Origin: Bacteroidetes bacterium UBA7662
GTDB lineage: Bacteria; Bacteroidota; Bacteroidia; UBA7662
Assembly (NCBI GenBank): GCA_002483345.1
Contig: DLHS01000016.1
Location: 21,956-85,955 of the forward strand
DNA: 64,000 bases
Direction: 5' to 3'
Shown: positions 1-64,000 of the stretch, one piece after another
How positions within the stretch are numbered: the stretch's first letter is position 1
Layout of the letters: the number at the start of each line of letters is the position of its first letter
Position numbers and translations under genes: made by a program
The notes under the pieces: model-generated
Told to the model about the DNA's origin: nothing
The model's database searches: none
What the model saw: the letters and a program-made list of their open reading frames with translations, nothing else

Positions 1-671
1 TGGGGTTCGGACGTGCCAATAACCTGGGTGCCTCCACTGCCCGGGGTGATTATTTATTTTTTCTCAATCCGGATACCGAACTGTTGTCGCCAGTACCGGC
101 CCTGCTAAAGGCATTGCTGGAGCAAGATGCCTACAGCCAGGTGGGCGTTGCCGGGGTGAGCATCGTCAATGAATTTGAAAAAGCAGATGTAGCGGCCGGG
201 AATTTCCCGACACCCGCTACCTTGTTGCAGGAGCTTTTTCCTGCCCGATTGTTCCCCTATACCCTCCGGACAGCGCCCTTGTCGGAAAATGTGGTATCGG
301 TAGATTATGTTTCGGGGGCTGATTTATTCTTCCGCCGATTTGTTTTCGAACAAGCCGGCGGCTTTGACCCCGACTTCTTTTTGTACTACGAAGAAACGGA
401 ACTGCAATACCGGGTAGCAAAAATGGGCTATCAGCGGGTTCTGCTGACCGATGCCCGGCTCAAACATTTGTGCGGAACGCCCGACCACAAAGTATCGGAC
501 CGGAAAATCCGGATATTTGAAACCAGCCGTCTGCTGTTCCACCGGAAATGTTACGGCCCGGCAGGTGGTCTCTGGGCCCGTATCTGGCTGGTGTTGTTTT
601 ACGGCAGCCGCTTGCTGACGGGTGGTCCGCGACATTATTTAACCGGAATTAAAACCGCTTTTCAAAGCTGA
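1..671 (+). CDS. Glycosyltransferase family 2, 5'-truncated by the window edge
   Basis: Frame 3 is open from nt 3. The translation contains GFGRANNLGASTARGDYLFFLNPDTEL, a GT2 DxD-region motif. The C-terminal part matches GT2 C-terminal regions. The stop overlaps the next start (ATGA). Confidence 0.75.
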   Translation, partial: GFGRANNLGASTARGDYLFFLNPDTELLSPVPALLKALLEQDAYSQVGVAGVSIVNEFEKADVAAGNFPTPATLLQELFPARLFPYTLRTAPLSENVVSVDYVSGADLFFRRFVFEQAGGFDPDFFLYYEETELQYRVAKMGYQRVLLTDARLKHLCGTPDHKVSDRKIRIFETSRLLFHRKCYGPAGGLWARIWLVLFYGSRLLTGGPRHYLTGIKTAFQS

Positions 672-1597
672 TGCCTTTTTTTAGCGTTGTCATACCCCTC
701 TATAACAAAGCCTCCTGGATTGGAGCCACCCTTGACAGTGTGCTGGGGCAATCATTTCAGGATTTCGAATTGCTGGTGATCAACAACGGCAGCACCGATG
801 GCAGCGAACAGGTAGTTGAATCGTATCAGGATAACCGCATCCGGCTGTTTCACCAGGAAAATGGAGGGGTTTCCCGGGCCCGGAATGCAGGCATACTGGA
901 GGCAAAAGCCCATTTTATTGCCTTCCTGGATGCCGATGACCTGTGGGCACCTGCTTTTCTGGAACAGTTGCACCAACTCATACAGCAATATCCGGAAGCA
1001 ACGGCCTATGGTTGTCAGTATGCCTTCAGACAGAAGTATACAGACATACCGCCGCATCAGCCCCTCCTTTCGGGTGAAAAAATGCAGTTGATTGACAATT
1101 ATTTCGATCAGGTGGCTGCCGGAGATATGCTGCTGACTGCGTCATCCGTCTGCATTCCCAAAAAATGGTTTACGAAAGTTGGCCTGTTCCCGGAGGGGGA
1201 ACGGATAGGAGAAGATCAGGATATGTGGGCACGTCTGGCTCTGGCAGGCCCGCTGGCCTTTCATGGTAGTTGTGCTGCTTATTACAGGCAGGAGGTGGGC
1301 GGCATGGCCACTGCGGCCAGACCGGAGGCACAGCTCTGGCCATTTGTAGAGAGACTCTTGCATAAACTCCGTTCCGGCCGGATTCCACAAAATCTTGAAC
1401 CCTCGGTAAGGCGATATGCTGTCAGGCAATTACTCGGACAAGCCAGTCAGCTGGTGTTGGATGGTCAGCAAAAAGCTGCCGGCGTCCTGTTGGCAATACC
1501 GGAAGCCCGTTCGGGTGGAAAACGTTTCCTGTATTGGAAATTTGTGAATCAGCTCCCTGCCTTTTTGCTGTTTTTTATCAAAAAGAGACATGGTTGA
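671..1597 (+). CDS. Glycosyltransferase family 2
   Basis: Canonical GT2 N-terminus (VVIPLYNKASWIGATLDSVLGQSF...LLVINNGSTDGS...FLDADDLW). 308 aa, translationally coupled to both neighbours. Confidence 0.85.
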   Translation: MPFFSVVIPLYNKASWIGATLDSVLGQSFQDFELLVINNGSTDGSEQVVESYQDNRIRLFHQENGGVSRARNAGILEAKAHFIAFLDADDLWAPAFLEQLHQLIQQYPEATAYGCQYAFRQKYTDIPPHQPLLSGEKMQLIDNYFDQVAAGDMLLTASSVCIPKKWFTKVGLFPEGERIGEDQDMWARLALAGPLAFHGSCAAYYRQEVGGMATAARPEAQLWPFVERLLHKLRSGRIPQNLEPSVRRYAVRQLLGQASQLVLDGQQKAAGVLLAIPEARSGGKRFLYWKFVNQLPAFLLFFIKKRHG

Positions 1598-2402
1598 ATC
1601 AAAAAAGAAGGTGGATACCCTCGCCATTCTGGTCTGTTATGGGCAGGACTTCCGGCAATGCAGCAGCTGGCTTAGTTTACGGGTTGCAGCCGGAGCCCAA
1701 TTAGACTGGTTTGTGGCCGACAACAGCCCACACCCTGTTCTGCAGGACGAAGCCATCGTTTACAGGCATTACCCACACAATCCCGGCGTAAGTGTTGCTT
1801 ATCTGGAAGGGGCTGCATTTGCCAGAAATGAAGGGTACAGTTGGATATTATTATTGGATCAGGATACAAATTTCCCGGCAGAAAGCTGGCAGGCCTATCA
1901 GGAGGCACGTACGCAATGGCCTGATTATGCACTTTACAGCCCACAGCTTTGGTCTGCACAGAAAGGCATATCACCCGCACCGGCCAGATTCGGGAGGGCC
2001 TTTGCCAGTGAAAAGCTGCCCTCAGGGCCTTATTCGCTGGCAGCTTACAGCCCGATCAATGCAGGCATGTTGCTTTCGCTCGATGCTTATCTGGCCGTAG
2101 GTGGTCATGTGCCCAGTGTTTACCTCGACTTCAGCGATTATGCCTTTATCCGGAAATTCCGCAGGAAGTTCCCCAAGGCTGTTGCGCTCCCCCTTCGTAT
2201 CCATCACCACCTTTCGGGTACAGAAAAGAGAACAAAAGAGCAGGACTTTACCCGATTCGGCCATTACTGCCGTTGTGCCAAAGCATATGCCCGCGTTGGT
2301 GGTCCCCGTTTCTGGTTGTTTTTCTGGGCCTTTGCCCGGGCATTGCTGCTTGGTATCCGGCACCGCAGCTTCCGCTTTTTTGGTTTAATTTTAACCTCTT
2401 AA
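1590..2402 (+). CDS. GT2-like glycosyltransferase (rhamnosyltransferase-like)
   Basis: 270 aa. LAILVCYGQD...WILLLDQDTNFP resembles a GT2/WbbL-like DxD region. 8-nt overlap with the upstream gene. Confidence 0.55.
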   Translation: MVESKKKVDTLAILVCYGQDFRQCSSWLSLRVAAGAQLDWFVADNSPHPVLQDEAIVYRHYPHNPGVSVAYLEGAAFARNEGYSWILLLDQDTNFPAESWQAYQEARTQWPDYALYSPQLWSAQKGISPAPARFGRAFASEKLPSGPYSLAAYSPINAGMLLSLDAYLAVGGHVPSVYLDFSDYAFIRKFRRKFPKAVALPLRIHHHLSGTEKRTKEQDFTRFGHYCRCAKAYARVGGPRFWLFFWAFARALLLGIRHRSFRFFGLILTS

Positions 2403-2497
2403 CCCTTACTTTGAAGACAAAGACCTCTTTCTCCTGGCCCTTGCTCCTGTGTTGGCTGGTGCTGACAGAACTGGTGCTGGGTGGGGGTGGCCGCTGG

Positions 2498-3709
2498 ATG
2501 AGTATGGGACCACTCAGTCCACGCATGATACTGTTCGGGCTTGTCCAGCTTACAGTCCTTTATCAGCTGATAAGTGGCAAATGGAATTGGAAAATACCCT
2601 TTTTACCATTTTTAGCAGTTTTTTTCGGAATCACAACCTTCTCGGCCTTGTGGGGATGGCAACAGGGAGCCAGTCTGACAGCGGTGTTTACGGACGTCAA
2701 ACCCCTTCTATTCTGGGCAAACCTGGCATTTTTCGCTTACGTTTTTTCGGATTTAAGTCAGTTAAGCAACCTCCGGTTCCTGTTTAAGTGGACTACTTTC
2801 GGCTTGGCGGTGAGTTACCTGGCCTTATTACTTTTCTGGCAGCTGAATTGGATAGATGCGGAAAAAATGTACCGGCATCTCGCCCTGAACGAAGAGTTTT
2901 CCTTTCGGGGGAACCTGGGTTTTATGTATAAGGGTTTTGTGTTTTTACCTGTCGGCATGTTTTTCTGGTTACAGGAGAAGGGCTACCGCAAGTACTTTGT
3001 ACTTCTCCTGCTGTATCTGGCTGTATTATTCACCTTTACCCGTGGTTTTTGGGCCATATTATTTTTCATCCATATTTTTTATACGCTCGTTTACCGGCCC
3101 GGGAAATGGGTAAACTGGGTAGCTGCTGCCTTTATGCTGGTAAGTGTATATGCCGCCGGTTTATATGTGGCCAGTCAGCCCAAAGCCTATTTCAAAGGAC
3201 AGGAGGCAGGAGAGATTTTAAACAATGCAGAGAAGCTACAGCAGTCGTTGAGCCAGACGGAAAAGGAAATCAGTGGCGCCTTTAAGCAAGGGTTTGAACA
3301 CCGGGAAGCCTCCATACTCGATCGTTTCATACAGATTCGGCAGGTGGCAGAAGCTACCACCCCTCTTTCCCTTGTTATGGGTCACGGTTTCGGACATGGG
3401 ATTGCGAGCCGGCCGGTTCACATGGAAATAACCTATCTGGAGGTCTTCCACAAACAAGGTTTAGCAGGTCTTGGTCTTTGGATCTGGCTTTTCCTGGCTT
3501 TGGTTAAAAGATTTTACATTGCCATCGGGCGAAAAATCAGAGCCGTTGATGCCTCGTCAGACAGTTTTGTATTTTTTGCATCCGCTTGTTTTATGTTTGG
3601 TATTTCCTGCCTCAACCCGTTTATCAACGCTCCTATGGGGCTGGGCATGCTGGCACTCTCCCTTATCGTACTGGAAAAACTGAGCCAACAAAAAGAGACA
3701 GCCCTATGA
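2498..3709 (+). CDS. Wzy_C / O-antigen ligase-family membrane protein (polymerase or ligase)
   Basis: Polytopic membrane protein carrying an H-x-E-x-x-YLE...G-L-x-G motif (VHMEITYLEVFHKQGLAGLG) typical of the O-antigen ligase/Wzy_C domain. The track ORF begins at a TTG at 2273, overlapping the upstream gene by 130 nt, so the first ATG (2498) was chosen. The start is uncertain. Confidence 0.55.
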   Translation: MSMGPLSPRMILFGLVQLTVLYQLISGKWNWKIPFLPFLAVFFGITTFSALWGWQQGASLTAVFTDVKPLLFWANLAFFAYVFSDLSQLSNLRFLFKWTTFGLAVSYLALLLFWQLNWIDAEKMYRHLALNEEFSFRGNLGFMYKGFVFLPVGMFFWLQEKGYRKYFVLLLLYLAVLFTFTRGFWAILFFIHIFYTLVYRPGKWVNWVAAAFMLVSVYAAGLYVASQPKAYFKGQEAGEILNNAEKLQQSLSQTEKEISGAFKQGFEHREASILDRFIQIRQVAEATTPLSLVMGHGFGHGIASRPVHMEITYLEVFHKQGLAGLGLWIWLFLALVKRFYIAIGRKIRAVDASSDSFVFFASACFMFGISCLNPFINAPMGLGMLALSLIVLEKLSQQKETAL

Positions 3710-4419
3710 CCCGAGTAAGTGTTTGTATGCCTGTTTACAACGGCGCTGAGTGGCTGGCGGAACAACTCGATTCCATTCTGCAGCAATTGGGGCCGGAAGA
3801 TGAGATTGTCGTCAATGATGACGGTTCCCGCGACAACAGCATGCAGTTGCTGAGCAGCTATCAGCAACGAGACCCGCGCGTGCGAATACTACCTGCCAGG
3901 AAGTTCGGGAATGTGGTCTACAATGTAGAGTACCTCCTGCAACAGGCTAGGGGAAGTTTTATTTTACTGAGTGACCAGGATGATATCTGGGCACCGGAAA
4001 AGGTGACCCGGATGTTGGCGGCCTTGTCGGATCATACGCTGGTAGTGCATGATTGTGCGGTAGTGGATGCCGGGAAAACACTGCTTCACCCTTCTTTTTA
4101 TGAGATGCACGGCAGTGGCCCTGGCAGATTTAAAAATATCGTCCGCAATAGCTATCTGGGCTGCTGCATGGGATTCCGGAAGGAGTTGCTTCAAACGGCG
4201 CTTCCTTTTCCGGAAAAACTGGATATGCACGATATCTGGCTGGGAAACATAGCGGCATGGTGGTATGAGCTGGTATTTATTAACGATAGACTCCTTTCCT
4301 ACCGACGGCATGGCGGCAATGCTTCTTCTGCCTCAGAAGCCAGCAAATACAATCGTTTGCAGCAAATTGGCATGCGCCTGAAGCTGGTGGCCCAACTTTT
4401 TAAAAGATATTTACGCTGA
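3706..4419 (+). CDS. Glycosyltransferase family 2
   Basis: The ATG at 3706 overlaps the upstream stop. MTRVSVCMPVYNGAEWL...VVNDDGSRDNS...LSDQDDIW is a GT2 signature. Confidence 0.8.
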   Translation: MTRVSVCMPVYNGAEWLAEQLDSILQQLGPEDEIVVNDDGSRDNSMQLLSSYQQRDPRVRILPARKFGNVVYNVEYLLQQARGSFILLSDQDDIWAPEKVTRMLAALSDHTLVVHDCAVVDAGKTLLHPSFYEMHGSGPGRFKNIVRNSYLGCCMGFRKELLQTALPFPEKLDMHDIWLGNIAAWWYELVFINDRLLSYRRHGGNASSASEASKYNRLQQIGMRLKLVAQLFKRYLR

Positions 4420-5174
4420 TGCGTGTCTCCATCATTACCGTTTGCTTTAACAGTGCCGGAACCATTGCCGATACTTTCCGGAGTGTGGCCGCTCAAACCC
4501 ACGCCGGTACAGAACACATTGTAGTCGACGGAGGTAGCACTGACGGAACGGTTACGCTTATACAAGAATATGCAGCTGCTCAGCCTTCCGGTCGTGTAAA
4601 ATGGGTCAGTGAGGCAGACAAGGGCCTGTACGATGCCATGAACAAGGGGCTTGCATTGTGTACGGGAGAGGTGGCAGGATTTCTGAATGCAGATGATTTT
4701 TATGCTTATCCCGGCGCTATATCCGATCTGGTTGCCACTTTCCAGGCAGAAAAAACGGCCTGTGTTTACACAGACCTCCATTATGTGGATGCGCAACAGA
4801 CCGGCAAGGTTACCCGTAAGTGGAAAGCCGGGAAATATCAAAAAAATGCCTTTTTATGGGGCTGGATGCCTCCCCATCCTACCTTTTATGTCAAAACTGC
4901 CGTGTACAAAAGGCTGGGTGGTTACCGGCTTGATTTAAAAAGTGCTGCTGACTACGAGCTGATGTTGCGTTTTTTGCATAAAAACAAGATTACAGCAGCC
5001 TATCTGCCCAAAACCACGGTTTTGATGCGCGCAGGAGGGGTAAGCAATGCCAGCGTACAAAACAGGCTTATCGCCAATCAAATGGATCGCAAGGCATGGG
5101 TAGTGAATGGCCTGAAACCCTACTTTTTCACCCTTTGGGTAAAGCCATTGCGGAAAATCGGCCAGTTTTTTTAG
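4419..5174 (+). CDS. Glycosyltransferase family 2
   Basis: MRVSIITVCFNSAGTI...VVDGGSTDGT...LNADDFY is a GT2 signature. ATGA overlap with the upstream gene. Confidence 0.8.
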   Translation: MRVSIITVCFNSAGTIADTFRSVAAQTHAGTEHIVVDGGSTDGTVTLIQEYAAAQPSGRVKWVSEADKGLYDAMNKGLALCTGEVAGFLNADDFYAYPGAISDLVATFQAEKTACVYTDLHYVDAQQTGKVTRKWKAGKYQKNAFLWGWMPPHPTFYVKTAVYKRLGGYRLDLKSAADYELMLRFLHKNKITAAYLPKTTVLMRAGGVSNASVQNRLIANQMDRKAWVVNGLKPYFFTLWVKPLRKIGQFF

Positions 5175-5300
5175 ACAACGAGATTTCGAGAGGCGAGAAG
5201 CGAGACTTTTGCGCCTGCGGCGCAGTCCATAGCCGATAACCACACTGCCGCACAGCGGCAGTAAAAAGTCTCGCTTCTCGCCTCTCGAAATCTCGCTGTC
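5174..5300. repeat. Nested-palindromic MITE/REP-like intergenic element, copy 1
   Basis: 37-nt terminal inverted repeats (5174-5210 and 5264-5300, 1 mismatch) flank a 53-bp core with two GC-rich sub-hairpins (gcgcctgcggcgc; ctgccgcacagcggcag). The left arm begins at the stop codon of the GT2 gene. The 31-nt core of the arm (gagatttcgagaggcgagaRgcgagactttt) recurs at 59610-59640. Confidence 0.7.
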
Positions 5301-5348
5301 TAAGAAAAGAAACCGCTGCGAAGCAGCTCCATTATTTATATTTGAGGT

Positions 5349-6644
5349 ATGATTAACCTGATCCTTTCAGGAGGCAGCGGTACCCGTTTGTGGCCTCTTT
5401 CGCGCAAGTTTATGCCCAAGCAGTTTTATCCGCTTCTGGGTGAAAAAACGTTGTTTGAGCGAACAGTTGAGCGCAATGCTTCCACTTGCAAAGCTTACTG
5501 GATTGTTACCAATCAGGATCAGGCTTTGCTTGCCGAAGCACAAATGGGAGCACATGAAGCCCGCTTCATCCTGGAGCCTGTAGGCAGAAATACCGCACCC
5601 GCCATTGCGTTGGTTTGCCATCTCCTTGAGCCGGATACAGTGGTACTCGTGAGTGCCAGCGATCACCTGATTAAAAAGCAAGCTGCTTACGAAAAAGTGG
5701 TAGCCCGTGCTTCCAAACTGGCTGAAGAAGGGTTTCTGGTCACCTTCGGCATCAAACCTTCCTACGCTGAAACCGGCTATGGCTACATTGAGTCAAAAGG
5801 GGAGGAAGTTTTATCGTTCAAGGAAAAACCGGATGCGGTAACGGCGGCACAATACCTTGCCAGCGGTAATTATCTCTGGAACAGTGGCATGTTCTGTTTC
5901 AAAGCCGGAACCTTTCTGGAAGAGCTGAAGAAACATGCCCCCGAGGTATACCACAAATCAAAAGAAGCCCTGAAAAATCATCCTGCAGAGGACGAAATAA
6001 TCGAAATTACTCCGGAGGCCATGCAGGCCATACCGGAAATCAGCATCGATTATGGTGTCATGGAAAAAAGTGATAAGGTGCGGGTGGTGCCTGCCGACAT
6101 CGGCTGGAGTGATCTGGGCAGTTTTGATGCCCTCTACGAAGAACTGCCCCATGATGAGCATGGAAATACGGAAGCGGAAATCACCAACTTCCTGGGAGCA
6201 AAAAATAACCTTGTTTTCAACCGCTCCGACAGCCGGTTGGTACTGCTGGATGTGGAAGACCTGCTGGTGGTAAAAACGCAGACCGCGACCCTCATCGGCC
6301 GCAGAGGACACTCACAAAACGTAAAAAAAGCAGTCGACTTCCTGAAAAAAGAAAACGCCTGGGAACTCAACACCCATGAGAGCCAGGTACTGAGTTATGG
6401 CATTCAAAGGGTCATCAGCTCAACGCCCGAATACGAGCTGGTGGAATTATTTCTGCATCCGGGAGAGACCATTCATACCCATCCGGGTGAACATATTTCC
6501 ATTCAGTTGATTTCAGGCAGTCTGCAACTCGATGAACGTCAACTTAAGTTGGGTGAAAGTATTTCAGCACAAAAAAATGCGCTTAAGTTATTTAACCCTG
6601 ATTTAGAGCAACCCTGCTTGCTGCTTATTACTCATTTGCATTGA
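5349..6644 (+). CDS. manC: Mannose-1-phosphate guanylyltransferase (GDP-mannose pyrophosphorylase) with C-terminal cupin
   Basis: N-terminal LILSGGSGTRLWPLSR nucleotidyltransferase motif. C-terminal cupin region (LHPGETIHTHPGEHISIQ). 431 aa. Confidence 0.85.
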   Translation: MINLILSGGSGTRLWPLSRKFMPKQFYPLLGEKTLFERTVERNASTCKAYWIVTNQDQALLAEAQMGAHEARFILEPVGRNTAPAIALVCHLLEPDTVVLVSASDHLIKKQAAYEKVVARASKLAEEGFLVTFGIKPSYAETGYGYIESKGEEVLSFKEKPDAVTAAQYLASGNYLWNSGMFCFKAGTFLEELKKHAPEVYHKSKEALKNHPAEDEIIEITPEAMQAIPEISIDYGVMEKSDKVRVVPADIGWSDLGSFDALYEELPHDEHGNTEAEITNFLGAKNNLVFNRSDSRLVLLDVEDLLVVKTQTATLIGRRGHSQNVKKAVDFLKKENAWELNTHESQVLSYGIQRVISSTPEYELVELFLHPGETIHTHPGEHISIQLISGSLQLDERQLKLGESISAQKNALKLFNPDLEQPCLLLITHLH

Positions 6645-8218
6645 TGAGAGTATTCCTGCTTTTTCTTTTTTCGCTCCTGACCTTCATAGGTTATGGTCAG
6701 CACATTCCTTCAAACTTCAGCCTGAACCGATTCTGGCAGCTGGAATTTGAAAGACAGAATAGTTTGCTGGAAAATAAAGCGCATACATCCATCCGCCCCT
6801 GGATAAACAACAGTCAGCAGCTGGCACCTTCGGGAGACAGCCTGGGAACCGGTGAGAAATCATGGCTCTATCGTAAGGTGTACCGGGAACATCTGGTTGA
6901 CTACAGAAAAGAAGACTGGAGCATTCAGCTGGATCCGTTGATGGATCTGCAGCTGGGTGGTTCACAGGGAGGTTCGTTAGCAGTAAATACCCGCGGGGTA
7001 CAGCTACAGGGTAATATCGGCACCCGTTTCGCCTTCTACTCCAGCTTTTTCGAAACCCAGGCCACTCATCCTGATCATGTTACCAATAAAATCCGGAGCA
7101 CACGGGTGGCTCCTGCACAGGGTAATGTGCGTGATTTTGGCAGCAGGGGATTTGATTATGCGCAATCTGTGGCATACGTTTCCTTCTCCCCCAATAAACA
7201 CTTCAACTTCCAGTTCGGACATGACAGACATTTCATTGGCGATGGTTACAGGTCGCTCTTGCTGTCAGATGCCTCCTTCCCACATCCTTACTTCAGAATA
7301 CTGACCGATGTAGGGCCCTTTCAGTATATGTATCTGGTCAGTCAGTATACCGATTTAGTGGCTCCCCGGCTCTCAAATCAGTTGGGTAACCGGCAGAAAT
7401 ACAGTGCCATGGGATATCTTGACTGGCGCATAGGCAAACGGTTTACCCTGGGGTTCTTTCAGGCTGTGGTCTGGCAGGCGGATGATTCTACAGGCAGAAG
7501 AGGTCTGGATGTAAACTACCTGAATCCCATTATATTCCTGCGCCCTGTAGAATTCAGCCTGGGTTCTGAAGGCAATATGCTGCTTGGTCTGAATGCCAAA
7601 CTCAAACTCAGCGATCATCACCTGTTGTACGGGCAGTTGATCCTCGATGAATTCGATTTTTCAGAACTCGTAGCTCAAAACGGCTATTGGGCCAATAAAT
7701 ATGGCTTTCAACTGGGTTATAAAGGCTTTGATATGTTTGGTATCCCCCACCTGGCCTTGCAGTCGGAGGTCAATACGGTTCGCCCCTATACTTACAGTCA
7801 TTGGACAAGTCTGACCAATTATGGTCAATACAATGAACCTTTGGCCCATCCTTTCGGGGCCAATTTTATAGAGTGGGTAAACTTCATTAATTATCGCAAA
7901 GACCGGTACTACGGTCAGTTGCAGCTGATGGCAGCTACCATCGGATACAATGAAGCAGGCAGCAGCGCTGGTCAGGATATTTTCAGCAGCTATTATACCC
8001 GAAGCAGGGACTACGGGAACACCATTGGTCAGGGTAATACCACCAATATTTTTCTTGCTGGTTTGAAAGGGGGGTATATCCTCAACACCCAAACCAATTT
8101 AAGACTTGAGCTCAGTCTTCACCACCGGCAATCACGTCAGGCGTCGGGCACACAAAATGATCAGTGGATAATGCTCGGCCTCGTAAGCAGCATCCGGAAT
8201 CTGTATTACGATTTCTAA
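6641..8218 (+). CDS. Secreted outer-membrane beta-barrel protein, possibly Wzi-like capsule-assembly protein
   Basis: Signal peptide (MMRVFLLFLFSLLTFIGYGQ). 525 aa, rich in Gly/Tyr/Asn beta-strand repeats, with a C-terminal aromatic terminus (YYDF) typical of OM beta-barrels. The size and locus context fit Wzi-family proteins. The family assignment is inference. Confidence 0.4.
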   Translation: MMRVFLLFLFSLLTFIGYGQHIPSNFSLNRFWQLEFERQNSLLENKAHTSIRPWINNSQQLAPSGDSLGTGEKSWLYRKVYREHLVDYRKEDWSIQLDPLMDLQLGGSQGGSLAVNTRGVQLQGNIGTRFAFYSSFFETQATHPDHVTNKIRSTRVAPAQGNVRDFGSRGFDYAQSVAYVSFSPNKHFNFQFGHDRHFIGDGYRSLLLSDASFPHPYFRILTDVGPFQYMYLVSQYTDLVAPRLSNQLGNRQKYSAMGYLDWRIGKRFTLGFFQAVVWQADDSTGRRGLDVNYLNPIIFLRPVEFSLGSEGNMLLGLNAKLKLSDHHLLYGQLILDEFDFSELVAQNGYWANKYGFQLGYKGFDMFGIPHLALQSEVNTVRPYTYSHWTSLTNYGQYNEPLAHPFGANFIEWVNFINYRKDRYYGQLQLMAATIGYNEAGSSAGQDIFSSYYTRSRDYGNTIGQGNTTNIFLAGLKGGYILNTQTNLRLELSLHHRQSRQASGTQNDQWIMLGLVSSIRNLYYDF

Positions 8219-8223
8219 ACGGG

Positions 8224-9471
8224 CTAACGGTTCGGGGCACTCACTTTATCAGGCAAATTCAAATAAAGGAGAGAAGAAAAAATACCAAAGAACAAAACAC
8301 CCCTGTGCCAGAAGAGAATGGTTTCCGTCTGGAGGCAAAGAAAAATAAAGGCGAGAAATGCTACAAAAAGGAGATTTTTTGTCTTGAAACCCCTTCTTAT
8401 GCCGTAAACAAAAATTCCCAGAAGCAGAAAAGACTGAATAAGACCACCATAAAGAGCTGCTTCTACAAACTGGTTATGACTATTGTATTGTCCCACAAGA
8501 CCTGTCTGAAATCCCTTTTGGGTATACACTTCCCTGAGTGCGTCCTTCCCATCTCCGGCACCTGTACCAAACCATAAATTATCCTGTATTACTTCTGCAG
8601 CGCACTCCCATTGGGCCAAACGAACAGTAATGCCATTGTAGTCAGCTGCCTGATAGGTTTTAATATCATAATCCAGACTTTCAGTCACCTCGAGCAATCT
8701 TAGTTGTACCTGGGAGGGTAAAAAACGGAAACTGAGTACGAACAGCAAGACTATGCCCAATAAAACAGCCACCGGCTTCCACCGCTTCAGTGTTATTGCC
8801 TGATAAACAACGGCCAGCCCCAGGGTAAGCAGGGCAGCCAGCATGGTCATTCTGCCATTAAGCATCACCAGACAAGCGAGCAGGCAGATTCCGGCAGTGA
8901 TACTCCCTGTATTTACCCGCCAGTGTTTATCCATCCAGAATTTGACAAGGATACCGAGACTGACTATCAGCTGCAAGCTGAAATACCCCGGATGCATAAT
9001 CGGCTCGGATAAACCCGTGTAGAAAAAGTAAGCGTAATATATGGTCTCATCTATCACCGGTGAATGATAAACGCGCCAGGCTGCGAAGACAAATGCACCG
9101 GCAACTGCCGCCAGCGATGACAGCAACTGTGCTTTGAATAACCACCTTAAATCCGCCTGATCAGGTTTCCTGATTAACAACAGACCAGGAAGCAACACCA
9201 ATAGTAACTGAGTCCCCAGATTCGAGCCGGCATCTGCCCAATTTTGAGTCCATAACAAGCTCAAAAGCTGCCAGCAGAAATAAAACAACAGTCCTCTGAA
9301 CCAGCCATTGTGCCTTAATTCCCGCCAATTATTTGACTTCCAGCCAACCAAAACAAGGAGTATCAGCACTGCCAAAGCATAGCTGCTAAACCAAACCGGT
9401 AAAAACTGCGAAACGATTAAAAGCATCCAGCCGGCACGTATTGGCCAACCCATCGATTCGCTATTCAGCAT
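8224..9471 (-). CDS. Wzy_C / O-antigen ligase-family membrane protein
   Basis: Polytopic membrane protein with a YNSHNQFVEAALYGGLIQ motif (H-N-x-F-x-E...G) characteristic of O-antigen ligase/Wzy_C. It is a lone minus-strand gene inside the plus block. Confidence 0.55.
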   Translation of the reverse strand: MLNSESMGWPIRAGWMLLIVSQFLPVWFSSYALAVLILLVLVGWKSNNWRELRHNGWFRGLLFYFCWQLLSLLWTQNWADAGSNLGTQLLLVLLPGLLLIRKPDQADLRWLFKAQLLSSLAAVAGAFVFAAWRVYHSPVIDETIYYAYFFYTGLSEPIMHPGYFSLQLIVSLGILVKFWMDKHWRVNTGSITAGICLLACLVMLNGRMTMLAALLTLGLAVVYQAITLKRWKPVAVLLGIVLLFVLSFRFLPSQVQLRLLEVTESLDYDIKTYQAADYNGITVRLAQWECAAEVIQDNLWFGTGAGDGKDALREVYTQKGFQTGLVGQYNSHNQFVEAALYGGLIQSFLLLGIFVYGIRRGFKTKNLLFVAFLAFIFLCLQTETILFWHRGVLFFGIFSSLLYLNLPDKVSAPNR

Positions 9472-9532
9472 TTTAGGTTATTTTGCGGTGCCAAAACGTT
9501 GTTCTCAACCATATCAGCTCAAGATACGAAGG

Positions 9533-9925
9533 ATGCAAATTTTACAAGGAGACCTTTTCAAATTCATTAAGTTCGGAGTAGTTGGCTTTTCAGGTCTTCT
9601 GATTGACTTTGCCTTGACCTGGGTACTTAAAGAAAAGGCTCGGATTTCTCCTTATGCTGCCAATGCCGCAGGTTTTTTGGTCGCAGCGAGTTCTAACTGG
9701 TATCTCAACCGTATCTGGTCGTTTGAAAGTCAGAACAGCGAGTTGGTTGAGGAGTATTTTGCCTTTTTAGTTGTCTCTCTGCTTGGTTTGGTCATCAATA
9801 CAGCCGCTTTATTTGTAGGAATAAAAAAATTCAGACTCAATTTCTACCTGGCCAAAGCCATCGCCATCGCCATTACCACCTTCTGGAATTTTTTCGCCAA
9901 TTACTACTATACCTTTGCCGTATGA
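9533..9925 (+). CDS. GtrA-family membrane protein (putative polyprenyl-phosphate-sugar flippase subunit)
   Basis: About 130 aa, about 4 TM, KFGVVGFSGLLIDFALTWVL...NWYLNRIWSFES typical of GtrA. ATG at 9533 preferred over the upstream GTG at 9488. Confidence 0.65.
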   Translation: MQILQGDLFKFIKFGVVGFSGLLIDFALTWVLKEKARISPYAANAAGFLVAASSNWYLNRIWSFESQNSELVEEYFAFLVVSLLGLVINTAALFVGIKKFRLNFYLAKAIAIAITTFWNFFANYYYTFAV

Positions 9926-11343
9926 AGCGGCCGGGTATATATCAACTGATTCTTGCGACTACCCTTGCCGGATTTTTATTACCTAATTTATTTACTACCG
10001 GCATTTTCGGAGATGGATTAATTTATGCCGTCATTTCAAGAAATCTCTCGGAGGGACTAGGCAGTTGGTGGAATCTCTATTACAGTACCTATATTTTCTC
10101 GCCCTTTGCAGAACATCCTCCGCTCCTTTTCTGGGTTGAGTCGATATGGTTCAGGATACTGGGAGATTACCACTTTACCGAGAAAAGCTTCTCTGTATTA
10201 CTTGCAGCAGGCATGATTATCAGTCTTCGTTTTTTCTGGATAAGGATAGCCAGAAATCAGACAGAAAAACAAGCCTGGTGGTTTCCGGTACTGCTATGGA
10301 TTCTGGTCCCGACCATTCATTGGGCGTATCCCAACAATATGCTTGAAAACCTGATGGTTCTTTTTACCAGTTGGGCAGTATGGTCAGGATTTTATAAGCC
10401 TTCAGGCCAAAAGGCGCTCCTGGTAGGTGTGCTTGTTTTTTTAGCCTTTCTTACCAAGGGATTGGTCGGACTATTCCCGTTAGCCGTTTTCGGCATCCGT
10501 TGGTTAAGCCTCCGGGAGGATACCCTTCGTAAAGCACTTTCATGGACCTCTTTGGCGCTGTTTGGCTTTGTATTGTGTATGGCCATCAGTTTAATACCTG
10601 AATCGGCCCGGAATTATTGGATGCAGTATTTTGATGTACAGTTGCTGGCCACCCTGAGGGGCGAACGGCTGGTACAGGATCATGTGGTTGATCTTCCCCG
10701 TTACTATCTGCTCACAAGGCTCTTTACAGAGTTGATTAATCCGCTGCTTTTAACGGGGCTCCTGCTGCTGGGTACCCGCAGGTTCCGGAAAAAAGGAGCT
10801 GTACCTGCGTTAGCGCACGGCTACATCCTGTTCTTTGCACTGGTAGCATGCAGCGCTACTTTACCCTTGCTGATTTCTCCCAAGCAACACTCCTTTTACC
10901 TGATACCTGCCATTCCCTGGTTTATACTGGCTTTGTCGAAAGGTGCCGGGCCTTTTGTTTTTGATATCCTGGCACAATGGCAAAGCCGGCAACTGAGTTA
11001 TAAAATAAGTTACCTTTTTTTCAGTGGTCTTTTTGTGGCCGCCCTGGTCATATGTGGATGGCGGGCGAACCAACCTGGCCGGGATGCAGATTTGATGTCG
11101 GCAGTAGATGTCATAGCACATACAACAGGCTCACACCAGATAGGAATACCCCATTCCCTGATCAGGCACCATAGTTTACATGCCTATTTTCAGCGAAATC
11201 ATCACATCAGTCTCTCCCCCTATGACAGCACAGCAGGTTATTGGATAACTGAAAAGGATAGTATTCCTCCTCCCGGATATAAAACTATGGATATCGGCAT
11301 CTCCGGTTACGACTTGCACCAGCTTAGCGGGCAGCATCGTTAA
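9922..11343 (+). CDS. ArnT/PMT-like GT-C fold membrane glycosyltransferase (GT83/GT39-like)
   Basis: 473 aa polytopic protein. N-terminal GDGLIYAVISRNLSEG resembles the ArnT PDETRYAEISREMLASG motif. FLTKGLVGLFPLAV resembles ArnT VMTKGFLALAVPVL. Overlaps the GtrA stop. Confidence 0.6.
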   Translation: MKRPGIYQLILATTLAGFLLPNLFTTGIFGDGLIYAVISRNLSEGLGSWWNLYYSTYIFSPFAEHPPLLFWVESIWFRILGDYHFTEKSFSVLLAAGMIISLRFFWIRIARNQTEKQAWWFPVLLWILVPTIHWAYPNNMLENLMVLFTSWAVWSGFYKPSGQKALLVGVLVFLAFLTKGLVGLFPLAVFGIRWLSLREDTLRKALSWTSLALFGFVLCMAISLIPESARNYWMQYFDVQLLATLRGERLVQDHVVDLPRYYLLTRLFTELINPLLLTGLLLLGTRRFRKKGAVPALAHGYILFFALVACSATLPLLISPKQHSFYLIPAIPWFILALSKGAGPFVFDILAQWQSRQLSYKISYLFFSGLFVAALVICGWRANQPGRDADLMSAVDVIAHTTGSHQIGIPHSLIRHHSLHAYFQRNHHISLSPYDSTAGYWITEKDSIPPPGYKTMDIGISGYDLHQLSGQHR

Positions 11344-11370
11344 AAACACCTGCGGGGTGCAAAGTTTTTG

Positions 11371-12453
11371 CTATGCTTCCTGATCGTTAACAGGATGATA
11401 GACATGTCTGGACTTTTGCCATTTTTTGATCAGAAACGGAATCTGACTCAGGACTAATGCAGAAAGAAGACTAATGCCCAATATTTGAATGGGCCGTAAA
11501 TCACGAAGCAGCCAGGCTAGTAAGATGAAACCTGCGTTGGCGGCATATAAGGTGAAGGCTGCCTGGCTATGCGACATGCCCAGATCAAGCAGGCAATGGT
11601 GGATATGGTTGCGGTCGGCAGAAAATGGCGATCGTTTGTGCATAATCCTGACAGTGAATACCCTCAAGGTATCGAAAAGAGGAATAATCAACACATTAAA
11701 GGCATATACTGCGCCCGCGATACTGAAAAAGTAATTCGGTTCAAAGGTTCTGCTCAGTTGTATAAATCGTACACTGATGATGGCAATTAAATACCCCAAA
11801 ACCAGCGAACCCGAATCACCCATAAATATGCTGGCATTCCTGAAATTAAACCGTAAAAATGCCAGCAGGGAGCCGATCATGGTCAGACACAAAATGAAAA
11901 AAACCTGATCATTCATGCGGTAAAACCAATACCCGAAAGTTGACAATACAATCACCCCGATGCCTCCTGCCAGTCCGTTGATGCCATCAATGAGGTTAAA
12001 GCCATTCATGATGGTAAGAATACTCAGGGTTGAAAAAACGATTGACTCCACATAATTCAAATCATGAATGCCGAGTAGTCCATAAAGATTATCAATCCTG
12101 ATTTCACCTTGTATGACTACAATCAGGGTAGCAATAATCTGGGCAAGAAGCTTCTTCCAGGCTACCAGCGGGAATAAATCATCTTTGATTCCTATGACAA
12201 ACAGTATCATCAGGGCCGACAATATTGCACCAAACTTAGGGACAGTCATTCCTGACGTCCAGAAAACAAATGAGAAGAAAAACCCGACAAAAAGCGCTAA
12301 ACCACCCAGCGTAGGAATCCGGGTCAGGTGGGCCTTCCTGTGATTTGGCTCGTCGTATAATTTTTTGATTCTCGCCAGATTAATAATCGCAGGAACACTG
12401 AGATAGGTGATCAGCCAAGCCGTAAAAAAAGACAGGATATAAATCAGGGTCAT
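11371..12453 (-). CDS. wecA: UDP-HexNAc:undecaprenyl-phosphate HexNAc-1-phosphate transferase (WecA/WbpL/TagO family, GT4 MraY-like)
   Basis: MraY/WecA motifs DDLFPLVAWKKL and NLIDGINGLAGG. 360 aa, 10-11 TM. Confidence 0.85.
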   Translation of the reverse strand: MTLIYILSFFTAWLITYLSVPAIINLARIKKLYDEPNHRKAHLTRIPTLGGLALFVGFFFSFVFWTSGMTVPKFGAILSALMILFVIGIKDDLFPLVAWKKLLAQIIATLIVVIQGEIRIDNLYGLLGIHDLNYVESIVFSTLSILTIMNGFNLIDGINGLAGGIGVIVLSTFGYWFYRMNDQVFFILCLTMIGSLLAFLRFNFRNASIFMGDSGSLVLGYLIAIISVRFIQLSRTFEPNYFFSIAGAVYAFNVLIIPLFDTLRVFTVRIMHKRSPFSADRNHIHHCLLDLGMSHSQAAFTLYAANAGFILLAWLLRDLRPIQILGISLLSALVLSQIPFLIKKWQKSRHVYHPVNDQEA

Positions 12454-12531
12454 AGCTTAAATGTACAAAGAATGATCGAAAGGGATTTTACAGTTACGCC
12501 GTCTGCCCAACGGTATGGGATAAATAATCAT

Positions 12532-12563
12532 AAAAAAACCCGTGCGGGACATGCCTGCACGGG
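12532..12563 (-). terminator. Rho-independent terminator after the capD/pglF-like gene
   Basis: On the minus strand, a GC-rich hairpin (acccgtgcaggc-atgt-cccgcacgggt, with one G-U pair) is followed by a run of 7 T. It lies 20 nt downstream of the stop at 12584. Confidence 0.55.
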
Positions 12564-12583
12564 TATACGCTGATACTTAAAAA

Positions 12584-14545
12584 CTAGTCTCCGAGGTTTT
12601 TATTTCCGTTTTCAGGAGCATCGTTGGCAAATCTCTTTTTATCAATTTCTTCAAAAACAGAGTTATTACTGACGAATTCGGGGACGATTTCTTTGATTTT
12701 GGCAACGATGCGGTGCTCCTCTCCTGTATTCAGAATCTGGCGTAAGACAACCAGTTGCTGAGCCACCTGATCATAATCATAGGCACGTACCTTGCCGATC
12801 ATGATTTTCGGGTGGTGGGTTGGTACCGTATTCTCCTGGACATTCAGCAGCTCTTCATAAAGCTTTTCTCCCGGACGTAGCCCGGTGAAAGTAATCTGAA
12901 TGTCTTTGCCGATGGTTAATCCCGACAGTTTCACCATCTTTTTGGCCACGTCCAGTATTTTGACGGATTCTCCCATGTCGAAGATGAAAATTTCACCTCC
13001 GTTACCCATAACGCCGGCCTCCAGCACGAGCTGGCAGGCTTCGGGTATGGTCATAAAGTACCGGGTGATATCCGGATGGGTTACCGTGATAGGTCCTCCG
13101 GCTTCAATCTGACGTTTAAAAAGTGGTATCACCGAGCCATTAGAACCCAGTACATTGCCAAAGCGGGTGGTCACAAATTTAGTATTGCCTGCATAGGCGT
13201 TGTTGAGGCTTTGCGTATAAATCTCTGCCACCCTTTTGGTAGAACCCATCACATTGGTAGGATTCACAGCCTTATCTGTAGAGACCATCACAAATTTACT
13301 CACCCCAAATTCTACCGAAAGGTCGGCCAGCAACTGCGTACCGAAAACATTTACCAAAACAGCTTCATAGCAGTTGTCTTCCATCAGGGGGACGTGCTTA
13401 TAAGCAGCCGCATGAAAAACATAGTTAGGATGGTACTTTTTGAAGAGGCTTCGCATCCGTTTATCGTTTCGGACATCTGCGATCACAAACCTCACATTGT
13501 GCAGCAGGTGGGCATGCAGTTTGCGTAATTCTATTTCCAGTTCGTAAAGGGGTGATTCAGCCTGGTCAATGAGGATAAGTTGGGCCGGCTTGTAATGAAG
13601 GAGTTGCCGGGCAATCTCTGAACCTATAGAACCTGCCGCACCTGTCACGAAAACAACTTTCTCTTCAATTTCATTGGAGACGTTTTCATTGTCAAGCACT
13701 ATCTCTTCCCGCTGCAGCAGGTCTTCAATTTTGACTGCTTTGATTTGTTTGCTGCTCAATTCTCCGTTGATCCAGTTCTGAACGGGAGGTACATTTTTAA
13801 CCTTGATGTTGTGAATCAGGCATTGATCAATAATCTGCCGTTTCCGGATATTGGAGATATTCTGAATAGAGAGAATTACTTCTTTTACATCCTTCTTCTC
13901 CACAAAATCAGACTCGAGTATACTGGCCGGATAAACACGGACCCCGTGTACTGATTTGAATACCTTGCTTGGATTATCATCGATGAAGGCTACTACATTG
14001 TAGTGCAGGCTATCGTCCTGCAGCAGGGTATTCCGGGTGATGGTGCCTGACTTACCGGCACCGTAGATGATTACATTGACTTTATTTTTGCCCCCCTCAA
14101 ATACCGCCATAAAAACGGCCTTGAAGAGAAATCTGCTGGTTACCAGCAAAAAAACTGCAAAGACGTACTGAATAAAAACTATGGCAAGTCCTACCGAGAG
14201 GGGGCCATAATTATTCGGAGAGAAGCGGTAAGTAAGCAGGTTGAGTAATATAAGGACCCCGGTTGCCAGCGTGGTGGCATAAAACAAACGAACCGCATCT
14301 TCTACCCCCGTATGTCGGATAATACCGCTGAAGGATTTAAACGTAATAAAACCTGCCAGGTATGAAACTGACACTATAGCCAACTGCCTCAGCGCAAGTT
14401 CAAAGTTGATGGCTGTAAGATCAAAATTGAACCGCACCAGATTTGAAATGGCAAAGGCAAATGCCACAATCGCCATGTCAATCAACAATACCATCCACCT
14501 CGAAACGAAGCGGTTGGAGTATATGCGGAGGTACTTTTGAAACAT
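12584..14545 (-). CDS. Membrane-anchored UDP-GlcNAc 4,6-dehydratase (CapD/PglF/WbpM family)
   Basis: 653 aa. N-terminal TM helices, Rossmann VFVTGAAGSIGSEIARQLL, polysacc_synt_2 architecture. Confidence 0.9.
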   Translation of the reverse strand: MFQKYLRIYSNRFVSRWMVLLIDMAIVAFAFAISNLVRFNFDLTAINFELALRQLAIVSVSYLAGFITFKSFSGIIRHTGVEDAVRLFYATTLATGVLILLNLLTYRFSPNNYGPLSVGLAIVFIQYVFAVFLLVTSRFLFKAVFMAVFEGGKNKVNVIIYGAGKSGTITRNTLLQDDSLHYNVVAFIDDNPSKVFKSVHGVRVYPASILESDFVEKKDVKEVILSIQNISNIRKRQIIDQCLIHNIKVKNVPPVQNWINGELSSKQIKAVKIEDLLQREEIVLDNENVSNEIEEKVVFVTGAAGSIGSEIARQLLHYKPAQLILIDQAESPLYELEIELRKLHAHLLHNVRFVIADVRNDKRMRSLFKKYHPNYVFHAAAYKHVPLMEDNCYEAVLVNVFGTQLLADLSVEFGVSKFVMVSTDKAVNPTNVMGSTKRVAEIYTQSLNNAYAGNTKFVTTRFGNVLGSNGSVIPLFKRQIEAGGPITVTHPDITRYFMTIPEACQLVLEAGVMGNGGEIFIFDMGESVKILDVAKKMVKLSGLTIGKDIQITFTGLRPGEKLYEELLNVQENTVPTHHPKIMIGKVRAYDYDQVAQQLVVLRQILNTGEEHRIVAKIKEIVPEFVSNNSVFEEIDKKRFANDAPENGNKNLGD

Positions 14546-14709
14546 TGCTTTACAAAGGTAAACTTCAAACCGACTTATACAGCATAAAAGTAAGAAGCGG
14601 CCGAGGCAGGAAAACTAACCAAATTGATATTAAGTCATGATTAATTTATACCAAGAACGTGAATATATCGCCGTCTGGACATACCCTTAACAGGGCATTT
14701 TTGGTCTGA

Positions 14710-15849
14710 TCAACCAGGGAAACAAGCCTTAACTGCCTTCACAACCCGGTCAAGGTCGTGGGTAGTCAGGTTAGATCCTGATGGCAGACACAAGCCCTTC
14801 TCAAAGAGTTTTGCTGATACTTCGCCACCATAATAAGGAGCAGTTTCGAAAACCGGTTGCATATGCATGGGCTTCCAAAGCGGTCTCGATTCAATGTTTT
14901 CTTTTTCAAGCGCCAACCGGATATTTTCACGGCTTATGCCTCCGGTAACAGCCGGGTCGACCAGAATAGTTGTAAGCCAGCGGTTTGTGAAACTCCCGGC
15001 TGGTTCAGTCACAAAAGAAATTCCTTCGATATCCCGGAAGGCATTTACATAATAGGCATAATTAGCACGACGCTGTTGAACCCTATCGCTGAGAACAAGC
15101 ATCTGCCCGCGACCAATACCTGCGCAAACATTACTCATACGATAGTTATACCCAATCTCACTGTGCTGATAATGGGGTGCAGCATCTCTTGCCTGTGTAG
15201 CCAGGAAACGAGCCTTTTCCACCAGTTTCGCATCGGCAGATATCAAGGCGCCACCACCGGAGGTAGTGATAATTTTGTTTCCATTAAAACTGAGCACACC
15301 CATTTTTCCGAATGTCCCGCAGGCCTGATGCTGGTAGGTGGACCCCAGTGCTTCTGCCGCATCTTCTACGATATCAATGCCGAATTCATTGGCAATCGCC
15401 GTGATTTCATCCATTTTTGCAGGCATCCCATAGAGGTGAACAGGGATAATAGCCTTTGGCTTTTTGCCTTTGGCGATGCGATCTAAAATAGCTTCCCTCA
15501 AAACCTTTGGATCCATATTCCAGGTATCTGGTTCTGAATCGATAAAAACCGGCAAAGCTCCGAGATAAGCAATCGGATTTGCAGAGGCTGAAAATGTAAA
15601 ACTCTGGCAAATTACTTCATCACCAGCCTTTACTCCCAGCAGAATTAATGCAAGGTGGATGGCCGAAGTCCCGCTTGAAAGCGCAGCAGCACTGGGTGAT
15701 TTTGTAAAATCACACAAATCCTGCTCAAATCCGTTTACATGCGGACCCAACGGCGCTATCCAGTTGGTATCAAAGGCATCTTTGACAAATTTAAACTCCT
15801 CCAGTCCCATATGGGGTGATGAAAGCCAGATTTTTGGTGATTCAGACAT
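14710..15849 (-). CDS. DegT/DnrJ/EryC1 PLP-dependent sugar aminotransferase (PglE-like, UDP-4-amino-sugar)
   Basis: WLSSPHMGLEEFKFVKDAF...LSSGTSAIHLALILLGVKAGDEVICQSFTF is a DegT-family signature. ATG at 15849 chosen (MSESPK). Confidence 0.85.
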   Translation of the reverse strand: MSESPKIWLSSPHMGLEEFKFVKDAFDTNWIAPLGPHVNGFEQDLCDFTKSPSAAALSSGTSAIHLALILLGVKAGDEVICQSFTFSASANPIAYLGALPVFIDSEPDTWNMDPKVLREAILDRIAKGKKPKAIIPVHLYGMPAKMDEITAIANEFGIDIVEDAAEALGSTYQHQACGTFGKMGVLSFNGNKIITTSGGGALISADAKLVEKARFLATQARDAAPHYQHSEIGYNYRMSNVCAGIGRGQMLVLSDRVQQRRANYAYYVNAFRDIEGISFVTEPAGSFTNRWLTTILVDPAVTGGISRENIRLALEKENIESRPLWKPMHMQPVFETAPYYGGEVSAKLFEKGLCLPSGSNLTTHDLDRVVKAVKACFPG

Positions 15850-16222
15850 ACTTATATTGAAATTTAAAAGCAAGAAAAACAACCACGGCGAAAATGGGTG
15901 TGGTGATTAACCGGTGTAAGGTGGCGCAAAAATTTTGTAGTGATTCAAATTCTAAACTAAAGATATAGAGTATGAAGAGTAATAAATAGAAAACAATGCT
16001 GATAAGTGTCAACAACCATGTCATTTTATGACCCAACATGAGAACGGCATATATAAGATAACTTCCCCATGCAATCAGAAGTACCCTGGCGAAAAGCACA
16101 CTATGTGGGTAAGTGCGAAAGAGAAAACTCCAATCCGGAATCAGGGAGAGTGCCTGCACTCCATAACTCATGATAAACAAGAATATGGCTAAACAAACTT
16201 TAAACAGCCTGCTCCTTAACAT
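15842..16222 (-). CDS. Small 4-TM membrane protein, putative exosortase-F-associated protein
   Basis: 126 aa, very hydrophobic. Tightly coupled (23-nt overlap) to the putative XrtF gene, a pairing characteristic of XrtF systems. The assignment is by context and size. Confidence 0.4.
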   Translation of the reverse strand: MLRSRLFKVCLAIFLFIMSYGVQALSLIPDWSFLFRTYPHSVLFARVLLIAWGSYLIYAVLMLGHKMTWLLTLISIVFYLLLFILYIFSLEFESLQNFCATLHRLITTPIFAVVVFLAFKFQYKYV

Positions 16223-16745
16223 GAGATCCGGGATTCGCTGTCGACTTCAACCAAAACAACCAGATGAGGAAAACACATGTATACATGATGGCGGTAAAGG
16301 CATACTTGTGATAATAATAAAAGAGGGTAGCGTTTTCTAAAGCAATGTTTAGCAGCAATACCAGTCTGATAAGGTTAAGCAAATGAATACTTAACAAGCC
16401 TATCAGGATATACCCGAATGTCCGTTTTGTCCATTTCCAGAATGCGACAAAAAAAGACAAAAACAAACCGGCTACGATAAAACCATTACACCCCTCAAAA
16501 ACTGAAACGGCGGGAACACCTGCAAGCCGGATTGTAAGGGCATCACGCTCTACAACCAAATCAACCGCCCGTGAATCAAATACCTGCTGTATTTCCGCGA
16601 CTTGCAAAGCAACGGAATAGGTAATAGGGTCAGGAACGCCTTCGTATGCAGATAAATAAATACTGTACCCTAACGAAAAAACCAGATAAAACAGGCCAAA
16701 TCTGACGACAAACCAAAGAGCCGGATATTTATCAGGATTCATCAT
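16200..16745 (-). CDS. xrtF: Putative exosortase family protein (short XrtF-like)
   Basis: 181 aa polytopic protein with Cys in EGCNGF followed by conserved Arg/Asn-containing helices (LLNLIRLVLLLNI). Short length and Bacteroidota context fit XrtF. Not verifiable without HMMs. Confidence 0.45.
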   Translation of the reverse strand: MMNPDKYPALWFVVRFGLFYLVFSLGYSIYLSAYEGVPDPITYSVALQVAEIQQVFDSRAVDLVVERDALTIRLAGVPAVSVFEGCNGFIVAGLFLSFFVAFWKWTKRTFGYILIGLLSIHLLNLIRLVLLLNIALENATLFYYYHKYAFTAIMYTCVFLIWLFWLKSTANPGSHVKEQAV

Positions 16746-17373
16746 GAAACTTTATAGGCTTGGCTGGTATGCCGACTGCAGTACAATAGGGAGGCAAACT
16801 TTTCGACACTACCGCACCTGAACCGACGATTGTATCTTCTCCTATTTCAAGCTGATTGATAATTTTTGCACCCGTTCCAACATATACGCCAGCCTTAATA
16901 ACCACCTCGCCCGATATATTTACCCCTGGCATAAAGGAGCTGTAGTCACCAATTATAGTGTCATGCCCTACTGTGCAGGCCAAATTGAGCAGCGTATGTT
17001 TTCCAAGAGAAATATCGACCGTTATCAGACAACCTGCACATATAATACTTCCATCTCCGATGCTCACCCGGTCTCCAATCAACACATTGGGGTGTATAAG
17101 CGTAGCGAATTTTGCTTTCGGGCCAAGGCGCTGAGCCACATTTCGTTTCGACTTGGGATTCCCCAATGCTAACACAAAATACGCTTCTGAATAATCCTTG
17201 GCCGAATCTATGCCTCCAATAACCTTTGTACTTCCAATGGCGGTTCCGGCTTCAAGGGATTCGTCCAGGAAACCCAATAAATCCCAGGTGAGTTGACGCG
17301 TGTTTATCTGGCTTATAAGCATCTCCACTTCTCTTCCAAACCCTCCTGCACCAATAATAATAACCTGCTTCAT
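16732..17373 (-). CDS. Sugar N-acetyltransferase, NeuD/PglD/PglB family (left-handed beta-helix)
   Basis: N-terminal Rossmann-like VIIIGAGGFGREV followed by hexapeptide repeats. 213 aa, typical for PglD/NeuD. Confidence 0.8.
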   Translation of the reverse strand: MKQVIIIGAGGFGREVEMLISQINTRQLTWDLLGFLDESLEAGTAIGSTKVIGGIDSAKDYSEAYFVLALGNPKSKRNVAQRLGPKAKFATLIHPNVLIGDRVSIGDGSIICAGCLITVDISLGKHTLLNLACTVGHDTIIGDYSSFMPGVNISGEVVIKAGVYVGTGAKIINQLEIGEDTIVGSGAVVSKSLPPYCTAVGIPAKPIKFHDES

Positions 17374-17984
17374 GTTTTTGATTTATTGCCTGTAAAATAC
17401 GTTGCAGTCGCAGCCCCCTGGGCATTAATTCCTTCCCGTATCAGCACTTTTTTAAAGGTCAGAAAAACTATTTTCAAGTCCAGCATAAAAGAGAAGTTAT
17501 CGACATACCAAACATCCAAAGCAAACTTTTCCTCCCAGGAAAGTGCATTCCGCCCGTTAATTTGTGCCCATCCGGTAATCCCAGGTCTTACATTATGTCT
17601 TTTTGATTGCTCCGGATTGTACAGGGGGAGATACTGAACAAGTAACGGTCTTGGTCCGATCAGACTCATTTCTCCCTTCAGCACATTAAAAAGTTGCGGG
17701 AGTTCATCCAGAGATGTTTTCCTGATAAAGCTACCCAGTCTGGTCATTCGTTTTTCATCAGGAAGCAGATTACCCTGCTCATCCCTGAGGTTGCTCATGG
17801 TTCTGAGTTTGACTAATCTGAATATCCGACTGTTTTTACCTGGTCTCAATTGCATGAAAAAGGGAGATTCTCCATCATAAAGGTAAATGAGCAATCCTAA
17901 AAACAGTATCACAGGTAATCCTAAAACAAGAACCAGGAAGGCCAGTGTGAAATCAATGAAACGTTTTCCAAATCTCTTGTACAT
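17370..17984 (-). CDS. Undecaprenyl-phosphate sugar phosphotransferase (PglC/WbaP-C-terminal 'bacterial sugar transferase')
   Basis: 204 aa with one N-terminal TM. Hallmark DELPQLFNVLKGEMSLIGPRP motif. Confidence 0.9.
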   Translation of the reverse strand: MYKRFGKRFIDFTLAFLVLVLGLPVILFLGLLIYLYDGESPFFMQLRPGKNSRIFRLVKLRTMSNLRDEQGNLLPDEKRMTRLGSFIRKTSLDELPQLFNVLKGEMSLIGPRPLLVQYLPLYNPEQSKRHNVRPGITGWAQINGRNALSWEEKFALDVWYVDNFSFMLDLKIVFLTFKKVLIREGINAQGAATATYFTGNKSKT

Positions 17985-17986
17985 GG

Positions 17987-19198
17987 CTAAAAAAATTGTT
18001 CATAGTCTCTGGCCAATTTATCGAAGCAGCGCTGTTCTTTCAGATATGCTATGGCCCTGGTTCCCATTTTTTCCCTTTCTTCAAATGACATACGCTGATA
18101 TCGGAGGATTTCTTTTGCAAGCAACTCAACATTCCCAAATGGCACAAAGCTCCCGCAATCGGCTTCATTAATCATCGACTGAAACCCGGAATATGAGCAA
18201 ACTATTGGTTTGCCTGCATTCATATAATCAATCCACTTATTTCTCGACAACCCGAAACGGGCAATTTCTGAATCAATAGCATCAAAACAAAGATCCACGT
18301 GCCTCAGAAAATTATTTACTAACTTTTTAGGAATGGGTGCTATAAAATGTATGTTCCCGAAATCCCTGTATTTCTCCTTATAGGTATCCAACATTGACCC
18401 GCTACCCAAAATATACGCCTCTACCTTAGCGTCTGTACCCAGACCTGCAACTGCAGCGAGCAGTGTTTCAATTGGATTATTGGGATTAATGGTCCCTGCA
18501 TAAGCAACTTTAAACGTATCCTGTGTAAAGGTATTTGAGACATAAGCGTCATCCAAAGGAACTCCGTATCCCAGGGATTCCCGTTTAATACCTTGTGGAA
18601 TACATACACACTCCTTAAAATATGGCTCTACCTCCCTAACATGTTCTATCAGATTCGGCATCGTACCAACTACCAAATCTGCCTTCCTGTATCCGAATTT
18701 TTCAAGAGTACCTAAAATCCATATAAAGGGGTTTCTACGGCTGAATCCCCCTAATTGCATGGCAGACAACGGCCAGATGTCCCGAATCTCCAGAATAAAT
18801 CTTGCCTTGTACCTGCGTGATAAAAGATATCCGGAAATTATACTCAGAATTGATAAAGACGATGCTATGACAACATCAGGCTTTGGAATTCCTTGTTTGG
18901 AGGTATAAAGGACTGCCCACTCAAAGTGAATCCAGGATAAAATACGTTGAACTGAAGAGGATTTTCTGGTCTTTAAAACCTTCAGCCAGATAGTCCGCAC
19001 CCCGGCTATATTCTCTTCCATTCTACTTCCTTCAAATACAGGCAGTTTGTCTGTTAAATGGGAAGCATTAGAGGTAAATACCGTCACATCATGGCCATTT
19101 TTCACCCATTCTTCTGCCAAATAAAAATGCCTCGTCCCGAAAAAGTACTTTTCAGGTGAGGCATATTTACAAATTAACCAGACGTTTTTACTCATCAC
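17987..19198 (-). CDS. Glycosyltransferase family 4
   Basis: 403 aa GT-B protein. C-terminal E-x7-E-like region typical of GT4. Confidence 0.75.
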   Translation of the reverse strand: MMSKNVWLICKYASPEKYFFGTRHFYLAEEWVKNGHDVTVFTSNASHLTDKLPVFEGSRMEENIAGVRTIWLKVLKTRKSSSVQRILSWIHFEWAVLYTSKQGIPKPDVVIASSLSILSIISGYLLSRRYKARFILEIRDIWPLSAMQLGGFSRRNPFIWILGTLEKFGYRKADLVVGTMPNLIEHVREVEPYFKECVCIPQGIKRESLGYGVPLDDAYVSNTFTQDTFKVAYAGTINPNNPIETLLAAVAGLGTDAKVEAYILGSGSMLDTYKEKYRDFGNIHFIAPIPKKLVNNFLRHVDLCFDAIDSEIARFGLSRNKWIDYMNAGKPIVCSYSGFQSMINEADCGSFVPFGNVELLAKEILRYQRMSFEEREKMGTRAIAYLKEQRCFDKLARDYEQFF

Positions 19199-20304
19199 GA
19201 TTCATAAAATTCCCGGATACAGCTTGCAACATAATTAATTTGTTCCTCCGTGAGCTCAGGATAAATAGGCAGGGACAGAATTTGCGACTGATAAGACGTA
19301 GCTACCGGGAAATCTGCCGGCTGATGTCCGAGATACTGATAGGCTTTAAGATTTGGCAGGGCAGTTGGGTAGTGGATGGCCGTTTCAACCTGCTTTCTTT
19401 TAAGGAACGTCATCAGGTCATCTCTTCTTTGGGCCCGAATTACATAAAGGTGAAAGGAGTGTTTGGAGTCAGGTCTTCTTGCTGGTGTCACAATTTGCGG
19501 AATGCCTTGTAAAGCTTTGTCGTACAAACTTGCACAGCGAATCCTTGCCTCTGTCCAATCGAGTATGTAAGGTAATTTTGCCGAAAGGATGGCTGCCTGC
19601 AAACCATCTAACCGGCTGTTGATTCCTTCAATCTGATGTTCATGTTTTTGGAGTGCCCCGTGTCGTGCATACATTTTGCATTTTTCAGCCAATTCGGCAT
19701 TGTTGGTAAGTATGCATCCTGCATCGCCATAGGCCCCCAGATTTTTACCAGGGTAAAAGCTGAAAGAAGCGGCAATACCAAAACTACCCACTCGTTTTCC
19801 CCCAAGCTCCGAAAAATGTGATTGTGCACAGTCTTCAATAACAGGAATACCATATTTATCTGCAATTGCGCAAATAGCTGTAATGTTAGCCGCCTGTCCT
19901 TGCAGATGTACCGGAATAATTGCTTTGGTCCGAGGGGTTATCCTTGCCTCAAGCATCGTTTCATCCATGCTATAATAAACAGGATCTATATCAACGAAAA
20001 CAGGCTTGGCACCTGTTTGGGAAATGGTTTCTGAAGAAGAAATCCAGCTGTTCGCCACGGTAATTACTTCGTCACCGTTCCCGATACCCAACATTTTCAT
20101 AATAATGTACAGAGAATCAGTACCATTGGCAACTGAAATACAATGCTTGATACCATAAAGGGATGAAAAGGCAGCTTCAAAATCTGTAACTGGTTTACCT
20201 CCAATAAAAGCTGTGTTTTCAATAACGTCAGAAATAGCGCTGTCTATTTCTTTCTTTATAGAATAATACTGTGCTTTTAAATCAACAAAAGGAACTTTTT
20301 GCAT
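19195..20304 (-). CDS. DegT-family aminotransferase (WbpE-like, UDP-2-acetamido-3-amino-2,3-dideoxy-hexuronate forming)
   Basis: VPFVDLKAQYYSIKKEIDSAI...CISVANGTDSLYI is a DegT/WbpE signature. Operon context with WbpD-like and WbpB-like genes. Confidence 0.8.
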   Translation of the reverse strand: MQKVPFVDLKAQYYSIKKEIDSAISDVIENTAFIGGKPVTDFEAAFSSLYGIKHCISVANGTDSLYIIMKMLGIGNGDEVITVANSWISSSETISQTGAKPVFVDIDPVYYSMDETMLEARITPRTKAIIPVHLQGQAANITAICAIADKYGIPVIEDCAQSHFSELGGKRVGSFGIAASFSFYPGKNLGAYGDAGCILTNNAELAEKCKMYARHGALQKHEHQIEGINSRLDGLQAAILSAKLPYILDWTEARIRCASLYDKALQGIPQIVTPARRPDSKHSFHLYVIRAQRRDDLMTFLKRKQVETAIHYPTALPNLKAYQYLGHQPADFPVATSYQSQILSLPIYPELTEEQINYVASCIREFYES

Positions 20305-20309
20305 ATAAG

Positions 20310-20765
20310 TTATTTAATTTTTTTGGCAGGATTTCCTGCATAAACTCCTGGCTGATGAATATCTTTTGTAACTACTGCCCCGGCACCAATAACCACATTA
20401 TCACATATGGTAACAGGAAGTATCGTTGCATTACTGCCAATGCTCACCTGATTCCCTATACGTGTTGACTTCCACAAGGTCTTGTCGCCTCTTGCCGGAC
20501 CACCTTTTGCAAAAAGGTCATTGATAAACATGACTCCATGACCGATAAAACAATCATCGCCAATATTAACCAGCTCACAAATAAATGAATGTGACTGGAT
20601 TTTAGTACGATGACCTATGATCACGTCTTTCTGGATCTCTACGAAAGGGCCAACAAAACAAGCATCTCCAATGGTACAGCCATATATATTAACAGGTTCA
20701 ACGATTTTGACTGATGAGCCAAACTGAACGTCTTTGATGGCAGAAGTATATAATGTAGGGCTCAT
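20310..20765 (-). CDS. Hexapeptide-repeat N-acetyltransferase (WbpD-like)
   Basis: 151 aa left-handed beta-helix protein. Adjacent to the WbpB/WbpE homologues. Confidence 0.7.
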   Translation of the reverse strand: MSPTLYTSAIKDVQFGSSVKIVEPVNIYGCTIGDACFVGPFVEIQKDVIIGHRTKIQSHSFICELVNIGDDCFIGHGVMFINDLFAKGGPARGDKTLWKSTRIGNQVSIGSNATILPVTICDNVVIGAGAVVTKDIHQPGVYAGNPAKKIK

Positions 20766-21778
20766 GACGCATTTTGTTTAACCGATTGATAAATCTTATC
20801 AATGATTTCAACAGTTTTCAGTCCCTCAAAAGAATTGGTAGAAATTGTGCTTCCATTGTTCAGAACATCTATTACATTTTCATATACCTTATCATGATTT
20901 GACATGGAACCCTGGTACTTACCATAGTTATTTGCCGTATTTCCAACAGGCAAATCTTTAAATTCAAATCCATCAATGTTCTGGTATTCCAACTCATTCA
21001 GATACTGACCTCCGATTTTTACGGTTCCTTTTTCCGCAAAAATGGTCAGTGATCCTTCCATATTTTTGCCATAGCTGTTAACAGTGTAATTTACAGTACC
21101 TATGGCACCGTTGTAGAACTGCATCACAACTGCGCCTGTGTCTTCAAATTCAATCACACCTTCATGGGCATAATTACCCATAAAAGCATGTACTTGTTTT
21201 ACATCACCCACTATCCAATAAAGTAAATCAATAAAATGGCTGAACTGAGTGTACAGCGTTCCGCCATCAAGTGCTTTAGTTCCTTTCCAGGAATTTTCGT
21301 AATAATCAAAGTTCCTGTTCCAGAAACAGCTGAGCTGAACACTGTAAATCTTACCCATTATACCCTCATCAATGGCCTTCTTGACTGCAGCAACCGGTGG
21401 ATTAAATCTGTTCTGTTTTATGGCAAACAAGCGTTTGTTATTTTTTTCCGCAGTTTTAATCATTTCACCACAATCATAAACACTGATTGCCATAGGTTTT
21501 TCACATAAGACATGATATCCTGCATTCAATGCTGCAATGGCGTGCTGAGCATGGAGCCCGTTAGGGCTGCTTATGGTCACAACATCTACATCGGGTTTTG
21601 CAGTCAGGAGTTCTTCTATCGAAAAAAACACCCGGGCATCATATTTCTTGCCGAGAGAATTAGCCTTTTCAGGTTCTATATCGCATACTGCCACTAACTC
21701 CCCTAGTCTTGCTATATGTTCGGCATGGCGTTGTGCAATCCGTCCACAACCAACAATTGCAAATTTAATTTTTTTCAT
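20762..21778 (-). CDS. Gfo/Idh/MocA-family oxidoreductase (WbpB-like UDP-GlcNAcA 3-dehydrogenase)
   Basis: KFAIVGCGRIAQRHAEHI N-terminal Rossmann of the Gfo/Idh/MocA family. 338 aa. Confidence 0.8.
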   Translation of the reverse strand: MKKIKFAIVGCGRIAQRHAEHIARLGELVAVCDIEPEKANSLGKKYDARVFFSIEELLTAKPDVDVVTISSPNGLHAQHAIAALNAGYHVLCEKPMAISVYDCGEMIKTAEKNNKRLFAIKQNRFNPPVAAVKKAIDEGIMGKIYSVQLSCFWNRNFDYYENSWKGTKALDGGTLYTQFSHFIDLLYWIVGDVKQVHAFMGNYAHEGVIEFEDTGAVVMQFYNGAIGTVNYTVNSYGKNMEGSLTIFAEKGTVKIGGQYLNELEYQNIDGFEFKDLPVGNTANNYGKYQGSMSNHDKVYENVIDVLNNGSTISTNSFEGLKTVEIIDKIYQSVKQNAS

Positions 21779-22905
21779 ATACTGGGCTTTTCAAGGTATA
21801 AATTAAGGTAGGTCTTGGCAATTTGAGTCCATGAGAATGGTGCGACCGCCTGAACAGCTTCCCTACTTGCCGTTTCGAAATTGTCAGCTATTTTTTTGAT
21901 AGCTTCAATACTCTCGTTCATATTGTTTGGTTGTACCGGAATTGCAAAGCTACTCTTTTCAAAATAACCATCTATTCCCTGCCCTGCAGTATGTATAACA
22001 GGTAAACCCTGACTCAGCGCCTCCAAATAAACCAAACCAAATGTTTCAAGCTTACTGATCATGACAAAAATATCATGTTCTCCATAAAGCGCCCGCATGG
22101 CAGTGGCTCCTTCAACCTTTCCGACAAATTTCACAAAACTAAAGTCTTCTTGCTTTAAAGCCTTTAAAACACTTTCATGACCATCTCCGCCCCCTCCGGC
22201 AAGCGTGAGTGTTACAGGACGTTCTCCAGATAGTGCTTTTATCACGCTAAGAAGAAGTAAAATGTTTTTATTGAAGGTAAAATCACCTACGTACAATATC
22301 CTCAATGGATTATGGGGTACAGGCCGGGATTCCTGATTTTCAAACCAATCAGGAGTTAATCCGTTTGGTATCACAGTCGCATTCAAAATACGCTCCTTCA
22401 GTTGCCCGGCAATATATTTATCCGCAACCTGCTTCCGATACGACGGTGTAACAAATATGCACTGCCTGGCATTTGACAGAATATTTTGTCCATGTCCTCT
22501 CAGATGAATCATATATTTAAAAAACATATTTACATCTGTATTCCTGACTGCTGTAATATATGGGATTGAAAATTGCTGCTTTAATTTCAAGGCAACACCC
22601 CCGTCACTGAATAAGAAGTGAGCATGGATGATGTCTATTCCTTTTATTTCCACTTTGGACAGAACATCCTCATAAATGGTATTGATTTTTGATTTGTAAA
22701 GTATACGGTGTTTTGGCTCAAGAATATGGGCATAAATAACAACTGTATCCGGTACATTAGGGATATCGTACTTCCCAACTTCTGCTGCTGTCCTGACAGG
22801 TACATAAATGGTTTGACGGATTCCCATTTGTGCAAGCGACAGAAAAAGTTCTTTGTACAGCTTTTGTCTGGAATAATCGGAGCACAAATGAAGCACATGT
22901 ATCAT
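21775..22905 (-). CDS. Glycosyltransferase family 4
   Basis: 376 aa GT-B protein. Overlapping start and stop with neighbours. Confidence 0.75.
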   Translation of the reverse strand: MIHVLHLCSDYSRQKLYKELFLSLAQMGIRQTIYVPVRTAAEVGKYDIPNVPDTVVIYAHILEPKHRILYKSKINTIYEDVLSKVEIKGIDIIHAHFLFSDGGVALKLKQQFSIPYITAVRNTDVNMFFKYMIHLRGHGQNILSNARQCIFVTPSYRKQVADKYIAGQLKERILNATVIPNGLTPDWFENQESRPVPHNPLRILYVGDFTFNKNILLLLSVIKALSGERPVTLTLAGGGGDGHESVLKALKQEDFSFVKFVGKVEGATAMRALYGEHDIFVMISKLETFGLVYLEALSQGLPVIHTAGQGIDGYFEKSSFAIPVQPNNMNESIEAIKKIADNFETASREAVQAVAPFSWTQIAKTYLNLYLEKPSI

Positions 22906-24032
22906 CTGGAGTAATAGCCCTTTTCTCTTAGTTTATTTACAAAAGACTTTAGCTTTTGTACTCTTTCAAAATTATTGGGGTAATCTCTGAACGTTTTAGG
23001 AGGCAGAGCCATGATAGCATCAAAAGATGCTTCATTTAACTCAAATTTCTTGATAACAAAATCCTTGTCCTGCCTGAAGAGTTTTTCATCATAACCAGGC
23101 AATTCCATTTGTTTCAGCGCATCCTCCCGGCTTATCTGTCCCGACTTAATCAAATCTGATAAATGAGCTTTGCGTTTATCTATTCCAAATTTCCGGGGCA
23201 GAATATAACCCTGAAAAAATCTTGTATAGACCGACTCATAGTGTTTACCTCCGTAATAAACCCAGCCAAGCTCAGATTGAAGAATCTCCATCACGGCATC
23301 CTTCTTATAATCTACATAGTTTAATATTGAAATTACTTTAATTCGTTTTACAATATTCCACCAGAACAAATCAAAGAAAGTGTATTTGGGATATCGGTTC
23401 AATTTAGCTGTCCCGAAAATCTTTTGAATTGACTTAATATACTTCCAATCACTGTGTCCATATGCCCATCCGGGTACACTAATGGATTCTGCCGCGAAAT
23501 TCATTCCATTTATAATATACTTGATTCCCCTCTTATTAGCCTCCCTGAACAGCAAGGCATTGATGGCATGATCTGTCGGGATTTCACCATCCGGTGTGGA
23601 AGCCTTTAAAAATGAAAGCTGCAAATCTTTAAATTCTTCCCAATCAATGACATAAGTATATAAGTCAATGCCCAGGTGATCCAGTGTCTTTTCTATATTA
23701 CTTACAGCTAATTCAGAATTCCATCCGTTATCAAAGTGAATGGCCAGGGGCCGGATGCCCAGTTGTTTGGTTAAATAGGCCACATAGGTGCTGTCAACAC
23801 CTCCGCTCACGCCAATGATACAATCGTATTCCTTCCCGTTACCGGATGCCTTTATTTTTTCTATCAGTATGCTGAGTTTCTGATCAGCCTCCTGTCCGCT
23901 AAATACCCTTCTATGGAGTTCGCTGTTATACCTCAGACAATGATTGCAGATTCCCTTGCTGTCAAATGTAATGTCCGGATCAGAAGTATCCATTATACAC
24001 TGGGTACATATTTTATAGGCGAGATCTTTCAT
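22902..24032 (-). CDS. N-acetyl sugar amidotransferase (WbpG/WbuX/PseA-like PP-loop ATPase)
   Basis: N-terminal Cys cluster (CTQC...CNHC) and PP-loop IIGVSGGVDSTYVAYL. 376 aa. Immediately followed by HisH/HisF paralogs as in wbpG-hisF-hisH and wbuXYZ clusters. Confidence 0.8.
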   Translation of the reverse strand: MKDLAYKICTQCIMDTSDPDITFDSKGICNHCLRYNSELHRRVFSGQEADQKLSILIEKIKASGNGKEYDCIIGVSGGVDSTYVAYLTKQLGIRPLAIHFDNGWNSELAVSNIEKTLDHLGIDLYTYVIDWEEFKDLQLSFLKASTPDGEIPTDHAINALLFREANKRGIKYIINGMNFAAESISVPGWAYGHSDWKYIKSIQKIFGTAKLNRYPKYTFFDLFWWNIVKRIKVISILNYVDYKKDAVMEILQSELGWVYYGGKHYESVYTRFFQGYILPRKFGIDKRKAHLSDLIKSGQISREDALKQMELPGYDEKLFRQDKDFVIKKFELNEASFDAIMALPPKTFRDYPNNFERVQKLKSFVNKLREKGYYSR

Positions 24033-24784
24033 AGCGAATTTAGATTTGCAATTTCATCCTGAGTGGGGTAGTTTATCAAAACAGCCCTGTGTTTTCCTTT
24101 ATATACAAAGAAGCTGCCAGCTGCCACTGAAGAAGCTTTCCCAATTTTGAGTGCATCAGCAATGTGAGAAATATTACCTGCCCCGCCACTGGCTACAATT
24201 GGCACATTTACGGCATTGGCAACACTTTTAGTAAGCTCCAGATCAAAACCAGACATACTTCCTTCCTTATCAACAGACTGAATAATGATTTCTCCTACTC
24301 CGGCTGCAACTACCTGTCTGGCAAAATCTTCCGGTGTCCATTTGTGTTTAACGGTACCGCTTTTGCTGTACACCTGATAGGAACCAAAAAAAGACTTTTT
24401 GGCATCTATGGAGACTACGATGCTTTGATTGCCATAAATGGAAGCGGCCTTTGCAAGTAATTCAAAATCGAAGGCAGCAGAATTCATAATAACTTTTTCA
24501 ACTCCCAGATCAAAAATCCTGCGTATCTGCTCAATATTCCTGATCCCCCCCCCATAACCAACCGGCATGAAACATTCACTTACAATATCTTTTATCCAGG
24601 CATAGTTGGGCTCTCTTTGTTGCGTACTGGCTTCAATATCACATAATACCAATTCATCAACCTCTTTTTCGTTGAATATCCTGACAGCATTGATCGGATC
24701 TCCAATGTAAACAGGGTTCTTGAAATTAACAGTCTTCACCAATCCCTTCCCTTTGAGCAACAATACCGGTATAAGTCTTATCAT
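24029..24784 (-). CDS. HisF-like imidazole glycerol phosphate synthase cyclase subunit paralog (WbuZ-like)
   Basis: MIRLIPVLLLKGKGLVKTVNF matches the HisF N-terminus. ATG at 24784 sits 2 nt after the hisH-like stop. The upstream in-frame Met at 24862 would overlap. Confidence 0.85.
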   Translation of the reverse strand: MIRLIPVLLLKGKGLVKTVNFKNPVYIGDPINAVRIFNEKEVDELVLCDIEASTQQREPNYAWIKDIVSECFMPVGYGGGIRNIEQIRRIFDLGVEKVIMNSAAFDFELLAKAASIYGNQSIVVSIDAKKSFFGSYQVYSKSGTVKHKWTPEDFARQVVAAGVGEIIIQSVDKEGSMSGFDLELTKSVANAVNVPIVASGGAGNISHIADALKIGKASSVAAGSFFVYKGKHRAVLINYPTQDEIANLNSL

Positions 24785-24786
24785 TT

Positions 24787-25404
24787 TCACAACTCTAAAA
24801 AATTCTGGAAAAGGCGCATCCCAAACTTGTGACTCTTTTCCGGATGAAACTGTACTGCCCAAATATTATCCTTATGCAAACCCGCAGCAAATGGAGTCTT
24901 GTATGCAGCTGTACATAATACATCCGAAGGCTGGTTACTGTGCATATAGTAGGAATGAACAAAATAAAACCTGGGATTCTCCGGCAGATTCTTTAGCAAT
25001 TCCGTTTCATTTTCAAATTGAATGGTATTCCACCCCATATGGGGTATCCTTATGTTCTCTTCATTCGGAAGTTTCGAGAAATGAAGTACTTCGGCATCAA
25101 AAAAACCAAATCCAGGCATAGTCCCTTCCTCTGACCTTTGGGTCAACAACTGCGCCCCCAAACAAATACCCAGTAAAGGCCGCTCTTTCTGCTGCACATA
25201 CGCTTTCACAGCTTCTACTAAATTATTGTCTGACAGCATCTTCATCCCATGATCAAAATGCCCTACACCTGGCAGTATTAATTTATCCGCACCCAATATT
25301 TCGTCAGGACTGCTGACAATTTTACTTGTCCCCCCCAGCCTGCGAATCATGTTAACAATAGAGCCTATGTTTCCCGCTCCGTAGTCAATGATACTTATCA
25401 TCAA
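24787..25404 (-). CDS. HisH-like glutamine amidotransferase paralog (WbuY-like)
   Basis: IIDYGAGNIGS, GVGHF and PHMGWN are class-I GATase motifs. Confidence 0.85.
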   Translation of the reverse strand: MMISIIDYGAGNIGSIVNMIRRLGGTSKIVSSPDEILGADKLILPGVGHFDHGMKMLSDNNLVEAVKAYVQQKERPLLGICLGAQLLTQRSEEGTMPGFGFFDAEVLHFSKLPNEENIRIPHMGWNTIQFENETELLKNLPENPRFYFVHSYYMHSNQPSDVLCTAAYKTPFAAGLHKDNIWAVQFHPEKSHKFGMRLFQNFLEL

Positions 25405-26570
25405 AGCAGCTCTTCTATATCATTCATTCCAAAGTCTTTCAAAACAACCGTTTTACCAGTTCTGTATGCTTCAACCCCAGCGAGCGCTACCACCACTGAT
25501 CTGGCAGCGTCGAATACTGTACAATCTAACTTACCCTTTCCCTTGACAGTATTCATAAAGTTTTCTGCAGAATTTCTGACCGCCATGGAGTGTTCATAAA
25601 GTCTGATGGGATAATATCCAATATTGTATTGGGCATTATAAGGGTATGACCGCATCAGCCATTCAAAAAGTTTGGAGTAGGTAGCGATGACTGTTTCTTT
25701 TATCCATGCCAGTTTCCTGCCTTGCATGGTATTTCTGATCGGAGTAGCAAATATTTCAAAACTCCCGTCTTTGTCAAACAGCATATTGTTGAAGATGCTC
25801 TTATCATTACCATAAACCTGAACCGTATGGTCTTGCGGTCTTCCGGCACCGAAGGCAGTTACTACTTTCCCAATTATACCTGACCTGAACTTAAGCAGGA
25901 CTACATTTAAATCACTCTCCGGATATTCAGGGAAACAAATATTGTTTGCCATGGCTGATACCTCTACAATCTCATCATCAACAACCCACCTGAGAAGGTC
26001 GACGAAGTGAATCCCTGAATAAATGAGTGGGGTAGCGTTCTCAACCAACCGCCAGTTATCGTATTCAAAAGCTCGTTTGGTAAGGTTGTGTACATAGTAT
26101 CCTTCTATATATCCAACTTTCCCAAGCACACCACTGCTGACGATATCCTTGATTTTACGGTGTATAGGCAAACACCTCATCTGGTGTTGAACGCCGACTA
26201 CAATGTCAGGATGTGCTTTTACACATTTCAGAATATCTCTTATCCCTTCGACAGAATCGGTCAGAGGTTTTTCGCACAATACATGTTTACCATGTTCCAC
26301 ACTCCGGCAGATATATTTTGCATGGGTGCTATCTGGTGAAGAAACAACCACGATATCAATTCCACTTTCAAGAAATGCATCAAAATCCGATGTGAGGAAT
26401 AGGTCTGCCCTATGATTCCTTGCCCGTTCAAAGGCTGGCTCTTTTATGTCGAATACACTGATTACAGAACAGTCATCAAACGATTCAAAGTGTTTGTACA
26501 GAGCCATGCCTGCTCCTCCAAAACCTACGATTCCGATGTAGTACTTTTCTTTTATCTTAATTTTATCCAT
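25401..26570 (-). CDS. Gfo/Idh/MocA-family oxidoreductase
   Basis: N-terminal IGIVGFGGAGMALYKHF Rossmann fold, with VLCEKP motif. 389 aa. Confidence 0.75.
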   Translation of the reverse strand: MDKIKIKEKYYIGIVGFGGAGMALYKHFESFDDCSVISVFDIKEPAFERARNHRADLFLTSDFDAFLESGIDIVVVSSPDSTHAKYICRSVEHGKHVLCEKPLTDSVEGIRDILKCVKAHPDIVVGVQHQMRCLPIHRKIKDIVSSGVLGKVGYIEGYYVHNLTKRAFEYDNWRLVENATPLIYSGIHFVDLLRWVVDDEIVEVSAMANNICFPEYPESDLNVVLLKFRSGIIGKVVTAFGAGRPQDHTVQVYGNDKSIFNNMLFDKDGSFEIFATPIRNTMQGRKLAWIKETVIATYSKLFEWLMRSYPYNAQYNIGYYPIRLYEHSMAVRNSAENFMNTVKGKGKLDCTVFDAARSVVVALAGVEAYRTGKTVVLKDFGMNDIEELL

Positions 26571-26595
26571 AGGACAATAGGTAATAAAATTGAAC

Positions 26596-27537
26596 TTAAT
26601 TTCTTGTATTGTATTCTTTTATTTCAGCATTAATATATAGCTGAGGATCATCCTTCTCTAATAAATTTTCCGCAATCAAACCAGCGAAAAAGGTGGAGAA
26701 TATATGGGCTCCCTTTTCATTAAGGTGCTCCAGATCAGCAAAATGCTGGTTTCCGAGAGCCAGTTGTTTAAAGTCAAGAAAAACGACCCCATCCAGCAAT
26801 TCCTGTCTGTTCTTCTGAAAAAAAGCTTCGTTCTGTAAATAAGGCCAGGCCGGATGGAGGGGTGTTCTGATCAGGTAAAGGGATACTTTTTTCTCTTTGC
26901 ATAATGCTACTATCTTCAACAAATAGTGCATATTCAACTTGGCCATATCTGCAGGTAATATCGTCTCCTGAGAAGCTATGTTCACAAATGAATCGGTAAG
27001 CAGTCGGGTCAAAGGGGAAAAACCGCCCAATGAATGATTTGTCAATACATTGACAGAGGTCATTGCCTCCCTACTTACTTTTGGCAGTGCCTTGATATGT
27101 GTTTTTATAAAAGGTAATTCGTTATTAAGCGTCAGATGTTCAAACTCTTCTTTTCCTAAAAGAGCGTAGTACAACGGGTATCTTGAATTCAGATAATTTT
27201 CCGAATAAATAATGGAATCCTGCTGCTTATCAACCTGGAAGTTGCAAAAATCAACAAAAACATGTTCAATATGAGCATTCGTTTCCAATACATTCTTAAT
27301 CTTCAAATAGGTGAACATATAGATTTCACTGGATTGAGAAATATTCACAAAACCATCCAGAGATGTATTCATGGAACACTCAAGGTGAGAATCTCCCACC
27401 ACCAGATACTTTTTTGATTCAGGTATTCTGAAATAATCAGCATCGTATTGGCATAAATAACCAATCCAGGAGGCAATTAAAAGAACAACTACAAAAAGCA
27501 AACTGAACTTAGCCGAATCAACTAAAAAATTTCTCAT
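26596..27537 (-). CDS. Signal-anchored SGNH/GDSL-like protein, putative O-acetyltransferase partner of MBOAT (AlgJ/AlgX/PatB-like)
   Basis: N-terminal signal anchor. VVGDSHLE (block I GDSH) and C-terminal DLEHLN (DxxH). Immediately downstream of the MBOAT gene. ATG at 27537 chosen, which removes the 77-nt overlap. Confidence 0.45.
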   Translation of the reverse strand: MRNFLVDSAKFSLLFVVVLLIASWIGYLCQYDADYFRIPESKKYLVVGDSHLECSMNTSLDGFVNISQSSEIYMFTYLKIKNVLETNAHIEHVFVDFCNFQVDKQQDSIIYSENYLNSRYPLYYALLGKEEFEHLTLNNELPFIKTHIKALPKVSREAMTSVNVLTNHSLGGFSPLTRLLTDSFVNIASQETILPADMAKLNMHYLLKIVALCKEKKVSLYLIRTPLHPAWPYLQNEAFFQKNRQELLDGVVFLDFKQLALGNQHFADLEHLNEKGAHIFSTFFAGLIAENLLEKDDPQLYINAEIKEYNTRN

Positions 27538-27544
27538 GGTAGTC

Positions 27545-28993
27545 CTAGAACTGAAAATAAATAAATTCCTGCTCGCGGCCGTTAAAAAGGAAAATACAGA
27601 ATAGTATAACCCCATATACAACCCATCTTACATTCCGTTTCCACGGGTTCATAAAATGCTGTATAGCATACTGGCTTTCTCTGCCAATCCATTCAATCAG
27701 CATAAATATGACTACCAGTATCAAAGTTGACACTGCCAATCCAATTCCCGGGAAATACGGAATTTTGAACAGATCCCATGTAAACATCCCTTGCAAATAA
27801 CTAAAGGCATGTCCTACGTTTTCAGCTCTGAAGAAAATCCAGGCCAAAACTGTGAGCGAAAACGTAATCGAAATAGAGAAAAACTCCCTGAGGGTAGGGA
27901 AATACCTGCCAGCTGCCACTATATCAAGATTTACCCTGTTTTTACCCCTCAGCAATGAGGGTAAAAAATAGAGTGCATTCAGCCCTCCCCATATTATGAA
28001 AGTCCAGTTGGCACCATGCCAAAATCCGCTTACCAGAAATATTATAAATGTGTTCCTTATTTTAAAACCCATGGAACCTCTGCTGCCACCTAAGGGGATG
28101 TATAAATAATCTCTGAACCAGGAAGACAAAGAAATGTGCCATCTCCTCCAGAATTCAGCTATATCTCGAGAAAAGTATGGGTATGCAAAATTCCTTAACA
28201 AATCAATCCCAAATAAACGAGCAGTACCAAGAGCTATGTCAGAGTATCCTGAAAAGTCACAATATATCTGAAACGTGAAGAACAATGCTCCAAGAAGCAG
28301 GGTACTGCCTGAATAGTCAGAAGAGTTATTAAAAATAATATTGGCATATTCCGCACAGTTGTCCGCTATGACCACTTTTTTAAAGAGACCCCATAAAATC
28401 TGCTTCAATCCATCTACTGCCTGTAACCGGCTAAAAACACGCATTTTCTGAATCTGGGGCAGAAGGTGCGTTGCCCTTTCGATAGGACCTGCCACCAGTA
28501 ACGGAAAAAAACTTACAAAAACAGAGTAGTCTACAACATTCTTTTCTGCCTTGATCTTACCGTTATAGATATCGATAACGTATGACAATCCGTGAAAGGT
28601 ATAGAATGAAATACCTACCGGCAGAATAACATTTAAAGTGAACACATCCACACCTATACCCAAACTGTCAAGACCTGAAGCAAATGAGGTGACAAAAAAA
28701 TTATAGTATTTGAACACTCCCAGAAATCCAAGATTTACAATTATGCTCAACCAAAACCAGAATTTCTTTTTTCTGACATCTATCGCTTCTTCAATTTTGA
28801 TTCCGGAGTAGTAGTCCAGAAATGTGGAGAACATCAACAGGAAGAGGAAACGATAATCCCAGCAGGCATAAAAATAATAGCTTGCAACGAGCAACAAAAT
28901 ATTCTGAAGACGCAGACTTTTATTGACCACAAACCAATAGAAAAAAAACACTATTGGTAAAAATATGACGAATTCAATAGAATTAAACAGCAT
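27545..28993 (-). CDS. MBOAT-family membrane-bound O-acyltransferase (AlgI/DltB/PatA-like)
   Basis: 482 aa polytopic protein. Conserved FWRRWHISLSSWFRDYLYIPLGGSR with the catalytic His. Confidence 0.85.
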   Translation of the reverse strand: MLFNSIEFVIFLPIVFFFYWFVVNKSLRLQNILLLVASYYFYACWDYRFLFLLMFSTFLDYYSGIKIEEAIDVRKKKFWFWLSIIVNLGFLGVFKYYNFFVTSFASGLDSLGIGVDVFTLNVILPVGISFYTFHGLSYVIDIYNGKIKAEKNVVDYSVFVSFFPLLVAGPIERATHLLPQIQKMRVFSRLQAVDGLKQILWGLFKKVVIADNCAEYANIIFNNSSDYSGSTLLLGALFFTFQIYCDFSGYSDIALGTARLFGIDLLRNFAYPYFSRDIAEFWRRWHISLSSWFRDYLYIPLGGSRGSMGFKIRNTFIIFLVSGFWHGANWTFIIWGGLNALYFLPSLLRGKNRVNLDIVAAGRYFPTLREFFSISITFSLTVLAWIFFRAENVGHAFSYLQGMFTWDLFKIPYFPGIGLAVSTLILVVIFMLIEWIGRESQYAIQHFMNPWKRNVRWVVYGVILFCIFLFNGREQEFIYFQF

Positions 28994-30214
28994 CTATATA
29001 AGTTGTTTGTTGTAATTAGATTCATTCTGACTTATCCCGAAATAGATTGCCAGGAAAACAGTCAATTGAGGAATCACGCATACAGTCTCTGTAAAATCGA
29101 CTGAAATAATAGTCAATCCTATAAGGATTTTTGGTGCTGCGGATCTTACGCTCAAAAGTTTTGCAAAAAGAATGTATAAGTAAAATAAATACCCAACAAT
29201 GCCCCTTTCTATCAGTAGTAACAAAGAGGCCGATTCACTACCCTTGTGGGGAGCGCCCGTGTCAGCCATTAAAAACATTTCATTCCCGGTACCGACGCCA
29301 AACAAAGGCCTCTGGCTAATCAGGTCGAATGTAAATTCGGCAATTCTACGTCGGATGGTATAAGAATTATCTTCCTGATCTACCAACGCACTCAATCTGA
29401 AAAGATCATCAAGAACCAATAGATCCTCATAGTTACTGTAGACAAACAATCCGAGCAGCACGCTTACAGCCAAAAAGATTAAAAGTTTAAAATGTTGTTT
29501 TTTGATCACGCTGTAAACAACATTTACCATTACGAATGCGAGCATGGATGTCCTCGATTTTGAGAACAAAACAAGGTTAGCCAGAACAAAGAGAAACAAG
29601 ATTACTTTCTCCTTCTTCGACAAGTAATCCGGGTTTTCGAAAAATAAGAGTATGTAACAGAATACCGTAAAAACTCCGAATACGTTCGCATTCCCAAGAA
29701 AAGAAACAGGCCTTTTGGCTAATGGCAGGGCTTCTTCAACATAAACTACCCAACTTCCGTTTTCAATAACATAGATAGGTTGAAACAACGACTGATAAAG
29801 TGCTACAAAAAAAGAAACAATCAGAAGTACTTTAACAACCCCAAAATAAAATGACGTCTTCCGTATTTTGAGGGTTCTGACCAGGTAGTAAAATAAAACA
29901 GGGACTACTGCTCTTAAAAATCCCGGAATTGTAACCCCATAAGGAGAAAGCGCATAAGAACATAGAATTGTAAAAACAAAAAGTACAATAAACCAAACTT
30001 CATTTTTAGTAAAGATTGCCCCTTTTGCCAGTAGTAAACAGGCAAACAAGACGGGTAGCGTAATGAATGTGGAGATATTATAAAGCCAATAGGGTAATCC
30101 CGGAATATACCCGAGCATCCCAAGCGTAAACATAACCGCAAACAGAAGGTTTGCAACTATACCATTTGAATGTACGCGCGGCACATCCGTAACCACATTA
30201 CTTAACGATGTCAT
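28994..30214 (-). CDS. Wzy_C-family membrane protein (putative polymerase)
   Basis: 406 aa polytopic protein. GAPHKGSESASLLLLIERGIVG resembles the Wzy_C H...E-R-G-I-x-G motif. Confidence 0.5.
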   Translation of the reverse strand: MTSLSNVVTDVPRVHSNGIVANLLFAVMFTLGMLGYIPGLPYWLYNISTFITLPVLFACLLLAKGAIFTKNEVWFIVLFVFTILCSYALSPYGVTIPGFLRAVVPVLFYYLVRTLKIRKTSFYFGVVKVLLIVSFFVALYQSLFQPIYVIENGSWVVYVEEALPLAKRPVSFLGNANVFGVFTVFCYILLFFENPDYLSKKEKVILFLFVLANLVLFSKSRTSMLAFVMVNVVYSVIKKQHFKLLIFLAVSVLLGLFVYSNYEDLLVLDDLFRLSALVDQEDNSYTIRRRIAEFTFDLISQRPLFGVGTGNEMFLMADTGAPHKGSESASLLLLIERGIVGYLFYLYILFAKLLSVRSAAPKILIGLTIISVDFTETVCVIPQLTVFLAIYFGISQNESNYNKQLI

Positions 30215-31353
30215 TCAACAATGAATCGACTGTATATTTCTTCCATGACACCAGAACATCTTTCATTAGAATGCTCCTTAACCACAAACGCTTTACCTCT
30301 TGCGGAAATGCTACCCCAATCGGGAATCGATTTAAGTTTATCAAACTGGGCAACAAGGCCCTTGGGATCTCCCTCTGCTGCTAAAAAATGATTTTCAGGA
30401 GGTATAATATTGGGAATATCCGCGTGTGTGGTTGAAACGACAGGCAGACCTAAAGCCTGCATCTCTATGATAATTGTGGGAGCCCCTCCCTCAGACCCAC
30501 CATCAGGAGCAGTTTCACTGGGATGAAAAAACAAATGGAAAGACGTGGACAGGGTATAGATCTCATCCAGAGATCTTTTACCAATCAGGGAAACAACATG
30601 ACCGAGTTCAAGCCTTTCTATAAGATTGAGAATGTCAACCTTCTGAGGCCCCTCTCCAATGATAACAACCTCGAGCTTGTCTCCTCTGTCAGCCATTATT
30701 TTAATGGCTTTGAGCGCTGTCAGATACCCCTTCTTTGGATAAAAATTGGCACACATCAAAATCTTCAATACTTCGCCTTCAGACCAGGAATTACGTTCTC
30801 TGAACTGGAGGTGGTCTAAAGGAACCCCTATCTTAACCACCGAAACCTTCTCTTGTTCACATCCCAATTCCACCATCCTGCTCTTCATAAATTGGCCTTC
30901 CACTACTATCTGAGAAGCATGCTCAAAGAGTAAATGGTAACGATCCCTCCAACCAGGCAACTTAGGTACGTCAGACATATCAGAGCCATAAAAAGTAACA
31001 ATCAGCGGTATGTTGAGCTTTTTAGACAGCTTAATAGCATAATATCCCTGAGTACCCATGTGGGCGTGCAAAATCCCGATATTTTTTTCTTTCCTCAACA
31101 AAAAATAGTAGGACCACCAATCATTAATCAGACGTGCGCTAAACCCCAGTTTAACGGTCAGCAGCTTATCGAGAAACAAAAAAGGTGCAAAAAACGGGCT
31201 TGTCTTCAGTATATTCTTATAGGGATAAAGAATTGTATCGACAGGAATTATTTCCCTACAAGCTACAAAATGCTCGTACTTTCTGAATCCCTTCAGTAAA
31301 AAATAGACGAAGCTGACTCTCAGGTACTGATCTCTAAGATGTATAATTTTCAT
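30211..31353 (-). CDS. Glycosyltransferase family 4
   Basis: 380 aa GT-B protein. EGGAPTIIIEMQALGLPVVST is a GT4 C-terminal motif. Confidence 0.8.
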   Translation of the reverse strand: MKIIHLRDQYLRVSFVYFLLKGFRKYEHFVACREIIPVDTILYPYKNILKTSPFFAPFLFLDKLLTVKLGFSARLINDWWSYYFLLRKEKNIGILHAHMGTQGYYAIKLSKKLNIPLIVTFYGSDMSDVPKLPGWRDRYHLLFEHASQIVVEGQFMKSRMVELGCEQEKVSVVKIGVPLDHLQFRERNSWSEGEVLKILMCANFYPKKGYLTALKAIKIMADRGDKLEVVIIGEGPQKVDILNLIERLELGHVVSLIGKRSLDEIYTLSTSFHLFFHPSETAPDGGSEGGAPTIIIEMQALGLPVVSTTHADIPNIIPPENHFLAAEGDPKGLVAQFDKLKSIPDWGSISARGKAFVVKEHSNERCSGVMEEIYSRFIVE

Positions 31354-32807
31354 GCTCTACTTTTCAAATATTTTGTTGAAACAAAATTCCAGATAAAATC
31401 AAAATTTCTTCTGTAGATATATACATACAGTCCCAACATTGCAGCGTAGGATAAAACTGCTATAAACAAGTTTAAATTATACTGAAAAATAAGCCTGTCC
31501 GCCACGGAAAACATTATAAAAAAAAGCAAAATACCCAGGGTTTCAGGAAACTTGTAATCCAAAGGAAAATACTTCTTGTTGTAAATATTTATCAGAACAA
31601 AAGAAGTCAATGACATCAATATCTGACAAAGAGCAGCGCCGAGTAATCCTATTTTTTGTATAAGAATATAACTCCCGATAAGTCCTGTAATGAGCGTTGC
31701 TATGGTAACCAGCATTTCGATACTGGTTTTTTTATTGATGTTGGTTGTCATAGCCAACAACATAAACAACACGCTCAGTGAATTGGCAATGATCAGAAAA
31801 GGGGTATACAAAGCTGCTTCCAGGTATTCTTTTTTACTCAGGTAGTTCAGCAGGTAGGCATCTACAAAAACCAGCAACATAGCCAACAGAAAGAACATGG
31901 AGACAAAAGTTGATATTTTGGCGTTAATCTGCCTTTTAAACTCATCAATAGACACCGTGTTATACATTCTCAGGTAATAGGGTGTAAACGAAATCATAAA
32001 AGCATTAACCAACACAATACTTAATATACCTGTGATCTTCTGGGCAACATCAAAAATGGCCACATCCTCTGTATTTGAAAAAAATACGAGAAAGTATCTG
32101 TTACCGTAAGCGATTAAATAGGAAACAACATTTGCCACCGATAAGGGCAATCCATACATAAGTAAGTACTTCAAAGCTCCCTTATTAAAATCCAGGGTCA
32201 GAAATTTGCTCAGGAACCCGAATCCAATGACAATGCTGAGTGTAGAAGAAATCAAATAGCCTACAAGTATATTTTCCACTCCAAAAGATGTAAAAAACAT
32301 AATGTACAAATTCACCACACACAATATGATTACATCTGCAACTGTCAGGCTAACGTACTTAACCGGCTTTTCCAAAGCCCTTAATGCGCCCAGTATCATG
32401 CCGAACAAAACCCTGGTAAATCCCCAAAGCAGGACCACAAAGACGTTATTCCTGTCTGCCTGTGAACTAAAATTTGGAATATTTAAAGAGTCAGGCAGCA
32501 AATTAAAAAAAACAAAAACAACCAGAAATGTTAACAAGAAAAACACGGTCATGGTTGAAACCGCCGACCTTCTCAAAGAAACAGCATCAAATTCAGAGAA
32601 ATATCTTAAAATACCGTTGGAAATTGAGAATGAAAAAATGATGCTGAACAAGTTCCCGGTTACATAGAGAATCGAAAATTTCCCATAATCTGCAACATTC
32701 AATTTTTCCAGGTAAACAGGAATCAGCAACAGCACTATCAGTGCGTAGAGCATATTGCCGATTCCGTATATTAAGAAACTCTTAGTTAGAGAAATGCCTG
32801 GCATCAA
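31350..32807 (-). CDS. wzx: Wzx-type polysaccharide flippase (MOP superfamily)
   Basis: 485 aa, about 12-14 TM, polysacc_synt-like N-terminus. Confidence 0.75.
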   Translation of the reverse strand: MMPGISLTKSFLIYGIGNMLYALIVLLLIPVYLEKLNVADYGKFSILYVTGNLFSIIFSFSISNGILRYFSEFDAVSLRRSAVSTMTVFFLLTFLVVFVFFNLLPDSLNIPNFSSQADRNNVFVVLLWGFTRVLFGMILGALRALEKPVKYVSLTVADVIILCVVNLYIMFFTSFGVENILVGYLISSTLSIVIGFGFLSKFLTLDFNKGALKYLLMYGLPLSVANVVSYLIAYGNRYFLVFFSNTEDVAIFDVAQKITGILSIVLVNAFMISFTPYYLRMYNTVSIDEFKRQINAKISTFVSMFFLLAMLLVFVDAYLLNYLSKKEYLEAALYTPFLIIANSLSVLFMLLAMTTNINKKTSIEMLVTIATLITGLIGSYILIQKIGLLGAALCQILMSLTSFVLINIYNKKYFPLDYKFPETLGILLFFIMFSVADRLIFQYNLNLFIAVLSYAAMLGLYVYIYRRNFDFIWNFVSTKYLKSRA

Positions 32808-33460
32808 AGAGCTTTTTTGCCTGTAAATACAGAATTACAGTCAACAATATCGGTGTATTGATCAATTTTAACCAAACTGGCAAAGCTAAATAGGTTAGTA
32901 TAAAACTCTACCGTCTTGGTTTGAAAGTTAGACAGATCCTCCGAGGTCTTCTCTACAAGAAAAACAGATCCCCCGGGCTTTAAAACCCTTTCGATTTCTG
33001 AAACAGTCTTCGTGAGGACAGCAGAATCTGTAATGGATCCAAAGACCAGACATATAAACACGGAATCTACACTATTTTCCTCAAGAGGTATAATACCCTC
33101 CGCCATCAGTCTGTATTCAACATTAGCGGCCGCCGGTGCCAGATCAATCAGTTTTTTAATCGGGTCTACACCAATAACCTGCGCCTGGAAAAACTCAGCC
33201 AGTTTTCCTGAAAATCTACCTGGTCCACAACCGAAATCCAGAATGATATTTCCGGAACCATCAGAAAGAATTTTTTGGTACAACGGAAACAAAAAGCCGA
33301 TTTGAAACGCTGTAACTTTCTCCAATTCTTCTTCGGTATGACCAAGATGAATCACAGATCTCACCCCATAGTTCTTGGCTCTGTCTTCCCAATATTCAAT
33401 CTGAGAGTTGTACTTTTTAGGGAAGAACTTATTCCATACCCGTTTAATTAAACTAATCAT
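32804..33460 (-). CDS. Class I SAM-dependent methyltransferase
   Basis: ILDFGCGPGRFSGKLAEF is motif I. 218 aa. Confidence 0.75.
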   Translation of the reverse strand: MISLIKRVWNKFFPKKYNSQIEYWEDRAKNYGVRSVIHLGHTEEELEKVTAFQIGFLFPLYQKILSDGSGNIILDFGCGPGRFSGKLAEFFQAQVIGVDPIKKLIDLAPAAANVEYRLMAEGIIPLEENSVDSVFICLVFGSITDSAVLTKTVSEIERVLKPGGSVFLVEKTSEDLSNFQTKTVEFYTNLFSFASLVKIDQYTDIVDCNSVFTGKKAL

Positions 33461-34596
33461 CCTCTGTCTTGTTTAAAATAGTGCTTAATCAAATCTGTAA
33501 TACGAACTACGTCTTTACCTTCCAATCCTGAAAACATGGGCAGGCGCAATAAACGTTCGCTTTCTTTGGTAGTATGCTCATCCAAACCATGGAATCTTCC
33601 ATATTTTAACCCTGCTATCGCAGAATGAAGTGGTATATAATGGAAAACAGAACTAACGCCGTTGGCTTGTAAATAATCAATCAGTCCCTGACGAGCTTCT
33701 ATGTCCTGGAGTTTAACAAAGAAAATGTGTCCGTTATGTTGGCAATCAGCCGGGATTTTGGGTAATTCTATAAAACCAGCCGTTTCCAATTCTGCCAATA
33801 AGTCATTGTAGAGATTCCAGGTCTTTAATCTGCCCTCCGTTATTTCTTTGCCAACCTCAAGCTGGGCATATAAAACAGCAGCTAATAACTCACTTGGCAA
33901 ATAGCTGGAACCCATGTCAACCCAGGTATATTTATCTACCTGCCCTCGCAGAAACATAGATCTGTTCGTCCCTTTTTCCCGGATGATTTCTGCTCTTTGT
34001 GTGAACTTTTCAGTATTAAGAACCAGAGCTCCACCTTCGCCGGAATGAATATTTTTCGTCTCATGAAAACTAAAACAGCTCATATCCCCCAGAACACCAA
34101 CAGGCTGTCCCTTGTAATAAGAACCGAAACATTGAGCAGCGTCTTCTATAACTAAAAGATTGTGCTTTTTTGCAATAGACAATATGGCATCCATATCGCA
34201 AGACACTCCACCATAATGAACTGGCACGATGGCTCTTGTTTGGGGTGTTATAGCTGATTCTATTTTCGTTTCATCTATGTTCATCGTTACGGGATTAATA
34301 TCCACAAAAACGATTGTTGCACCCCGAAGAACAAAAGCATTGGCCGTGGAGACGAAAGTAAACGACGGCATGATAACTTCATCACCAGGTTTTATGTCTG
34401 CCAGTATCGCTGACATTTCCAAAGCATGTGAGCATGAAGTTGTTAAAAGAACCTTGGGTGCACCCAGGGCTTGCTCCAACCAGCTATGACACTTTTTTGT
34501 AAAAGAACCGTCTCCTGAAAATTTCTTACTCAAAAAGACTTCAGACAGGTATTCCCTTTGTTTTTCAGATTCAAAAGGTACATTAAATGGAATCAT
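33457..34596 (-). CDS. DegT-family aminotransferase (WecE/ArnB-like, dTDP/UDP-4-keto-sugar 4-aminotransferase)
   Basis: MIPFNVPF...LLTTSCSHALEMSAILADIKPGDEVIMPSFTFVSTANAF resembles the WecE family. Confidence 0.8.
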   Translation of the reverse strand: MIPFNVPFESEKQREYLSEVFLSKKFSGDGSFTKKCHSWLEQALGAPKVLLTTSCSHALEMSAILADIKPGDEVIMPSFTFVSTANAFVLRGATIVFVDINPVTMNIDETKIESAITPQTRAIVPVHYGGVSCDMDAILSIAKKHNLLVIEDAAQCFGSYYKGQPVGVLGDMSCFSFHETKNIHSGEGGALVLNTEKFTQRAEIIREKGTNRSMFLRGQVDKYTWVDMGSSYLPSELLAAVLYAQLEVGKEITEGRLKTWNLYNDLLAELETAGFIELPKIPADCQHNGHIFFVKLQDIEARQGLIDYLQANGVSSVFHYIPLHSAIAGLKYGRFHGLDEHTTKESERLLRLPMFSGLEGKDVVRITDLIKHYFKQDRG

Positions 34597-34749
34597 AGTA
34601 TTTCCAAAAATTATAGTAGGGTGTAATTAGAATTGATTTAAGAGCGGGCAAATCCTTATGCTCCAGAAATCTACCGGTACGCCAGGCAATGAAAAAATTC
34701 TTGGCGTGGGTTTTAAAAGAGGAGGGCGGTTGCTATTATCGATTAAAGT

Positions 34750-35826
34750 TTAATCCTTATCGCTCAATATCCGGCTCATCCACTTTCTGAAAAGCAGGAA
34801 GAAGGAGAAACCAGCGGTCAAAATAAATGAAGTCAGGATTGCCCACTTAACCCTGCCTTTACCCTTTTTGTCTAGGGGGAATCTTGGTGAGTCAATAACT
34901 TCAATAGTAGGCTCTTCTCTTTCGAGTGTAAATTTGGTGAGTTCCAGATTTTTGACCAATTCACCGTAGAGGGTAGTCAACATCTGCACTTCTAACTGTT
35001 TTTTTGCAGCAGGTACCCTTGCACGCATCATTATCAACGATTGATTCTGATCACTTTCCTGGGCAGCAGAACTCATGGCAAGACCCAGAGCCCTTCTAAC
35101 TGAATCAACCCTGTGCTCCAACAGATTTACTGTCCGCCTGGTTTTGCCCACTTTTAATTCCAAATACAAGGCGATTGCTTCTTCAATGATAATTTGATTC
35201 ATTAAAAAAGCCCATTTCTCGTCAACATCGCTAATATGAACCTCCAGAAGACCTGCTTTTTTTTCAAGTCTTGTTACCTTAAGAGAATTGTCCACAATAT
35301 CTGTTACAACCAAACCGAGAATACTATCCTCTTTTCTTGTAAACTGTTGAATCGATTTATGGGGATCAATAAATTCGATTTTATGCTCCTTTAAGGCATC
35401 TTCAAAGTGATTACCAATATATCTGTTAAGAAGCGTTCCCTCATTAAAATCAATTTGTGGAGTCAATAATGCTGCCTGAATAATGCGATCGGACTGCAAA
35501 AGTAAAATCAGGTTATCAGTTGAAAATAATCCTGCACCTCCACCACCCAAATCAAATCCAAACTGACTTGCAATACCTGACAAGCCTGAAGATCCGGTTT
35601 TTTCTTCTACAGCAAAAGTTAAATTGCTGGTATACAAAACCTTATTGAAGAAATGAGCGTATCCAAATCCAACAACCAGTCCGATTACAGACACCAAGAG
35701 GATACGTATTTTGTAAATCCACAAAAAACCAAGGGTGTCTCTGACACCTATAAGTATCTCTTTCAAACTTAGTTCACCATCATTCCCACCTGTCTGCAGG
35801 TGGGATGTTTTGTCTGGTAAGTTCAT
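34750..35826 (-). CDS. wzz: Wzz/PCP chain-length determinant protein without a kinase domain
   Basis: N-terminal TM after about 35 residues, a large periplasmic coiled region, and a C-terminal TM (WAILTSFILTAGFSFFLLF). 358 aa. Confidence 0.7.
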   Translation of the reverse strand: MNLPDKTSHLQTGGNDGELSLKEILIGVRDTLGFLWIYKIRILLVSVIGLVVGFGYAHFFNKVLYTSNLTFAVEEKTGSSGLSGIASQFGFDLGGGGAGLFSTDNLILLLQSDRIIQAALLTPQIDFNEGTLLNRYIGNHFEDALKEHKIEFIDPHKSIQQFTRKEDSILGLVVTDIVDNSLKVTRLEKKAGLLEVHISDVDEKWAFLMNQIIIEEAIALYLELKVGKTRRTVNLLEHRVDSVRRALGLAMSSAAQESDQNQSLIMMRARVPAAKKQLEVQMLTTLYGELVKNLELTKFTLEREEPTIEVIDSPRFPLDKKGKGRVKWAILTSFILTAGFSFFLLFRKWMSRILSDKD

Positions 35827-38231
35827 AGCTGTTTAAGCAATATTATGAGGGTTGCTAATCCGGTGAGTTTAATTGTTGTGTTTTCAATGGCCCTGTTCCA
35901 ATCAATCGGGTCACCCTTTTCCCTTTTAATTTTAGAGGTCTCTTTCATTGAAACATATATGGTCGCTCCTGGTGTTACTTTAGGATAAATTTTGATGCCC
36001 AGGTAGTTTCTTGTTCTGCTCACCTTATCATTGGCGGCCACCACAAACACGCGTTTACGGGAAGCCTTTTCACTAAACCCGTCTCCAAAATTCTTCACAT
36101 ATCTGTTAGCCCTTAATCCGGGCTTGTAAGGAGCATTTACAGCCTTCATCCCTGTTGTATTCAAATACTGCACACCAGGTCCCTGTATACTCACATAGGG
36201 GATATATTCCGGCACTATGATTCTGTCACCATCCATCAAGCGATAATCAAACCGTCTGTTTCCTGTATTCAGAACCCTGGGCAAATCAATCAGCACTTGC
36301 CCTCCCGGAGCTGTTTCACGGAAAAAGCGCGTGGCTTCAATAAAGGCCTGGCCTTTTAAGCCTCCCGCTCTTCTGATAACATCACTTATCCTTTCTTCTC
36401 TGCTCAGCAAAGAATATGTACCCGGATACTTAAATTCACCTTCCAGCAAAACTGAAGCGGGCTCCATAAAATCAGCCAGCGTTCGTACATAAATCCGGTC
36501 ATACGGCTGCAGCATGAATTTGTCACCATCCCCTTTAAGCTCTCCGTTTTCCAGTTCAAAACCCAAAATAAATACAGCTGCCTCTTTAGGGGCATTGGCA
36601 TTAAATAAACTCAGCCGGACAACTTCAATTCGTTTGGGATCTGCTTCGGCCTTTAAACCGCCTACTTGCAGAATAACATCTCCCAGTGTTATCCCCGTTT
36701 CATAGGCTAAATCCCCTGGTTTGCGTACAGCTCCGATTACTCTCAAATCGGGATTTTCAAGGAAATCTGACTTACTGACCACCATAATCCTATCAAAAGG
36801 CTGCAGTTCCATATTATCAGCAGAATTACTATCCTTCATCAGAGACTCTAAAGGAAGGGGAATGGTCTGCCTACTTTCATCTGACAGTTTCCGTGACAAA
36901 AATGCTCTTTGACCAAAAGCAGTTGGTTTAAGACCTCCGGCTTTTTCGATCAGTTCTTTGACCCGCATGCCGGGTGTAAAGGTGTAGAGGCCTTCCTGAT
37001 TGATATCTCCGCTTACCTGAATTCCGTTTCTCACATCATCCGGCAAGGCCCTTACCATAATTTCATCCCCGTCCCGCAAGGTATCTTTAGGTAAATTGCT
37101 GTTAAGATTGTATTCAATGACCTCGCGTGCACCGTTATTGAAGGTTACCCGCTGAATGCTCCCGCCAAATGCATTACCGCTTAAGCCACCGGCTAACTGA
37201 ATCAGCTCGGTAAGCCTTTCACTATCTACAATTTCATACTCCAGTGGTTTTCTGACTGCGCCCTGCATTTTGACAATTTTCCCTGCCGGATGTACTACTA
37301 TGTAATCATTGTCCTGTAGGGAAAACTCACTGGAAGTGGTTTTGCCACGTAAAAAGGCGTAGGTATCAAAACCAAAGACCTTTTTCCCATCTCTTTGAAC
37401 TTCAATGTTACGCAGACTTCCATTTTCATTCGGACCTCCGGCAGCCAAAAGTGCGTTAAAGACTGAATTAAGAGCCGGGAACTCGTAGGTTCCGGGTCGT
37501 GTAACTTCACCGACTATGTTTACTTTAATTACCCGGCTAAAAATCAGGGTAATCTCCAGTTGGTTATTATTCAAATCATAATACTGACTCCATTTGGAAC
37601 GAATCAGCTTTCGTGCCTGCTCAAAGGTCAGTCCGCTCAGGTAAATGGTTCCCATGGCTTTGACCCTTGCCGCGCCCCGAGCATCGATTTTTATGACTTC
37701 ATTGGCATAGGAGGTTCCAAACACGGAAACGACTAATTCATCGCCCGGGCCCAGAATATAGGATTCAGGTGCTCTGGTGTCTGTAGCCTGCCCAAAAAGT
37801 TTATAATTGGTGTTTTTAAAAATATCTCTTCCGTATACTTCAGAAACAGTAGTGTCCATTTTTAAAGTATCTTCTGAAGCCTTGTCTTTCTCTACAACTG
37901 AGGTGGGTTTAGGAATATAGTTTCCGGTTGTATTGATTTCTGTTTTTTCCAACGGAATAGCCGGGACCGTCTGATTCATCAACGCCACCCGTTCTTTGAA
38001 GGCAATGGCCTCTGCAGGTGCCAATCCCATACTGAGTGCCAGTTTTTCGCCTTCTTCAATATTTAGTCCCCTTGATTTACCCTGGTTGAGGATATCTGTG
38101 ATCTGCTGATCAGACAATTCAGATACTTTTACTTTAGATAAATCCATCGGCAGTTGTGCCGAGACCTGACCACAGCAAAACGCCGCAAAAATGGCAAGTA
38201 TTAAAACAAAGCGTTTCTGACTATTTCGCAT
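35823..38231 (-). CDS. wza: Polysaccharide export outer-membrane protein, Wza-like with multiple SLBB domains
   Basis: Signal peptide MRNSQKRFVLILAIFAAFCCGQVSA. Poly_export motif ILGPGDELVVSVFG and repeated soluble-ligand-binding beta-grasp modules. ATG at 38231 chosen. Confidence 0.8.
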   Translation of the reverse strand: MRNSQKRFVLILAIFAAFCCGQVSAQLPMDLSKVKVSELSDQQITDILNQGKSRGLNIEEGEKLALSMGLAPAEAIAFKERVALMNQTVPAIPLEKTEINTTGNYIPKPTSVVEKDKASEDTLKMDTTVSEVYGRDIFKNTNYKLFGQATDTRAPESYILGPGDELVVSVFGTSYANEVIKIDARGAARVKAMGTIYLSGLTFEQARKLIRSKWSQYYDLNNNQLEITLIFSRVIKVNIVGEVTRPGTYEFPALNSVFNALLAAGGPNENGSLRNIEVQRDGKKVFGFDTYAFLRGKTTSSEFSLQDNDYIVVHPAGKIVKMQGAVRKPLEYEIVDSERLTELIQLAGGLSGNAFGGSIQRVTFNNGAREVIEYNLNSNLPKDTLRDGDEIMVRALPDDVRNGIQVSGDINQEGLYTFTPGMRVKELIEKAGGLKPTAFGQRAFLSRKLSDESRQTIPLPLESLMKDSNSADNMELQPFDRIMVVSKSDFLENPDLRVIGAVRKPGDLAYETGITLGDVILQVGGLKAEADPKRIEVVRLSLFNANAPKEAAVFILGFELENGELKGDGDKFMLQPYDRIYVRTLADFMEPASVLLEGEFKYPGTYSLLSREERISDVIRRAGGLKGQAFIEATRFFRETAPGGQVLIDLPRVLNTGNRRFDYRLMDGDRIIVPEYIPYVSIQGPGVQYLNTTGMKAVNAPYKPGLRANRYVKNFGDGFSEKASRKRVFVVAANDKVSRTRNYLGIKIYPKVTPGATIYVSMKETSKIKREKGDPIDWNRAIENTTIKLTGLATLIILLKQL

Positions 38232-39240
38232 GTTTGAAATATTGAATATAAAAGGCAACGGTTTCGGCCAGATAGGCATCAAATTGCTGTCTGGGTTCCC
38301 AGTTCAAATCCTGTTTAAGTTTATCTGCATCAATGGCATATCGCAAATCATGACCTTTACGATCGGTGACAAAGGTAATGAGTTCTAAGGCATTACCATC
38401 TTTCCTGCCCAACTGAGTATCGACAATGCTGCAGAGCTTGTGAACCAGGTCTATGTTTTTCCATTCGTTGTTTCCCCCTACATTGTAGGTCTCGCCATTT
38501 TTACCCTTATGGAAAATAACATTCATTGCCGACACATGATCACCCACAAAAAGCCAGTCCCGGATGTTTTCTCCTTTGCCGTAAACGGGAATCGGTTTGC
38601 GTTCCAAAATCTGCCTGATAACAACCGGAATTAACTTCTCCGGATATTGGTTGGGGCCATAATTATTGGAACAGTTGCTTAAAACAATAGGAAGGCCGAA
38701 TGTGTGATGGTAAGCTCTGACAAAATGATCCGATGATGCTTTCGAAGCCGAATAGGGAGAACGGGGATCGTAAGGTGTTTCTTCCGTGAAAAAGCCCTCC
38801 GCGCCCAAACTTCCATACACCTCATCTGTGGAAATGTGATAAAAGAGGTATTTTTCAGGATCTGCATGTTCCCCCCATGCCTTTAAGGCGGCATTGAGTA
38901 AAGTGACCGTTCCAACTACATTCGTTGTCACAAATTCCATGGGATTTTCAATAGAACGATCCACATGGGATTCTGCAGCCAGGTGCATGACGCCATCTAT
39001 TTGATATTCCGTAAATAATTGCTTAACCAGACTGGCATCACAAATATCCCCCTGCACAAAGGTAAAATTTGGCTTCCCCTCCAGATCGCGGATATTATCC
39101 TGATTCCCCGCATAAGTCAGCTTATCGAGCACAATAATCCGGTAATCAGGATAGGTATTCACCATAAAACGGGCTGCATGAGATCCTATAAATCCTGCAG
39201 CGCCTGTCATTAAAATGTTTCTTTTAAAATTCATATGCAT
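38221..39240 (-). CDS. rfbB: dTDP-glucose 4,6-dehydratase
   Basis: ILMTGAAGFIGSHAARFMV...YRIIVLDKLTYAGN and an extended SDR with YxxxK. Start at the ATG at 39240 (MHMNFK), overlapping the regulator stop by 1 nt. The track GTG at 39252 is not preferred. Confidence 0.9.
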   Translation of the reverse strand: MHMNFKRNILMTGAAGFIGSHAARFMVNTYPDYRIIVLDKLTYAGNQDNIRDLEGKPNFTFVQGDICDASLVKQLFTEYQIDGVMHLAAESHVDRSIENPMEFVTTNVVGTVTLLNAALKAWGEHADPEKYLFYHISTDEVYGSLGAEGFFTEETPYDPRSPYSASKASSDHFVRAYHHTFGLPIVLSNCSNNYGPNQYPEKLIPVVIRQILERKPIPVYGKGENIRDWLFVGDHVSAMNVIFHKGKNGETYNVGGNNEWKNIDLVHKLCSIVDTQLGRKDGNALELITFVTDRKGHDLRYAIDADKLKQDLNWEPRQQFDAYLAETVAFYIQYFKHAK

Positions 39241-39767
39241 TATTTTGACCACAAAACGATGTGTGCCTGTTTTTCAAAATCATAACCGAAACCATCCTTG
39301 TCAGCTGGCTGTATTGAATATCGGATTTTTCTTTGAATCAACGCTTCTGCTTTGATGACAAGCTGTTCCAGGTAAACCAGGTCAATGTCGCCAACAAGCC
39401 GAAGATCTATGATGCCGGAATCGTGACCCTGGGCATAATCTCCGGTTACAACAGCCAGCTGAAGATTCCCAATTCTTTGGAGCACATTCTCAATAATCTG
39501 GTCGAATCCAAGATATTTCGAGACGATTTTTTTGATCTCATGGTAGATAGGATTCTCGACATCTGCTTTGTACAAGATGGTATTACCTACCGGTTCTGCC
39601 CTTAACAAGCCGGCATCCGTCAGCCTGTTGAGCTCAACACGAACAGAATTCGTGCTCTCGCCAAATTCATCTGCCAGCGAACGCAAATACGCTGCATTTG
39701 AACTATTACTGAAGAACTTCAGCAACAATTTTATGCGGGTTTTAGAAGTAATAAGAGAATCTAACAT
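39240..39767 (-). CDS. wHTH (ArsR-like) DNA-binding protein fused to a nucleotidyltransferase-like domain, first gene of the minus-strand operon
   Basis: N-terminal RIKLLLKFFS...AAYLRSLADEFGESTNSVRVELNRLTDAGLL is a winged helix. C-terminal LAVVTGDYAQGHDSGIIDLRLVGD resembles the GS...D.D minimal nucleotidyltransferase motif. Confidence 0.45.
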   Translation of the reverse strand: MLDSLITSKTRIKLLLKFFSNSSNAAYLRSLADEFGESTNSVRVELNRLTDAGLLRAEPVGNTILYKADVENPIYHEIKKIVSKYLGFDQIIENVLQRIGNLQLAVVTGDYAQGHDSGIIDLRLVGDIDLVYLEQLVIKAEALIQRKIRYSIQPADKDGFGYDFEKQAHIVLWSK

Positions 39768-40291
39768 GTTATTCCGTGCTTCGTATTTGTTCTGTGTACA
39801 TCAGAGACAAATCTGGCAATGCGTATACTGATAATGATTTTGCTAAAATTTTAAACGATCTGTCCTGATAAATATTTGCCCGGCAGCTTAAACTGATGGA
39901 GATACTTTTCAGAAAACATGCTGTTTAGGCCTACAATTGCACAGCTTCGCTTGGTAAGTCCCAGGCCAAAAGGACAGAGTGAGTAATAATTTTACTCAAA
40001 GAAACGACAACAACAGCAATCCACCAAAAATTTGGATTGAATAAATCCGGAAGATGACTGTTAGACGAGGGTCTGAAAGCAGCATCTTTCCGGCACCCGG
40101 TTTGAGCCAGGCGCTGTGATTTTATACCATTAAAAAGGAAAAAGACCTGTCGGATTAATGATTCCCTGCGTCTGAATCTCTTACAGACAGATAAGCATCA
40201 ATGGATTTAAGAGAAACTTCACGCTATCGGTTGTCTGATTTTCTCTGTCCCGGATTGGATTCTCAGGAGCATCCGGCATAATTTGTCAGGG

Positions 40292-41299
40292 TCAGCCGGC
40301 TTTGTAGATGCGTTCTATGATATCTACCACTTTCATTCCTTCAAGTGCATTGGTGGTAACATCTGATTTCCCGTTAAGTACGTCTATGACGTTTTCAATG
40401 ATGAGGTGATGGTTCTGTGCGGAACCTTTGAAAGCCCCGTAGTCATTACCTGGATTTGTCGGGGCAAGTTCCGGTAGTACATAATCCCGGATATGGCAAT
40501 ACTCAACTTTGTCCATGTATTGTCCGCCTACCCTGACAGAACCTTTTTCCCCGATAATGGTAATACTGCTTTCAAGATTTTTATCCCATACAGCTGTAGA
40601 AAAACTAAGAACACCGCTTCCACCGGAGCAAAAATCGAAAGTCACGAGGCCTGAATCGTTGAACTCTGTCAATCCGGCATGATTAAAATTATAAAACCGG
40701 CTGTGGATGTGCTCAATATCTCCGAAAAGCCAGAACATGATATCTATGAAATGGGAAAACTGAGTATAAAGAACTCCTCCATCAAACTTTTGAGTACCCC
40801 TCCAGCTTCCAGGCAGGTAATATCTCTGATCTCTGTTCCAGTAACAATTCAACTGCAACATATAGAGTTTTCCCAATCTCCCTTCCTCTACTATGTTCTT
40901 CAGCCAAACAGAGGGAGGAGAATACCGGTTTTGCATAACCACAAAAATCCTGCGGTCAACCTGCGTTGATAATGAAACTATCTCCTCTGCATCTGCTTTG
41001 CTCAGCGTCATGGGTTTTTCAATCACCACATGTTTTCCGGCTTTCAATGCAGCGATAGCCAGACTGGCATGCAAACCGTTGGGCGCAGCAATGTTAATCA
41101 CATCTATGTCCAGACCTGCTTCCAGACAAGCGGTCAGATCCTGAAATACACGAACACCCTGCTTCCTGAATAATTCCGTTTTATCGGAATCGGGATCAAC
41201 CACAGCTGTGAGTGCTGCCAACGGGTTTTTATTTATTATTTCTGCGTGCCGTTTCCCAATGTGGCCACCACCAACAACAGCGAAATTTATGCATTTCAT
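40292..41299 (-). CDS. Gfo/Idh/MocA-family oxidoreductase (WbpB-like), second copy
   Basis: MKCINFAVVGGGHIGKRHAEII. ATG at 41299 avoids overlap with the upstream acetyltransferase. 335 aa. Confidence 0.8.
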   Translation of the reverse strand: MKCINFAVVGGGHIGKRHAEIINKNPLAALTAVVDPDSDKTELFRKQGVRVFQDLTACLEAGLDIDVINIAAPNGLHASLAIAALKAGKHVVIEKPMTLSKADAEEIVSLSTQVDRRIFVVMQNRYSPPSVWLKNIVEEGRLGKLYMLQLNCYWNRDQRYYLPGSWRGTQKFDGGVLYTQFSHFIDIMFWLFGDIEHIHSRFYNFNHAGLTEFNDSGLVTFDFCSGGSGVLSFSTAVWDKNLESSITIIGEKGSVRVGGQYMDKVEYCHIRDYVLPELAPTNPGNDYGAFKGSAQNHHLIIENVIDVLNGKSDVTTNALEGMKVVDIIERIYKAG

Positions 41300-41300
41300 G

Positions 41301-41891
41301 TTATGATTTCCTTTTAACCGCGCCTGCAATCATTTCGTATTGCTGTCCGCTTTCAGGGCAAATGGCCATGCCAGATGCATCAAAAACAAGTTTGTGGCCA
41401 TACTCACTTACCCAGCCACTTTGTCTGGCAGGATTCCCTACCATCAATGCATAGGCCGGCACCTCCCTGGTTATTACTGCACCTGCTCCAATCAATGCAA
41501 ACTGATGAATGTCATGGCCGCATACAATAGTAGCATTGGCTCCGATGCTGGCTCCCTTCTCTACTTTGGTTTTGACATACGCTTCCTTCCTGCTGACGGC
41601 ACTGCGAGGGTTTATAATGTTGGTGAAAACACAGGAAGGTCCCAAAAAAACATCGTCCTCACAGCTGACACCGGTATACAGACTTACATTGTTCTGAACC
41701 TTTACGTTGTTACCCAGTACTACCCCGGGAGAAACAACTACGTTCTGTCCAATATTGCAATTCTGACCTATAATGCTGCCGGTCATGACATGGCAGAAAT
41801 GCCATATACGGGTTCCGGCACCTATTTCACAGCCCTCATCTATGACAGCTGTTTCGTGTGCAAAATATAATTTGGAATCAGAGTCTGGCAT
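41301..41891 (-). CDS. Hexapeptide-repeat N-acetyltransferase (WbpD-like), second copy
   Basis: 196 aa left-handed beta-helix protein with the same size and architecture as WbpD. Sits between WbpA-like and WbpB-like genes. Confidence 0.75.
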   Translation of the reverse strand: MPDSDSKLYFAHETAVIDEGCEIGAGTRIWHFCHVMTGSIIGQNCNIGQNVVVSPGVVLGNNVKVQNNVSLYTGVSCEDDVFLGPSCVFTNIINPRSAVSRKEAYVKTKVEKGASIGANATIVCGHDIHQFALIGAGAVITREVPAYALMVGNPARQSGWVSEYGHKLVFDASGMAICPESGQQYEMIAGAVKRKS

Positions 41892-43173
41892 CCGCTAAAT
41901 GGCGTGGAATAAAGGCTTTGGTGTCGAAAATAACGGCCCCTTGTGCCTTCATCTTTTCAAAATCTATGCTTTTAAAGCTTTCATGAGAGACAGCCACAAT
42001 AACCGACTGGTACTTTTTATCAACCAACTGCTCTAAAAGATCCAGCTTATACTCGTGTTTAACTTCATCCGCATTTGCCCAGGGGTCATAAACATCTACC
42101 TGCAGGCCAAACTGAACCAATTCATTGTAAATATCGATAACCTTCGTGTTCCGGACATCCGGACAGTTTTCCTTGAAGGTTACTCCCAGAATAAGGGAGT
42201 GCGCCCCTTTGATGGTATGTCCTTTCTGGATCATCAACTTTACGACCTTGTTTGCCACAAACATGCCCATATTGTCATTCACCCTTCTCCCGGAAAGAAT
42301 AACCTGAGGGTGATAGCCCAATGACTCTGCCTTGTGCGCAAGGTAATATGGATCAACACCTATGCAGTGACCGCCAACCAGGCCTGGTTTGTACTTCAGG
42401 AAATTCCACTTGGTAGCGGCTGCATCCAGCACATCCTGGGTGTCGATTCCCATTCTGTCGAAAATAAGCGCAAGTTCATTCACAAAAGAGATGTTCACAT
42501 CCCTTTGTGCGTTCTCAATTGCCTTCGATGCTTCAGCAACCCGGATTGAACTGGCCATGAAAGTTCCTGCGGTAATAATAGAGGCATATAATTTATTCAC
42601 CAGCACGGCTATTTCAGGGGTAGAGCCGGATGTAACTTTTTTAATCTTTGTAAGCGTATTTACTTTGTCGCCCGGATTTATTCTTTCAGGGGAGTAGCCG
42701 CAAAAGAAATCCTGATTGAACCGGAGGCCGGAGAACTTTTCGAGTATAGGCACACAGTCTTCTTCTGTACAGCCGGGGTAAACAGTCGACTCATAAACCA
42801 CGACATCTCCTTTGGAAAGAACTTTGCCAAGCATTTCAGAAGCTTTCAACAGAGGCTTCAAGTCAGGTGCTTTAAAGCTATCAATAGGTGTCGGAACGGT
42901 AACGATGTAAAAATTTCTGTCTTTCAGAAAGGCGGTCTCATGGGAGAAACGTAATCCTGTTTTTGAGTTTTCTCCGGATACAAATACTGCTTTCAATTCT
43001 TCAGGGTCAGCTTCCAGGGTACGGTCTTCTCCCCGTCGAAGCTCTCCGATACGGTCTTCGTTGATATCAAAACCAAGTACATCGTATTTTTTGGCAAATT
43101 CGATTGCCAACGGCAACCCTACATAACCCAACCCAATTATCGCAATTTTCGGCTCAAAAGAATCAAAATCCAT
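41878..43173 (-). CDS. UDP-N-acetyl-D-hexosamine 6-dehydrogenase (WbpA/TviB/WecC family)
   Basis: KIAIIGLGYVGLPLAIEFA NAD-binding N-terminus. 431 aa nucleotide-sugar dehydrogenase. Confidence 0.85.
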   Translation of the reverse strand: MDFDSFEPKIAIIGLGYVGLPLAIEFAKKYDVLGFDINEDRIGELRRGEDRTLEADPEELKAVFVSGENSKTGLRFSHETAFLKDRNFYIVTVPTPIDSFKAPDLKPLLKASEMLGKVLSKGDVVVYESTVYPGCTEEDCVPILEKFSGLRFNQDFFCGYSPERINPGDKVNTLTKIKKVTSGSTPEIAVLVNKLYASIITAGTFMASSIRVAEASKAIENAQRDVNISFVNELALIFDRMGIDTQDVLDAAATKWNFLKYKPGLVGGHCIGVDPYYLAHKAESLGYHPQVILSGRRVNDNMGMFVANKVVKLMIQKGHTIKGAHSLILGVTFKENCPDVRNTKVIDIYNELVQFGLQVDVYDPWANADEVKHEYKLDLLEQLVDKKYQSVIVAVSHESFKSIDFEKMKAQGAVIFDTKAFIPRHLADARL

Positions 43174-43226
43174 TTTCTACTTATTGGCTGCTAAAATAAC
43201 TAATCCTCTTTGATATCCCGAATTCA

Positions 43227-43234
43227 TATCTTTG
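43227..43234 (+). promoter_or_regulatory. Candidate Bacteroidota -7 box TATCTTTG (TAnnTTTG consensus) for the wbpE-ugd-uxs plus-strand unit
   Basis: Located 15 nt upstream of the ATG at 43250, inside the 76-bp divergent region between wbpA-like (-) and wbpE-like (+). Confidence 0.3.
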
Positions 43235-43249
43235 TGCAAAAACAATTTC

Positions 43250-44377
43250 ATGCGTCAGCCTCTTCAGATGGTCGATTTAAAGGCCCAATACGAGCTTATA
43301 CAAACTGAAATCGACCAGGCTGTACTGAACGTAGTACGTTCGACGGCCTATATAAACGGCCCGGAAGTAAAACAGTTTCAGGAAGGGTTGCAGAAATACC
43401 TGGGGGTAGCTCACGTAATTCCGTGTGCCAACGGCACCGACGCCCTTCAGATAGCCATGATGGCTTTGGGTCTTCAGCCCGGAGACGAAGTTATCACGGC
43501 CAGTTTTACCTACGTGGCGACGGCTGAAGTAATCGCACTGCTGAAGCTTACACCTGTTTTGGTTGATGTTGATCCTGTCACCTTCAATATCAACCCTGCG
43601 GAAGTTGAAAAAGCCATCACTCCGCGTACAAAAGCGATTGTCCCGGTACATCTTTTTGGTCAATGCGCCAATATGGAGGCCTTGCTGGCAATCGCTGAAA
43701 AACACAATTTGTTTGTGATTGAGGATACTGCCCAGGCCATCGGTGCCGAATATACTTTTTCGGACGGCCGTAAAGCCAAGGCGGGCACCATGGGTACTGT
43801 TGGTACCACCAGTTTTTTTCCGTCCAAAAATCTGGGTTGTTACGGGGATGGCGGCGCAATCATGACGCAGGATGAACCTCTGGCCAAAAAAATCAGGACG
43901 ATAGCCAATCACGGGCAATCGGTTCAGTACTATCACGATGAAATCGGGGTCAACTCCCGTCTTGACAGTATTCAGGCGGCTGTTTTAAACGTGAAACTGC
44001 CCCATCTCGACAGATACAATGCCTCCAGAAAAGCAGCAGCGGATTTTTATAATCAGGCATTTTCAGGCAATTCCAAATACACGACTCCTGGCCTTGATTC
44101 AAAGTCAACACATGTTTTCCATCAATACACCCTACAATTACACGGTATTGATCGTCAGGGGCTTCGTGACCATCTGGCTGCCAGGCAGATTCCAAGCATG
44201 ATATATTACCCCGTACCCCTGCATATACAGAAGGCCTACAGCAGTGACCGATATCAGCCAGGTGCATTTCCGGTAACCGAAAAATTATGTGCCTCTGTAC
44301 TCTCACTACCCATGCATTCTGAGCTGACATCGGAGCAATTGAACCATATTGTTGCAGGAGTGCTCTCCTATCATTAA
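43250..44377 (+). CDS. DegT-family aminotransferase (WbpE-like), second copy
   Basis: MVDLKAQYELIQTEIDQAV...VIPCANGTDALQIAM. The ATG at 43250 was chosen because the track start at 43232 is a TTG codon. Confidence 0.85.
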   Translation: MRQPLQMVDLKAQYELIQTEIDQAVLNVVRSTAYINGPEVKQFQEGLQKYLGVAHVIPCANGTDALQIAMMALGLQPGDEVITASFTYVATAEVIALLKLTPVLVDVDPVTFNINPAEVEKAITPRTKAIVPVHLFGQCANMEALLAIAEKHNLFVIEDTAQAIGAEYTFSDGRKAKAGTMGTVGTTSFFPSKNLGCYGDGGAIMTQDEPLAKKIRTIANHGQSVQYYHDEIGVNSRLDSIQAAVLNVKLPHLDRYNASRKAAADFYNQAFSGNSKYTTPGLDSKSTHVFHQYTLQLHGIDRQGLRDHLAARQIPSMIYYPVPLHIQKAYSSDRYQPGAFPVTEKLCASVLSLPMHSELTSEQLNHIVAGVLSYH

Positions 44378-44477
44378 TTCAACCCTTGATCATGGGTTAT
44401 GCCCCGCCGGTATTCCCATTGCGTTCATCCATGCCGGGTGGTGCTTATTTTCACCTTGCGCTTCATTCTCCAAGGCC

Positions 44478-44485
44478 TATCTTTG
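44478..44485 (+). promoter_or_regulatory. Second TATCTTTG -7-like box upstream of ugd
   Basis: The same octamer as at 43227. 18 nt upstream of the ugd ATG at 44504, within a 126-bp intergenic gap. Confidence 0.3.
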
Positions 44486-44503
44486 CGCAACCAAAGCTGT
44501 TTT

Positions 44504-45820
44504 ATGAAAATTGTTGTTGTTGGCACCGGTTATGTTGGATTGGTAACAGGCACTTGTTTTGCCGAAGTTGGCATTGATGTAACCTGCATAGACATTGATC
44601 AGAAGAAGATTGATAATCTCCACCAGGGTATCATGCCCATCTATGAACCCGGTCTGGAAGAAATGGTGCTGCGCAACGTTGACAAAGGCCGTTTACACTT
44701 TTCAACCAATTTGAAAGACAGCATTCAGGGCGCTGAAGTTGCTTTTATTGCCGTAGGAACTCCCCCGGGAGAAGACGGCAGTGCAGATTTGAAGTATGTT
44801 CTGGGAGTTGGCCGTGAAATCGGCGAGCATATGTCGGACTACCTGGTTGTTGTAACCAAATCGACGGTACCTGTCGGAACGAGCCATAAAGTAAAAAAGG
44901 CTGTTGCGGATGCATTGGCTGGAAGAAAAGCGCAGATACCTTTCGATGTGGCCTCCAACCCTGAATTCCTGAAAGAAGGGGCGGCCATTGATGATTTTCT
45001 CAAACCCGACCGTATTGTCGTGGGCACAGAAAGCGCCCGTGCGGAAGAGATTATCGGAAAACTTTATAAGCCTTTTGTGATGAACGGCCATCCCATCTTA
45101 TTTATGGATGTGCCGTCGGCTGAGATGACCAAATATGCAGCCAACTCCATGCTGGCTACCAAGATCAGCTTCATGAATGATATTGCCAATCTGTGCGAAA
45201 TCATGGGAGCAGATGTAAATCTGGTTCGGAAAGGTATCGGAAGTGATGCCCGGATAGGCAATAAGTTTATATATCCCGGGGTAGGTTATGGCGGAAGCTG
45301 TTTCCCGAAAGATGTCAAGGCCCTGGTTAAAACCGCCAAGGAGCATGGTTACCAGATGCGGATACTGGAATCAGTGGAGGCGGTTAACGAAGACCAGAAA
45401 CATGTGCTCTCCAACAAAGTCATCAAACATTTTGGCGAGGATCTTTCAGGCAAAACCTTTGGTGTCTGGGGTCTTTCTTTCAAACCAAAAACAGATGATA
45501 TGCGCGAAGCGCCGAGCGTAGTCATCATCAACAACCTGCTTAAGCGGGGAGCGAAGGTATTGGCCTACGACCCTGTAGCCATGTCAGAGGCCCGGCATCA
45601 GCTTCATGACACGATTACCTACAGCAAAAATCAATACGAAGCGCTTGCGGAAGCAGATGCTATGCTGTTGATTACAGAGTGGCCCGAATTCAGATTACCT
45701 GACTTCGAAGAGATGAAGCGGCTGATGAAAGGAAGGGTAATTTTCGATGGCCGGAATCAATACGATACAAGGGAAGTGCAAAAGCATGGATTTACCTATT
45801 ATAGCATAGGGGTACGCTAA
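44504..45820 (+). CDS. ugd: UDP-glucose 6-dehydrogenase
   Basis: MKIVVVGTGYVGLVTGTCFAEVG...GSCFPKDV catalytic Cys motif. 438 aa. Confidence 0.9.
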   Translation: MKIVVVGTGYVGLVTGTCFAEVGIDVTCIDIDQKKIDNLHQGIMPIYEPGLEEMVLRNVDKGRLHFSTNLKDSIQGAEVAFIAVGTPPGEDGSADLKYVLGVGREIGEHMSDYLVVVTKSTVPVGTSHKVKKAVADALAGRKAQIPFDVASNPEFLKEGAAIDDFLKPDRIVVGTESARAEEIIGKLYKPFVMNGHPILFMDVPSAEMTKYAANSMLATKISFMNDIANLCEIMGADVNLVRKGIGSDARIGNKFIYPGVGYGGSCFPKDVKALVKTAKEHGYQMRILESVEAVNEDQKHVLSNKVIKHFGEDLSGKTFGVWGLSFKPKTDDMREAPSVVIINNLLKRGAKVLAYDPVAMSEARHQLHDTITYSKNQYEALAEADAMLLITEWPEFRLPDFEEMKRLMKGRVIFDGRNQYDTREVQKHGFTYYSIGVR

Positions 45821-46094
45821 GCTGCTTACCGGCGCAAAAGGCATTACCCTTTGGCTACCAGAAACAGACCGGAGGGTTCCGTTGTGTTTTAAACACTTAC
45901 CACCAGTATTTTCAGCTCGTTAAACATCCATCCGACGGAGGCTTACCCGGTCATAGCAACATCAGGGAAGGGAAATCTCTCCTTGAAATAAGAAAAGAAA
46001 TAAGCATCTTGAGTTCAGACTATGGCAACTGAAACGCTGCCAATCTAAAATACAGGTACGCAAAACCTCCTTATTACCATTCAACTAATCTCCC

Positions 46095-47078
46095 ATGCCG
46101 CGTATTCTTATCACCGGTGCCGCCGGTTTTCTGGGTTCCCACTTATGTGACCGTTTCATCCAAGAAGGATATCAGGTGGTGGCAATGGATAATCTCATCA
46201 CCGGGGATTTGAAAAACATTGAGCACCTGACACCATTGCCCCAGTTTGAGTTCTATCATCACGATGTTTCGAAATTTGTTCATGTTTCAGGAGCGCTGGA
46301 TGAGATTCTCCATTTTGCATCACCGGCCAGTCCGATCGATTATCTTAAAATACCTATTCAGACCCTTAAAGTAGGATCGTTGGGTATACATAATCTGCTT
46401 GGACTGGCTAAAGAGAAAAATGCCAGAATTCTGATTGCCTCTACTTCAGAGGTTTACGGCGACCCCGACATCCATCCGCAACCAGAAAGTTATTGGGGGA
46501 ATGTAAATCCGGTTGGTCCCAGAGGTGTTTATGATGAGGCCAAGCGTTTTCAGGAGGCTATGACCATGGCCTACCATACCTACCATGGGCTGGAGACAAG
46601 AATTGTCCGCATCTTCAATACCTATGGCCCGCGCATGCGACTCAATGATGGCCGGGTACTGCCGGCCTTCATCGGTCAGGCACTCCGCGGAGAAGATCTG
46701 ACCATTTTTGGAGACGGGAGTCAAACCCGTTCCTTTTGTTATGTGGATGATTTGATTGAGGGTATTTTCCGCCTGCTTAAAAGTGATTATGCCGGACCGG
46801 TCAACATTGGAAACCCGGATGAGATTACCATCCGGCAATTTGCCGAGGAGATTATCAAATTAACAGGTACCAGTCAGAAGATTGTTTATAAGCCGCTGCC
46901 AACAGATGATCCCAAACAACGACAGCCCGACATTAGTCTGGCCAGAAGGTTATTGAATTGGGAGCCGGCCATCGACCGGGCAGAAGGTTTAAGACGTACC
47001 TACGCTTATTTCAAAGATTTACCTCAGGAGGAACTTTACCGGGAGGCGCACGGCAGAAACTTCATTAAGAAAAACTAG
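46095..47078 (+). CDS. uxs: UDP-glucuronate decarboxylase (UDP-xylose synthase)
   Basis: [18 protein letters not shown]...[10 protein letters not shown] matches the UXS/ArnA-C-terminal family closely. 327 aa. Confidence 0.9.
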
Positions 47079-47122
47079 ACTGCCGGTGCTCTTTTGGAAA
47101 GGTTATTCTGAAAGAAATTCCT

Positions 47123-47521
47123 TTACTTTTTTCTCATAGACTTAATCAGGATGTAGGAAGACAGGTACTGATTCAGTTTCCGTTTCGGATTGGGCAGATA
47201 TTTCAGGCTATCCTCCCTGACAGCGAAGGCATCACCATTAAATTTGAACGATTTGTCAAACTTAAGGTATTGATGTTCTCTTCTGGATTTTGAATTTGAT
47301 TGCAGAATCAACTTATCCCCTTTTATTTCCCATTTGCCATGGTCTTCAAGAGAACTGCCATCCAGAAACGACTCCCGGTAGGTAAAGGTGTTGTCAGGAT
47401 TCAATTGTAAATCGAGCAATTGGTTCTTGTACTCATCCAGACCTATGTAAGTATGTAAATCAGCCACATTGACAAAGGAGCCGAAGAAGAACCATATTAA
47501 GATAAGCAGGAGCCTGTTCAT
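47123..47521 (-). CDS. Hypothetical secreted protein
   Basis: Signal peptide MNRLLLILIWFFFGSFVNVADL. 133 aa. No recognised motif. Confidence 0.4.
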   Translation of the reverse strand: MNRLLLILIWFFFGSFVNVADLHTYIGLDEYKNQLLDLQLNPDNTFTYRESFLDGSSLEDHGKWEIKGDKLILQSNSKSRREHQYLKFDKSFKFNGDAFAVREDSLKYLPNPKRKLNQYLSSYILIKSMRKK

Positions 47522-47890
47522 ATTAGGTATATTTAAATACAATCCAATTCTGGGAAAAAACTTTCTATAATCAAAGATACGACTGGAAGAGTAAAAGGGT
47601 TGGGTCATGCCTGACCTTTTTCAATTTTTAATCAGATATTAACAATTACGTGACAAATAGGCCTTCACCAATAACAGCGACGCACCTTATAACACTTGTA
47701 CATATCGATTAACAATTATGCATGATAAATTATGGTTCACTGGTCGAATAAAAACCAGGAATCGGGAATCAAATCAGTTATTTCATAAAAAACAAATAAA
47801 TTACAATAATTGGCATAATGATTGATATTGAGTGCTTTCTCAATTTTGGCAGTGTCAGTTTTTATGAAATAACTTTCTGAACTTCGCTGC

Positions 47891-48382
47891 ATGAAAATCT
47901 GGTATGCGCTTTATACCCGTCCCCGCTTTGAAAAAAAAGCACAGCACTACCTTAATTTAAAAGGGATTGAAAGTTATTTACCCCTTACCCGCACCAAACG
48001 AAAGTGGAGCGACCGAATAAAATGGGTGGAGGAGCCGCTTTTCAAGTCTTATATTTTTGTCTGTATTGAGGAAAAGGATTACTACGAGGCCCTCAACACT
48101 CCTGGTATTGTACGATTTGTAACCTTTAACAGCAAAGCCGCCTCAATCCGGGAGCAGGACATACAGTTTCTGCACAAACTATTGGATACTGAATATATGG
48201 TAGAGGTGGTGGGAGCCTCGTTGGAGGCTGGTCAAGATGTAAAAATTGAAAGGGGCCCATTGACAGGTTTTACCGGTACTCTGATTTCCTATGCCGGCGA
48301 TAAAAAGGTAAGGGTGGACGTACTCCATTTGGAGCACTCTCTGCTGATAACAGTCCCGGTAGACTATCTCAGCGTGCTTTAG
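47891..48382 (+). CDS. UpxY-family transcription antiterminator (NusG/RfaH paralog)
   Basis: WYALYTRPRFEKKAQHYL NGN domain plus a C-terminal KOW (GQDVKIERGPLTGFTGTL). 163 aa. Confidence 0.75.
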   Translation: MKIWYALYTRPRFEKKAQHYLNLKGIESYLPLTRTKRKWSDRIKWVEEPLFKSYIFVCIEEKDYYEALNTPGIVRFVTFNSKAASIREQDIQFLHKLLDTEYMVEVVGASLEAGQDVKIERGPLTGFTGTLISYAGDKKVRVDVLHLEHSLLITVPVDYLSVL

Positions 48383-48532
48383 CAAAATTTTCTGAAGACT
48401 TGCAAAGGCCTTTCGGCCCATACAACCTCAATTGAGTTTACATTTAACTACTTTTGCTTCATTATCCCGTTAAATCTATTCCTTCAACTCCAGGTAATTC
48501 CAATATTCATCAAAACCATCCGTTAGCTGCCC

Positions 48533-49291
48533 ATGAAACTTTTGAAATTATACTGTTTGTCATGGTTTCTGGGGCTTCCTTTTTTGGCAGCGGCCCAGCA
48601 AGCCACCCCTAAAGAACCCATCCGGCTGGTTCAGGTAAAAACTTTCGCGGGTTATTATCTTCCACAGGCGGATCTGACGCAACGTTTTGGTGGAAGTGCA
48701 CTGGTAGGAATGGAAGTGAGCTATCAGCTCAAAAGCGGGTGGCTATTTGGCGTAAGCGGCGGCCATCTTTTTGGAAATAATGTGCTTGAGCGCGATATCA
48801 TGTCGAATATCACCACTGCATCGGGTGATATCATAACAGCCAATGGCGTTTATGAAGATTACAGACTCCGGACATTCGGGTGGGTTATGAATGCCCGGGT
48901 AGGCAAAATCATCCCTGTGATTGGCCCAAATGTAAATTCAGGTTTGCTGGTAGATTTTGGCCTGGGTATTATGCAGCATAAAATATGGATTGAAACACCC
49001 GTCATCAACAGTCCGCAACTGGAGGGTGACTATAAAAAGGGATACGACCGCCTGACCAATGGCCTTTCGTTAAACCAGTTTATAGGCTACCAACATCTTT
49101 CCAATAACCGTTTGATTAATTTTTATGTAGGCGTTGATGTTCATGAGGGTTTTACGCAAAATCGCCGCTCTGTGAACTACAATACCGGGCTTAAGGACGA
49201 CCGGCAGCGGCTGGATGTCCTGATAGGTCTTAAAGCAGGATGGATTTTACCTCTCTACCACAGGGCAGAAAAAGAACTCTCCTTCTATTGA
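48533..49291 (+). CDS. Secreted putative outer-membrane beta-barrel protein
   Basis: Signal peptide MKLLKLYCLSWFLGLPFLAAAQQ. Alternating hydrophobic beta-strand pattern and a C-terminal aromatic (…LSFY). Function unknown; possibly lipid-A related, given the waaA neighbour. Confidence 0.4.
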   Translation: MKLLKLYCLSWFLGLPFLAAAQQATPKEPIRLVQVKTFAGYYLPQADLTQRFGGSALVGMEVSYQLKSGWLFGVSGGHLFGNNVLERDIMSNITTASGDIITANGVYEDYRLRTFGWVMNARVGKIIPVIGPNVNSGLLVDFGLGIMQHKIWIETPVINSPQLEGDYKKGYDRLTNGLSLNQFIGYQHLSNNRLINFYVGVDVHEGFTQNRRSVNYNTGLKDDRQRLDVLIGLKAGWILPLYHRAEKELSFY

Positions 49292-50535
49292 TGTACTGGC
49301 TTTACCGAAGCGCTGTTTTCCTGTATGGTCTGGGTATCCGCCTGGCTGCCCTCTGGCAACCTAAGGCACGTTTGTGGTTAGAAGGCCGTAAAAGGATCTG
49401 GGATCAGTTGGCTGATATACCACCGGGCAGCAAAGTAGTCTGGTTTCATACCGCCTCTCTGGGAGAATTTGAGCAGGGGCGCCCTTTGATAGAGCATTAC
49501 CGCAAGTTGCATCCTGATTACTTTTTATTGCTCACTTTCTTTTCTCCTTCCGGTTTTACACCCAGAAAAAACTATGCGTATGTCGACAAGGTATGTTACC
49601 TCCCCCTCGACCACCCTGCTGCTTCCAGGAGATTTTTTGATTTAGTCAGGCCTTCCCTGATTGTTTTCGTGAAGTACGAATTCTGGTATCACTATTTCCG
49701 GGAGGCTTCCCGCCGGAACATACCGCTCATACTGGTATCGGCACGTTTCAGGGCAAATCAGCTATTCTTTCAACCCCTGTCGGGTGCCTTCTGGCGAAAA
49801 ATACCGGCCATGGCCAGTCACATTTTTGTACAGGATCGGGAGTCGGCCGATTTACTTCAAAGCATTGGCATAGAACAGGTGACTGTAAATTCTGACACCA
49901 GATTTGACCGGGTGTTACAGGTAAAAGAGGAGTACTTCCGGGACGAACGTCTGGAGGCCTTCTGCATGGGGAAGACCATCATAGCAGGAAGCAGCTGGCC
50001 GGTGGATGAGCAGTTATTGCTGGAAATCATGCAAAGGAAGGAACTGAAAGCATGGAAACTGATCCTGGTTCCTCATGATTTAAGGCAGGATCACCTGACC
50101 CGATTAAGCGAGCAGTTAGGCTCATCGGGGCAGCGGTACGCTGATCAGCCAAATCCAAAAACGTTGGCTGCCGCCCGGTTTCTGATACTTGATACGGTGG
50201 GGATGCTCTCGAAAGTATATCGTTACGGAGAAATTGCCTATGTAGGAGGAGGTTTCGGCAAGGGCATACACAATACCCTCGAAGCAGCCGTGTATGGTTT
50301 ACCGGTGCTGTTCGGCCCCGAACATGCCAAATTTCTGGAGGCGGCCGATTTAATAGCGTTGGGTGCCGGGTTTGAAGTCAGGGATGTTCAGACCATGGGT
50401 AACCGGCTGGTTATGCTCGCTGAAAATGAGGTAGAAAGAACCGCAATAGCGGGGAATATTTCTGCCTACTTTCAGGAGAAAAGGGGTGCTACAGACCGGA
50501 TTTTGTCCTGGATGGAGCAGACAGCCCTTGGGTAA
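49291..50535 (+). CDS. waaA: 3-deoxy-D-manno-octulosonic acid (Kdo) transferase
   Basis: VVWFHTASLGEFEQGRPLIEHYRK is a KdtA N-terminal motif. The ATG at 49291 overlaps the upstream stop (TGATG). Confidence 0.85.
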   Translation: MYWLYRSAVFLYGLGIRLAALWQPKARLWLEGRKRIWDQLADIPPGSKVVWFHTASLGEFEQGRPLIEHYRKLHPDYFLLLTFFSPSGFTPRKNYAYVDKVCYLPLDHPAASRRFFDLVRPSLIVFVKYEFWYHYFREASRRNIPLILVSARFRANQLFFQPLSGAFWRKIPAMASHIFVQDRESADLLQSIGIEQVTVNSDTRFDRVLQVKEEYFRDERLEAFCMGKTIIAGSSWPVDEQLLLEIMQRKELKAWKLILVPHDLRQDHLTRLSEQLGSSGQRYADQPNPKTLAAARFLILDTVGMLSKVYRYGEIAYVGGGFGKGIHNTLEAAVYGLPVLFGPEHAKFLEAADLIALGAGFEVRDVQTMGNRLVMLAENEVERTAIAGNISAYFQEKRGATDRILSWMEQTALG

Positions 50536-50548
50536 CCCTGTATTTCGG

Positions 50549-51325
50549 TTACTGTGCTGAAAATCGGCGGAGTATGAGGTGCAGGAAATTTACCAACGCC
50601 TCTTTTTCCATTTCCCAGCCATAGCGTGGTAAAAGTTCACTGGCGATGTAGGCTTCCGCCTCTTCCACATTGGCGCGGCTGTTCAAAGCATCCACGGCAT
50701 CAGCATATGCCTGGTGATCGTTGGCAAACAACTCACGAATGAAGAGAAACTTCTCATTAAGTCCGATGCCTGATTTGAGATCATGTATCGGCTTGAGTTT
50801 AAGATGTGTCAGAATCAGGTCTTTATCTCCTGACAGTTTTAAGACCTCAGCAATCGAAAAACGATTGTACTGCAGGGTGACCTTAGGCTCGGGCGTTTGA
50901 TCAGCCGTTTTTTCGGCCGTTACAGTAATGACGAGTTGCTCAATTTCAAGATCCGGGCCAGGTTCCTTCAGCTCCTTTTCTTCCTGTGCAGGCTCATTCT
51001 CCGGATATACTTCCGTTTCTGAACTTTCCGCTTCTGCTGTAACCGGCTCCTTTTCCGTTGAAAAAGTTGCTGCTTCGGGTTCTTCCGTTTCCGGAAGGGC
51101 TGCCGCCTCTTCTGCAAGTTGCTGCAGGATTTCGGCAGGCTGACCTTCCGCGGCCCCGGCTGCTTCGGGTAATTTCAGAATTGCCTCGTACAGCAGCCGT
51201 CCACGGTATAATACCAGGTCCTTTTCAACGGTATGGAGTTTTTCTTCCGTACCGAATTTATCGATCGTTGTAGTGAGCTCCTCCAAACATTGCAGGAGGG
51301 TTTTCAGCGCTTGGGTGTGGTGCAT
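50549..51325 (-). CDS. Hypothetical protein with a central Glu/Ala/Pro-rich, low-complexity acidic segment
   Basis: 258 aa with structured N- and C-terminal regions flanking about 100 aa of E/A/P/T-rich sequence. No recognised motif. Confidence 0.45.
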   Translation of the reverse strand: MHHTQALKTLLQCLEELTTTIDKFGTEEKLHTVEKDLVLYRGRLLYEAILKLPEAAGAAEGQPAEILQQLAEEAAALPETEEPEAATFSTEKEPVTAEAESSETEVYPENEPAQEEKELKEPGPDLEIEQLVITVTAEKTADQTPEPKVTLQYNRFSIAEVLKLSGDKDLILTHLKLKPIHDLKSGIGLNEKFLFIRELFANDHQAYADAVDALNSRANVEEAEAYIASELLPRYGWEMEKEALVNFLHLILRRFSAQ

Positions 51326-51385
51326 GGAATCCTTACTTTCGCAGTAACAACGCTAAGTTAAGCGGTTGGGTACGAAAAGTGGAAT

Positions 51386-51967
51386 ATGTTCACAGAACCA
51401 GGGCTCAGAAGCGCTTCCAAAGGGTGGATTGAGGTGATATGCGGATCGATGTTCTCGGGCAAAACCGAAGAACTGATACGCAGACTGCGCAGAGCGCAGT
51501 TTGCCAACCAACACATAGAAATTTTCAAACCCACCATCGATACTCGCTATCACGAAACTGAGATTGTGAGCCATGATGCCAACAGCATCCACTCTACGCC
51601 GGTGGAACATTCGCAGAACATTCTTTTGCTGGCCAATACCGTTGAGGTAGTCGGCATCGACGAGGCACAGTTTTTTGATGCCTCGCTGACAGATGTATGC
51701 CAGCAACTGGCTCAAAGAGGCAGCCGGGTTATCGTGGCTGGTTTGGATATGGATTATCTCGGCAACCCTTTCGGCCCCATGCCGGGTTTGCTGGCAGTGG
51801 CCGAATATGTCACCAAAGTGCATGCCATCTGTATGGTTTGCGGCGATCTGGCCAGTCACTCTTTCCGTAAAAACGATGATTCCCAAAAAGTACTGCTGGG
51901 AGAAAAAGACAGCTATGAGCCCCGTTGCCGCCGTTGTTTTCAGGACGGATTAGCACAAAAATCCTGA
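51386..51967 (+). CDS. tdk: Thymidine kinase
   Basis: P-loop [14 protein letters not shown] and C-terminal Zn-ribbon cysteines (CMVCG...CRRC). Confidence 0.9.
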
Positions 51968-51968
51968 T

Positions 51969-53402
51969 ATGAGCTTATTTCTACGGATACTCATGCTGGT
52001 CACGTTCTTGTCAGGCTGTGGCAGCAACAAACAAAATGCCCCTGCACCTTTGCTCGAACCCGCAGATACACCTGCTGAGCTACCTGTTTCGACCCTGCAA
52101 TTTCCCATAGTAATACCCTATGCCGACGTTGAGAAAAGGTTGAACAAAGAGCTGGGTATCCGCTTATATGAGGACAACGATTTCGAAAACAATGGCGTTG
52201 ACAACATAAAACTCACCGTGCATCGCACCGGGAATATCCGGATGAATGCCCTGAACGATTACCTGCAGTTTACGGTGCCGCTGAACATCTGGGTAGAGGG
52301 GAGGATAAAATCAAGTCTGGGAGGCATTTTCAGTCCGCAGCAAGCACCACAAATCACCAAAGCGGCCAATTTCAAAATTGAAGTAACCCTCAGCAGCAAG
52401 GCAGAGGCACAAAGCGACTGGAGCATCAAAACCACTTCTCAGGTTAATTTCCGTTGGACAGCATCGCCAACCCTCGATTTTGGCATCGTCAAATTACCTA
52501 TCGGAGGACTGATAGAAAAGGTGGTTGCGGGGCAGCTTAACAAGCTCGCTGTCCAGCTGGATGCAGAAGCTAAAAAGCAACTTCAGTTCAGGACTCAGGT
52601 GGATCAATACTGGCGCGAAATTCAACAGCCTATCCGCATAGCAGGGCCTTTCCCTGCTATCCTGTACATACAACCCGAAAGTATACAGCTGGCCCCCCTG
52701 AAGCCTGGCCCAGCTTCCCTGGAATTACGCACGGCCATTCAGGCTAAAATCCTGCTTACCACAGACACTTTACTTCGGAAACCGGCGCTGATACCCATGC
52801 CTGCCCTGCGGCTGGGAGAACCTGCCACAACAGGTGCTCAGTTGATGCTCACCGCAGCGTTGAGCTATAGCCAGCTCAGTGAACTGGCCAGAAAAAACAT
52901 CGCCGGACAGGAATTTGCCTTTGAGAACGGGAAACACCGGCTTACCCTGGAAGACATTGAAATAAGTGGTTTAGGAACCACGTTGCAAGCCAAAGTACGT
53001 ATCAAAGGCAGCGCCAAAGCGGGTCTGTTCGGACGCAAAAAACTGGACGGCACCTACTATTTCACCGGAACCCCTTATTACGAGCCCATCAAACAGGAAA
53101 TCCGCATCAAAAACTTTGATTTTGATGTAAAAAGTAAAGATTTACTACTCCAGACGGCCGAATGGCTTTTCAAAAGTAATTTCAAAAAGCAGCTTGCGGA
53201 GCAACTGCGATACCCACTGGCCAAAGATCTGCAACAACTCAGCATCACGGCAGAAAACGCCCTGAACAAACCTTTCAGCAAAGAAATCCTCCTATCCGGA
53301 AAAATTACCAAACTGGAACCCGGTGAGATCAGACTCGATCCGCGGCAATTGGTTATTTACGTTGAAACAACCGGAACAGTCGCCATTCAATTCAAAGATT
53401 AA
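51969..53402 (+). CDS. Hypothetical lipoprotein
   Basis: Lipobox LVTFLSGCGSN. 477 aa. No enzymatic motif recognised. Confidence 0.55.
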   Translation: MSLFLRILMLVTFLSGCGSNKQNAPAPLLEPADTPAELPVSTLQFPIVIPYADVEKRLNKELGIRLYEDNDFENNGVDNIKLTVHRTGNIRMNALNDYLQFTVPLNIWVEGRIKSSLGGIFSPQQAPQITKAANFKIEVTLSSKAEAQSDWSIKTTSQVNFRWTASPTLDFGIVKLPIGGLIEKVVAGQLNKLAVQLDAEAKKQLQFRTQVDQYWREIQQPIRIAGPFPAILYIQPESIQLAPLKPGPASLELRTAIQAKILLTTDTLLRKPALIPMPALRLGEPATTGAQLMLTAALSYSQLSELARKNIAGQEFAFENGKHRLTLEDIEISGLGTTLQAKVRIKGSAKAGLFGRKKLDGTYYFTGTPYYEPIKQEIRIKNFDFDVKSKDLLLQTAEWLFKSNFKKQLAEQLRYPLAKDLQQLSITAENALNKPFSKEILLSGKITKLEPGEIRLDPRQLVIYVETTGTVAIQFKD

Positions 53403-53411
53403 TCCGGGGCA

Positions 53412-53496
53412 GGGAATTATATGGAACGGTCACGACCGTCCCGTATTTGCAGGACGGCCCGGGGATTTATAGGAACGGTGGAGACCGTCCCTTATA
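53412..53496. terminator. Tandem about 48-bp direct repeat, each unit carrying a dyad (acggtc-ac-gaccgt / acggt-ggag-accgt); likely a bidirectional terminator between convergent genes
   Basis: Unit A is ccggggcagggaattatatggaacggtcacgaccgtcccgtat. Unit B is cccggggatttataggaacggtggagaccgtcccttat. Located between the lipoprotein gene (+) and lpdA (-). Confidence 0.4.
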
Positions 53497-54903
53497 TCAC
53501 ATGTGGAGTGCGCGGTTTGCTGTTGCGGCGAGGCAGGCTTCGCGGAATACTTCTGTATAGGTTGGGTGTGCATGGCTCATGCGGGCAATGTCTTCGGCAG
53601 AAGCACGGAACTCCATGGCTACTACGGCCTCTGCTATCATATCTGCTACGCGTGGACCAATCATGTGTACACCCAGTATTTCATCGGTGTCTTTGTGGGC
53701 ATAAACACGTACAACGCCGTCCATGTCCATGGAAGCGCGCGCGCGGCCACTTGCTTTAAACGGGAATGCGCCTGTTTTATAGGGAATCGCCTGCTCCTTG
53801 AGTTCCTTTTCGGTATACCCTACGCTTGACACTTCGGGCCAGGTATAAACAACGTTCGGGATAAGCAGGTAATTGATGTGCGGCTTCTGACCTGCAATCA
53901 GCTCTGCAACGAAAACGCCTTCTTCTTCCGCCTTGTGGGCCAGCATCGCACCCTTTACCACATCTCCGATGGCATAAATGCCCGGTACAGTGGTTTCCAG
54001 GTGATTATTTACAGGGATACGGCCACGTTCGTCTGCGGTCAGCCCTGCCTTTTCGAGCGACAGTCCATCGGTATAAGGCCGTCGGCCTACCGAAACGAGG
54101 GTGTAATCAGCCTTCAGTTCTTTCTTCTCTCCGGTTTTAAGTTCCTCGAATGCCACAACCGTTTGTTTTCCTTTAACGGCTACTCCGGTCACTTTGTGTC
54201 CGAAATAGAAGTCAAAGCCCAGTTTTGCAAGTACTTTTTGCAGCTCTTTGCCCATGGCGGCATCCATGGTGGGAATCAGCGAATCGGTAAACTCTATCAC
54301 TGAAACTTTAGCACCCAGCCTGCCATAAACCGACCCTAACTCCATTCCGATGACACCACCCCCTATGACCACCATGTGTTTGGGAACTTCCTGCAGATTT
54401 AAGGCTTCTGTAGAGGTAATGATGCGCTTTTTGTCAATTTCAACTCCCGGGATAGCCATTGGCTTTGATCCTGTGGCAATGATGATGTTTTTAGCCGTAA
54501 TCTGCTCGCTGCTGCCATCGGTTTTGGCTATGCTCAGGGTGTTTTTATCAAGAAAAGAACCATGCCCTTCAAAAACCGTGATTTTGTTCTTTTTCATGAG
54601 GAAGGCGATGCCATCCACATTCTGTTTCACAACTTCGTTTTTGCGGGCAATCATCTGCAGGAGATTCACTTTCAGTCCATTCAGGTCAATGCCATGTATT
54701 TTAAACGTATGTTCTGCATTGTGGTAATGTTCGGATGAATCGAGCATGGCTTTGGACGGGATACACCCCACGTTTAGACAGGTTCCACCCAAGGTTTTGT
54801 AACGCTCGATAATGGCTGTTTTTAACCCAAGCTGAGCACAACGGATAGCGGCTACATACCCCCCGGGGCCTGAACCAATTATGGCTACATCAAAATTCGA
54901 CAT
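53497..54903 (-). CDS. lpdA: Dihydrolipoyl dehydrogenase (E3)
   Basis: FDVAIIGSGPGGYVAAIRCAQLG and GGTCLNVGCIPSK redox-active disulfide motif. ATG at 54903. Confidence 0.9.
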   Translation of the reverse strand: MSNFDVAIIGSGPGGYVAAIRCAQLGLKTAIIERYKTLGGTCLNVGCIPSKAMLDSSEHYHNAEHTFKIHGIDLNGLKVNLLQMIARKNEVVKQNVDGIAFLMKKNKITVFEGHGSFLDKNTLSIAKTDGSSEQITAKNIIIATGSKPMAIPGVEIDKKRIITSTEALNLQEVPKHMVVIGGGVIGMELGSVYGRLGAKVSVIEFTDSLIPTMDAAMGKELQKVLAKLGFDFYFGHKVTGVAVKGKQTVVAFEELKTGEKKELKADYTLVSVGRRPYTDGLSLEKAGLTADERGRIPVNNHLETTVPGIYAIGDVVKGAMLAHKAEEEGVFVAELIAGQKPHINYLLIPNVVYTWPEVSSVGYTEKELKEQAIPYKTGAFPFKASGRARASMDMDGVVRVYAHKDTDEILGVHMIGPRVADMIAEAVVAMEFRASAEDIARMSHAHPTYTEVFREACLAATANRALHM

Positions 54904-55003
54904 GGACTGATTATTTGTCTGCAAAAATAAGAGAATCAAACCAAAAGGAGGGGTTTTGGTTTTACAAGTACCGGGAAAACAACTTATCTTTCTTCAACCA
55001 TTC

Positions 55004-57433
55004 ATGACAACGGTAGCAAAATACAAACACAATAAATTTGAAATCGATTATCAGTCGATGCTCGAAGGTGTTGCGCTTGCTTCCGCCCTGTTGCTGAAAT
55101 CGGTTACACCTGAAGATGTATTCCCGCAGGTGGTTACCACCATTGGCCAGGCTACACGGGTAGATCGCTGTTATATATTTAAAAATTTCTACCTCGAGGG
55201 ACATGCTTATATGTCGCAGCAGTATGAGTGGGTGCGTGATGGTGTTTCGATACAAATAGATAATCCGGCGCTGCAAAAAATCACCTATGATATTCTCCCG
55301 GGTCTGTACGCCCAATTGAGCAGGCGGAAGGATTACAGTGGGTTGGTAAGGGAAAGCACCGATGAATTCAGGGCCATGATGGAGGCACAGGATATTGTCA
55401 GTTATCTGCTGCTTCCCATTTTTATGGGAGAAACCTTCTGGGGATTTATAGGTTATGACGACTGCCAGCATGATAAAATCTGGACAACTGCTGAAATAAA
55501 CACCCTGGCTACCCTGGCAGCCGCCATAGGGGCCTTTTTGGTCCGTCACAAACTGGAAACGGAGCTGCGTGAAAAAAATGCCCAATATGAACTTGCCTTA
55601 CGGGGTTCTCAGGACGGCATCTGGGAACTGGATTACCGTACCGGTAAAATTTTCACTAACCGGCAATGGCGGGAGATGTTTGGGTTCAGGCATATGACCG
55701 AATACGGCCTTACCCTGGATCTTTTTCTGGAGCTTTTGCATCCTGCAGATCGAAAAAGAGTTGAAGGAGAATTGAACGACTACCTGAAAAGAGGCAAAGG
55801 CACCCTTGATCTGGAATACCGCATACAACATGCCAAAGGACACTACATCTGGATTTACCGCAGGTCGGCTGCTGAATGGGATGAAAACGGTGAACCCGTC
55901 AGATTAGGAGGCTCAGATTCTGACATCACCGAACGGAAGATTCACGACAAGCTGCTCGCAGATAATGAAAAACAATACCGTGAGCTCATCAATAACCTGA
56001 ATGATGTGATTTTTGAAACGGATCATCAGGGTCGTTTTACTTTTCTCAACAAAGCCTGGGAAGACCTCACCGGTTATACTGTCGCCGAGTCAATTGGTTT
56101 AAAAGGAGCCGATTTTGTGCTCCGGGAAGACGCGGCAATCATTCCTATGGTCTCCCATAAAATGAATGTTCTCCATAAAAACAGCGTCTCGGAAGAATTC
56201 AGGTACCGCCGTAAAAACGGGGAGGCGGTATGGGTGCACATGGTCGGGAACAAAGTCTTTGACCATAAGGGTGAATTGACAGGTTTCAATGGCACCATCT
56301 CCAACATCCAGAGTCGCAGGGAAGCAGAAATCAGACTGATTGAAAGTGAGGCCAAATACAGGCTGATATCAGAGAATATGACGGATCTTGTTACCCAGCA
56401 TGACTTTGAAGGCAGGGTGAAATTCGCCTCCAGTTCCCTTCGCGACTGGCTGGGTTATGATGCGGAAAATCTGCCTTCTCTGGATTCGTTTTACTATTTC
56501 CATCCCGATGATATCAATCATATTCGGGCGAATGCCGTTGAAAAACTCAAGCAGGGGGAAAAAAGTGTTACCATCAACTACCGGCTGAGGCATGCGGAGG
56601 GTCACTATTTGTGGGTAGAATCACTCACCAAATATGTTTATAATGAAAAACATCAGATGGTAGCTATTCAGGTATCGACCCGCAATATTACCGAACGCAA
56701 ACAGGCTGAAGAGGATATCCGTCATGCGCTTGAAAAGGAAAAAGAACTACGCGATCTGAAATCCCGCTTTGTTGTCATGGCATCCCATGAATTCAGAACC
56801 CCACTGGCCACTATTCAGTCAAGTCTTGATTTGTTGCAGCACTATACTGAGCTGGATCAGTACGGGCAGCCATCCAAGACGGAGCGCCATTTTGTGCGCA
56901 TCCGCAGTGAGATTAAAAAGGTCACCGACCTGATGAACGACATTTTATTGCTCGGCAAACTGGAAGCAGGGCATACCAAGATGAAACTGGAGTCAACGGA
57001 CCTGATAGAACTTGTAAACGAGCTGATAGAGGGCAACTTCAGTCAGGGAAAAGATCCCAGAATACCTGTATTTGATTACAGCGGATTTCCCCGAAACATC
57101 TTTGCAGATCAGCAATTATTGAGGCATGCCCTTTCGAATCTGATTTCAAATGCCCTTAAATTTTCGAAAGAAAAACCGAATCCGCAGCTGCGCATCAACT
57201 ATCTGAAAAACAAGGTGAGAATTACCATTACTGATTTTGGCATCGGTATACCGCGGAATGAAAAAAATCGCATTTTTGAATCGTTCTACCGGGGTACCAA
57301 TACCACCGAATTTCAGGGCACCGGACTTGGGTTGGTGATTGCCAAAGAATTTGTGGAGATGCACCGAGGTATAATCTGGTTTGAATCGAACCCTGGCAAA
57401 AAGACTGTTTTTACTATTGAACTAAACCTATGA
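55004..57433 (+). CDS. Cytoplasmic sensor histidine kinase (GAF - 3xPAS - HisKA - HATPase_c)
   Basis: No TM segments. The H-box is MASHEFRTPLATI. C-terminal N/G boxes (LISNALKFS; DFGIGIP; GTGLGL). Repeated PAS-like YRIQHAKGHYIWI / YRLRHAEGHYLWV. Confidence 0.85.
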   Translation: MTTVAKYKHNKFEIDYQSMLEGVALASALLLKSVTPEDVFPQVVTTIGQATRVDRCYIFKNFYLEGHAYMSQQYEWVRDGVSIQIDNPALQKITYDILPGLYAQLSRRKDYSGLVRESTDEFRAMMEAQDIVSYLLLPIFMGETFWGFIGYDDCQHDKIWTTAEINTLATLAAAIGAFLVRHKLETELREKNAQYELALRGSQDGIWELDYRTGKIFTNRQWREMFGFRHMTEYGLTLDLFLELLHPADRKRVEGELNDYLKRGKGTLDLEYRIQHAKGHYIWIYRRSAAEWDENGEPVRLGGSDSDITERKIHDKLLADNEKQYRELINNLNDVIFETDHQGRFTFLNKAWEDLTGYTVAESIGLKGADFVLREDAAIIPMVSHKMNVLHKNSVSEEFRYRRKNGEAVWVHMVGNKVFDHKGELTGFNGTISNIQSRREAEIRLIESEAKYRLISENMTDLVTQHDFEGRVKFASSSLRDWLGYDAENLPSLDSFYYFHPDDINHIRANAVEKLKQGEKSVTINYRLRHAEGHYLWVESLTKYVYNEKHQMVAIQVSTRNITERKQAEEDIRHALEKEKELRDLKSRFVVMASHEFRTPLATIQSSLDLLQHYTELDQYGQPSKTERHFVRIRSEIKKVTDLMNDILLLGKLEAGHTKMKLESTDLIELVNELIEGNFSQGKDPRIPVFDYSGFPRNIFADQQLLRHALSNLISNALKFSKEKPNPQLRINYLKNKVRITITDFGIGIPRNEKNRIFESFYRGTNTTEFQGTGLGLVIAKEFVEMHRGIIWFESNPGKKTVFTIELNL

Positions 57434-58167
57434 GCAGAATACTGATTGTTGAAGATGAACGTAGTTTGCGTGAGAATATCATGGAGCTTTTTGAAAGCCA
57501 GTCGTACGAGGTTTATGGCGCAGAAAACGGATCGGCCGGTTATGAAGCTGCCCTTCATCACAAACCAGACCTTATCATTTCGGATGTAATTATGCCGGAG
57601 GCAGATGGTTATGCCCTGCTTGAAAGACTTCGTCAGAATCCTTCTACAGAGCTTATTCCGGTTATTTTGCTGACTGCTAAAACCATGCTGGATGCCCGCA
57701 TTCAAGGCCTGCAATTAGGTGCAGACGACTACATAGGTAAACCCTTCAGTGCGGATGAATTACTGGTCCGTTCATCCAACCTTATCGAAAAGCAGAAAAA
57801 AATAATCCACAGGGCACTGACCAGCCCTGCCGAGGTGGAAGGTGACTCGCGCAATGAGGTACTGATTAAAAAAATAGTGCAGATTATTGAAGACCGGATG
57901 AGTGATTATAATCTCTCGGTTGATTTGATAGCACACCAGTTGGGTATAAGCAAATCTACCATCCAGCGTAAGCTCAAAAGCACTATCAATAAAAATCTCA
58001 ACCAGCTTATCCGGGAGTACCGGCTGGAGAAAGCCCGTAAGATGATAGAGAAAAAAACAGGTAGTTTATCTGACATTGCCACAGCCACGGGCTTCAACAG
58101 TCTTTCTTATTTCTCCTACTCTTATAAAAAATTCTTCGGCAAGGCACCCTCTCAGGAGGTTCGCTGA
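57430..58167 (+). CDS. Response regulator, receiver + AraC-type HTH
   Basis: ILIVEDE...DLIISDVIMPEADG receiver with phospho-acceptor Asp. The C-terminus has an AraC-family HTH. ATGA overlap with the kinase. Confidence 0.85.
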   Translation: MSRILIVEDERSLRENIMELFESQSYEVYGAENGSAGYEAALHHKPDLIISDVIMPEADGYALLERLRQNPSTELIPVILLTAKTMLDARIQGLQLGADDYIGKPFSADELLVRSSNLIEKQKKIIHRALTSPAEVEGDSRNEVLIKKIVQIIEDRMSDYNLSVDLIAHQLGISKSTIQRKLKSTINKNLNQLIREYRLEKARKMIEKKTGSLSDIATATGFNSLSYFSYSYKKFFGKAPSQEVR

Positions 58168-58183
58168 GTAATCCCGGGCACCT

Positions 58184-59611
58184 ATGGCCGGCTTTTCCCT
58201 GTTGCAAAAACCGTTTCTCAGACAACTGCTTCGTTGGCTGTTTCCGCTGACGGCATTACTTTTTCTGACATCCGCTCCGATGGATCCGCCGGCTCGTTAT
58301 ACGCTGGCGTTGATGATCTGGATGTTGGGCTGGTGGATATTTGAACTGGCCCCCATCGCTGTAACAGCGCTTTTACCCCTGATATTTCTACCCTTAGCGG
58401 ATGTGCTTCCGCTGAAAGCAGTCGCTGCTGCTTATGGAGACCCGGTCATCTTTCTCTTTTTTTCAGGTTTTATCCTCGCTATCGCACTCGAAAAACATGG
58501 CCTTCATCTGCTTTTTTCAAGCTTTTTGCTCCACCATTTCGCCAGATCTGCAGGCAGTATTGTGCTCATTGTAATGGTGACCACCGCGTTTCTGAGTATG
58601 TGGATAAGCAATACCGCTACGGCTGTGATGATGTTACCCATCGGTTTAGCGGTGATGAAATCTTTTCTGGAACAGCATCCGACAGCAGATCCGCAGGACT
58701 GCCGGCGTTTTGCTACCTGCATGGTACTCGGAATTGCCCACAGTGCCAATATTGGTGGAGCAACCACCCTCATTGGCACACCCCCCAATGTGGTGATGGC
58801 CGGTTATATGCAGGAATTATTGCAATATGAGCTGGGTTTTGCCTCGTGGCTGTTTTTCGCGCTTCCCATTGGAATTTTCGTACTGCTGTGTTCCTGGTAT
58901 CTCATGACACATTTCCTCTTTCCGTTCAGATTCCCGGCTGGTCACGCTGTATTTTCCGTTAAAGCGGAACAGGTGAAACTCAATCAGCTGCAAAAACTCA
59001 TCGTAGTGGTCTTCTCCCTGACGGCCCTTTGCTGGATATTTAAAAATCAACTTGAAAACATAAGTGGTATCCGGCTGCACGATGCGCAGATTGGTCTGGC
59101 TGCTGCTGTCTTTTTATTCTTGCTGACAGACAAAAAAGGAGAAACCGCATTGCGTTGGCAAGATACCCGTGACTTGCCCTGGGGTATTTTGCTGCTTTTC
59201 GGTGGCGGTATTGCCCTTGCGAACGGCATGGAAACAGCCGGCATCCTGGAAGCGATTGGTACGTTTATGCAGCAGTTAGAGAGTATGCCCATGCTGCTAT
59301 TTATAATCATACTTACGGCAACAGCCATTTTTATGTCGGAAGTGATGAGTAATGTAGCCCTTGCTACGGTGATGCTGCCGATAGTCATCGGCATTGGGAA
59401 AGGCTTAGACCTGCCTCCTATGCTGCTGGTAGCACCGGTTACCCTCGCCACCACCTTTGCTTTCATGCTGCCGATTGGCACACCACCCAATGCGATTGTG
59501 TACGGCAGCGGTCAGGTAAGTCAGCAGGCTATGATACGGGCAGGCTGGTGGATGAACCTGATCTCAATCGGGGTAATCAGCCTGGTTTCTTACGTGTGGT
59601 TTAGACATTGA
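58184..59611 (+). CDS. DASS/SLC13-family anion (di/tricarboxylate or sulfate):Na+ symporter
   Basis: 475 aa polytopic protein. Duplicated hairpin-containing halves with SNTATA and SNVALA motifs typical of DASS permeases. Confidence 0.8.
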   Translation: MAGFSLLQKPFLRQLLRWLFPLTALLFLTSAPMDPPARYTLALMIWMLGWWIFELAPIAVTALLPLIFLPLADVLPLKAVAAAYGDPVIFLFFSGFILAIALEKHGLHLLFSSFLLHHFARSAGSIVLIVMVTTAFLSMWISNTATAVMMLPIGLAVMKSFLEQHPTADPQDCRRFATCMVLGIAHSANIGGATTLIGTPPNVVMAGYMQELLQYELGFASWLFFALPIGIFVLLCSWYLMTHFLFPFRFPAGHAVFSVKAEQVKLNQLQKLIVVVFSLTALCWIFKNQLENISGIRLHDAQIGLAAAVFLFLLTDKKGETALRWQDTRDLPWGILLLFGGGIALANGMETAGILEAIGTFMQQLESMPMLLFIIILTATAIFMSEVMSNVALATVMLPIVIGIGKGLDLPPMLLVAPVTLATTFAFMLPIGTPPNAIVYGSGQVSQQAMIRAGWWMNLISIGVISLVSYVWFRH

Positions 59612-59784
59612 GATTTCGAGAGGCGAGAGGCGAGACTTTTTTGCCGACCCCTGCGGGGTCACAGAGCGGAGATGAGTTATCCCTGCGGGCCACAAGCTGT
59701 GTAAGCGTAAGCGCGGCGCACCCCAGTCTGCAACCCCTCCGGGGTTGCAGAAAAAGTTTCGCCTCTCGCCTCTCGAAATCTCAA
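59608..59784. repeat. Nested-palindromic MITE/REP-like intergenic element, copy 2
   Basis: 34-nt terminal inverted repeats (59608-59641 and 59751-59784). Their 31-nt core differs by 1 nt from copy 1. A 109-bp core has three GC-rich sub-hairpins (gacccctgcggggtc; ccctgcggg; gcaacccctccggggttgc). The left arm includes the TGA stop of the DASS gene. Confidence 0.7.
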
Positions 59785-59795
59785 AATCTCCCATC

Positions 59796-61019
59796 TCAGA
59801 TACTAAGAAGCATCCTGGCAGGATCTTCCAGATATTCCTTGACGCGGAACAGAAAACTGACCGATTCTTTACCGTCGATGATGCGGTGGTCGTAGCTGAG
59901 CGCGATGTACATGACAGGGCGAATGACCACCTCACCCTGCAACGCAATGGGTCGTTCCACGATGTTGTGCATGCCCAGAATAGCCGACTGTGGTGCATTG
60001 ATGATGGGTGTGCTGAGCATAGAGCCAAACACTCCGCCATTGGTGATGGTAAAGGTACCCCCGGTCATTTCCTCAATTGTCAGCGCATTTTCACGGGCCT
60101 TTTTCGCCAGGCGACCAATCTCCGCTTCAATCTCGTGGAGTGACAGGGTCTCGGCATTGCGAATTACCGGTACAACCAGACCACGCGGTGCAGAAACCGC
60201 GATGCTGATGTCACAGAAATCGTTGTAAACAATCTCATCTCCATCAATCATGGCATTTACACCCGGGAATTCCTGTAGCGCCAGGCAGACGGCTCTGGTG
60301 AAAAACGACATAAAGCCGAGATTCACTCCATACTTTTCTTTGAATTTATCCTTGTAACGGCTCCGAAGCTCCATCAGCGGTCCCATATTCACCTCATTGA
60401 AAGTGGTAAGCATGGCTGTTTCGCTTTTTACCGCCACCAAACGCCGGGCAACGGTTTTGCGCAGCTGACTCATACGCTCACGGCGCTGGCCTCTGCTACC
60501 GGCCGCTGCTTTGGGTGTGCTTGCAGGGGCAGGGGCCGGTGCTGCAGGTGCTGCTTTGGGCTGGGCCTGCATAGCATCTTCTTTAGTGATGCGGCCATCT
60601 TTACCGGTACCGGTGACAGCGGTTGCCTCCATTCCTTTTTCAGCCAGTATTTTGGCTGCTGCAGGCGACGGATGTCCGGCAGCATAACTGTCGGTGGTAG
60701 CAGTAGTGGTGGTAGCGGCGGCTGGTGCCGGTGCAGAAGTTTCAGCAGCCGGGGTTGCTGCTGGTGCGGCAGCAGGTGCGGCAGCAGAAGTATCCAGACT
60801 GCATACAACATCGCCGATGGCCAGGGTGGCACCTTCGGGGGCGATGATTTTGAGGATGCCTGCTTGTTCCGCATTGAGTTCCATGGTGGCCTTGTCGGTC
60901 TCCAGTTCACACAATACGTCGTCCATCTTCACATAATCACCATCTTTTTTCAGCCATTTGGCGATCACTACTTCGCTGATCGACTCTCCGAGGGCTGGAA
61001 TTTTGACTTCAATGGCCAT
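59796..61019 (-). CDS. sucB: Dihydrolipoamide succinyltransferase (2-oxoglutarate dehydrogenase E2)
   Basis: Lipoyl domain [13 protein letters not shown], Ala/Pro linker, and catalytic DHRIIDG motif. Confidence 0.9.
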
Positions 61020-61031
61020 CTTATCTGCTTA

Positions 61032-63746
61032 TTAAAGGGTAAATGCTTTATTGATGATATCCTGTTGCTCGCGTTCGTGCACCTTGGCATAACCGGTTGC
61101 CGGCGATGCACTGGATTTACGACTGATAAGCTCCAGGTGTTTGTTTTGCTCATAACGGAGCATGTAGGTCCAGGCACCCATGTTTTTGGGTTCTTCCTGT
61201 ACCCAGTAGAAATCGGCTTTGGCATATTTATCATACACCGCCTGCAACTGCTTCTCAGCCATGGGGTAGACCTGCTCAATGCGGACAATGGCAATGTCCC
61301 TGCGTTTTTCCTGCTGCTGACGGGCCAGCAAATCGTAGTACAATTTACCGGTACACAAAAGCACCCGCTTGACCTTCTTCACATCGGCATAGGTATCGTC
61401 GATGATCTCGCGGAAACCACCTTTGGTAAGCTCGTCTACGGATGACACACAAAGCGGATGACGCAACAAGGCTTTGGGCGACATCACAATCAATGGCTTG
61501 CGGAACTCCCAGCTTTGCTGGCGACGCAGCAGGTGGAAGAAGTTGGCCGGCGTCGTGACATTGGCAACCACCATATTCAGTTCGGCAGCCAGTTGCAGAA
61601 AACGCTCGGGACGGGCATTGGAGTGCTCAGGGCCCTGGCCCTCGTAACCGTGTGGCAACAACATAACCAGGCCGCTCATCTTCCGCCATTTTGATTCACC
61701 CGAGCTGATGAACTGGTCGATGATGGTTTGTGCCCCATTGGCAAAATCACCGAACTGGGCCTCCCAGATGGTCAGTACATTGGGGGATGTGATGGAATAA
61801 CCGTATTCAAAACCAAGTACAGCATATTCCGACAGCAAAGAGTTGTAAATGCTGAACCGCCCCTGCTTTTCGCGGACATAATTCAGATTGACGTATAAGT
61901 CATTGGTCTTTTCATCTCTGACAGCGGCATGCCGGTGAGAGAAAGTCCCCCGGATAACATCCTGACCTGTGATACGGATTTTTTTACCTTCGGCGAGCAT
62001 GCTGCCGTACGACAACAACTCACCCATCGACCAGTTGATGGTATTCTTCTGGTACAATTCGGCCCTTTCGTCGAGTACTTTCTGAACTTTTTTGATGGGT
62101 GAAAAGCCTTCCGGAACCTTGGTGAGGGCACTGATAACCTCATCCAGTATTTTTTTGTCGACACCGGTAGCGGGCGATTGTTCGAAATCGTCGTAGGTCG
62201 ATTTACGCATATTTTCCCACTCTTTGTCAAGCGCATGGGGTTTGTACGGAACGGCATTTTGTTTCACCAGGTTCAGCCGATCCTGCAGCAGATTTTTAAA
62301 ATCCTCCTCCATTTGATGCGCTAGTTTTTCATCAATATCTCCTCTGGCGATGAGGGTCTGCTGATATACTTCCCGGGGGTTAGCGTGTTCGTCGATGAGT
62401 TTGTAGAGGGTAGGCTGGGTGAATTTCGGTTCGTCCGACTCGTTGTGGCCGTGCCTGCGGTAGCAAAGCATGTCCACAAAAATATCCTGCTTGAAAAGCT
62501 GACGGAATTCTATCGCAAATTCTATCGCAAAGGTCACTGCCTCTGCATCGTCTCCATTCACGTGCAATACAGGCACATCGATGGCTTTGGCAACAGCCGT
62601 GCAGTAATCAGACGTACGGGCATCATCAAAATCTGTCGTGAAACCGATCTGGTTGTTGATGACAAAATGCAGCGAACCACCGGTATGGAAGCCTTTGAGC
62701 TGCGACATCTGCGCTACCTCTGTCACCACGCCCTGACCAGCCACGGCTGCATCGCCATGTATGAGTACCGGCAGGATGCGGTTGTAATCTTTAGCATACA
62801 ACAGGTCGGCTTTGGCACGTACAAATCCTTCCAATACCGGATCAACAGCCTCCAGGTGAGATGGGTTGGGTACCAGATCCAGCACAACTTTCTTCCCTGC
62901 CAGTGTATCAACCTGCGATGAAAACCCAAGGTGGTATTTAACGTCCCCATCGCCGAACGACAGGTCGGGGTTGGCAATGCCTTCGAACTCGTTGAATATA
63001 TATTCGTAGGTTTTGCCCAGCACATTGGCGAGCACATTCAAACGGCCGCGGTGTGCCATGCCGATGGCGATGGCATCGATGCCGAGTTCTGCCCCTTTCT
63101 GAATCACAGCATCGAGGGCTGGAATGGTATTCTCTCCGCCTTCGAGTGAAAAGCGTTTCTGACCTACATATTTTTTATGAAGAAAACTCTCGAAGGCTAC
63201 TGCTTCGTTGAGTTTACTGAGAATACGTTTTTTCTTTTCTACCGTAAAATTGTAGTGGTAGGCTTCCTTTTCAAACTTATTCTTACACCAGTCGCGGATT
63301 TCGGTATTGCGGATGTGCATATACTCGATACCGATAGAGCGTGTGTAAATGGATTTCAGGCGATCGACAATTTCCTGCAGTGTGCCATTGGGTAAACCTA
63401 TTAATTCACCGGCTGCAAAACGGGTTTTCAGATCAGCCTCTGAGAGGTTGTGAAATTTGAGGTCGGTACCAGGCTGCCGGTCTTTGCGGGGCCGGATCGG
63501 ATTGGTCAGCGACAGCAGGTGTCCGCGGGAACGGTAGGCATGTATCAGGTGTACGACATGAATTTCTTTCTGCATTTGTTCCCCGGAAGCAGGAGGACCG
63601 GCTTCGCCGTGGTGTTGTGCAAACTCAAAGCCTTCAAAAAACTTACGCCAGCCCAGGTCGAGGGCATCGGGGTTTTCCTTGTACAGCTGAAAATAACCGT
63701 CGATCACTACAGGATCGGCATTGGCGATGTAAGAGAATTTATCCAT
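61032..63746 (-). CDS. sucA: 2-oxoglutarate dehydrogenase E1 component
   Basis: 904 aa. N-terminal MDKFSYIANADPVVIDGYFQLY. ThDP-binding GDAAVAGQG motif. Confidence 0.9.
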   Translation of the reverse strand: MDKFSYIANADPVVIDGYFQLYKENPDALDLGWRKFFEGFEFAQHHGEAGPPASGEQMQKEIHVVHLIHAYRSRGHLLSLTNPIRPRKDRQPGTDLKFHNLSEADLKTRFAAGELIGLPNGTLQEIVDRLKSIYTRSIGIEYMHIRNTEIRDWCKNKFEKEAYHYNFTVEKKKRILSKLNEAVAFESFLHKKYVGQKRFSLEGGENTIPALDAVIQKGAELGIDAIAIGMAHRGRLNVLANVLGKTYEYIFNEFEGIANPDLSFGDGDVKYHLGFSSQVDTLAGKKVVLDLVPNPSHLEAVDPVLEGFVRAKADLLYAKDYNRILPVLIHGDAAVAGQGVVTEVAQMSQLKGFHTGGSLHFVINNQIGFTTDFDDARTSDYCTAVAKAIDVPVLHVNGDDAEAVTFAIEFAIEFRQLFKQDIFVDMLCYRRHGHNESDEPKFTQPTLYKLIDEHANPREVYQQTLIARGDIDEKLAHQMEEDFKNLLQDRLNLVKQNAVPYKPHALDKEWENMRKSTYDDFEQSPATGVDKKILDEVISALTKVPEGFSPIKKVQKVLDERAELYQKNTINWSMGELLSYGSMLAEGKKIRITGQDVIRGTFSHRHAAVRDEKTNDLYVNLNYVREKQGRFSIYNSLLSEYAVLGFEYGYSITSPNVLTIWEAQFGDFANGAQTIIDQFISSGESKWRKMSGLVMLLPHGYEGQGPEHSNARPERFLQLAAELNMVVANVTTPANFFHLLRRQQSWEFRKPLIVMSPKALLRHPLCVSSVDELTKGGFREIIDDTYADVKKVKRVLLCTGKLYYDLLARQQQEKRRDIAIVRIEQVYPMAEKQLQAVYDKYAKADFYWVQEEPKNMGAWTYMLRYEQNKHLELISRKSSASPATGYAKVHEREQQDIINKAFTL

Positions 63747-63847
63747 TTCGGTCTGATAAGACTGGCGGCAAAGTTAAGAAGACTCTACTGCAATCTAGCC
63801 TTTTTAGACTGATATTAAATGCGAAAGGAGGTCTTTAGGGTATTTTT

Positions 63848-63865
63848 ATGTTGCTTATGCAACAT
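63848..63865. promoter_or_regulatory. Perfect 7-4-7 inverted repeat ATGTTGC-ttat-GCAACAT upstream of sucA, candidate operator
   Basis: Palindrome located about 100 nt upstream of the sucA start, in the otherwise ORF-free 63747-64000 region. Confidence 0.2.
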
Positions 63866-64000
63866 ATTTTCTCAGAGCGTGGACAGAATGCCTGAAAAGC
63901 ACACAGTCAAAAAGCCCCTGAGCCTTTTAAAATCCTCCTTTTGCTTTAAAATTGCTGGAAGCAGCCGGCACAGCTGAAAACTACATCAGTTTTTTAAGCC

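Follow-up and report, generated by a model that had tools for sequence, protein, structure and literature searches.

A divergent XrtF-type exosortase and its membrane partner in a Pgl-like amino-sugar operon of a Bacteroidota polysaccharide locus

Introduction

Exosortase genes generally sit in EPS loci, an association for which a mechanistic reason is lacking, and for the exosortase XrtF neither a sorting signal nor a target has been reported (PMC12188702). The XrtF system of F. johnsoniae comprises Fjoh_1448 and Fjoh_1449 (models TIGR04128 and TIGR04127), an exosortase of ~180 aa with EGCN, NxxR and H motifs and a 4-TM partner of roughly 130-150 aa that overlaps its stop codon. Deletion of either xrtF or the partner gene abolishes both biofilm and zorb formation, and the phenotype profile of the two is the same as that of mutants in a polysaccharide-locus DegT aminotransferase and in porU and porZ of the T9SS (PMC10936215). 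Surface colonisation, too, is lost in F. johnsoniae without XrtF. The pair examined here, from a 64,000-nucleotide contig stretch of Bacteroidetes bacterium UBA7662 (the window, meaning the whole of the DNA analysed), is alike in length, motifs and gene overlap, and its partner has the same C-terminal motif, [HR]R-L-I-x-x-P...AF-x-[YF]-Q. The genomic context differs: Flavobacteriaceae XrtF genes are accompanied by GAF, DUF8199, HMA/MauE and TonB receptor genes and no Pgl genes, whereas that of the window lies within a Pgl operon.

In this respect the window is closer to loci of the Cytophagales type, such as those of Ohtaekwangia kribbensis (L019) and Fulvivirga imtechensis (L022), in which overlapping genes run in the order PglC-(PglD')-PglD-XrtF-partner-PglE, with PglF downstream. 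These loci also carry a second PglD paralogue and, between PglE and PglF, a giant T9SS-CTD protein of ~1100-2000 aa, with PF18962 present in all 33 of the 33 giant proteins. Both additions are absent from the window and from its nearest relative, a locus in a Bacteroidota MAG (L001). The Cytophagales partners pass TIGR04127, and their XrtF proteins are 31-42% identical to that of the window.

Three further exosortase-like systems invite comparison. The XrtA/EpsH-PEP-CTERM system likewise places an exosortase in an EPS locus with a Bac_transf priming transferase; the signature domain is common to both, and the PglC of the window weakly matches TIGR03013, the sugar transferase model of the XrtA system. 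XrtA, however, is long, with 8 TM segments and many PEP-CTERM clients, whereas the XrtF of the window is short, with 4 TM segments, a separate 4-TM partner and no visible PEP-CTERM protein. ArtA of Haloferax volcanii belongs to the same superfamily as the window XrtF and keeps the Cys and Arg, of which C173 and R214 are essential, and it resolves onto a lipid acceptor (PMC9263693). It is archaeal, much longer, recognises a PGF-CTERM signal and works without a partner protein. XrtX and the XrtX-associated protein (NF046081/NF046082) form a sister pair of short exosortase and partner.

The T9SS offers a parallel in chemistry. PorU carries out a sortase-like step that amide-links the protein C-terminus to the amino-sugar-containing glycolipid A-LPS (PMC7468200). 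The window, like this system with its Wbp/Vim linker, has WbpB/WbpE/WbpD-like genes, and Cytophagales XrtF modules adjoin a T9SS cargo gene; PorU is an outer-membrane-associated protease unrelated to XrtF, and the likeness is one of analogy only. Our literature search found no paper joining exosortases to bacillosamine-type pathways, and none joining XrtF to the T9SS beyond their common phenotype.

A divergent member of the XrtF family

An initial annotation of this DNA had described a 181-aa polytopic protein with an exosortase-like Cys/Arg/Asn arrangement, and this description has held. The ORF passes the curated cutoff of the NCBI XrtF model TIGR04128, if narrowly (101.9 bits against 90, E 4.4e-29; founding Flavobacteriaceae members score ~240), and no other exosortase subfamily scores higher. 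It also matches the signature domain TIGR04178 over residues 80-166 (33.6 bits, cutoff 23). The score for XrtX is a near tie at 99.4 bits, yet XrtX is ruled out by its curated cutoff of 170 bits, which neither the window protein nor any surveyed relative approaches. An exhaustive HMMER search returned 627 relatives at E<=1e-3 and 111 at E<=1e-10, while word-indexed single-sequence searches returned only the query itself and one 36% match for XrtF, and only itself for the partner. XrtF was the top model for 66/66 of the closest relatives, 2 of which also matched the XrtA model; the nearest, L001, scores 91.8 bits.

Four TM segments are apparent from hydropathy, and two XrtF-family alignments show little or no variation at C86, N87, N124, R127 and H146. 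The Cys and Arg that the initial annotation had wished to see confirmed by alignment are both kept: across 66 sequences C86 is at least 90% conserved and R127 without exception, another 49 sequences show no change at either position, and the two are spaced 41 residues apart, as are C173 and R214 of ArtA (a comparison by spacing). An AlphaFold2 model (pLDDT 90.4) has helices at residues 8-32, 89-101, 107-137 and 139-170; no solved structure in the PDB resembles it by sequence or fold (best Foldseek E 0.94). We regard C86, R127 and H146 as putative catalytic residues. The positive-inside rule, together with the orders of the gene fusions described below, predicts that XrtF is N-in/C-in with these three residues at the periplasmic face.

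The partner is less readily placed. Hydropathy of the 126-aa ORF shows four hydrophobic segments, and an ORF that, like this one, overlaps the XrtF stop codon is present in 77/80 loci. The initial annotation had looked to the exosortase-F-associated model to recognise it; in the event TIGR04127 gave no match to the window ORF even at E<=10, although 45/47 ORFs at the same position in related loci match it. Four of these 47 family members weakly match NF046082. Profile-profile comparison was more informative, hhalign relating the window and L001 partners to the 45 TIGR04127 members with 87.8% probability (E 3.3e-6) over residues 3-125. The two partners are 39% identical to one another (E 7e-14); a leave-out HMM gave the L001 partner 20.5 bits and the window partner a marginal 9.6, barely over the best of 1000 shuffles.

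The window partner keeps Q23, R46, H103-R104, P109 and Q122, while the nearly invariant N-D pair of the family, present in the F. johnsoniae system, is replaced by I-A. The C-terminal block is the best conserved part of the partner family, with a mean conservation of 0.73 where other regions have 0.3-0.55, and is kept in Flavobacteriaceae. On profile comparison, position and C-terminal motif, the ORF appears to be a divergent TIGR04127-family member. By family membership and residue conservation, the pair is an XrtF-type exosortase with its probable cognate partner, and as far as sequence can tell a divergent representative of an already known system. The related loci come nearly all from Bacteroidota (80 loci); three are MAG bins labelled Burkholderiales, Agrobacterium or uncultured bacterium.

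The Pgl-like operon and its conservation

All four of the PglF/E/D/C families are present and co-oriented in the window (Table 1). The genes from PglC to PglE overlap successively by 4, 14, 23 and 8 nt, and PglF follows after a 164-nt gap. Of the two starts considered for PglE, the ATG at 15849 is likelier than the TTG at 15882, and it gives an overlap of 8 nt (ATGTCTGA) with the partner. The best equivalog for this aminotransferase is LegC (TIGR04181, 394 bits, just below the cutoff of 420), and the PglF of the window is 90% identical to its L001 homologue. The strong hairpin after PglF, the only terminator-like element of this run, was found by direct folding, in which 0/200 shuffles were equally stable; it exceeds the loop limit of a generic terminator scan. 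An Rfam search of the window gave no match.

Table 1. Features of the XrtF-Pgl unit in the window, in order of transcription
Feature	Coordinates	Strand	Evidence and remarks
PglC-like small monotopic phosphoglycosyl transferase (priming)	17370..17984	minus	PF02397 Bac_transf 208.9 bits; ATGA overlap with PglD
PglD-like amino-sugar N-acetyltransferase	16732..17373	minus	TIGR03570 195.7 bits (cutoff 160.8), PF17836 PglD_N; 14-nt overlap with XrtF
XrtF-family short exosortase	16200..16745	minus	181 aa, 4 TM plus periplasmic helix/three-stranded insert (predicted); TIGR04128, TIGR04178, AF2 model
Divergent XrtF-associated membrane protein (candidate)	15842..16222	minus	126 aa, ~4 TM; hhalign, position, motif
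PglE/LegC-like (DegT) sugar 4-aminotransferase	14710..15849	minus	PF01041 329 bits
PglF/WbpM/CapD-like membrane-anchored UDP-GlcNAc 4,6-dehydratase	12584..14545	minus	PF02719 Polysacc_synt_2 400 bits; last gene of unit
Intrinsic-terminator-like hairpin and U7 run	12531..12564 (hairpin 12538-12564)	minus	-20.9 kcal/mol, z -4.16

The earlier picture of this operon needs some revision. The pair does lie between a PglD-like acetyltransferase and a PglE-like aminotransferase, as the TIGR03570/PglD_N and DegT/LegC-like matches bear out. XrtF had been placed directly after PglC; the actual order is PglC, PglD, XrtF. The pair had also been called translationally fused through a 23-nt overlap; the overlap, at the XrtF stop, is as described and probably couples their translation, but each is a gene of its own. 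The operon was drawn from 17984 to 12584, and its end after PglF agrees with the terminator-like hairpin, whereas its start does not stand: the co-directional array reaches upstream to ~43 kb and forms one large Wzx/Wzy polysaccharide locus, in which a WaaL/Wzy_C-like protein, acyltransferases and the WbpB/WbpE/WbpD-like proteins are also encoded.

We compared the window with about 80 other genomes or loci, the search for which was seeded with a 9-sequence subset, the 66-sequence alignment being too diverse, and counted synteny in 61 loci. The xrtF-pgl synteny that the initial annotation had suggested surveying is strongly conserved: in 57/61 loci XrtF has Pgl-like genes no more than a few kb away, PglD is directly upstream in 50/61 and the full gene order is the same in 34/61. 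A PglC- or WecA-type priming transferase is found within 5 kb of XrtF in 49/57 loci. This linkage persists through local rearrangements and through XrtF divergence to ~35% identity (on an NJ tree that is only indicative). A coupling of XrtF to glycan priming is well supported in these Pgl-embedded loci. The linkage belongs to the Cytophagales-type clade and to the window's own lineage and is absent from Flavobacteriaceae XrtF loci, so that the link with glycans may be clade-specific or indirect.

Natural gene fusions tie the components more closely still. A 385-aa PglC-XrtF fusion (Bac_transf plus Exosortase_EpsH; MBS1777390.1 is an example) was recovered from three NCBI MAG proteins and, independently, from one SRA assembly, in every case with a partner ORF behind it, and an apparent 332-aa XrtF-partner fusion is present on 8 contigs as one sequence cluster. 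An assembly or frameshift artefact was rejected for PglC-XrtF, whose reading frame is unbroken and which turns up in all three NCBI entries as well as in the separate SRA assembly. The order of either fusion is compatible with an N-in/C-in XrtF and would place the Q, R and HR..P residues of the partner on the periplasmic side as well. Together with the conserved synteny, the two fusions argue for coupling, and the view that XrtF is no mere passenger in the pathway is upheld.

Proposed function

We propose, with a probability of roughly 60%, that XrtF and its partner form an inner-membrane complex, coupled to PglC and PglF/E/D, that processes a protein or glycan and joins it to a glycan or glycolipid. 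What the data show is the coupling within the operon, a synteny conserved across loci and the fused genes; the complex, its topology, its activity and the nature of its donor and acceptor we infer, as follows. The XrtF of the window would be a putative inner-membrane Cys/Arg(/His) transpeptidase-like enzyme, united with its partner in one complex in which the conserved polar residues would all face the periplasm. This complex would be co-translated with the PglC-type transferase and with PglF/E/D, and its coupling to them would be physical as well as functional. The Pgl enzymes would make a priming sugar of the 2,4-diacetamido-2,4,6-trideoxyhexose type (diNAcBac-like) and load it onto undecaprenyl phosphate, the first step towards a Wzx/Wzy polysaccharide. 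At the periplasmic face, the complex would process an envelope protein or a lipid-linked glycan and attach it to a glycan or glycolipid assembled on the priming sugar, an acceptor that would be analogous to lipid II for sortase, lipid for ArtA and A-LPS for PorU.

XrtF may, in short, act on a glycan-linked or glycoprotein substrate. Several points count against this favoured reading: a search for sorting-signal substrates in the window and the loci gave none, the XrtF genes of Flavobacteriaceae lie apart from Pgl genes, the window XrtF scores just over its cutoff and equally well on XrtX, and its partner falls outside TIGR04127 and has lost the N-D pair. Moreover, if PglD acetylates the 4-amine, there would be no free sugar amine to serve as nucleophile. 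We know of no XrtF for which enzymatic activity has been demonstrated. The nearly constant embedding of XrtF beside a priming transferase throughout a large and deeply diverged clade and the two types of fusion direct the search for XrtF biochemistry to the Und-P-linked priming sugar, and the giant T9SS proteins adjoining the Cytophagales module are concrete client candidates. Another neighbour, the DUF8199 protein of Flavobacteriaceae, was rejected as a sorting-signal client; it is Cys-rich and N-terminally anchored, without a C-terminal TM segment.

A more specific form of the proposal can be entertained only tentatively. Here, the complex would be docked on the priming transferase, and its acceptor in a sortase-like reaction that anchors or modifies surface proteins would be the Und-linked diamino-sugar glycan or some lipid made from it; the giant T9SS-secreted proteins of Cytophagales would be candidate targets. 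If true, this would be a new way of anchoring to glycolipids in Bacteroidota and would supply the partner chemistry missing for XrtF. There is also a more radical variant, in which XrtF would have glycan-lipids and no protein at all to process.

Alternatively, the surface proteins processed by XrtF and its partner may have no chemical connection with the Pgl sugar, the operon reflecting nothing beyond a common need for both in envelope or biofilm formation. The general residence of exosortases in EPS loci fits such co-regulation (PMC12188702; PMC10936215), as do the functioning of Flavobacteriaceae XrtF without adjacent Pgl genes and the far lower conservation of XrtF and partner (45% and 39% identity to L001) than of the flanking enzymes (63-90%). 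Yet PglC and XrtF are joined in frame repeatedly, in assemblies independent of one another, and the tight overlaps and a linkage that survives rearrangement and deep divergence exceed what co-regulation needs, and we consider this explanation unlikely.

Glycan-specific Wzx/Wzy-type proteins typically evolve fast, and XrtF and its partner evolve as fast as these. This fits a different possibility, that the pair acts on a lipid-linked glycan and not on a protein at all, whether by transferring an acyl or aminoacyl group to the amino sugar, by releasing or ligating the glycan, or by serving the Und-PP-sugar of PglC in an accessory or flippase-like capacity. The strongest and most direct link of XrtF, fusion included, is indeed to the priming transferase. 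Further, no protein substrate or signal has been reported for XrtF (PMC12188702), and we found no substrate ending in a sorting signal in the window or related loci. Set against this, the characterised superfamily members (ArtA, and XrtA by genetics) all process proteins (PMC9263693), Wzx, Wzy, a WaaL/Wzy_C-like protein and acyltransferases are already encoded in the locus, and the chemistry would be without precedent; a purely glycan-directed role is rather improbable.

The initial annotation had seen no PEP-CTERM-like protein in the window, and our scan of C-termini agrees, the partner being the only window ORF that ends in a motif, a TM segment and a basic tail. This raises the question of whether the partner is itself a dedicated, one-to-one substrate of XrtF, with HRLIxxP, the TM helix and Q plus basic tail as its sorting signal; such a role would agree with its C-terminal block being better conserved than the rest and retained even in Flavobacteriaceae. 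We nevertheless think it very unlikely, since the XrtF-partner fusion and the further conserved polar residues at the edges of other TM segments (Q23, R46, N/D) favour a subunit, and a 4-TM protein would be an unusual sortase client. The phenocopy of the xrtF deletion by the partner deletion in F. johnsoniae is compatible with a substrate or a subunit role.

Finally, a pair of generic small membrane proteins (of CPBP, VanZ or holin-like type) that matches by composition could appeal to an XrtF score merely 12 bits over the cutoff, to the lack of a Pfam match for either ORF, to a weak holin hit (E 0.036) as the partner's only listed NCBIfam match and to the 9.6 bits from the leave-out HMM, but it is effectively refuted by the E-value for TIGR04128, the signature model passed, the invariant Cys/Arg/His, the 111 relatives at E<=1e-10 and a partner related by hhalign over its full length and conserved in position; CPBP and VanZ are absent from the Pfam matches, neither ORF having any at E<=0.01, and XrtF has no similar PDB fold.

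The window pair is the most divergent yet seen in the Pgl arrangement, and as such it would help to tell the truly indispensable residues of the partner from the others.

An XrtF exosortase and its divergent partner

The 181-aa protein is almost certainly an XrtF-family exosortase. The initial annotation had proposed this identity. On TIGR04128, NCBI's curated XrtF model, the protein scores 101.9 bits (cutoff 90, E 4e-29), and on TIGR04178, the exosortase/archaeosortase signature, it clears the cutoff with 33.6 against 23 bits. XrtX scored nearly as high as XrtF (99.4 bits), but its cutoff of 170 is far off. Pfam, CPBP and VanZ included, gave no match, which speaks against a generic membrane protein of those types; that the pair is not an exosortase at all is highly improbable.

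By word-indexed search the protein is nearly an orphan. Exhaustive HMMER searching with XrtF recovered 627 relatives (111 at E<=1e-10), the closest just 44% identical, and XrtF was the best-matching exosortase model for all 66 relatives aligned. The putative catalytic Cys and Arg are in place: all 66 aligned sequences have R127, and at least 90% share each of C86, N87, N124 and H146. A second alignment, with 49 sequences that NCBI in many cases names XrtF, shows all five residues as invariant. The 41-residue spacing between C86 and R127 matches that between Cys173 and Arg214 of archaeosortase ArtA, both of which are essential (PMC9263693). A confident AlphaFold2 model (pLDDT 90.4, pTM 0.83) comprises TM1 (8-32), an extracytoplasmic helix and three-stranded sheet (40-82), a short helix bearing C86, and three more TM helices; the positive-inside rule would place C86, R127 and H146 together at the periplasmic face. 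Neither sequence comparison nor fold comparison (best Foldseek E 0.94) turned up a similar solved structure.

The 126-aa partner matched no family in NCBIfam or Pfam, including TIGR04127, the curated model for the XrtF-associated protein, and a word-indexed search returned no relatives. Confirmed XrtF loci numbered 305 in a scan of species-representative genomes, and the analysis used the best 80; in 77 of these 80 an ORF lies just 3′ of XrtF, mostly of 130-150 aa with about four TM helices, overlapping or abutting the XrtF stop. TIGR04127 members account for 45 of 47 such ORFs aligned, the exceptions being the window partner and, by elimination, that of L001, the closest locus, from a Bacteroidota MAG. 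These two are 39% identical (E 7e-14). An HMM built without either sequence gave the L001 partner 20.5 bits and the window partner 9.6 bits, above 1000 shuffles, yet marginal, and profile-profile comparison of the two with the other 45 matched residues 3-125 at a probability of 87.8% (E 3e-6). The family-invariant Q23, R46, R104, P109 and Q122 and the near-invariant H103 are retained in the window partner, and a near-invariant N-D pair is missing. The best-conserved block of the family is C-terminal ([HR]R-L-I-x-x-P, a TM helix, A-F-x-[YF]-Q and a basic tail), and is kept even in Flavobacteriaceae. We file the cognate 126-aa protein as a divergent member of the XrtF-associated family; in a curated annotation pipeline it would stay 'hypothetical'. 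Its only public gene call (P0003) is a 109-aa protein starting at M18, the 126-aa form being absent from the protein collection; the family alignment favours the longer form, with its predicted TM1 and the XrtF overlap.

Embedding in a Pgl-type operon

The two ORFs overlap as originally described, and both are probably translationally coupled with PglC-, PglD- and PglE-like genes. Since a hairpin followed by U7 lies after PglF, the WecA-like gene beyond it is probably a separate transcription unit. The co-directional array had been thought to be bounded at 17984; in fact it extends upstream as far as about 43 kb and makes up a large polysaccharide locus of the Wzx/Wzy type.

Features of the XrtF operon, its neighbourhood and related loci (window coordinates unless a locus is named)
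Feature	Position	Strand	Remark
PglC-like	17370..17984	-	ATGA overlap with PglD-like gene
PglD-like	16732..17373	-	14-nt overlap with XrtF ORF
XrtF ORF, 181 aa	16200..16745	-	23-nt overlap with partner ORF
Partner ORF, 126 aa	15842..16222	-	8-nt ATGTCTGA overlap with PglE-like gene
PglE-like	14710..15849	-	15849 is the most likely start
PglF-like	12584..14545	-	164-nt gap after PglE-like gene
GC-rich hairpin, then U7	12531-12564		just past PglF; -20.9 kcal/mol, z = -4.2
WbuX, AglZ/HisF2, HisH	22902-25404	-	
PMT_2/ArnT-like GT-C glycosyltransferase	9922-11343	+	beyond WecA-like gene
GtrA-like	9488-9925	+	beyond WecA-like gene
Second Wzy_C/O-antigen-ligase-like	8224-9471	-	past WecA-like gene
341-aa ORF	26596-27621	-	no Pfam match
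525-aa ORF	6641-8218	+	no Pfam match
PglC-XrtF fusion P0034 (MBS1777390.1)	L084:8001-9158, L085:4597-5754		retrieved loci
Giant T9SS-CTD proteins	L019:12158-16942, L022:12141-17210		examples; 31 more loci

Conservation of the linkage

The best 80 of the 305 loci are mostly from Cytophagales (Chryseolinea, Ohtaekwangia, Fulvivirga, Marivirga, Cyclobacteriaceae, Roseivirgaceae), with some other Bacteroidota. Synteny was counted, after annotation of locus ORFs against the window proteins, in the 61 of these 80 with at least 3 kb upstream and at least 2 kb downstream. PglD-, PglE- or PglC-like genes lie within a few kb of XrtF in 57 of the 61, a PglD-like gene is immediately upstream in 50, and the complete PglC..PglD-XrtF-partner-PglE order is found in 34. 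A priming phosphoglycosyl transferase (PGT) of PglC or WecA type occurs no more than 5 kb from XrtF in 49 of 57 loci. The linkage outlasts local inversions and gene reshuffling (e.g. L013, L026, L037, L051, L057, L073) and persists where XrtF has diverged to about 35% identity; loci outside the pattern are of the Schleiferiaceae/Cryomorphaceae type.

Flavobacteriaceae XrtF has a conserved context of its own: a divergent GAF-domain gene, then XrtF, partner, DUF8199 (Cys-rich, N-terminally anchored), HMA/MauE and a TonB-dependent receptor. Three genomes inspected separately (L081, Lacinutrix; L082, Flavobacterium fluviatile; L083, Thalassobellus) had no Pgl genes at these loci, and the context hints at a metal-related link. 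XrtF HMM scores parallel this split, at about 240 bits in Flavobacteriaceae against 115-141 in the Pgl-embedded Cytophagales type, 102 in the window and 92 in L001. A third arrangement, GT4-...-WecA-like-PglD-like-GT2-XrtF-partner, occurs in Bacteroidia MAGs (L003:7607-10967, L002, L005, L006, L020, L067); in this group the priming transferase linked to XrtF is therefore of the WecA type, not the PglC type.

A rough NJ tree pairs the window XrtF with that of L001; both have long branches and fall outside the main Cytophagales clade. The two loci are collinear over 14 genes, with flanking enzymes 63-90% identical; XrtF (45%) and partner (39%) are by far the most diverged of the block (15842-16745 against L001:9971-10884) and the fastest-evolving part of the operon. 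Their divergence relative to the flanks resembles that of glycan-specific Wzx/Wzy genes.

Natural fusions and a model for XrtF

The exhaustive search returned two unusually long matches, both natural fusions. P0034 (385 aa; MBS1777390.1, MBS1588061.1 and MBS1739046.1 at NCBI, plus an independent SRA assembly) joins a PglC-like Bac_transf domain (7-202) in frame to XrtF (208-370), with all XrtF motifs and the PGT motif D-E-L-P-Q intact. At both retrieved loci a 144-aa ORF overlaps its stop by 17 nt, the L084 copy scoring 48.8 bits on our own partner HMM, and a NusG/UpxY-Wza-Wzc export locus adjoins the fusion gene. In P0059 (332 aa, 8 contigs in Logan assemblies) XrtF (3-170) is continued by a domain of the partner family (181-317; 29.4 bits, E 2e-10). 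Both domain orders are consistent with the topologies predicted for XrtF (N-in/C-in) and for the partner (N-in). Of all the evidence that priming transferase, XrtF and partner work as a single assembly, these fusions are the strongest.

We put the probability that XrtF is functionally coupled to glycan priming at roughly 80%; pure co-regulation of the pair with the Pgl genes is unlikely. The initial annotation had suggested a glycan-linked or glycoprotein substrate for the exosortase, which would then be no passenger in the Pgl module: its observation is confirmed, and its interpretation supported. XrtF and the partner may form an inner-membrane complex with its active site facing the periplasm, tethered to PglC at the cytoplasmic face. 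This complex would act on an envelope protein, or on the lipid-linked glycan itself, and the processed substrate would be joined to a glycan, or to a glycolipid, whose priming sugar is of the diNAcBac type. Transpeptidation to glycan is a tentative proposal, at somewhat less than even odds. A role on glycan rather than protein is as unlikely as pure co-regulation. That the partner is a dedicated XrtF substrate is suggested by its C-terminus, which resembles a sorting signal, and weakened by the XrtF-partner fusion; we consider it improbable.

The window pair is an unusually divergent member of the known XrtF system. Because EPS loci are the general setting of exosortases, and their associated families include Bac_transf transferases (PMC12188702), the Pgl linkage is an extension of a known theme, not a break with it; the XrtA-system sugar transferase model TIGR03013, which the window's PglC matches weakly, is another sign of the association. 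In the searchable literature (Haft 2012, the founding paper, and NCBI's family descriptions lay outside it, and the synteny may already be known), we did not find the tight PglD-XrtF-partner-PglE microsynteny, PGT-XrtF or XrtF-partner fusions, giant T9SS proteins beside XrtF, or the split between Pgl-embedded and Flavobacteriaceae-type contexts. The locus is ordinary by family, yet informative, opening the question of the XrtF target to experiment.

Giant T9SS proteins beside XrtF

In Cytophagales loci a giant ORF (about 1100-2000 aa) directly follows PglE and precedes PglF; of the 52 loci whose downstream sequence is long enough, 29 have it. Behind the N-terminal signal peptide of these ORFs comes a recurrent G-x-W-N-x(3)-T-W-like motif, and the T9SS C-terminal sorting domain PF18962 was found in 33 of 33 giant proteins. 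The giant protein is missing from the window and L001 modules, and no T9SS CTD was detectable anywhere in the window. In F. johnsoniae, deletion of xrtF or the partner gives the phenotype profile of porU and porZ T9SS mutants, and a mutant in a DegT aminotransferase of a polysaccharide locus shares that profile (PMC10936215). In P. gingivalis and T. forsythia, an amino-sugar linker of the Wbp/Vim pathway attaches T9SS cargo to a glycolipid by an amide bond (PMC7468200). By analogy, a connection of XrtF to giant T9SS proteins and amino sugars may be taken as a lead, not a result.

The surrounding polysaccharide locus

The upstream locus encodes a TviB/WbpA-like dehydrogenase, WbpB/E/D-like proteins, Wzx, Wzy, an MBOAT protein, Wza, Wzz and several GT4 glycosyltransferases. 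It also holds an acetamidino-sugar modification module, the WbuX N-acetyl-sugar amidotransferase with AglZ/HisF2 and HisH paralogues, all three passing curated cutoffs. The genes at 8224-11343 are a possible lipid-carrier-dependent glycan-transfer module. The 341-aa and 525-aa ORFs lie inside or adjoining the locus, the former also having no NCBIfam match at E<=1e-10. GC content is 0.43-0.45 in the XrtF module and 0.38-0.40 at 20000-36000, the centre of the locus, against 0.45-0.52 in the flanks; such a low-GC stretch is typical for horizontally exchanged glycan-specific genes.

Follow-up and report, generated by a model that had tools for sequence, protein, structure and literature searches.

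Two diverged gene sets for putative di-N-acetylated uronic acid synthesis in one surface-polysaccharide locus of a Bacteroidota bacterium

Results

The window (the whole stretch of DNA analysed, 64 kb) contains, between ~12.5 and 47 kb, one Wzx/Wzy-type surface-polysaccharide locus of a Bacteroidota bacterium, with best matches in Chitinophagaceae and Sphingobacteriaceae. Set 2 forms the conserved head of this locus, adjoining Wza/Wzz, and Set 1 is part of a tail block that is likewise conserved. Neighbouring genes were counted within a 6-kb radius in 32 loci with a Set-1-type oxidoreductase and 53 loci with a Set-2-type oxidoreductase; individual loci carry the prefix L.

At the head, the WbpA/TviB-like UDP-GlcNAc 6-dehydrogenase (41878..43173, minus strand) contains three UDPG_MGDP_dh Pfam domains and matches the NCBIfam TviB model NF011729 (E = 1.8e-168) with 560.7 bits, slightly below the curated cutoff of 592; the model for the NDP-sugar dehydrogenase subfamily is passed. 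The Set 2 N-acetyltransferase (41301..41891, minus strand), a 196-aa LbH protein of the WlbB/WbpD type, matches PDB 3mqg over residues 11-191 (E = 2.7e-61), and its homologues (59-75% identity) adjoin Set-2-type oxidoreductases in many Bacteroidota loci, lying within 6 kb in 26 of the 53. The Set 2 3-dehydrogenase (40292..41329, minus strand; real start probably the ATG at 41299) is a Gfo/Idh/MocA protein of the WlbA/WbpB family, with 193.7 bits to PDB 3q2i and 184.1 bits to 3q2k, and the EKP, QNR and SH..D motifs are invariant between it and WlbA. We take 3q2k and 3q2i to be the WlbA structures of Bordetella pertussis and Chromobacterium violaceum, and 3mqg to be Bordetella petrii WlbB. The divergently transcribed DegT protein (43232..44377, plus strand) is a WbpE-like sugar 3-aminotransferase that scores higher against the WbpE structures 3nu7/3nyu (327 bits) than against QdtB (255 bits); the same divergent arrangement occurs in L004 and L006 (72-84% identity).

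Set 1 is encoded entirely on the minus strand. Its WlbA/WbpB-family 3-dehydrogenase (Gfo/Idh/MocA, 20762..21778) matches 3q2i (249.3 bits, 39% identity) and 3q2k (235.1 bits, 38% identity), and has at least 8000 homologues at E ≤ 1e-30, the best 119 non-self ones being 75-80% identical. The presumed 3-N-acetyltransferase (20310..20765) is a short LbH acyltransferase of 151 aa with Hexapep Pfam domains, for which PDB matches are weak (7s43, 1.8e-15; 4mzu, 1e-14; 3mqg, 5.6e-13); the similarity to WlbB amounts to 52.8 bits, a weakness missing from the earlier note on this DNA. Among the matches listed, members of its family are 78-85% identical and bear generic names only, and we identified no characterised member, which counts against the reading favoured below. 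A homologue nevertheless lies within 6 kb of the oxidoreductase, mostly directly downstream, in 26 of the 32 Set-1-type loci, and the aminotransferase is linked in 29 of them. This DegT/DnrJ/EryC1 protein (19195..20304; DegT, 371.7 bits) resembles the sugar 3-aminotransferases DesV (297 bits), QdtB (294 bits) and WbpE (288 bits) far more than 4-aminotransferases (≤170 bits). A third, unrelated Gfo/Idh/MocA gene (25401-26570), not mentioned previously, encodes a protein 25% identical to the Set 1 oxidoreductase.

One gene upstream of Set 1 we found a module (22902-25404) that had likewise gone unmentioned. It consists of a WbuX/WbpG-type N-acetyl sugar amidotransferase for acetamidino formation (22902..24032, minus strand; TIGR03573, 304.9 bits, cutoff 203.2; 88% identical to its counterpart in L164), a HisF2/AglZ-type cyclase subunit of the acetamidino system (24029..24862, minus strand; NF038364, 349.6 bits, cutoff 310) and a HisH-type glutaminase subunit (24787..25404, minus strand; TIGR01855, 222.4 bits). 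The intervening gene (21775..22905, minus strand; Pfam Glycos_transf_1) encodes a GT4 glycosyltransferase, which has equivalents at the same position in L164 (66% identity) and L103 (47%) and fills the slot held by a WbpI-type epimerase in L001 and L090. Directly downstream of Set 1, a second GT4 enzyme (17987..19198, minus strand; Pfam), which may transfer the Set 1 sugar, is syntenic in L001, L085, L086, L090, L103, L105 and L164 (43-72% identity). The block ends (12584..17984, all minus strand) with a PglC-like phosphoglycosyltransferase (17370-17984), a PglD-like acetyltransferase (16732-17373), an XrtF exosortase (16200-16745), a 126-aa ORF beside it (15842-16222), a PglE-like aminotransferase (14710-15882) and a PglF/WbpM-like 4,6-dehydratase (12584-14545). 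The full order is thus HisH-HisF2-WbuX-GT4-oxidoreductase-acetyltransferase-aminotransferase-GT4-PglC-PglD-XrtF-PglE-PglF. Its PglC-to-PglF part is unchanged in L164 (39-90% identity) and in L090; the ten-gene order from HisH to PglD recurs in L103, and the order from the Set 1 oxidoreductase to PglF in L090, where the shared block is preceded by a WbpI-type epimerase and by homologues of WbuX and HisF2. Sixteen of the 32 Set-1-type loci have WbuX within 6 kb, vs. 2 of the 53 Set-2-type loci (Fisher p = 7e-7), and AsnB-like genes accompany the Set 1 block in L001 and L164.

The earlier statement that the window holds a single WbpA-like dehydrogenase and no WbpI-like 2-epimerase is correct. A tblastn search of the window for a second WbpA returned only a paralogue of 28% identity, the Ugd/TuaD-type dehydrogenase at 44399-45820 (plus strand); no scanned ORF matched Epimerase_2, and tblastn with a WbpI-type epimerase against all frames of the window gave nothing real. 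The lone WbpA presumably supplies UDP-GlcNAcA to both sets. Since the window lacks a 2-epimerase, the sugars would be expected to stay gluco-configured, so that the gluco product proposed earlier is the default reading. Elsewhere, 2-epimerases do accompany both types. The one in L001 overlaps the Set-1-type oxidoreductase gene, is far closer to the UDP-GlcNAc3NAcA 2-epimerase 8sxv (6e-109) than to Escherichia coli WecB-type UDP-GlcNAc 2-epimerases such as 1f6d (~1e-40), and carries all three residues, Ala18, Tyr96 and Trp307, of the substrate signature of UDP-GlcNAc3NAcA 2-epimerases (PMC10622841). Epimerases with Trp307 flank Set-1-type genes in L001, L089, L090 and L091 and Set-2-type genes in L003, L004, L008, L010, L039 and L055, nearly all with Ala18 and Tyr/Phe96 (in L089, where the gene is partly covered, Tyr96 and Trp307 are seen). 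In L001, L090 and L091, the Set-1-type oxidoreductase is translationally coupled to an epimerase with the complete Ala18/Tyr96/Trp307 signature.

The earlier description of the two sets as WbpB/WbpD/WbpE-like paralogues of different GC content was borne out. All ORFs are intact and have precisely the coordinates given earlier, and the homologous pairs are 45% (oxidoreductases), 40% (aminotransferases) and 32% (acetyltransferases, over 122 aa) identical. In the phylogenetic tree, the oxidoreductases, including that of Set 2 in the Set-2-type clade, split into two sister clades of the WlbA/WbpB family, both made up of Bacteroidota proteins, and the proteobacterial WlbA proteins branch outside them; both clades are old and each is widespread in Bacteroidota, so the two sets are not a recent duplication. 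When both types are aligned with the two WlbA proteins, 45 columns are invariant, those of the EKP, QNR and SH..D motifs among them. Mean GC is 0.406 for Set 1 and 0.458 for Set 2. Set 1 has the lowest mean GC3 of the window, 0.344 (range 0.32-0.36), compared with 0.460 for Set 2 (range 0.44-0.49) and 0.535 for the right-flank housekeeping genes, and the codon-usage distance from the flank is also largest for Set 1 (0.145, vs. 0.073 for Set 2). The change in GC across the locus is a gradient, with no sharp step.

The two-set layout recurs in related genomes. In the relative GCA_036787895.1 (contig DAIQOK010000002.1), identity is 64-84% over the Set 2 head (L006) and 63-90% over the Set 1 tail (L164), except for the XrtF-like ORF (45%) and the 126-aa ORF (39%), whereas the middle between them is different. 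Set 1 thus belongs to a conserved flank and not to the variable middle. There the GC3 of the two sets is similar (0.35-0.42 vs. 0.38-0.40).

Discussion

We think it probable, judging from homology and gene context, that the locus contains two anciently diverged, intact trios, of which Set 2 with WbpA would provide a complete UDP-GlcNAc3NAcA pathway and Set 1 would feed a 3-acetamidino derivative. We infer every enzymatic step, the Set 1 substrate and the acetamidino product from sequence. WbpA would convert UDP-GlcNAc to UDP-GlcNAcA, the WlbA-type oxidoreductase would oxidize this to the 3-keto sugar, the WbpE-like aminotransferase would form the 3-amino sugar, and the WlbB-like acetyltransferase would yield UDP-GlcNAc3NAcA. 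Set 1 would repeat the last three steps, most likely on UDP-GlcNAcA from the same WbpA, and, as in Pseudomonas aeruginosa O5 and Methanococcus maripaludis, WbuX/HisHF would turn its di-N-acetyl product into the 3-acetamidino form for addition by the adjacent GT4 enzymes, with PglFEDC as an initiating module within the tail block. Alternatively, the substrate of WbuX could be a different N-acetyl sugar in the repeat unit, e.g., the PglFED product. One earlier interpretation of the duplication, two differently modified di-N-acyl uronic acids, is plausible and gains precision from the physical and statistical ties between Set 1 and WbuX/HisH/HisF. The retention of both sets in two diverged genomes is unexplained if both make the same nucleotide sugar.

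That retention would also fit sets serving different glycoconjugates, Set 2 being a phylum-conserved 'housekeeping' Wbp system, e.g., for an A-LPS-like anchor or a type IX secretion linking sugar as in Porphyromonas gingivalis and Tannerella forsythia, and Set 1 serving only the serotype polysaccharide of the locus. P. gingivalis requires WbpA/B/D/E for both A-LPS and the linking sugar (PMC4031482, PMC7468200), and Set-2-type genes are present in Bacteroidales, including Tannerella and Parabacteroides, and adjoin KdtA, Ugd and a conserved epimerase in Flavobacteriales. We nonetheless regard this as unlikely: no vimA-/vimE-like gene was found in the window, the oxidoreductase and WbpA of the one Tannerella locus concerned (L066) have a flippase and nonulosonic-acid genes, rather than vim genes, as neighbours, and Set 2, inside the locus beside Wza/Wzz, may simply serve the same polymer. 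It is less likely still that Set 1 uses a non-uronic substrate, making a 3-acetamido-3-deoxy sugar, e.g., GlcNAc3NAc, from UDP-GlcNAc or a different UDP-hexose, so that the two sets would start from different precursors and yield chemically distinct sugars. None of the 32 Set-1-type loci has WbpA within 6 kb, vs. 15 of the 53 Set-2-type loci (p = 7e-4), an absence that fits dependence on a distant WbpA but also a non-uronic substrate; moreover, neither the acetyltransferase nor the aminotransferase of Set 1 is closer to WlbB or WbpE than to dTDP-sugar enzymes, and the NCBIfam model of an archaeal UDP-GlcNAc 3-dehydrogenase gives 117.7 bits for Set 1 and 85.3 for Set 2. However, a WbpA homologue lies directly upstream of the Set-1-type genes in L099, and the epimerases coupled to the oxidoreductase in three loci bear a UDP-GlcNAc3NAcA-specific signature. 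The Set 1 oxidoreductase is also nearer to the UDP-GlcNAcA-specific WlbA structures than that of Set 2 (249 vs. 194 bits), and the AsnB-like genes of L001 and L164 belong to the family of the uronic-acid amidotransferase WbpS (PMC7468200).

The other earlier interpretation, a horizontally acquired replacement cassette beside an ancestral one, found little support. Recent acquisition of Set 1, with one set redundant and being lost, could account for its extreme GC3 and codon usage and, among the matches listed, for Set-1-type proteins 75-85% identical in several Bacteroidota families, as for a mobile cassette. We consider it highly improbable: whole polysaccharide loci usually have low GC, which here takes the form of a gradient, the genes of both sets are intact and have kept their conserved motifs, the two oxidoreductases belong to old sister clades, and GCA_036787895.1 keeps the same head-plus-tail arrangement in diverged sequences, with similar GC3 in both sets. 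Most likely, the duplication reflects modular construction of the locus, a self-sufficient head and tail flanking a variable middle, and neither recent duplication nor recent replacement; it would be an ordinary, if tidy, case of modular sugar-pathway genetics.

Comparison with known systems

Among solved structures, WlbA is the best match to both oxidoreductases (194-249 bits; the WbpB type of P. aeruginosa and Thermus, 3oa2 and 3o9z, scores only 55-65 bits) and WlbB the best match to the Set 2 acetyltransferase, although identities are only 32-39% and the Bacteroidota oxidoreductases form two clades of their own outside the proteobacterial WlbA pair. Within the phylum, the Wbp/Vim systems of P. 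gingivalis and T. forsythia use the same four enzyme families to make UDP-GlcNAc3NAcA (PMC4031482, PMC7468200), but the P. gingivalis wbp genes are scattered, unlike those of the window, in which VimA, VimE and WbpS were not found. A homologue of WbuX/WbpG and a protein of the HisF2/AglZ family are common to the window and M. maripaludis (AglXYZ/MMP1081); the acetamidino system of M. maripaludis goes with a 2,3-diamino uronic acid of the ManNAc3NAcA type, and the acetamidino group of the ManNAc3NAmA-type sugar depends on the WbpG homologue MMP1081 (PMC2952790). This system is archaeal and N-linked, and its gene order and remaining pathway differ from those of the window.

The Wbp pathway of the P. 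aeruginosa O5 (PAO1) B-band O-antigen, the steps of which are summarised elsewhere (PMC10622841, PMC7468200), uses the same 6-dehydrogenase, 3-dehydrogenase, 3-aminotransferase and 3-N-acetyltransferase families. Both loci contain a WbpG/WbuX-type amidotransferase with HisH/HisF paralogues; they differ in the WbpI 2-epimerase, present in O5 and absent from the window, and in the short, divergent LbH acetyltransferase of Set 1, which is unlike its O5 counterpart. The O5 complement is WbpA, B, E, D and I plus HisH2/HisF2/WbpG, and this one set suffices for both ManNAc3NAcA and ManNAc3NAmA, whereas the window carries two diverged sets.

Gene content of the locus

The ORF list, together with NCBIfam and Pfam scans, recovered every gene that the earlier note had named, at the same coordinates. 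Set 1, entirely on the minus strand, comprises an aminotransferase (S1_AT, 19195-20304), a hexapeptide acyltransferase of 151 aa (S1_AcT, 20310-20765) and a Gfo/Idh/MocA oxidoreductase (S1_OX, 20762-21778). Set 2 comprises an oxidoreductase (S2_OX, 40292-41329), a hexapeptide acetyltransferase of 196 aa (S2_AcT, 41301-41891) and WbpA, of the UDP-GlcNAc 6-dehydrogenase type (41878-43173), all on the minus strand, and a divergent aminotransferase on the plus strand (S2_AT, 43232-44377). The second sugar dehydrogenase, beside Set 2 (44399-45820, plus strand), is a UDP-glucose dehydrogenase of the Ugd/TuaD type, which leaves a single WbpA-type gene in the window, as had been noticed from the sequence. 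Likewise, a WbpI-like 2-epimerase left no trace in the 64 kb, either in Pfam scans of all sizeable ORFs (no Epimerase_2) or in a tblastn search with a WbpI-type query; because none was found within the window, we take the gluco configuration as the default.

Read from right to left, the minus strand begins with WbpA, the WlbB-like acetyltransferase and S2_OX, and continues, in transcription order, with a small winged-helix-like ORF, RmlB, Wza and Wzz; a WecE-like aminotransferase, a methyltransferase, Wzx, GT4, Wzy, MBOAT, an ORF without a family and a third Gfo/Idh/MocA gene; HisH, HisF2, WbuX and GT4; and finally S1_OX, S1_AcT and S1_AT, downstream of which lie GT4, PglC-like and PglD-like genes, XrtF, a 126-aa ORF, and PglE-like and PglF-like genes. 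On the plus strand, the divergent S2_AT is followed by Ugd and an SDR epimerase. The window is a glycan region of a Bacteroidota genome, with an XrtF-type exosortase among its genes. One gene upstream of Set 1, the acetamidino-forming system (22902-25404) is complete: WbuX (TIGR03573, 304.9 bits, cutoff 203.2), HisH (TIGR01855, 222.4 bits, cutoff 105.4) and HisF2 (NF038364, 349.6 bits, cutoff 310) lie side by side, each above its curated family cutoff.

The left side of the window (1-12453) holds additional glycan genes, including three GT2 genes, a ManC-like nucleotidyltransferase, two Wzy_C-like membrane proteins (2273-3709 and 8224-9471), a PMT_2-like/GtrA-like pair (9488-11343; 57-86% identity in L164, a locus in a relative) and a WecA-family transferase (11371-12453). 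The exosortase (TIGR04128, 101.9 bits vs. a cutoff of 90) and the 126-aa membrane ORF (15842-16745, minus strand) are flanked by the PglD-like and PglE-like genes and occupy this position also in L164 and in L090, a locus from another genome (45% identity). The third Gfo/Idh/MocA oxidoreductase (389 aa; 25401-26570, minus strand) adjoins HisH and has no close solved relative; as it is missing from the syntenic relative, it belongs to the variable middle of the locus. It was rejected as a third WbpB, being 25% identical to S1_OX and having neither WlbA nor WbpB among its close structural relatives. The MBOAT (DltB/AlgI-like) gene and a 341-aa ORF with neither a Pfam nor an NCBIfam match (26596-28993, minus strand) are probably a pair for O-acylating the polysaccharide. 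Two further minus-strand stretches (32804-34596 and 38221-39252) hold the WecE-type dTDP-4-amino-4,6-dideoxyhexose aminotransferase (592 bits), the methyltransferase and RmlB; the window contains no RmlA, RmlC or RmlD, and we expect the polymer to contain a 4-amino-6-deoxy sugar, the missing Rml steps being encoded outside the window. A 175-aa ORF in the 39240-40292 region, with faint winged-helix matches (ArsR/GntR/PaaX, E about 1e-3 to 1e-4), is 74-84% conserved beside RmlB in two other genomes (L004 and L006) and may be a regulator of the locus. The 525-bp gap that separates it from Set 2 has no Rfam match, and an Rfam scan of the whole window found no RNA families. A sigma-70/terminator scan of 39-48 kb was uninformative, as Bacteroidota promoters fall outside its models.

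Two diverged enzyme lineages

The earlier note had taken the two sets for paralogues, and their identities (40% for the aminotransferases, 32% for the acetyltransferases and 45% for the oxidoreductases) bear this out, at a distance that rejects a recent duplication of the trio. For the oxidoreductases and aminotransferases, we rejected the possibility that the two sets fall into unrelated functional clades; we do not extend this rejection to the acetyltransferases. The best PDB matches of both oxidoreductases are 3q2i (249 bits and 39% identity for S1_OX, 194 bits and 33% for S2_OX) and 3q2k (235 bits and 38%, 184 bits and 32%), which we take to be WlbA of Chromobacterium violaceum and of Bordetella pertussis, respectively; the Pseudomonas and Thermus WbpB entries reach only 55-65 bits against either protein. 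In an alignment of 24 Set-1-type and 20 Set-2-type oxidoreductases with both WlbA proteins, 45 columns are invariant, among them the glycines that bind the nucleotide as well as the EKP, QNR and SH..D motifs, and 13 columns are fixed, but differently in the two types. In a neighbor-joining tree, each type forms its own Bacteroidota clade; these two clades are sisters, and the proteobacterial WlbA pair branches outside them.

Against both aminotransferases, 4-aminotransferases score far lower than 3-aminotransferases. Among the latter, S2_AT is specifically WbpE-like (327 bits), whereas S1_AT lies within the 3-aminotransferase clade but is equidistant from WbpE (288 bits), QdtB (294) and DesV (297), and hence not specifically WbpE. 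WbpA matches the TviB equivalog model (E = 1.8e-168) with 560.7 bits, slightly under the curated cutoff of 592, and clears the NDP-sugar dehydrogenase subfamily model. S2_AcT matches 3mqg, presumably WlbB, with E = 2.7e-61. S1_AcT, a short LbH protein, matches sugar N-acetyltransferase structures weakly (7s43, 1.8e-15; 4mzu, 1e-14; 3mqg, 5.6e-13 and only 52.8 bits), with 7s3u/7s43 as the best PDB match. From its fixed linkage to the oxidoreductase and the aminotransferase, we infer that it is a putative 3-N-acetyltransferase.

Both lineages are widespread. For S1_OX, we identified at least 8000 homologues at E ≤ 1e-30; identity is 75-80% for the best 119 non-self matches, some of them from Segetibacter and Pedobacter. 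Species-representative genomes hold 588 confirmed relatives of S2_OX. Among the best 80, at 57-65% identity, are proteins from Chitinophagaceae, Sphingobacteriaceae, Flavobacteriales and Bacteroidales, and the best genome matches (Sediminibacterium, Segetibacter and Sphingobacteriaceae) do not exceed 65% identity. The S1_AcT family of 151-156 aa LbH proteins comprises at least 8000 proteins at E ≤ 1e-10; the matches listed (P0128-P0246) are 78-85% identical, and in public annotations their names are limited to 'acyltransferase', 'N-acetyltransferase', 'isoleucine patch superfamily enzyme' or LpxD. The last of these names is wrong, and the generic naming looks like a systematic annotation gap.

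Gene neighborhoods in other genomes

We mapped the window proteins onto 80 Set-2-type-anchored and 83 Set-1-type-anchored genome loci, and counted neighbors within 6 kb at those loci that extend at least 6 kb on both sides (53 and 32, respectively). Of the 32 Set-1-type loci, 26 had a same-type acyltransferase and 29 a same-type aminotransferase, compared to 26 and 22 of the 53 Set-2-type loci. WbuX was found significantly more often near Set-1-type genes (16/32 vs. 2/53; Fisher test, p = 7e-7). Conversely, among the loci counted, WbpA was found only near Set-2-type genes (0/32 vs. 15/53; p = 7e-4), and the sole WbpA of the window lies 20 kb from Set 1. Frequent neighbors of Set-2-type genes are RmlB, Ugd, the SDR epimerase and KdtA, and the array S2_AT-Ugd-Epim-S2_AcT-S2_OX-WbpA-RmlB is repeated in Flavobacteriales-type loci (for example, L023, L049, L056, L076 and L079). 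One Set-1-type locus, L103, repeats ten genes of the window in order (HisH-HisF2-WbuX-GT4-OX-AcT-AT-GT4-PglC-PglD), and L090 repeats the order from S1_OX through PglF, ahead of which lie homologues of WbuX and HisF2 together with an epimerase of the WbpI type. Both oxidoreductase types occur within one locus in L035, L077 and L123. In L082 (Segetibacter sp. 3557_3), L144 and L147, a NusG/UpxY-like gene immediately precedes a Set-1-type oxidoreductase and short acyltransferase; L082 is poor in other glycan genes and lacks an aminotransferase within 10 kb, a context indicating that this pair can also occur outside large polysaccharide loci.

A relative with the same head and tail

The S1_AcT homologue P0164 lies on a 191-kb contig (DAIQOK010000002.1, GCA_036787895.1) that also carries the Set 2 locus L006; L006 and L164, the head and tail loci of this relative, are neighbors there. 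At the head, identities to the window are 84% for the divergent S2_AT, 75% for WbpA, 73% for S2_AcT, 64% for S2_OX, 84% for the small ORF, 69% for RmlB and 29-39% for Wza and Wzz. The middle is non-homologous to the window and contains AsnB-like genes and different glycosyltransferases. The tail then resumes with HisH (75%), HisF2 (82%), WbuX (88%), GT4 (66%), S1_OX (80%), S1_AcT (82%), S1_AT (79%), GT4 (72%), PglC (73%), PglD (63%), XrtF (45%), the small ORF (39%), PglE (72%) and PglF (90%), and beyond it, as in the window, lie PMT_2-like (57%) and GtrA-like (86%) genes. This synteny indicates that each set resides in a conserved arm, with the variable middle between the two, and that their pairing has been kept in a diverged genome.

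The two sets do differ in composition within the window, as the earlier note had observed (GC 0.406 in Set 1 vs. 0.458 in Set 2; GC3 0.344 vs. 0.460, with 0.535 in right-flank housekeeping genes such as KdtA, LpdA and SucA/B). Set 1 has the lowest GC3 of the window, but the GC profile across the locus is a gradient. In the relative, GC3 is 0.35-0.42 for the S2 genes (0.53 for the outer aminotransferase) and 0.38-0.40 for the S1 genes; given this similarity, the contrast seen in the window is not fixed to the two lineages.

Possible association with uronic acid chemistry

In L001, a Set-1-type locus, the oxidoreductase gene overlaps at its start with an Epimerase_2 gene, whose product matches the Thermus UDP-GlcNAc3NAcA 2-epimerase 8sxv at 6e-109; E. 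coli WecB-type UDP-GlcNAc 2-epimerases such as 1f6d reach about 1e-40. The UDP-GlcNAc3NAcA 2-epimerase is distinguished from UDP-GlcNAc 2-epimerases by Trp307 (for Arg), Ala18 (for Leu/Met) and Tyr96 (for His/Gln) (PMC10622841), and the L001 protein has all three. This signature cleanly splits the epimerases of all fetched loci according to identity to the L001 protein. Those at least 43% identical have Trp307 throughout, Ala18 except in L010 (His), and Tyr or Phe at 96, whereas those at most 36% identical have Ile/Leu/Met at 18, Val/Leu/His/Gln at 96 and Arg at 307 (His in L026 and L048, the most distant). Epimerases with the signature lie beside Set-1-type genes in L001, L089, L090 and L091, and beside Set-2-type genes in L003, L004, L008, L010, L039 and L055. 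In addition, a WbpA homologue lies directly upstream of the Set-1-type oxidoreductase in L099, and AsnB-like genes, members of the family of the uronic-acid amidotransferase WbpS (PMC7468200), accompany the Set-1-type block in L001 and L164. Taken together, these associations suggest that, in other genomes, both types feed UDP-GlcNAc3NAcA, a comparative argument rather than proof for the window.

Proposed pathway and alternative readings

The system is a Wbp-type pathway in two copies, both of them old lineages. In the proposed route, WbpA would convert UDP-GlcNAc to UDP-GlcNAcA, the WlbA-type oxidoreductase would form the 3-keto sugar, the DegT aminotransferase the 3-amino sugar and the LbH acetyltransferase UDP-GlcNAc3NAcA, steps that have been reviewed (PMC10622841). 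Set 2 would perform this route at the head of the locus, and Set 1 would provide the last three steps again beside WbuX, HisH and HisF2. A trio of the latter type presumably also lies beside the wbp genes of P. aeruginosa O5. In M. maripaludis, the acetamidino group of a ManNAc3NAmA-type sugar requires a WbpG homologue (PMC2952790). Given these precedents and the adjacency of Set 1 to the module, its product would most likely be amidated to a 3-acetamidino sugar, which the flanking GT4 enzymes would transfer to an initiating sugar made by PglFEDC, with Wzx, Wzy, Wzz and Wza completing the assembly. Across Bacteroidota, the Set-1-type trio is probably the route to acetamidino-modified diamino-uronic acids.

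An alternative in which Set 1 works on a non-uronic sugar would fit the lack of a neighboring WbpA, but has to contend with the signature epimerases, the WbpA homologue in L099 and the closer resemblance of S1_OX than of S2_OX to WlbA. The earlier note was largely right in its functional reading, but its suggestion of an acquired cassette beside the ancestral one is not well supported: GC3 and codon usage of Set 1 would suit a recent horizontal replacement, whereas the relative conserves the two-set layout. On present evidence, this is an ordinary pathway duplication. The retention of both sets makes it attractive to assign them to different glycoconjugates, in which case Set 2 would be the putative orthologue of the conserved Wbp pathway known for A-LPS and for the T9SS linking sugar in P. 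gingivalis (PMC4031482, PMC7468200). A Tannerella sp. locus (L066) favors neither side of the proposed T9SS/Vim link of Set 2, as nonulosonic-acid genes, not vim, lie beside its Set-2-type genes. The full version of this division of labor, in which the two sets are sub-functionalised rather than redundant, the Set-1-type trio (with its 151-aa acyltransferase family) and WbuX/HisHF form a dedicated, Bacteroidota-wide 3-acetamidino diamino-uronic route for the variable polysaccharide, and the glycoconjugate that Set 2 supplies is a conserved one, for example a T9SS-type anchor sugar, seems to us rather unlikely.

The locus gives a clearer view of how Bacteroidota polysaccharide loci are assembled, with a head and a tail that are both conserved and both carry their own enzymes for diamino-uronic acids, and a variable middle between them. 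It also brings into view a widespread, poorly annotated Bacteroidota module, the Set-1-type trio with WbuX/HisHF, and flags the trio as a very large and highly conserved group under generic or wrong names (the short acyltransferase as 'acyltransferase' or 'LpxD'). If the trio does make acetamidino diamino-uronic acids, gene annotation would improve, and sugars could be better predicted from sequence; if the two sets do serve different glycoconjugates, the locus would be linked to type IX secretion anchoring. Veith et al. speculated on a connection of Wbp/Vim sugars to exosortase systems (PMC7468200). As a further stretch of the rather unlikely division of labor described above, the XrtF exosortase of the block could take the glycan as an acceptor in protein sorting, in analogy to the Wbp-derived linking sugar of the T9SS sortase.

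Follow-up and report, generated by a model that had tools for sequence, protein, structure and literature searches.

A HisH2-HisF2-WbuX gene triad in a Bacteroidota Wzx/Wzy polysaccharide operon with the predicted properties of an acetamidino-forming module

The window analysed here is a 64-kb stretch of DNA from a Bacteroidota bacterium. At positions 22902–25404 it has three adjacent genes that resemble a sugar amidotransferase and the two subunits of imidazole glycerol phosphate synthase, HisH and HisF. The question is whether this triad is a module that forms acetamidino groups on a polysaccharide sugar, and on which sugar, or whether histidine genes merely adjoin a sugar gene.

Gene organization

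Positions 22902–25404 contain three uninterrupted open reading frames, all on the minus strand (Table 1). A reading made from the sequence alone had proposed a PP-loop N-acetyl-sugar amidotransferase with HisH and HisF paralogues, and this identification holds, as family models are passed far beyond chance. The same reading had placed the amidotransferase gene first, as in wbpG-hisH-hisF and wbuXYZ. The transcription order is reversed, i.e., hisH2, hisF2, wbuX, with the amidotransferase gene last.

Table 1. Genes of the triad, neighboring genes and a candidate 6-dehydrogenase gene
Gene or product	Positions	Strand	Properties
hisH2 (WbuY-like)	24787..25401	-	class-I glutamine amidotransferase, 204 aa; predicted NH3-supplying glutaminase
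hisF2 (WbuZ/AglZ-like)	24029..24784	-	HisF-type (beta/alpha)8 barrel, 251 aa; predicted to channel ammonia but to lack cyclase activity
wbuX/wbpG-type N-acetyl sugar amidotransferase (NASAT)	22902..24032	-	376 aa; PP-loop ATP pyrophosphatase
GT4 glycosyltransferase	21775..22905	-	Pfam Glycos_transf_1 6.8e-21; candidate transferase of the modified sugar
WlbA-class UDP-GlcNAcA 3-dehydrogenase-like oxidoreductase	20762..21778	-	PDB 3Q2I/3Q2K matches
left-handed beta-helix N-acetyltransferase, 3-amino-sugar type (WlbB/WbpD-like)	20310..20765	-	Pfam Hexapep 2.7e-19
C-3 sugar aminotransferase (WlbC/WbpE-like)	19195..20304	-	DegT_DnrJ_EryC1 5e-111
candidate UDP-GlcNAc 6-dehydrogenase (TviB/WbpA-like)	41878..43173	-	NF011729 TviB and TIGR03026 matches
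GFO/IDH/MocA oxidoreductase, 389 aa	25401..26570	-	Pfam GFO_IDH_MocA match; directly upstream of hisH2

The likely start of hisH2 is ATG 25401 and not TTG 25404, and that of hisF2 is ATG 24784 and not TTG 24862. The hisH2 ATG overlaps the stop of the upstream gene by 1 nt (TGATG), there is a 2-nt gap between hisH2 and hisF2, and ATGA overlaps are present at both the hisF2-wbuX junction and the junction of wbuX with the GT4 gene. The triad is embedded in a tightly packed Wzx/Wzy operon of 21 genes, where every gap is 25 nt or less. Downstream of wbuX the operon continues with the GT4 gene and then a WlbA/WlbB/WlbC-like set. The oxidoreductase gene upstream of hisH2 is probably outside the module and is listed for context only. 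Its product has weak similarity to solved structures, and no triad-adjacent counterpart was found in 86 related loci.

A tblastn search across the 64-kb window detected no second HisF-, HisH- or WbuX-like gene, in agreement with the earlier observation that the housekeeping hisHF genes are not visible here. The lpdA/suc genes reported in the window were located as well: sucA at 61032–63746, sucB at 59796–61019 and an lpdA-type gene at 53497–54939.

The amidotransferase

WbuX covers the full TIGR03573 model with a score of 304.9 bits (cut-off 203.2, E 8.5e-91). The PP-loop is present as SGGVDS (S76-GGVDS-81), together with a Cys4 zinc motif (C9/C12/C29/C32). A PP-loop and a zinc site are properties of the N-acetyl sugar amidotransferase family, where WbpG leads to ManNAc3NAmA and WbuX to FucNAm (PMC10607449). 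The AlphaFold model of WbuX has a pLDDT of 89. Among PDB structures 8WEX fits this model best, and does so along the full length (TM 0.66–0.68, E 1e-15); the next-best folds are at approximately TM 0.3.

Sugar supply and the likeliest target

The sequence-only reading described an adjacent WbpB/D/E-like set. Such a set is present downstream of wbuX, but its first enzyme is of a different class. The putative 3-dehydrogenase matches PDB 3Q2I with 249 bits and 3Q2K with 235 bits; these two structures are WlbA from C. violaceum and B. pertussis. With WbpB of P. aeruginosa (3OA2) it reaches 65 bits, and these scores place it in the WlbA and not the WbpB class. The acetyltransferase has best PDB matches to 7S43 and 4MZU and then to Bordetella WlbB 3MQG, which it resembles weakly (52.8 bits). 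Scores of the aminotransferase against PDB structures are 288 bits for WbpE (3NYU/3NU7), 294 for QdtB and 297 for DesV. Judged from these similarities, the set likely makes a 2,3-diacetamido-2,3-dideoxy-uronic acid. The candidate 6-dehydrogenase, 18 kb from the triad, would supply UDP-GlcNAcA. It has 560.7 bits with NF011729 TviB, just below the equivalog cut-off of 592, and 391.6 bits with TIGR03026. Adjoining it is a second WlbA/WlbB/WlbC-like set (40292–41329, 41301–41891 and, on the plus strand, 43232–44377), which is 16 kb from the triad.

HisH and HisF2 genes adjoin wbuX in 46 of the 55 related genome loci that have full flanks, to which this count is confined. A cassette of the form hisH-hisF2-wbuX-(GT4)-wlbA-wlbB-wlbC is found in Bacteroidota, Alpha- and Gammaproteobacteria, Verrucomicrobia and Planctomycetota, and a GT4 gene follows wbuX in loci L001, L002, L003 and L005. 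Because the Wlb cassette recurs beside the triad in several phyla, the 2,3-diacetamido-2,3-dideoxy-hexuronic acid predicted from the WlbA/WlbB/WlbC-like genes is the likeliest single target, with about an even chance of being the actual one. The product first proposed, a 3-acetamidino-2-acetamido-dideoxy-hexuronic acid, thus stands as the likeliest single candidate. ManNAc3NAmA as such, with its manno configuration, is not implied, since no WbpI-type 2-epimerase was found in the 64-kb window.

It is possible, though less probable, that the same module acts on a different N-acetylated sugar in the repeat unit. A first candidate is a bacillosamine-type 2,4-diacetamido-2,4,6-trideoxyhexose from the PglF-, PglE- and PglD-like genes at 12584–17373, which are in the same cluster with a PglC-like gene; another is a 4-acetamido-4,6-dideoxyhexose from an RmlB/WecE-like pair, also in this cluster. 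The site may also differ, with the N-acetyl group at C2 of the diamino uronic acid modified in place of that at C3, and characterized family members do modify both C2 (FucNAm) and C3 (ManNAc3NAmA) (PMC10607449). WbuX orthologues of 62–72% identity are present in loci where a PglF/E-type (bacillosamine-like) pathway is the only one within 10 kb, and the nearest relatives in a neighbor-joining tree (L003, L005 and L009, 67–72% identity) have PglE/F-like genes but lack WlbB/C over the same distance. However, this absence is weak evidence because the second Wlb-like set of the window itself is 16 kb away. Adjacency points to the uronic acid: of 23 loci with Wlb-like genes, 13 have them no more than 1.5 kb from the triad, but for PglE/F-like genes this holds in only 2 of 20. 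In the window a single GT4 gene separates wbuX from the Wlb-like set, with all junctions overlapping. In many loci a PglC/PglF/PglE set serves as a general pathway for the priming sugar.

The amidation reaction

Another amidation by the triad, e.g., conversion of a uronic acid carboxylate to a carboxamide and not formation of an amidine, is very improbable. The PP-loop enzymes NAD synthetase and asparagine synthetase, weak matches here, do make amides, and no in vitro reconstitution is known for any member of the N-acetyl sugar amidotransferase family, so that its chemistry is deduced from genetics and by analogy. Yet the genetics of four systems (WbpG, LfnA/WbuX, PseA and AglX) ties the family to acetamidino groups (in part PMC10607449). 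Uronamides are usually attributed to AsnB/WbpS-like enzymes. Genes for these adjoin the triad as separate genes in relatives that include L001, L002, L014 and L028, and none was found in the 64-kb window.

The HisH and HisF paralogues

HisH2 has 222.4 bits with TIGR01855 (cut-off 105.4), a Pfam GATase match of 2e-23, and 140.7 bits (E 5.7e-40) with the V. cholerae HisH structure 4GUD. The catalytic Cys/His/Glu triad is kept, with Cys in GICLG and His and Glu in FHPEK. Of 71 aligned sequences one is gapped, and the other 70, which bear these residues, all have the triad unchanged. The exact 204-aa product is already recorded in the protein collection.

HisF2 passes the NF038364 AglZ/HisF2 model with 350 bits (cut-off 310) and matches Pfam His_biosynth with an E value of 4e-61. 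It is under the cut-offs of both the hisF equivalog TIGR00735 (196.8 bits, cut-off 294.55) and an older WbuZ model (278 bits, cut-off 299.7). The ammonia-gate residues R5, E46, K99 and E167 are conserved, as are K19, D130 and the phosphate-binding glycines. The position of Asp11 in T. maritima HisF, a residue reportedly found essential by Beismann-Driemeyer and Sterner in 2001, is Leu in HisF2 and in 67 of 67 WbuX-linked homologues. These comparisons support the prediction that hisH2 and hisF2 are paralogues and not housekeeping histidine genes. That they represent the housekeeping imidazole glycerol phosphate synthase, merely adjoining a sugar amidotransferase, is hardly credible: HisH2 does pass the HisH equivalog model and no other hisH/hisF is visible within 64 kb, but HisF2 is accepted by the AglZ/HisF2 model and not by the hisF model, Asp11 is replaced, no hisA/B/C/D/G/I genes were found near the triad, hisH2 and hisF2 are translationally coupled within a polysaccharide operon, and surveyed Bacteroidota have canonical copies in his operons with hisF2/hisH2 as extras outside them (PMC8305728).

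Comparison with known systems

WbpG-HisH2-HisF2 of P. aeruginosa O5 (B-band O antigen, ManNAc3NAmA) consists of the same three protein families and is likewise tied to a UDP-GlcNAc3NAcA-type pathway with a 3-dehydrogenase, an aminotransferase and an N-acetyltransferase. There the HisF2-WbpG interaction was predicted and then confirmed experimentally by co-immunoprecipitation, which supports ammonia delivery (PMC11445079). The window differs in gene order (hisH-hisF2-wbuX against wbpG-hisH-hisF), in its WlbA-class (249 bits) and not WbpB-class (65 bits) 3-dehydrogenase, in lacking a detected WbpI 2-epimerase, and in its host, a Bacteroidota organism that the analysis placed as probably one of the Chitinophagaceae.

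In E. coli O145 WbuXYZ and P. aeruginosa O12 LfnA (L-FucNAm), a 6-deoxy sugar is modified at its 2-N-acetyl group. WbuX gives its name to TIGR03573, and WbuY and WbuZ are the HisH/HisF-like partners. No FnlA/B/C-type L-FucNAc genes were identified in the window, HisF2 scores under the WbuZ cut-off but over that of AglZ/HisF2, and at the DNA level no similarity to an E. coli genome could be detected.

The model passed by HisF2 is named after AglZ of Methanococcus maripaludis, where AglX-AglY-AglZ act toward ManNAc3NAmA6Thr of the archaellin N-glycan. This system has the same three-component logic and a diacetamido uronic acid target, but it is an archaeal N-glycosylation pathway, whereas the window has a bacterial Wzx/Wzy polysaccharide locus. 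The Legionella pneumophila NASAT (8WEX) is the one family member with a solved structure. It functions in making a legionaminic-acid-type O antigen and has the PP-loop and Zn-Cys4 site in common with WbuX (PMC10607449). Sequence identity between the two is 17–19%, and the L. pneumophila protein is longer (468 aa), with an extra disordered segment.

The HisH-HisF synthase shares with the window proteins the glutaminase triad, the barrel, the four gate residues, D130 and the phosphate-binding loops. The window HisF2 differs in the invariant change of Asp11 to Leu, the score under the hisF cut-off and the lack of his-operon context. The ammonia acceptor is PRFAR in the synthase but would be a separate PP-loop enzyme here.

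Proposed function

The initial interpretation as acetamidino-sugar synthesis is supported by the curated models, the 8WEX fold, the change of Asp11 to Leu, the intact HisH triad and the operon coupling. Very probably the triad specifies a module that depends on glutamine and forms acetamidino groups, of the same kind as WbpG-HisH2-HisF2, WbuXYZ and AglXYZ. The full explanation, in which the diamino uronic acid of the Wlb-like pathway is the likeliest target of this module, we consider probable.

HisH2, with its intact Cys-His-Glu triad, would hydrolyze glutamine, and the ammonia would pass through the HisF2 barrel, which retains the HisH interface and the gate residues. With Leu in place of the catalytic Asp11, HisF2 is predicted to be incapable of the cyclase reaction. 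The ammonia would be delivered to WbuX, the zinc-binding PP-loop ATP pyrophosphatase. Given the chemistry of its family and genetic work elsewhere, WbuX is expected to use ATP (to AMP and PPi) to activate the carbonyl oxygen of the sugar N-acetyl group. Displacement of this oxygen by ammonia would then yield sugar-NH-C(=NH)CH3.

The triad is an already well-known type of module, consisting of a glutaminase, an ammonia channel and an ATP-dependent amidotransferase, and its annotation is an ordinary one. A Wzx/Wzy-dependent surface polysaccharide of the Bacteroidota host would carry the modified sugar as one of its residues.

Gene order and operon structure

Three intact minus-strand ORFs occupy the interval 22902–25404 (see the table below). 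Transcription proceeds from hisH2 to hisF2 to wbuX, and the amidotransferase gene, which the sequence-only reading had placed first, is the last of the trio. The hisH2 ATG overlaps the stop codon of the upstream gene in the sequence TGATG, and the hisF2 ATG is located 2 nt past the hisH2 TGA. The hisF2 and wbuX genes overlap by 4 nt (ATGA), and an ATGA overlap also joins wbuX to the next gene. The trio is part of a 21-gene minus-strand run (34596 to 14710) in which all intergenic gaps are 25 nt or less. As had been noted from the sequence, no housekeeping hisHF genes are visible in the 64-kb window; a tblastn search of it found no second HisF-, HisH- or WbuX-like sequence. In Bacteroidota that carry them, hisF2 and hisH2 are additional copies situated outside the his operon (PMC8305728).

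The surrounding locus is of the Wzx/Wzy polysaccharide type. It contains genes for Wza-like and Wzz-like proteins, RmlB and a WecE-like aminotransferase, followed by a methyltransferase, Wzx, a GT4 glycosyltransferase, Wzy, an MBOAT protein and an ORF of no known family. A GFO/IDH/MocA oxidoreductase gene then precedes hisH2-hisF2-wbuX. Downstream of the trio are a GT4 gene, a WlbA-class 3-dehydrogenase, an LbH N-acetyltransferase and a C-3 aminotransferase, then a second GT4 gene, PglC-like and PglD-like genes, exosortase XrtF with a small partner, and PglE-like, PglF-like and WecA-like genes. The G+C content is 38–43% in the cluster centre (positions 16000–36000) versus 45–52% in the flanks with housekeeping genes. 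Lower G+C is usual for variable glycan loci, and the dip would fit a variable locus of this kind that is exchanged horizontally.

Features of the window related to the acetamidino module and to glycan synthesis
Feature	Position	Strand	Remarks
Three GT2 glycosyltransferases	671–1597, 3586–4419, 4419–5174
Nucleotidyl transferase	5349–6644
Second Wzy_C/O-antigen-ligase-like protein	8224–9471	minus
PMT_2-family membrane glycosyltransferase	9922–11343
PglF/PglE/PglD-like genes	12584–17373		bacillosamine-type pathway
Exosortase XrtF and partner ORF	15842–16745		partner of 126 aa
WlbA/WlbB/WlbC-like set	19195–21778	minus	downstream of wbuX, one GT4 gene between
wbuX	22902–24032	minus	376 aa; N-acetyl sugar amidotransferase, TIGR03573
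hisF2	24029–24784	minus	likely start ATG 24784, from DNA
hisH2	24787–25401	minus	204 aa; HisH-type class-I glutaminase, TIGR01855; likely start ATG 25401, from DNA
GFO/IDH/MocA oxidoreductase	25401–26570		389 aa; stop overlaps hisH2 start by 1 nt
ORF of no known family	26596–27621		341 aa
MBOAT protein (DltB/AlgI-like)	27545–28993
Second WlbA-like gene	40292–41329		paralogue of triad-side set
Second LbH acetyltransferase	41301–41891		paralogue of triad-side set
TviB/WbpA-like UDP-GlcNAc 6-dehydrogenase	41878–43173		candidate; beside second WlbA/B/C-like set
Second DegT aminotransferase	43232–44377	plus
Ugd	44399–45820		beside second WlbA/B/C-like set
NusG-domain protein	47891–48382	plus	163 aa
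Kdo transferase	49240–50535

The oxidoreductase gene immediately upstream of hisH2 was considered as a fourth component of the module and rejected. None of 86 related loci has a counterpart of it beside the triad; in them, that position is often taken by an AsnB-like amidotransferase.

Several other features of the window were recorded. The gene for XrtF (TIGR04128, 101.9 bits) and its partner are between the PglD-like and PglE-like genes, and this placement inside a polysaccharide operon is common to L001, a related locus. The MBOAT gene is followed by the 341-aa ORF, with a 77-nt overlap as listed; the ORF has no match in Pfam or NCBIfam, and the two (26596–28993) may act as a pair to O-acylate the polysaccharide. 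A second group of glycan-related genes is found in the upstream part of the window (671–11343). The NusG-domain protein, which is of the size of UpxY-like anti-terminators, is encoded near the Kdo transferase gene in an orientation that does not read into the minus-strand polysaccharide operon.

Properties of the three proteins

The wbuX product scores 304.9 bits (cut-off 203.2, E 8.5e-91) against TIGR03573, the NCBIfam model for N-acetyl sugar amidotransferases (NASAT; WbuX/WbpG/PseA), and residues 7–341 span model positions 2–343 of 344. The hallmarks of the family, as described with the structure of the Legionella pneumophila enzyme (LpNASAT), are a PP-loop and a tetracysteine zinc motif, CxxCxn[GN]xCxxC (PMC10607449). 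The window protein has the PP-loop S76-G-G-V-D-S81, invariant in both alignments (A1 and A2), and the cysteine motif C9-x2-C12...G27-x-C29-x2-C32 (CTQC...GICNHC). Neither the PP-loop nor C9, C12, G27, C29 and C32 vary in 54 close homologues (A2). The AlphaFold model (pLDDT 89, pTM 0.87) has the LpNASAT structure 8WEX as its top structural match, over the full length, with a TM of 0.66–0.68 and E about 1e-15; other folds matched, i.e., TtuA, LarE and the asparagine and NAD synthetases, give TM values near 0.3. The model score, PP-loop, four cysteines and 8WEX fold all bear out the WbpG/WbuX-type assignment made from the sequence. Absence of the PP-loop on closer alignment would have spoken against that assignment; SGGVDS is present, and the PP-loop is kept in 89/89 homologues from genome loci. 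Comparison with wbuXYZ of E. coli O145 was sought by blastn against 5,426 E. coli genomes, which gave no matches.

HisH2 scores 222.4 bits (cut-off 105.4) against TIGR01855, a model that does not separate HisH from HisH2, and matches solved structures of HisH (4GUD, E 6e-40). The catalytic triad, with Cys in GICLG and His and Glu in FHPEK, does not vary among the 70 sequences that have residues there (71 were aligned, one of them gapped). The exact 204-aa product is recorded in a public protein collection.

HisF2 aligns with HisF structures (LUCA-HisF, E 1e-47). It scores 350 bits (cut-off 310) against NF038364, the AglZ/HisF2 family acetamidino modification protein, and 278.2 bits against the older WbuZ model TIGR03572, slightly under the cut-off of 299.7. 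Against TIGR00735, the equivalog model of authentic hisF, the score is 196.8 bits and does not reach the cut-off of 294.55. Position 11, which is Asp11 in T. maritima HisF, is Leu, and Asp130 is kept. The aspartate at position 11 is essential for the cyclase reaction. All 67 WbuX-linked HisF2 proteins that were aligned, which come from many phyla, have Leu at position 11, while the ammonia gate (R5, E46, K99, E167), K19, D51, D130, D176 and two phosphate-binding glycine loops are conserved. HisF2 thus appears from its sequence to retain what docking of HisH and conduction of ammonia require. The invariant Asp11-to-Leu change is also a simple diagnostic of HisF2 versus HisF, usable in automated annotation where HisF2 is wrongly called a histidine gene.

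The former PRFAR site is almost intact in the 67 homologues, and Asp11 alone is replaced. This pattern would fit retained binding of a phosphorylated ligand at the barrel mouth; candidates may be a nucleotide-sugar, a polyprenyl-diphosphate-linked sugar or ATP/PPi. A ligand-gated HisF2, as opposed to a purely passive ammonia pipe, is an idea we offer as speculative and rather improbable. If a ligand is bound, its binding could control the glutaminase or help to hand the substrate to WbuX.

Six related loci (L024, L030, L037, L046, L056 and L057) have an extra HisF-like/HisH-like pair directly upstream of the hisH-hisF2-wbuX trio. These pairs are more distant (32–40% identity) and in the order F then H; the position of Asp11 is D in three of the extra HisF-like proteins, L in two and E in one.

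Predicted function of the module

The proteins belong to the families named above, their catalytic motifs are intact, HisF2 has lost the cyclase Asp and the genes are coupled in an operon. On these observations, formation of an acetamidino group by HisH2, HisF2 and WbuX is very probably the function of the module. HisH2 would hydrolyse glutamine, and the ammonia would pass through the HisF2 barrel, its presumed channel, to WbuX. WbuX would activate the acetamido oxygen with ATP, yielding AMP and PPi (an adenylation proposed by analogy with other PP-loop enzymes), and the ammonia would turn the activated group into an acetamidino group. This is the best-supported model, and it has long been put forward for WbpG/HisH2/HisF2, WbuXYZ and AglXYZ. 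A literature search on the AglXYZ and WbpG mechanisms yielded reviews and the papers cited here; the primary genetics papers are reportedly those of King et al. 2008 and Jones et al. 2012. WbpG is needed for ManNAc3NAmA and WbuX for FucNAm (PMC10607449), and a physical interaction between HisF2 and WbpG has been predicted and found by co-immunoprecipitation (PMC11445079). A cluster for a cell-associated polysaccharide in Sphingomonas has the same trio beside an MviM-type dehydrogenase, a WxcM-type acetyltransferase and an aminotransferase (PMC11340318).

Related loci

A protein search with WbuX yielded at least 8000 matches at E ≤ 1e-20, and a scan of species-representative genomes at least 568 WbuX loci in bacteria and archaea (Bacteroidota, Proteobacteria, Verrucomicrobia, Planctomycetota, Chloroflexota, Actinobacteria and Archaea). 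No locus in the genome scan exceeds 72% identity to the window WbuX, so the species representative is either missing from the scanned collection or lacks this locus. The nearest homologues among the protein matches listed are from Sediminibacterium (87–88%); together with XrtF, they assign the window to Bacteroidota and probably to Chitinophagaceae. L001, the closest of the loci compared (87% identity), keeps the order hisH-hisF2-wbuX-GT4-wlbA-wlbB-wlbC-GT4-pglC-pglD-xrtF.

HisH and HisF2 adjoin WbuX in 46 of the 55 genome loci whose flanks reach 6 kb or more on each side; 37 loci have the order HF-X and 10 have X-HF. With the generic initiating transferase PglC set aside, the commonest sugar-pathway genes accompanying the triad are Wlb-like. 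Their juxtaposition with it recurs in unrelated phyla (L012, L014, L022, L028, L029, L033, L036, L048, L079 and L086), which suggests a mobile cassette with a common function.

Two variant arrangements were observed. Seven loci (L003, L005, L009, L010, L013, L021 and L029) each have two WbuX paralogues, approximately 45–50% and 60–72% identical to the window protein, with a single HisH/HisF2 pair, which suggests two acetamidino modifications served by one ammonia source. In L002 / L008 (Balneolaceae MAG), an AsnB-like gene with class-II glutaminase and Asn_synthase domains is directly before hisF2-wbuX (7396–11140), and hisH was not found within 10 kb; HisH may be replaced there by another glutaminase.

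Candidate substrate

The 3-dehydrogenase directly after the GT4 gene downstream of wbuX scores 249 bits against 3Q2I and 235 against 3Q2K, which we take to be the WlbA UDP-GlcNAcA 3-dehydrogenases of Chromobacterium and Bordetella, versus 65 bits against P. aeruginosa WbpB. The C-3 aminotransferase scores 288 bits against WbpE structures. The adjacent genes had been described from the sequence as a WbpB/D/E-like set; this holds for the WbpE-like aminotransferase but not for the dehydrogenase, which is of the WlbA class. The LbH acetyltransferase is at best a moderate match to WlbB (3MQG, 52.8 bits), and two other 3-amino-sugar N-acetyltransferases, 7S43 and 4MZU, score slightly above it. The candidate UDP-GlcNAc 6-dehydrogenase scores 560.7 bits against a TviB equivalog cut-off of 592. 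It is accompanied by the second WlbA/B/C-like set, so that the window would encode two complete 3-amination sets for a single 6-dehydrogenase. No Epimerase_2 homologue, i.e., a manno-giving 2-epimerase of the WbpI/WlbD type, was found in the window by tblastn and Pfam scans; one occurs in L002.

A 2,3-diacetamido-2,3-dideoxy-hexuronic acid, with N-3 or N-2 and gluco or manno taken alike, has about an even chance of being the substrate. The single observation that discriminates in favour of the Wlb pathway as its source is distance: Wlb-like genes are within 1.5 kb of the triad in 13 of the 23 loci having them, versus 2 of 20 for PglE/F-like genes. The same statistic argues against the alternative that another N-acetyl sugar of the same repeat unit is the target, which we regard as possible but somewhat unlikely. 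In favour of that alternative, some loci whose WbuX is 62–72% identical to the window protein show a bacillosamine-type pathway alone within 10 kb. WbuX phylogeny cannot be used to assign the substrate because Wlb-type and Pgl-type loci are intermixed inside the window's clade in a neighbor-joining tree. Loci with different sugar pathways carry WbuX orthologues that share more than 60% identity with the window protein. A rather improbable possibility, therefore, is that WbuX recognises an intermediate which these pathways have in common and which is linked to a carrier, and not one particular sugar.

A different amidation by the triad, e.g., formation of a uronamide, is very unlikely because that role normally belongs to AsnB-like enzymes, which are encoded by separate genes in relatives and of which tblastn found none in the window. 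The notion that these hisHF are housekeeping histidine genes is scarcely credible given the missed hisF cut-off and the polysaccharide-operon context, and HisF2 cannot be the housekeeping enzyme because Asp11, which the cyclase needs, is Leu.

Significance

The trio is a further occurrence, in a new organism, of a module that is well known and curated, and routine annotation would put the right name on each gene. The prediction of its function is routine: each of the three proteins is already named by a curated NCBIfam model, and the family has very many members. Acetamidino groups bring positive charge to surface glycans; they alter antigenicity and the way in which phages and the immune system recognise these glycans. 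Judging by this locus, an environmental member of the Bacteroidota would carry such a group in its polysaccharide, and the recurrent hisH-hisF2-wbuX-wlbABC cassette points to a concrete substrate for a first in vitro reconstitution of this biochemically uncharacterised family.
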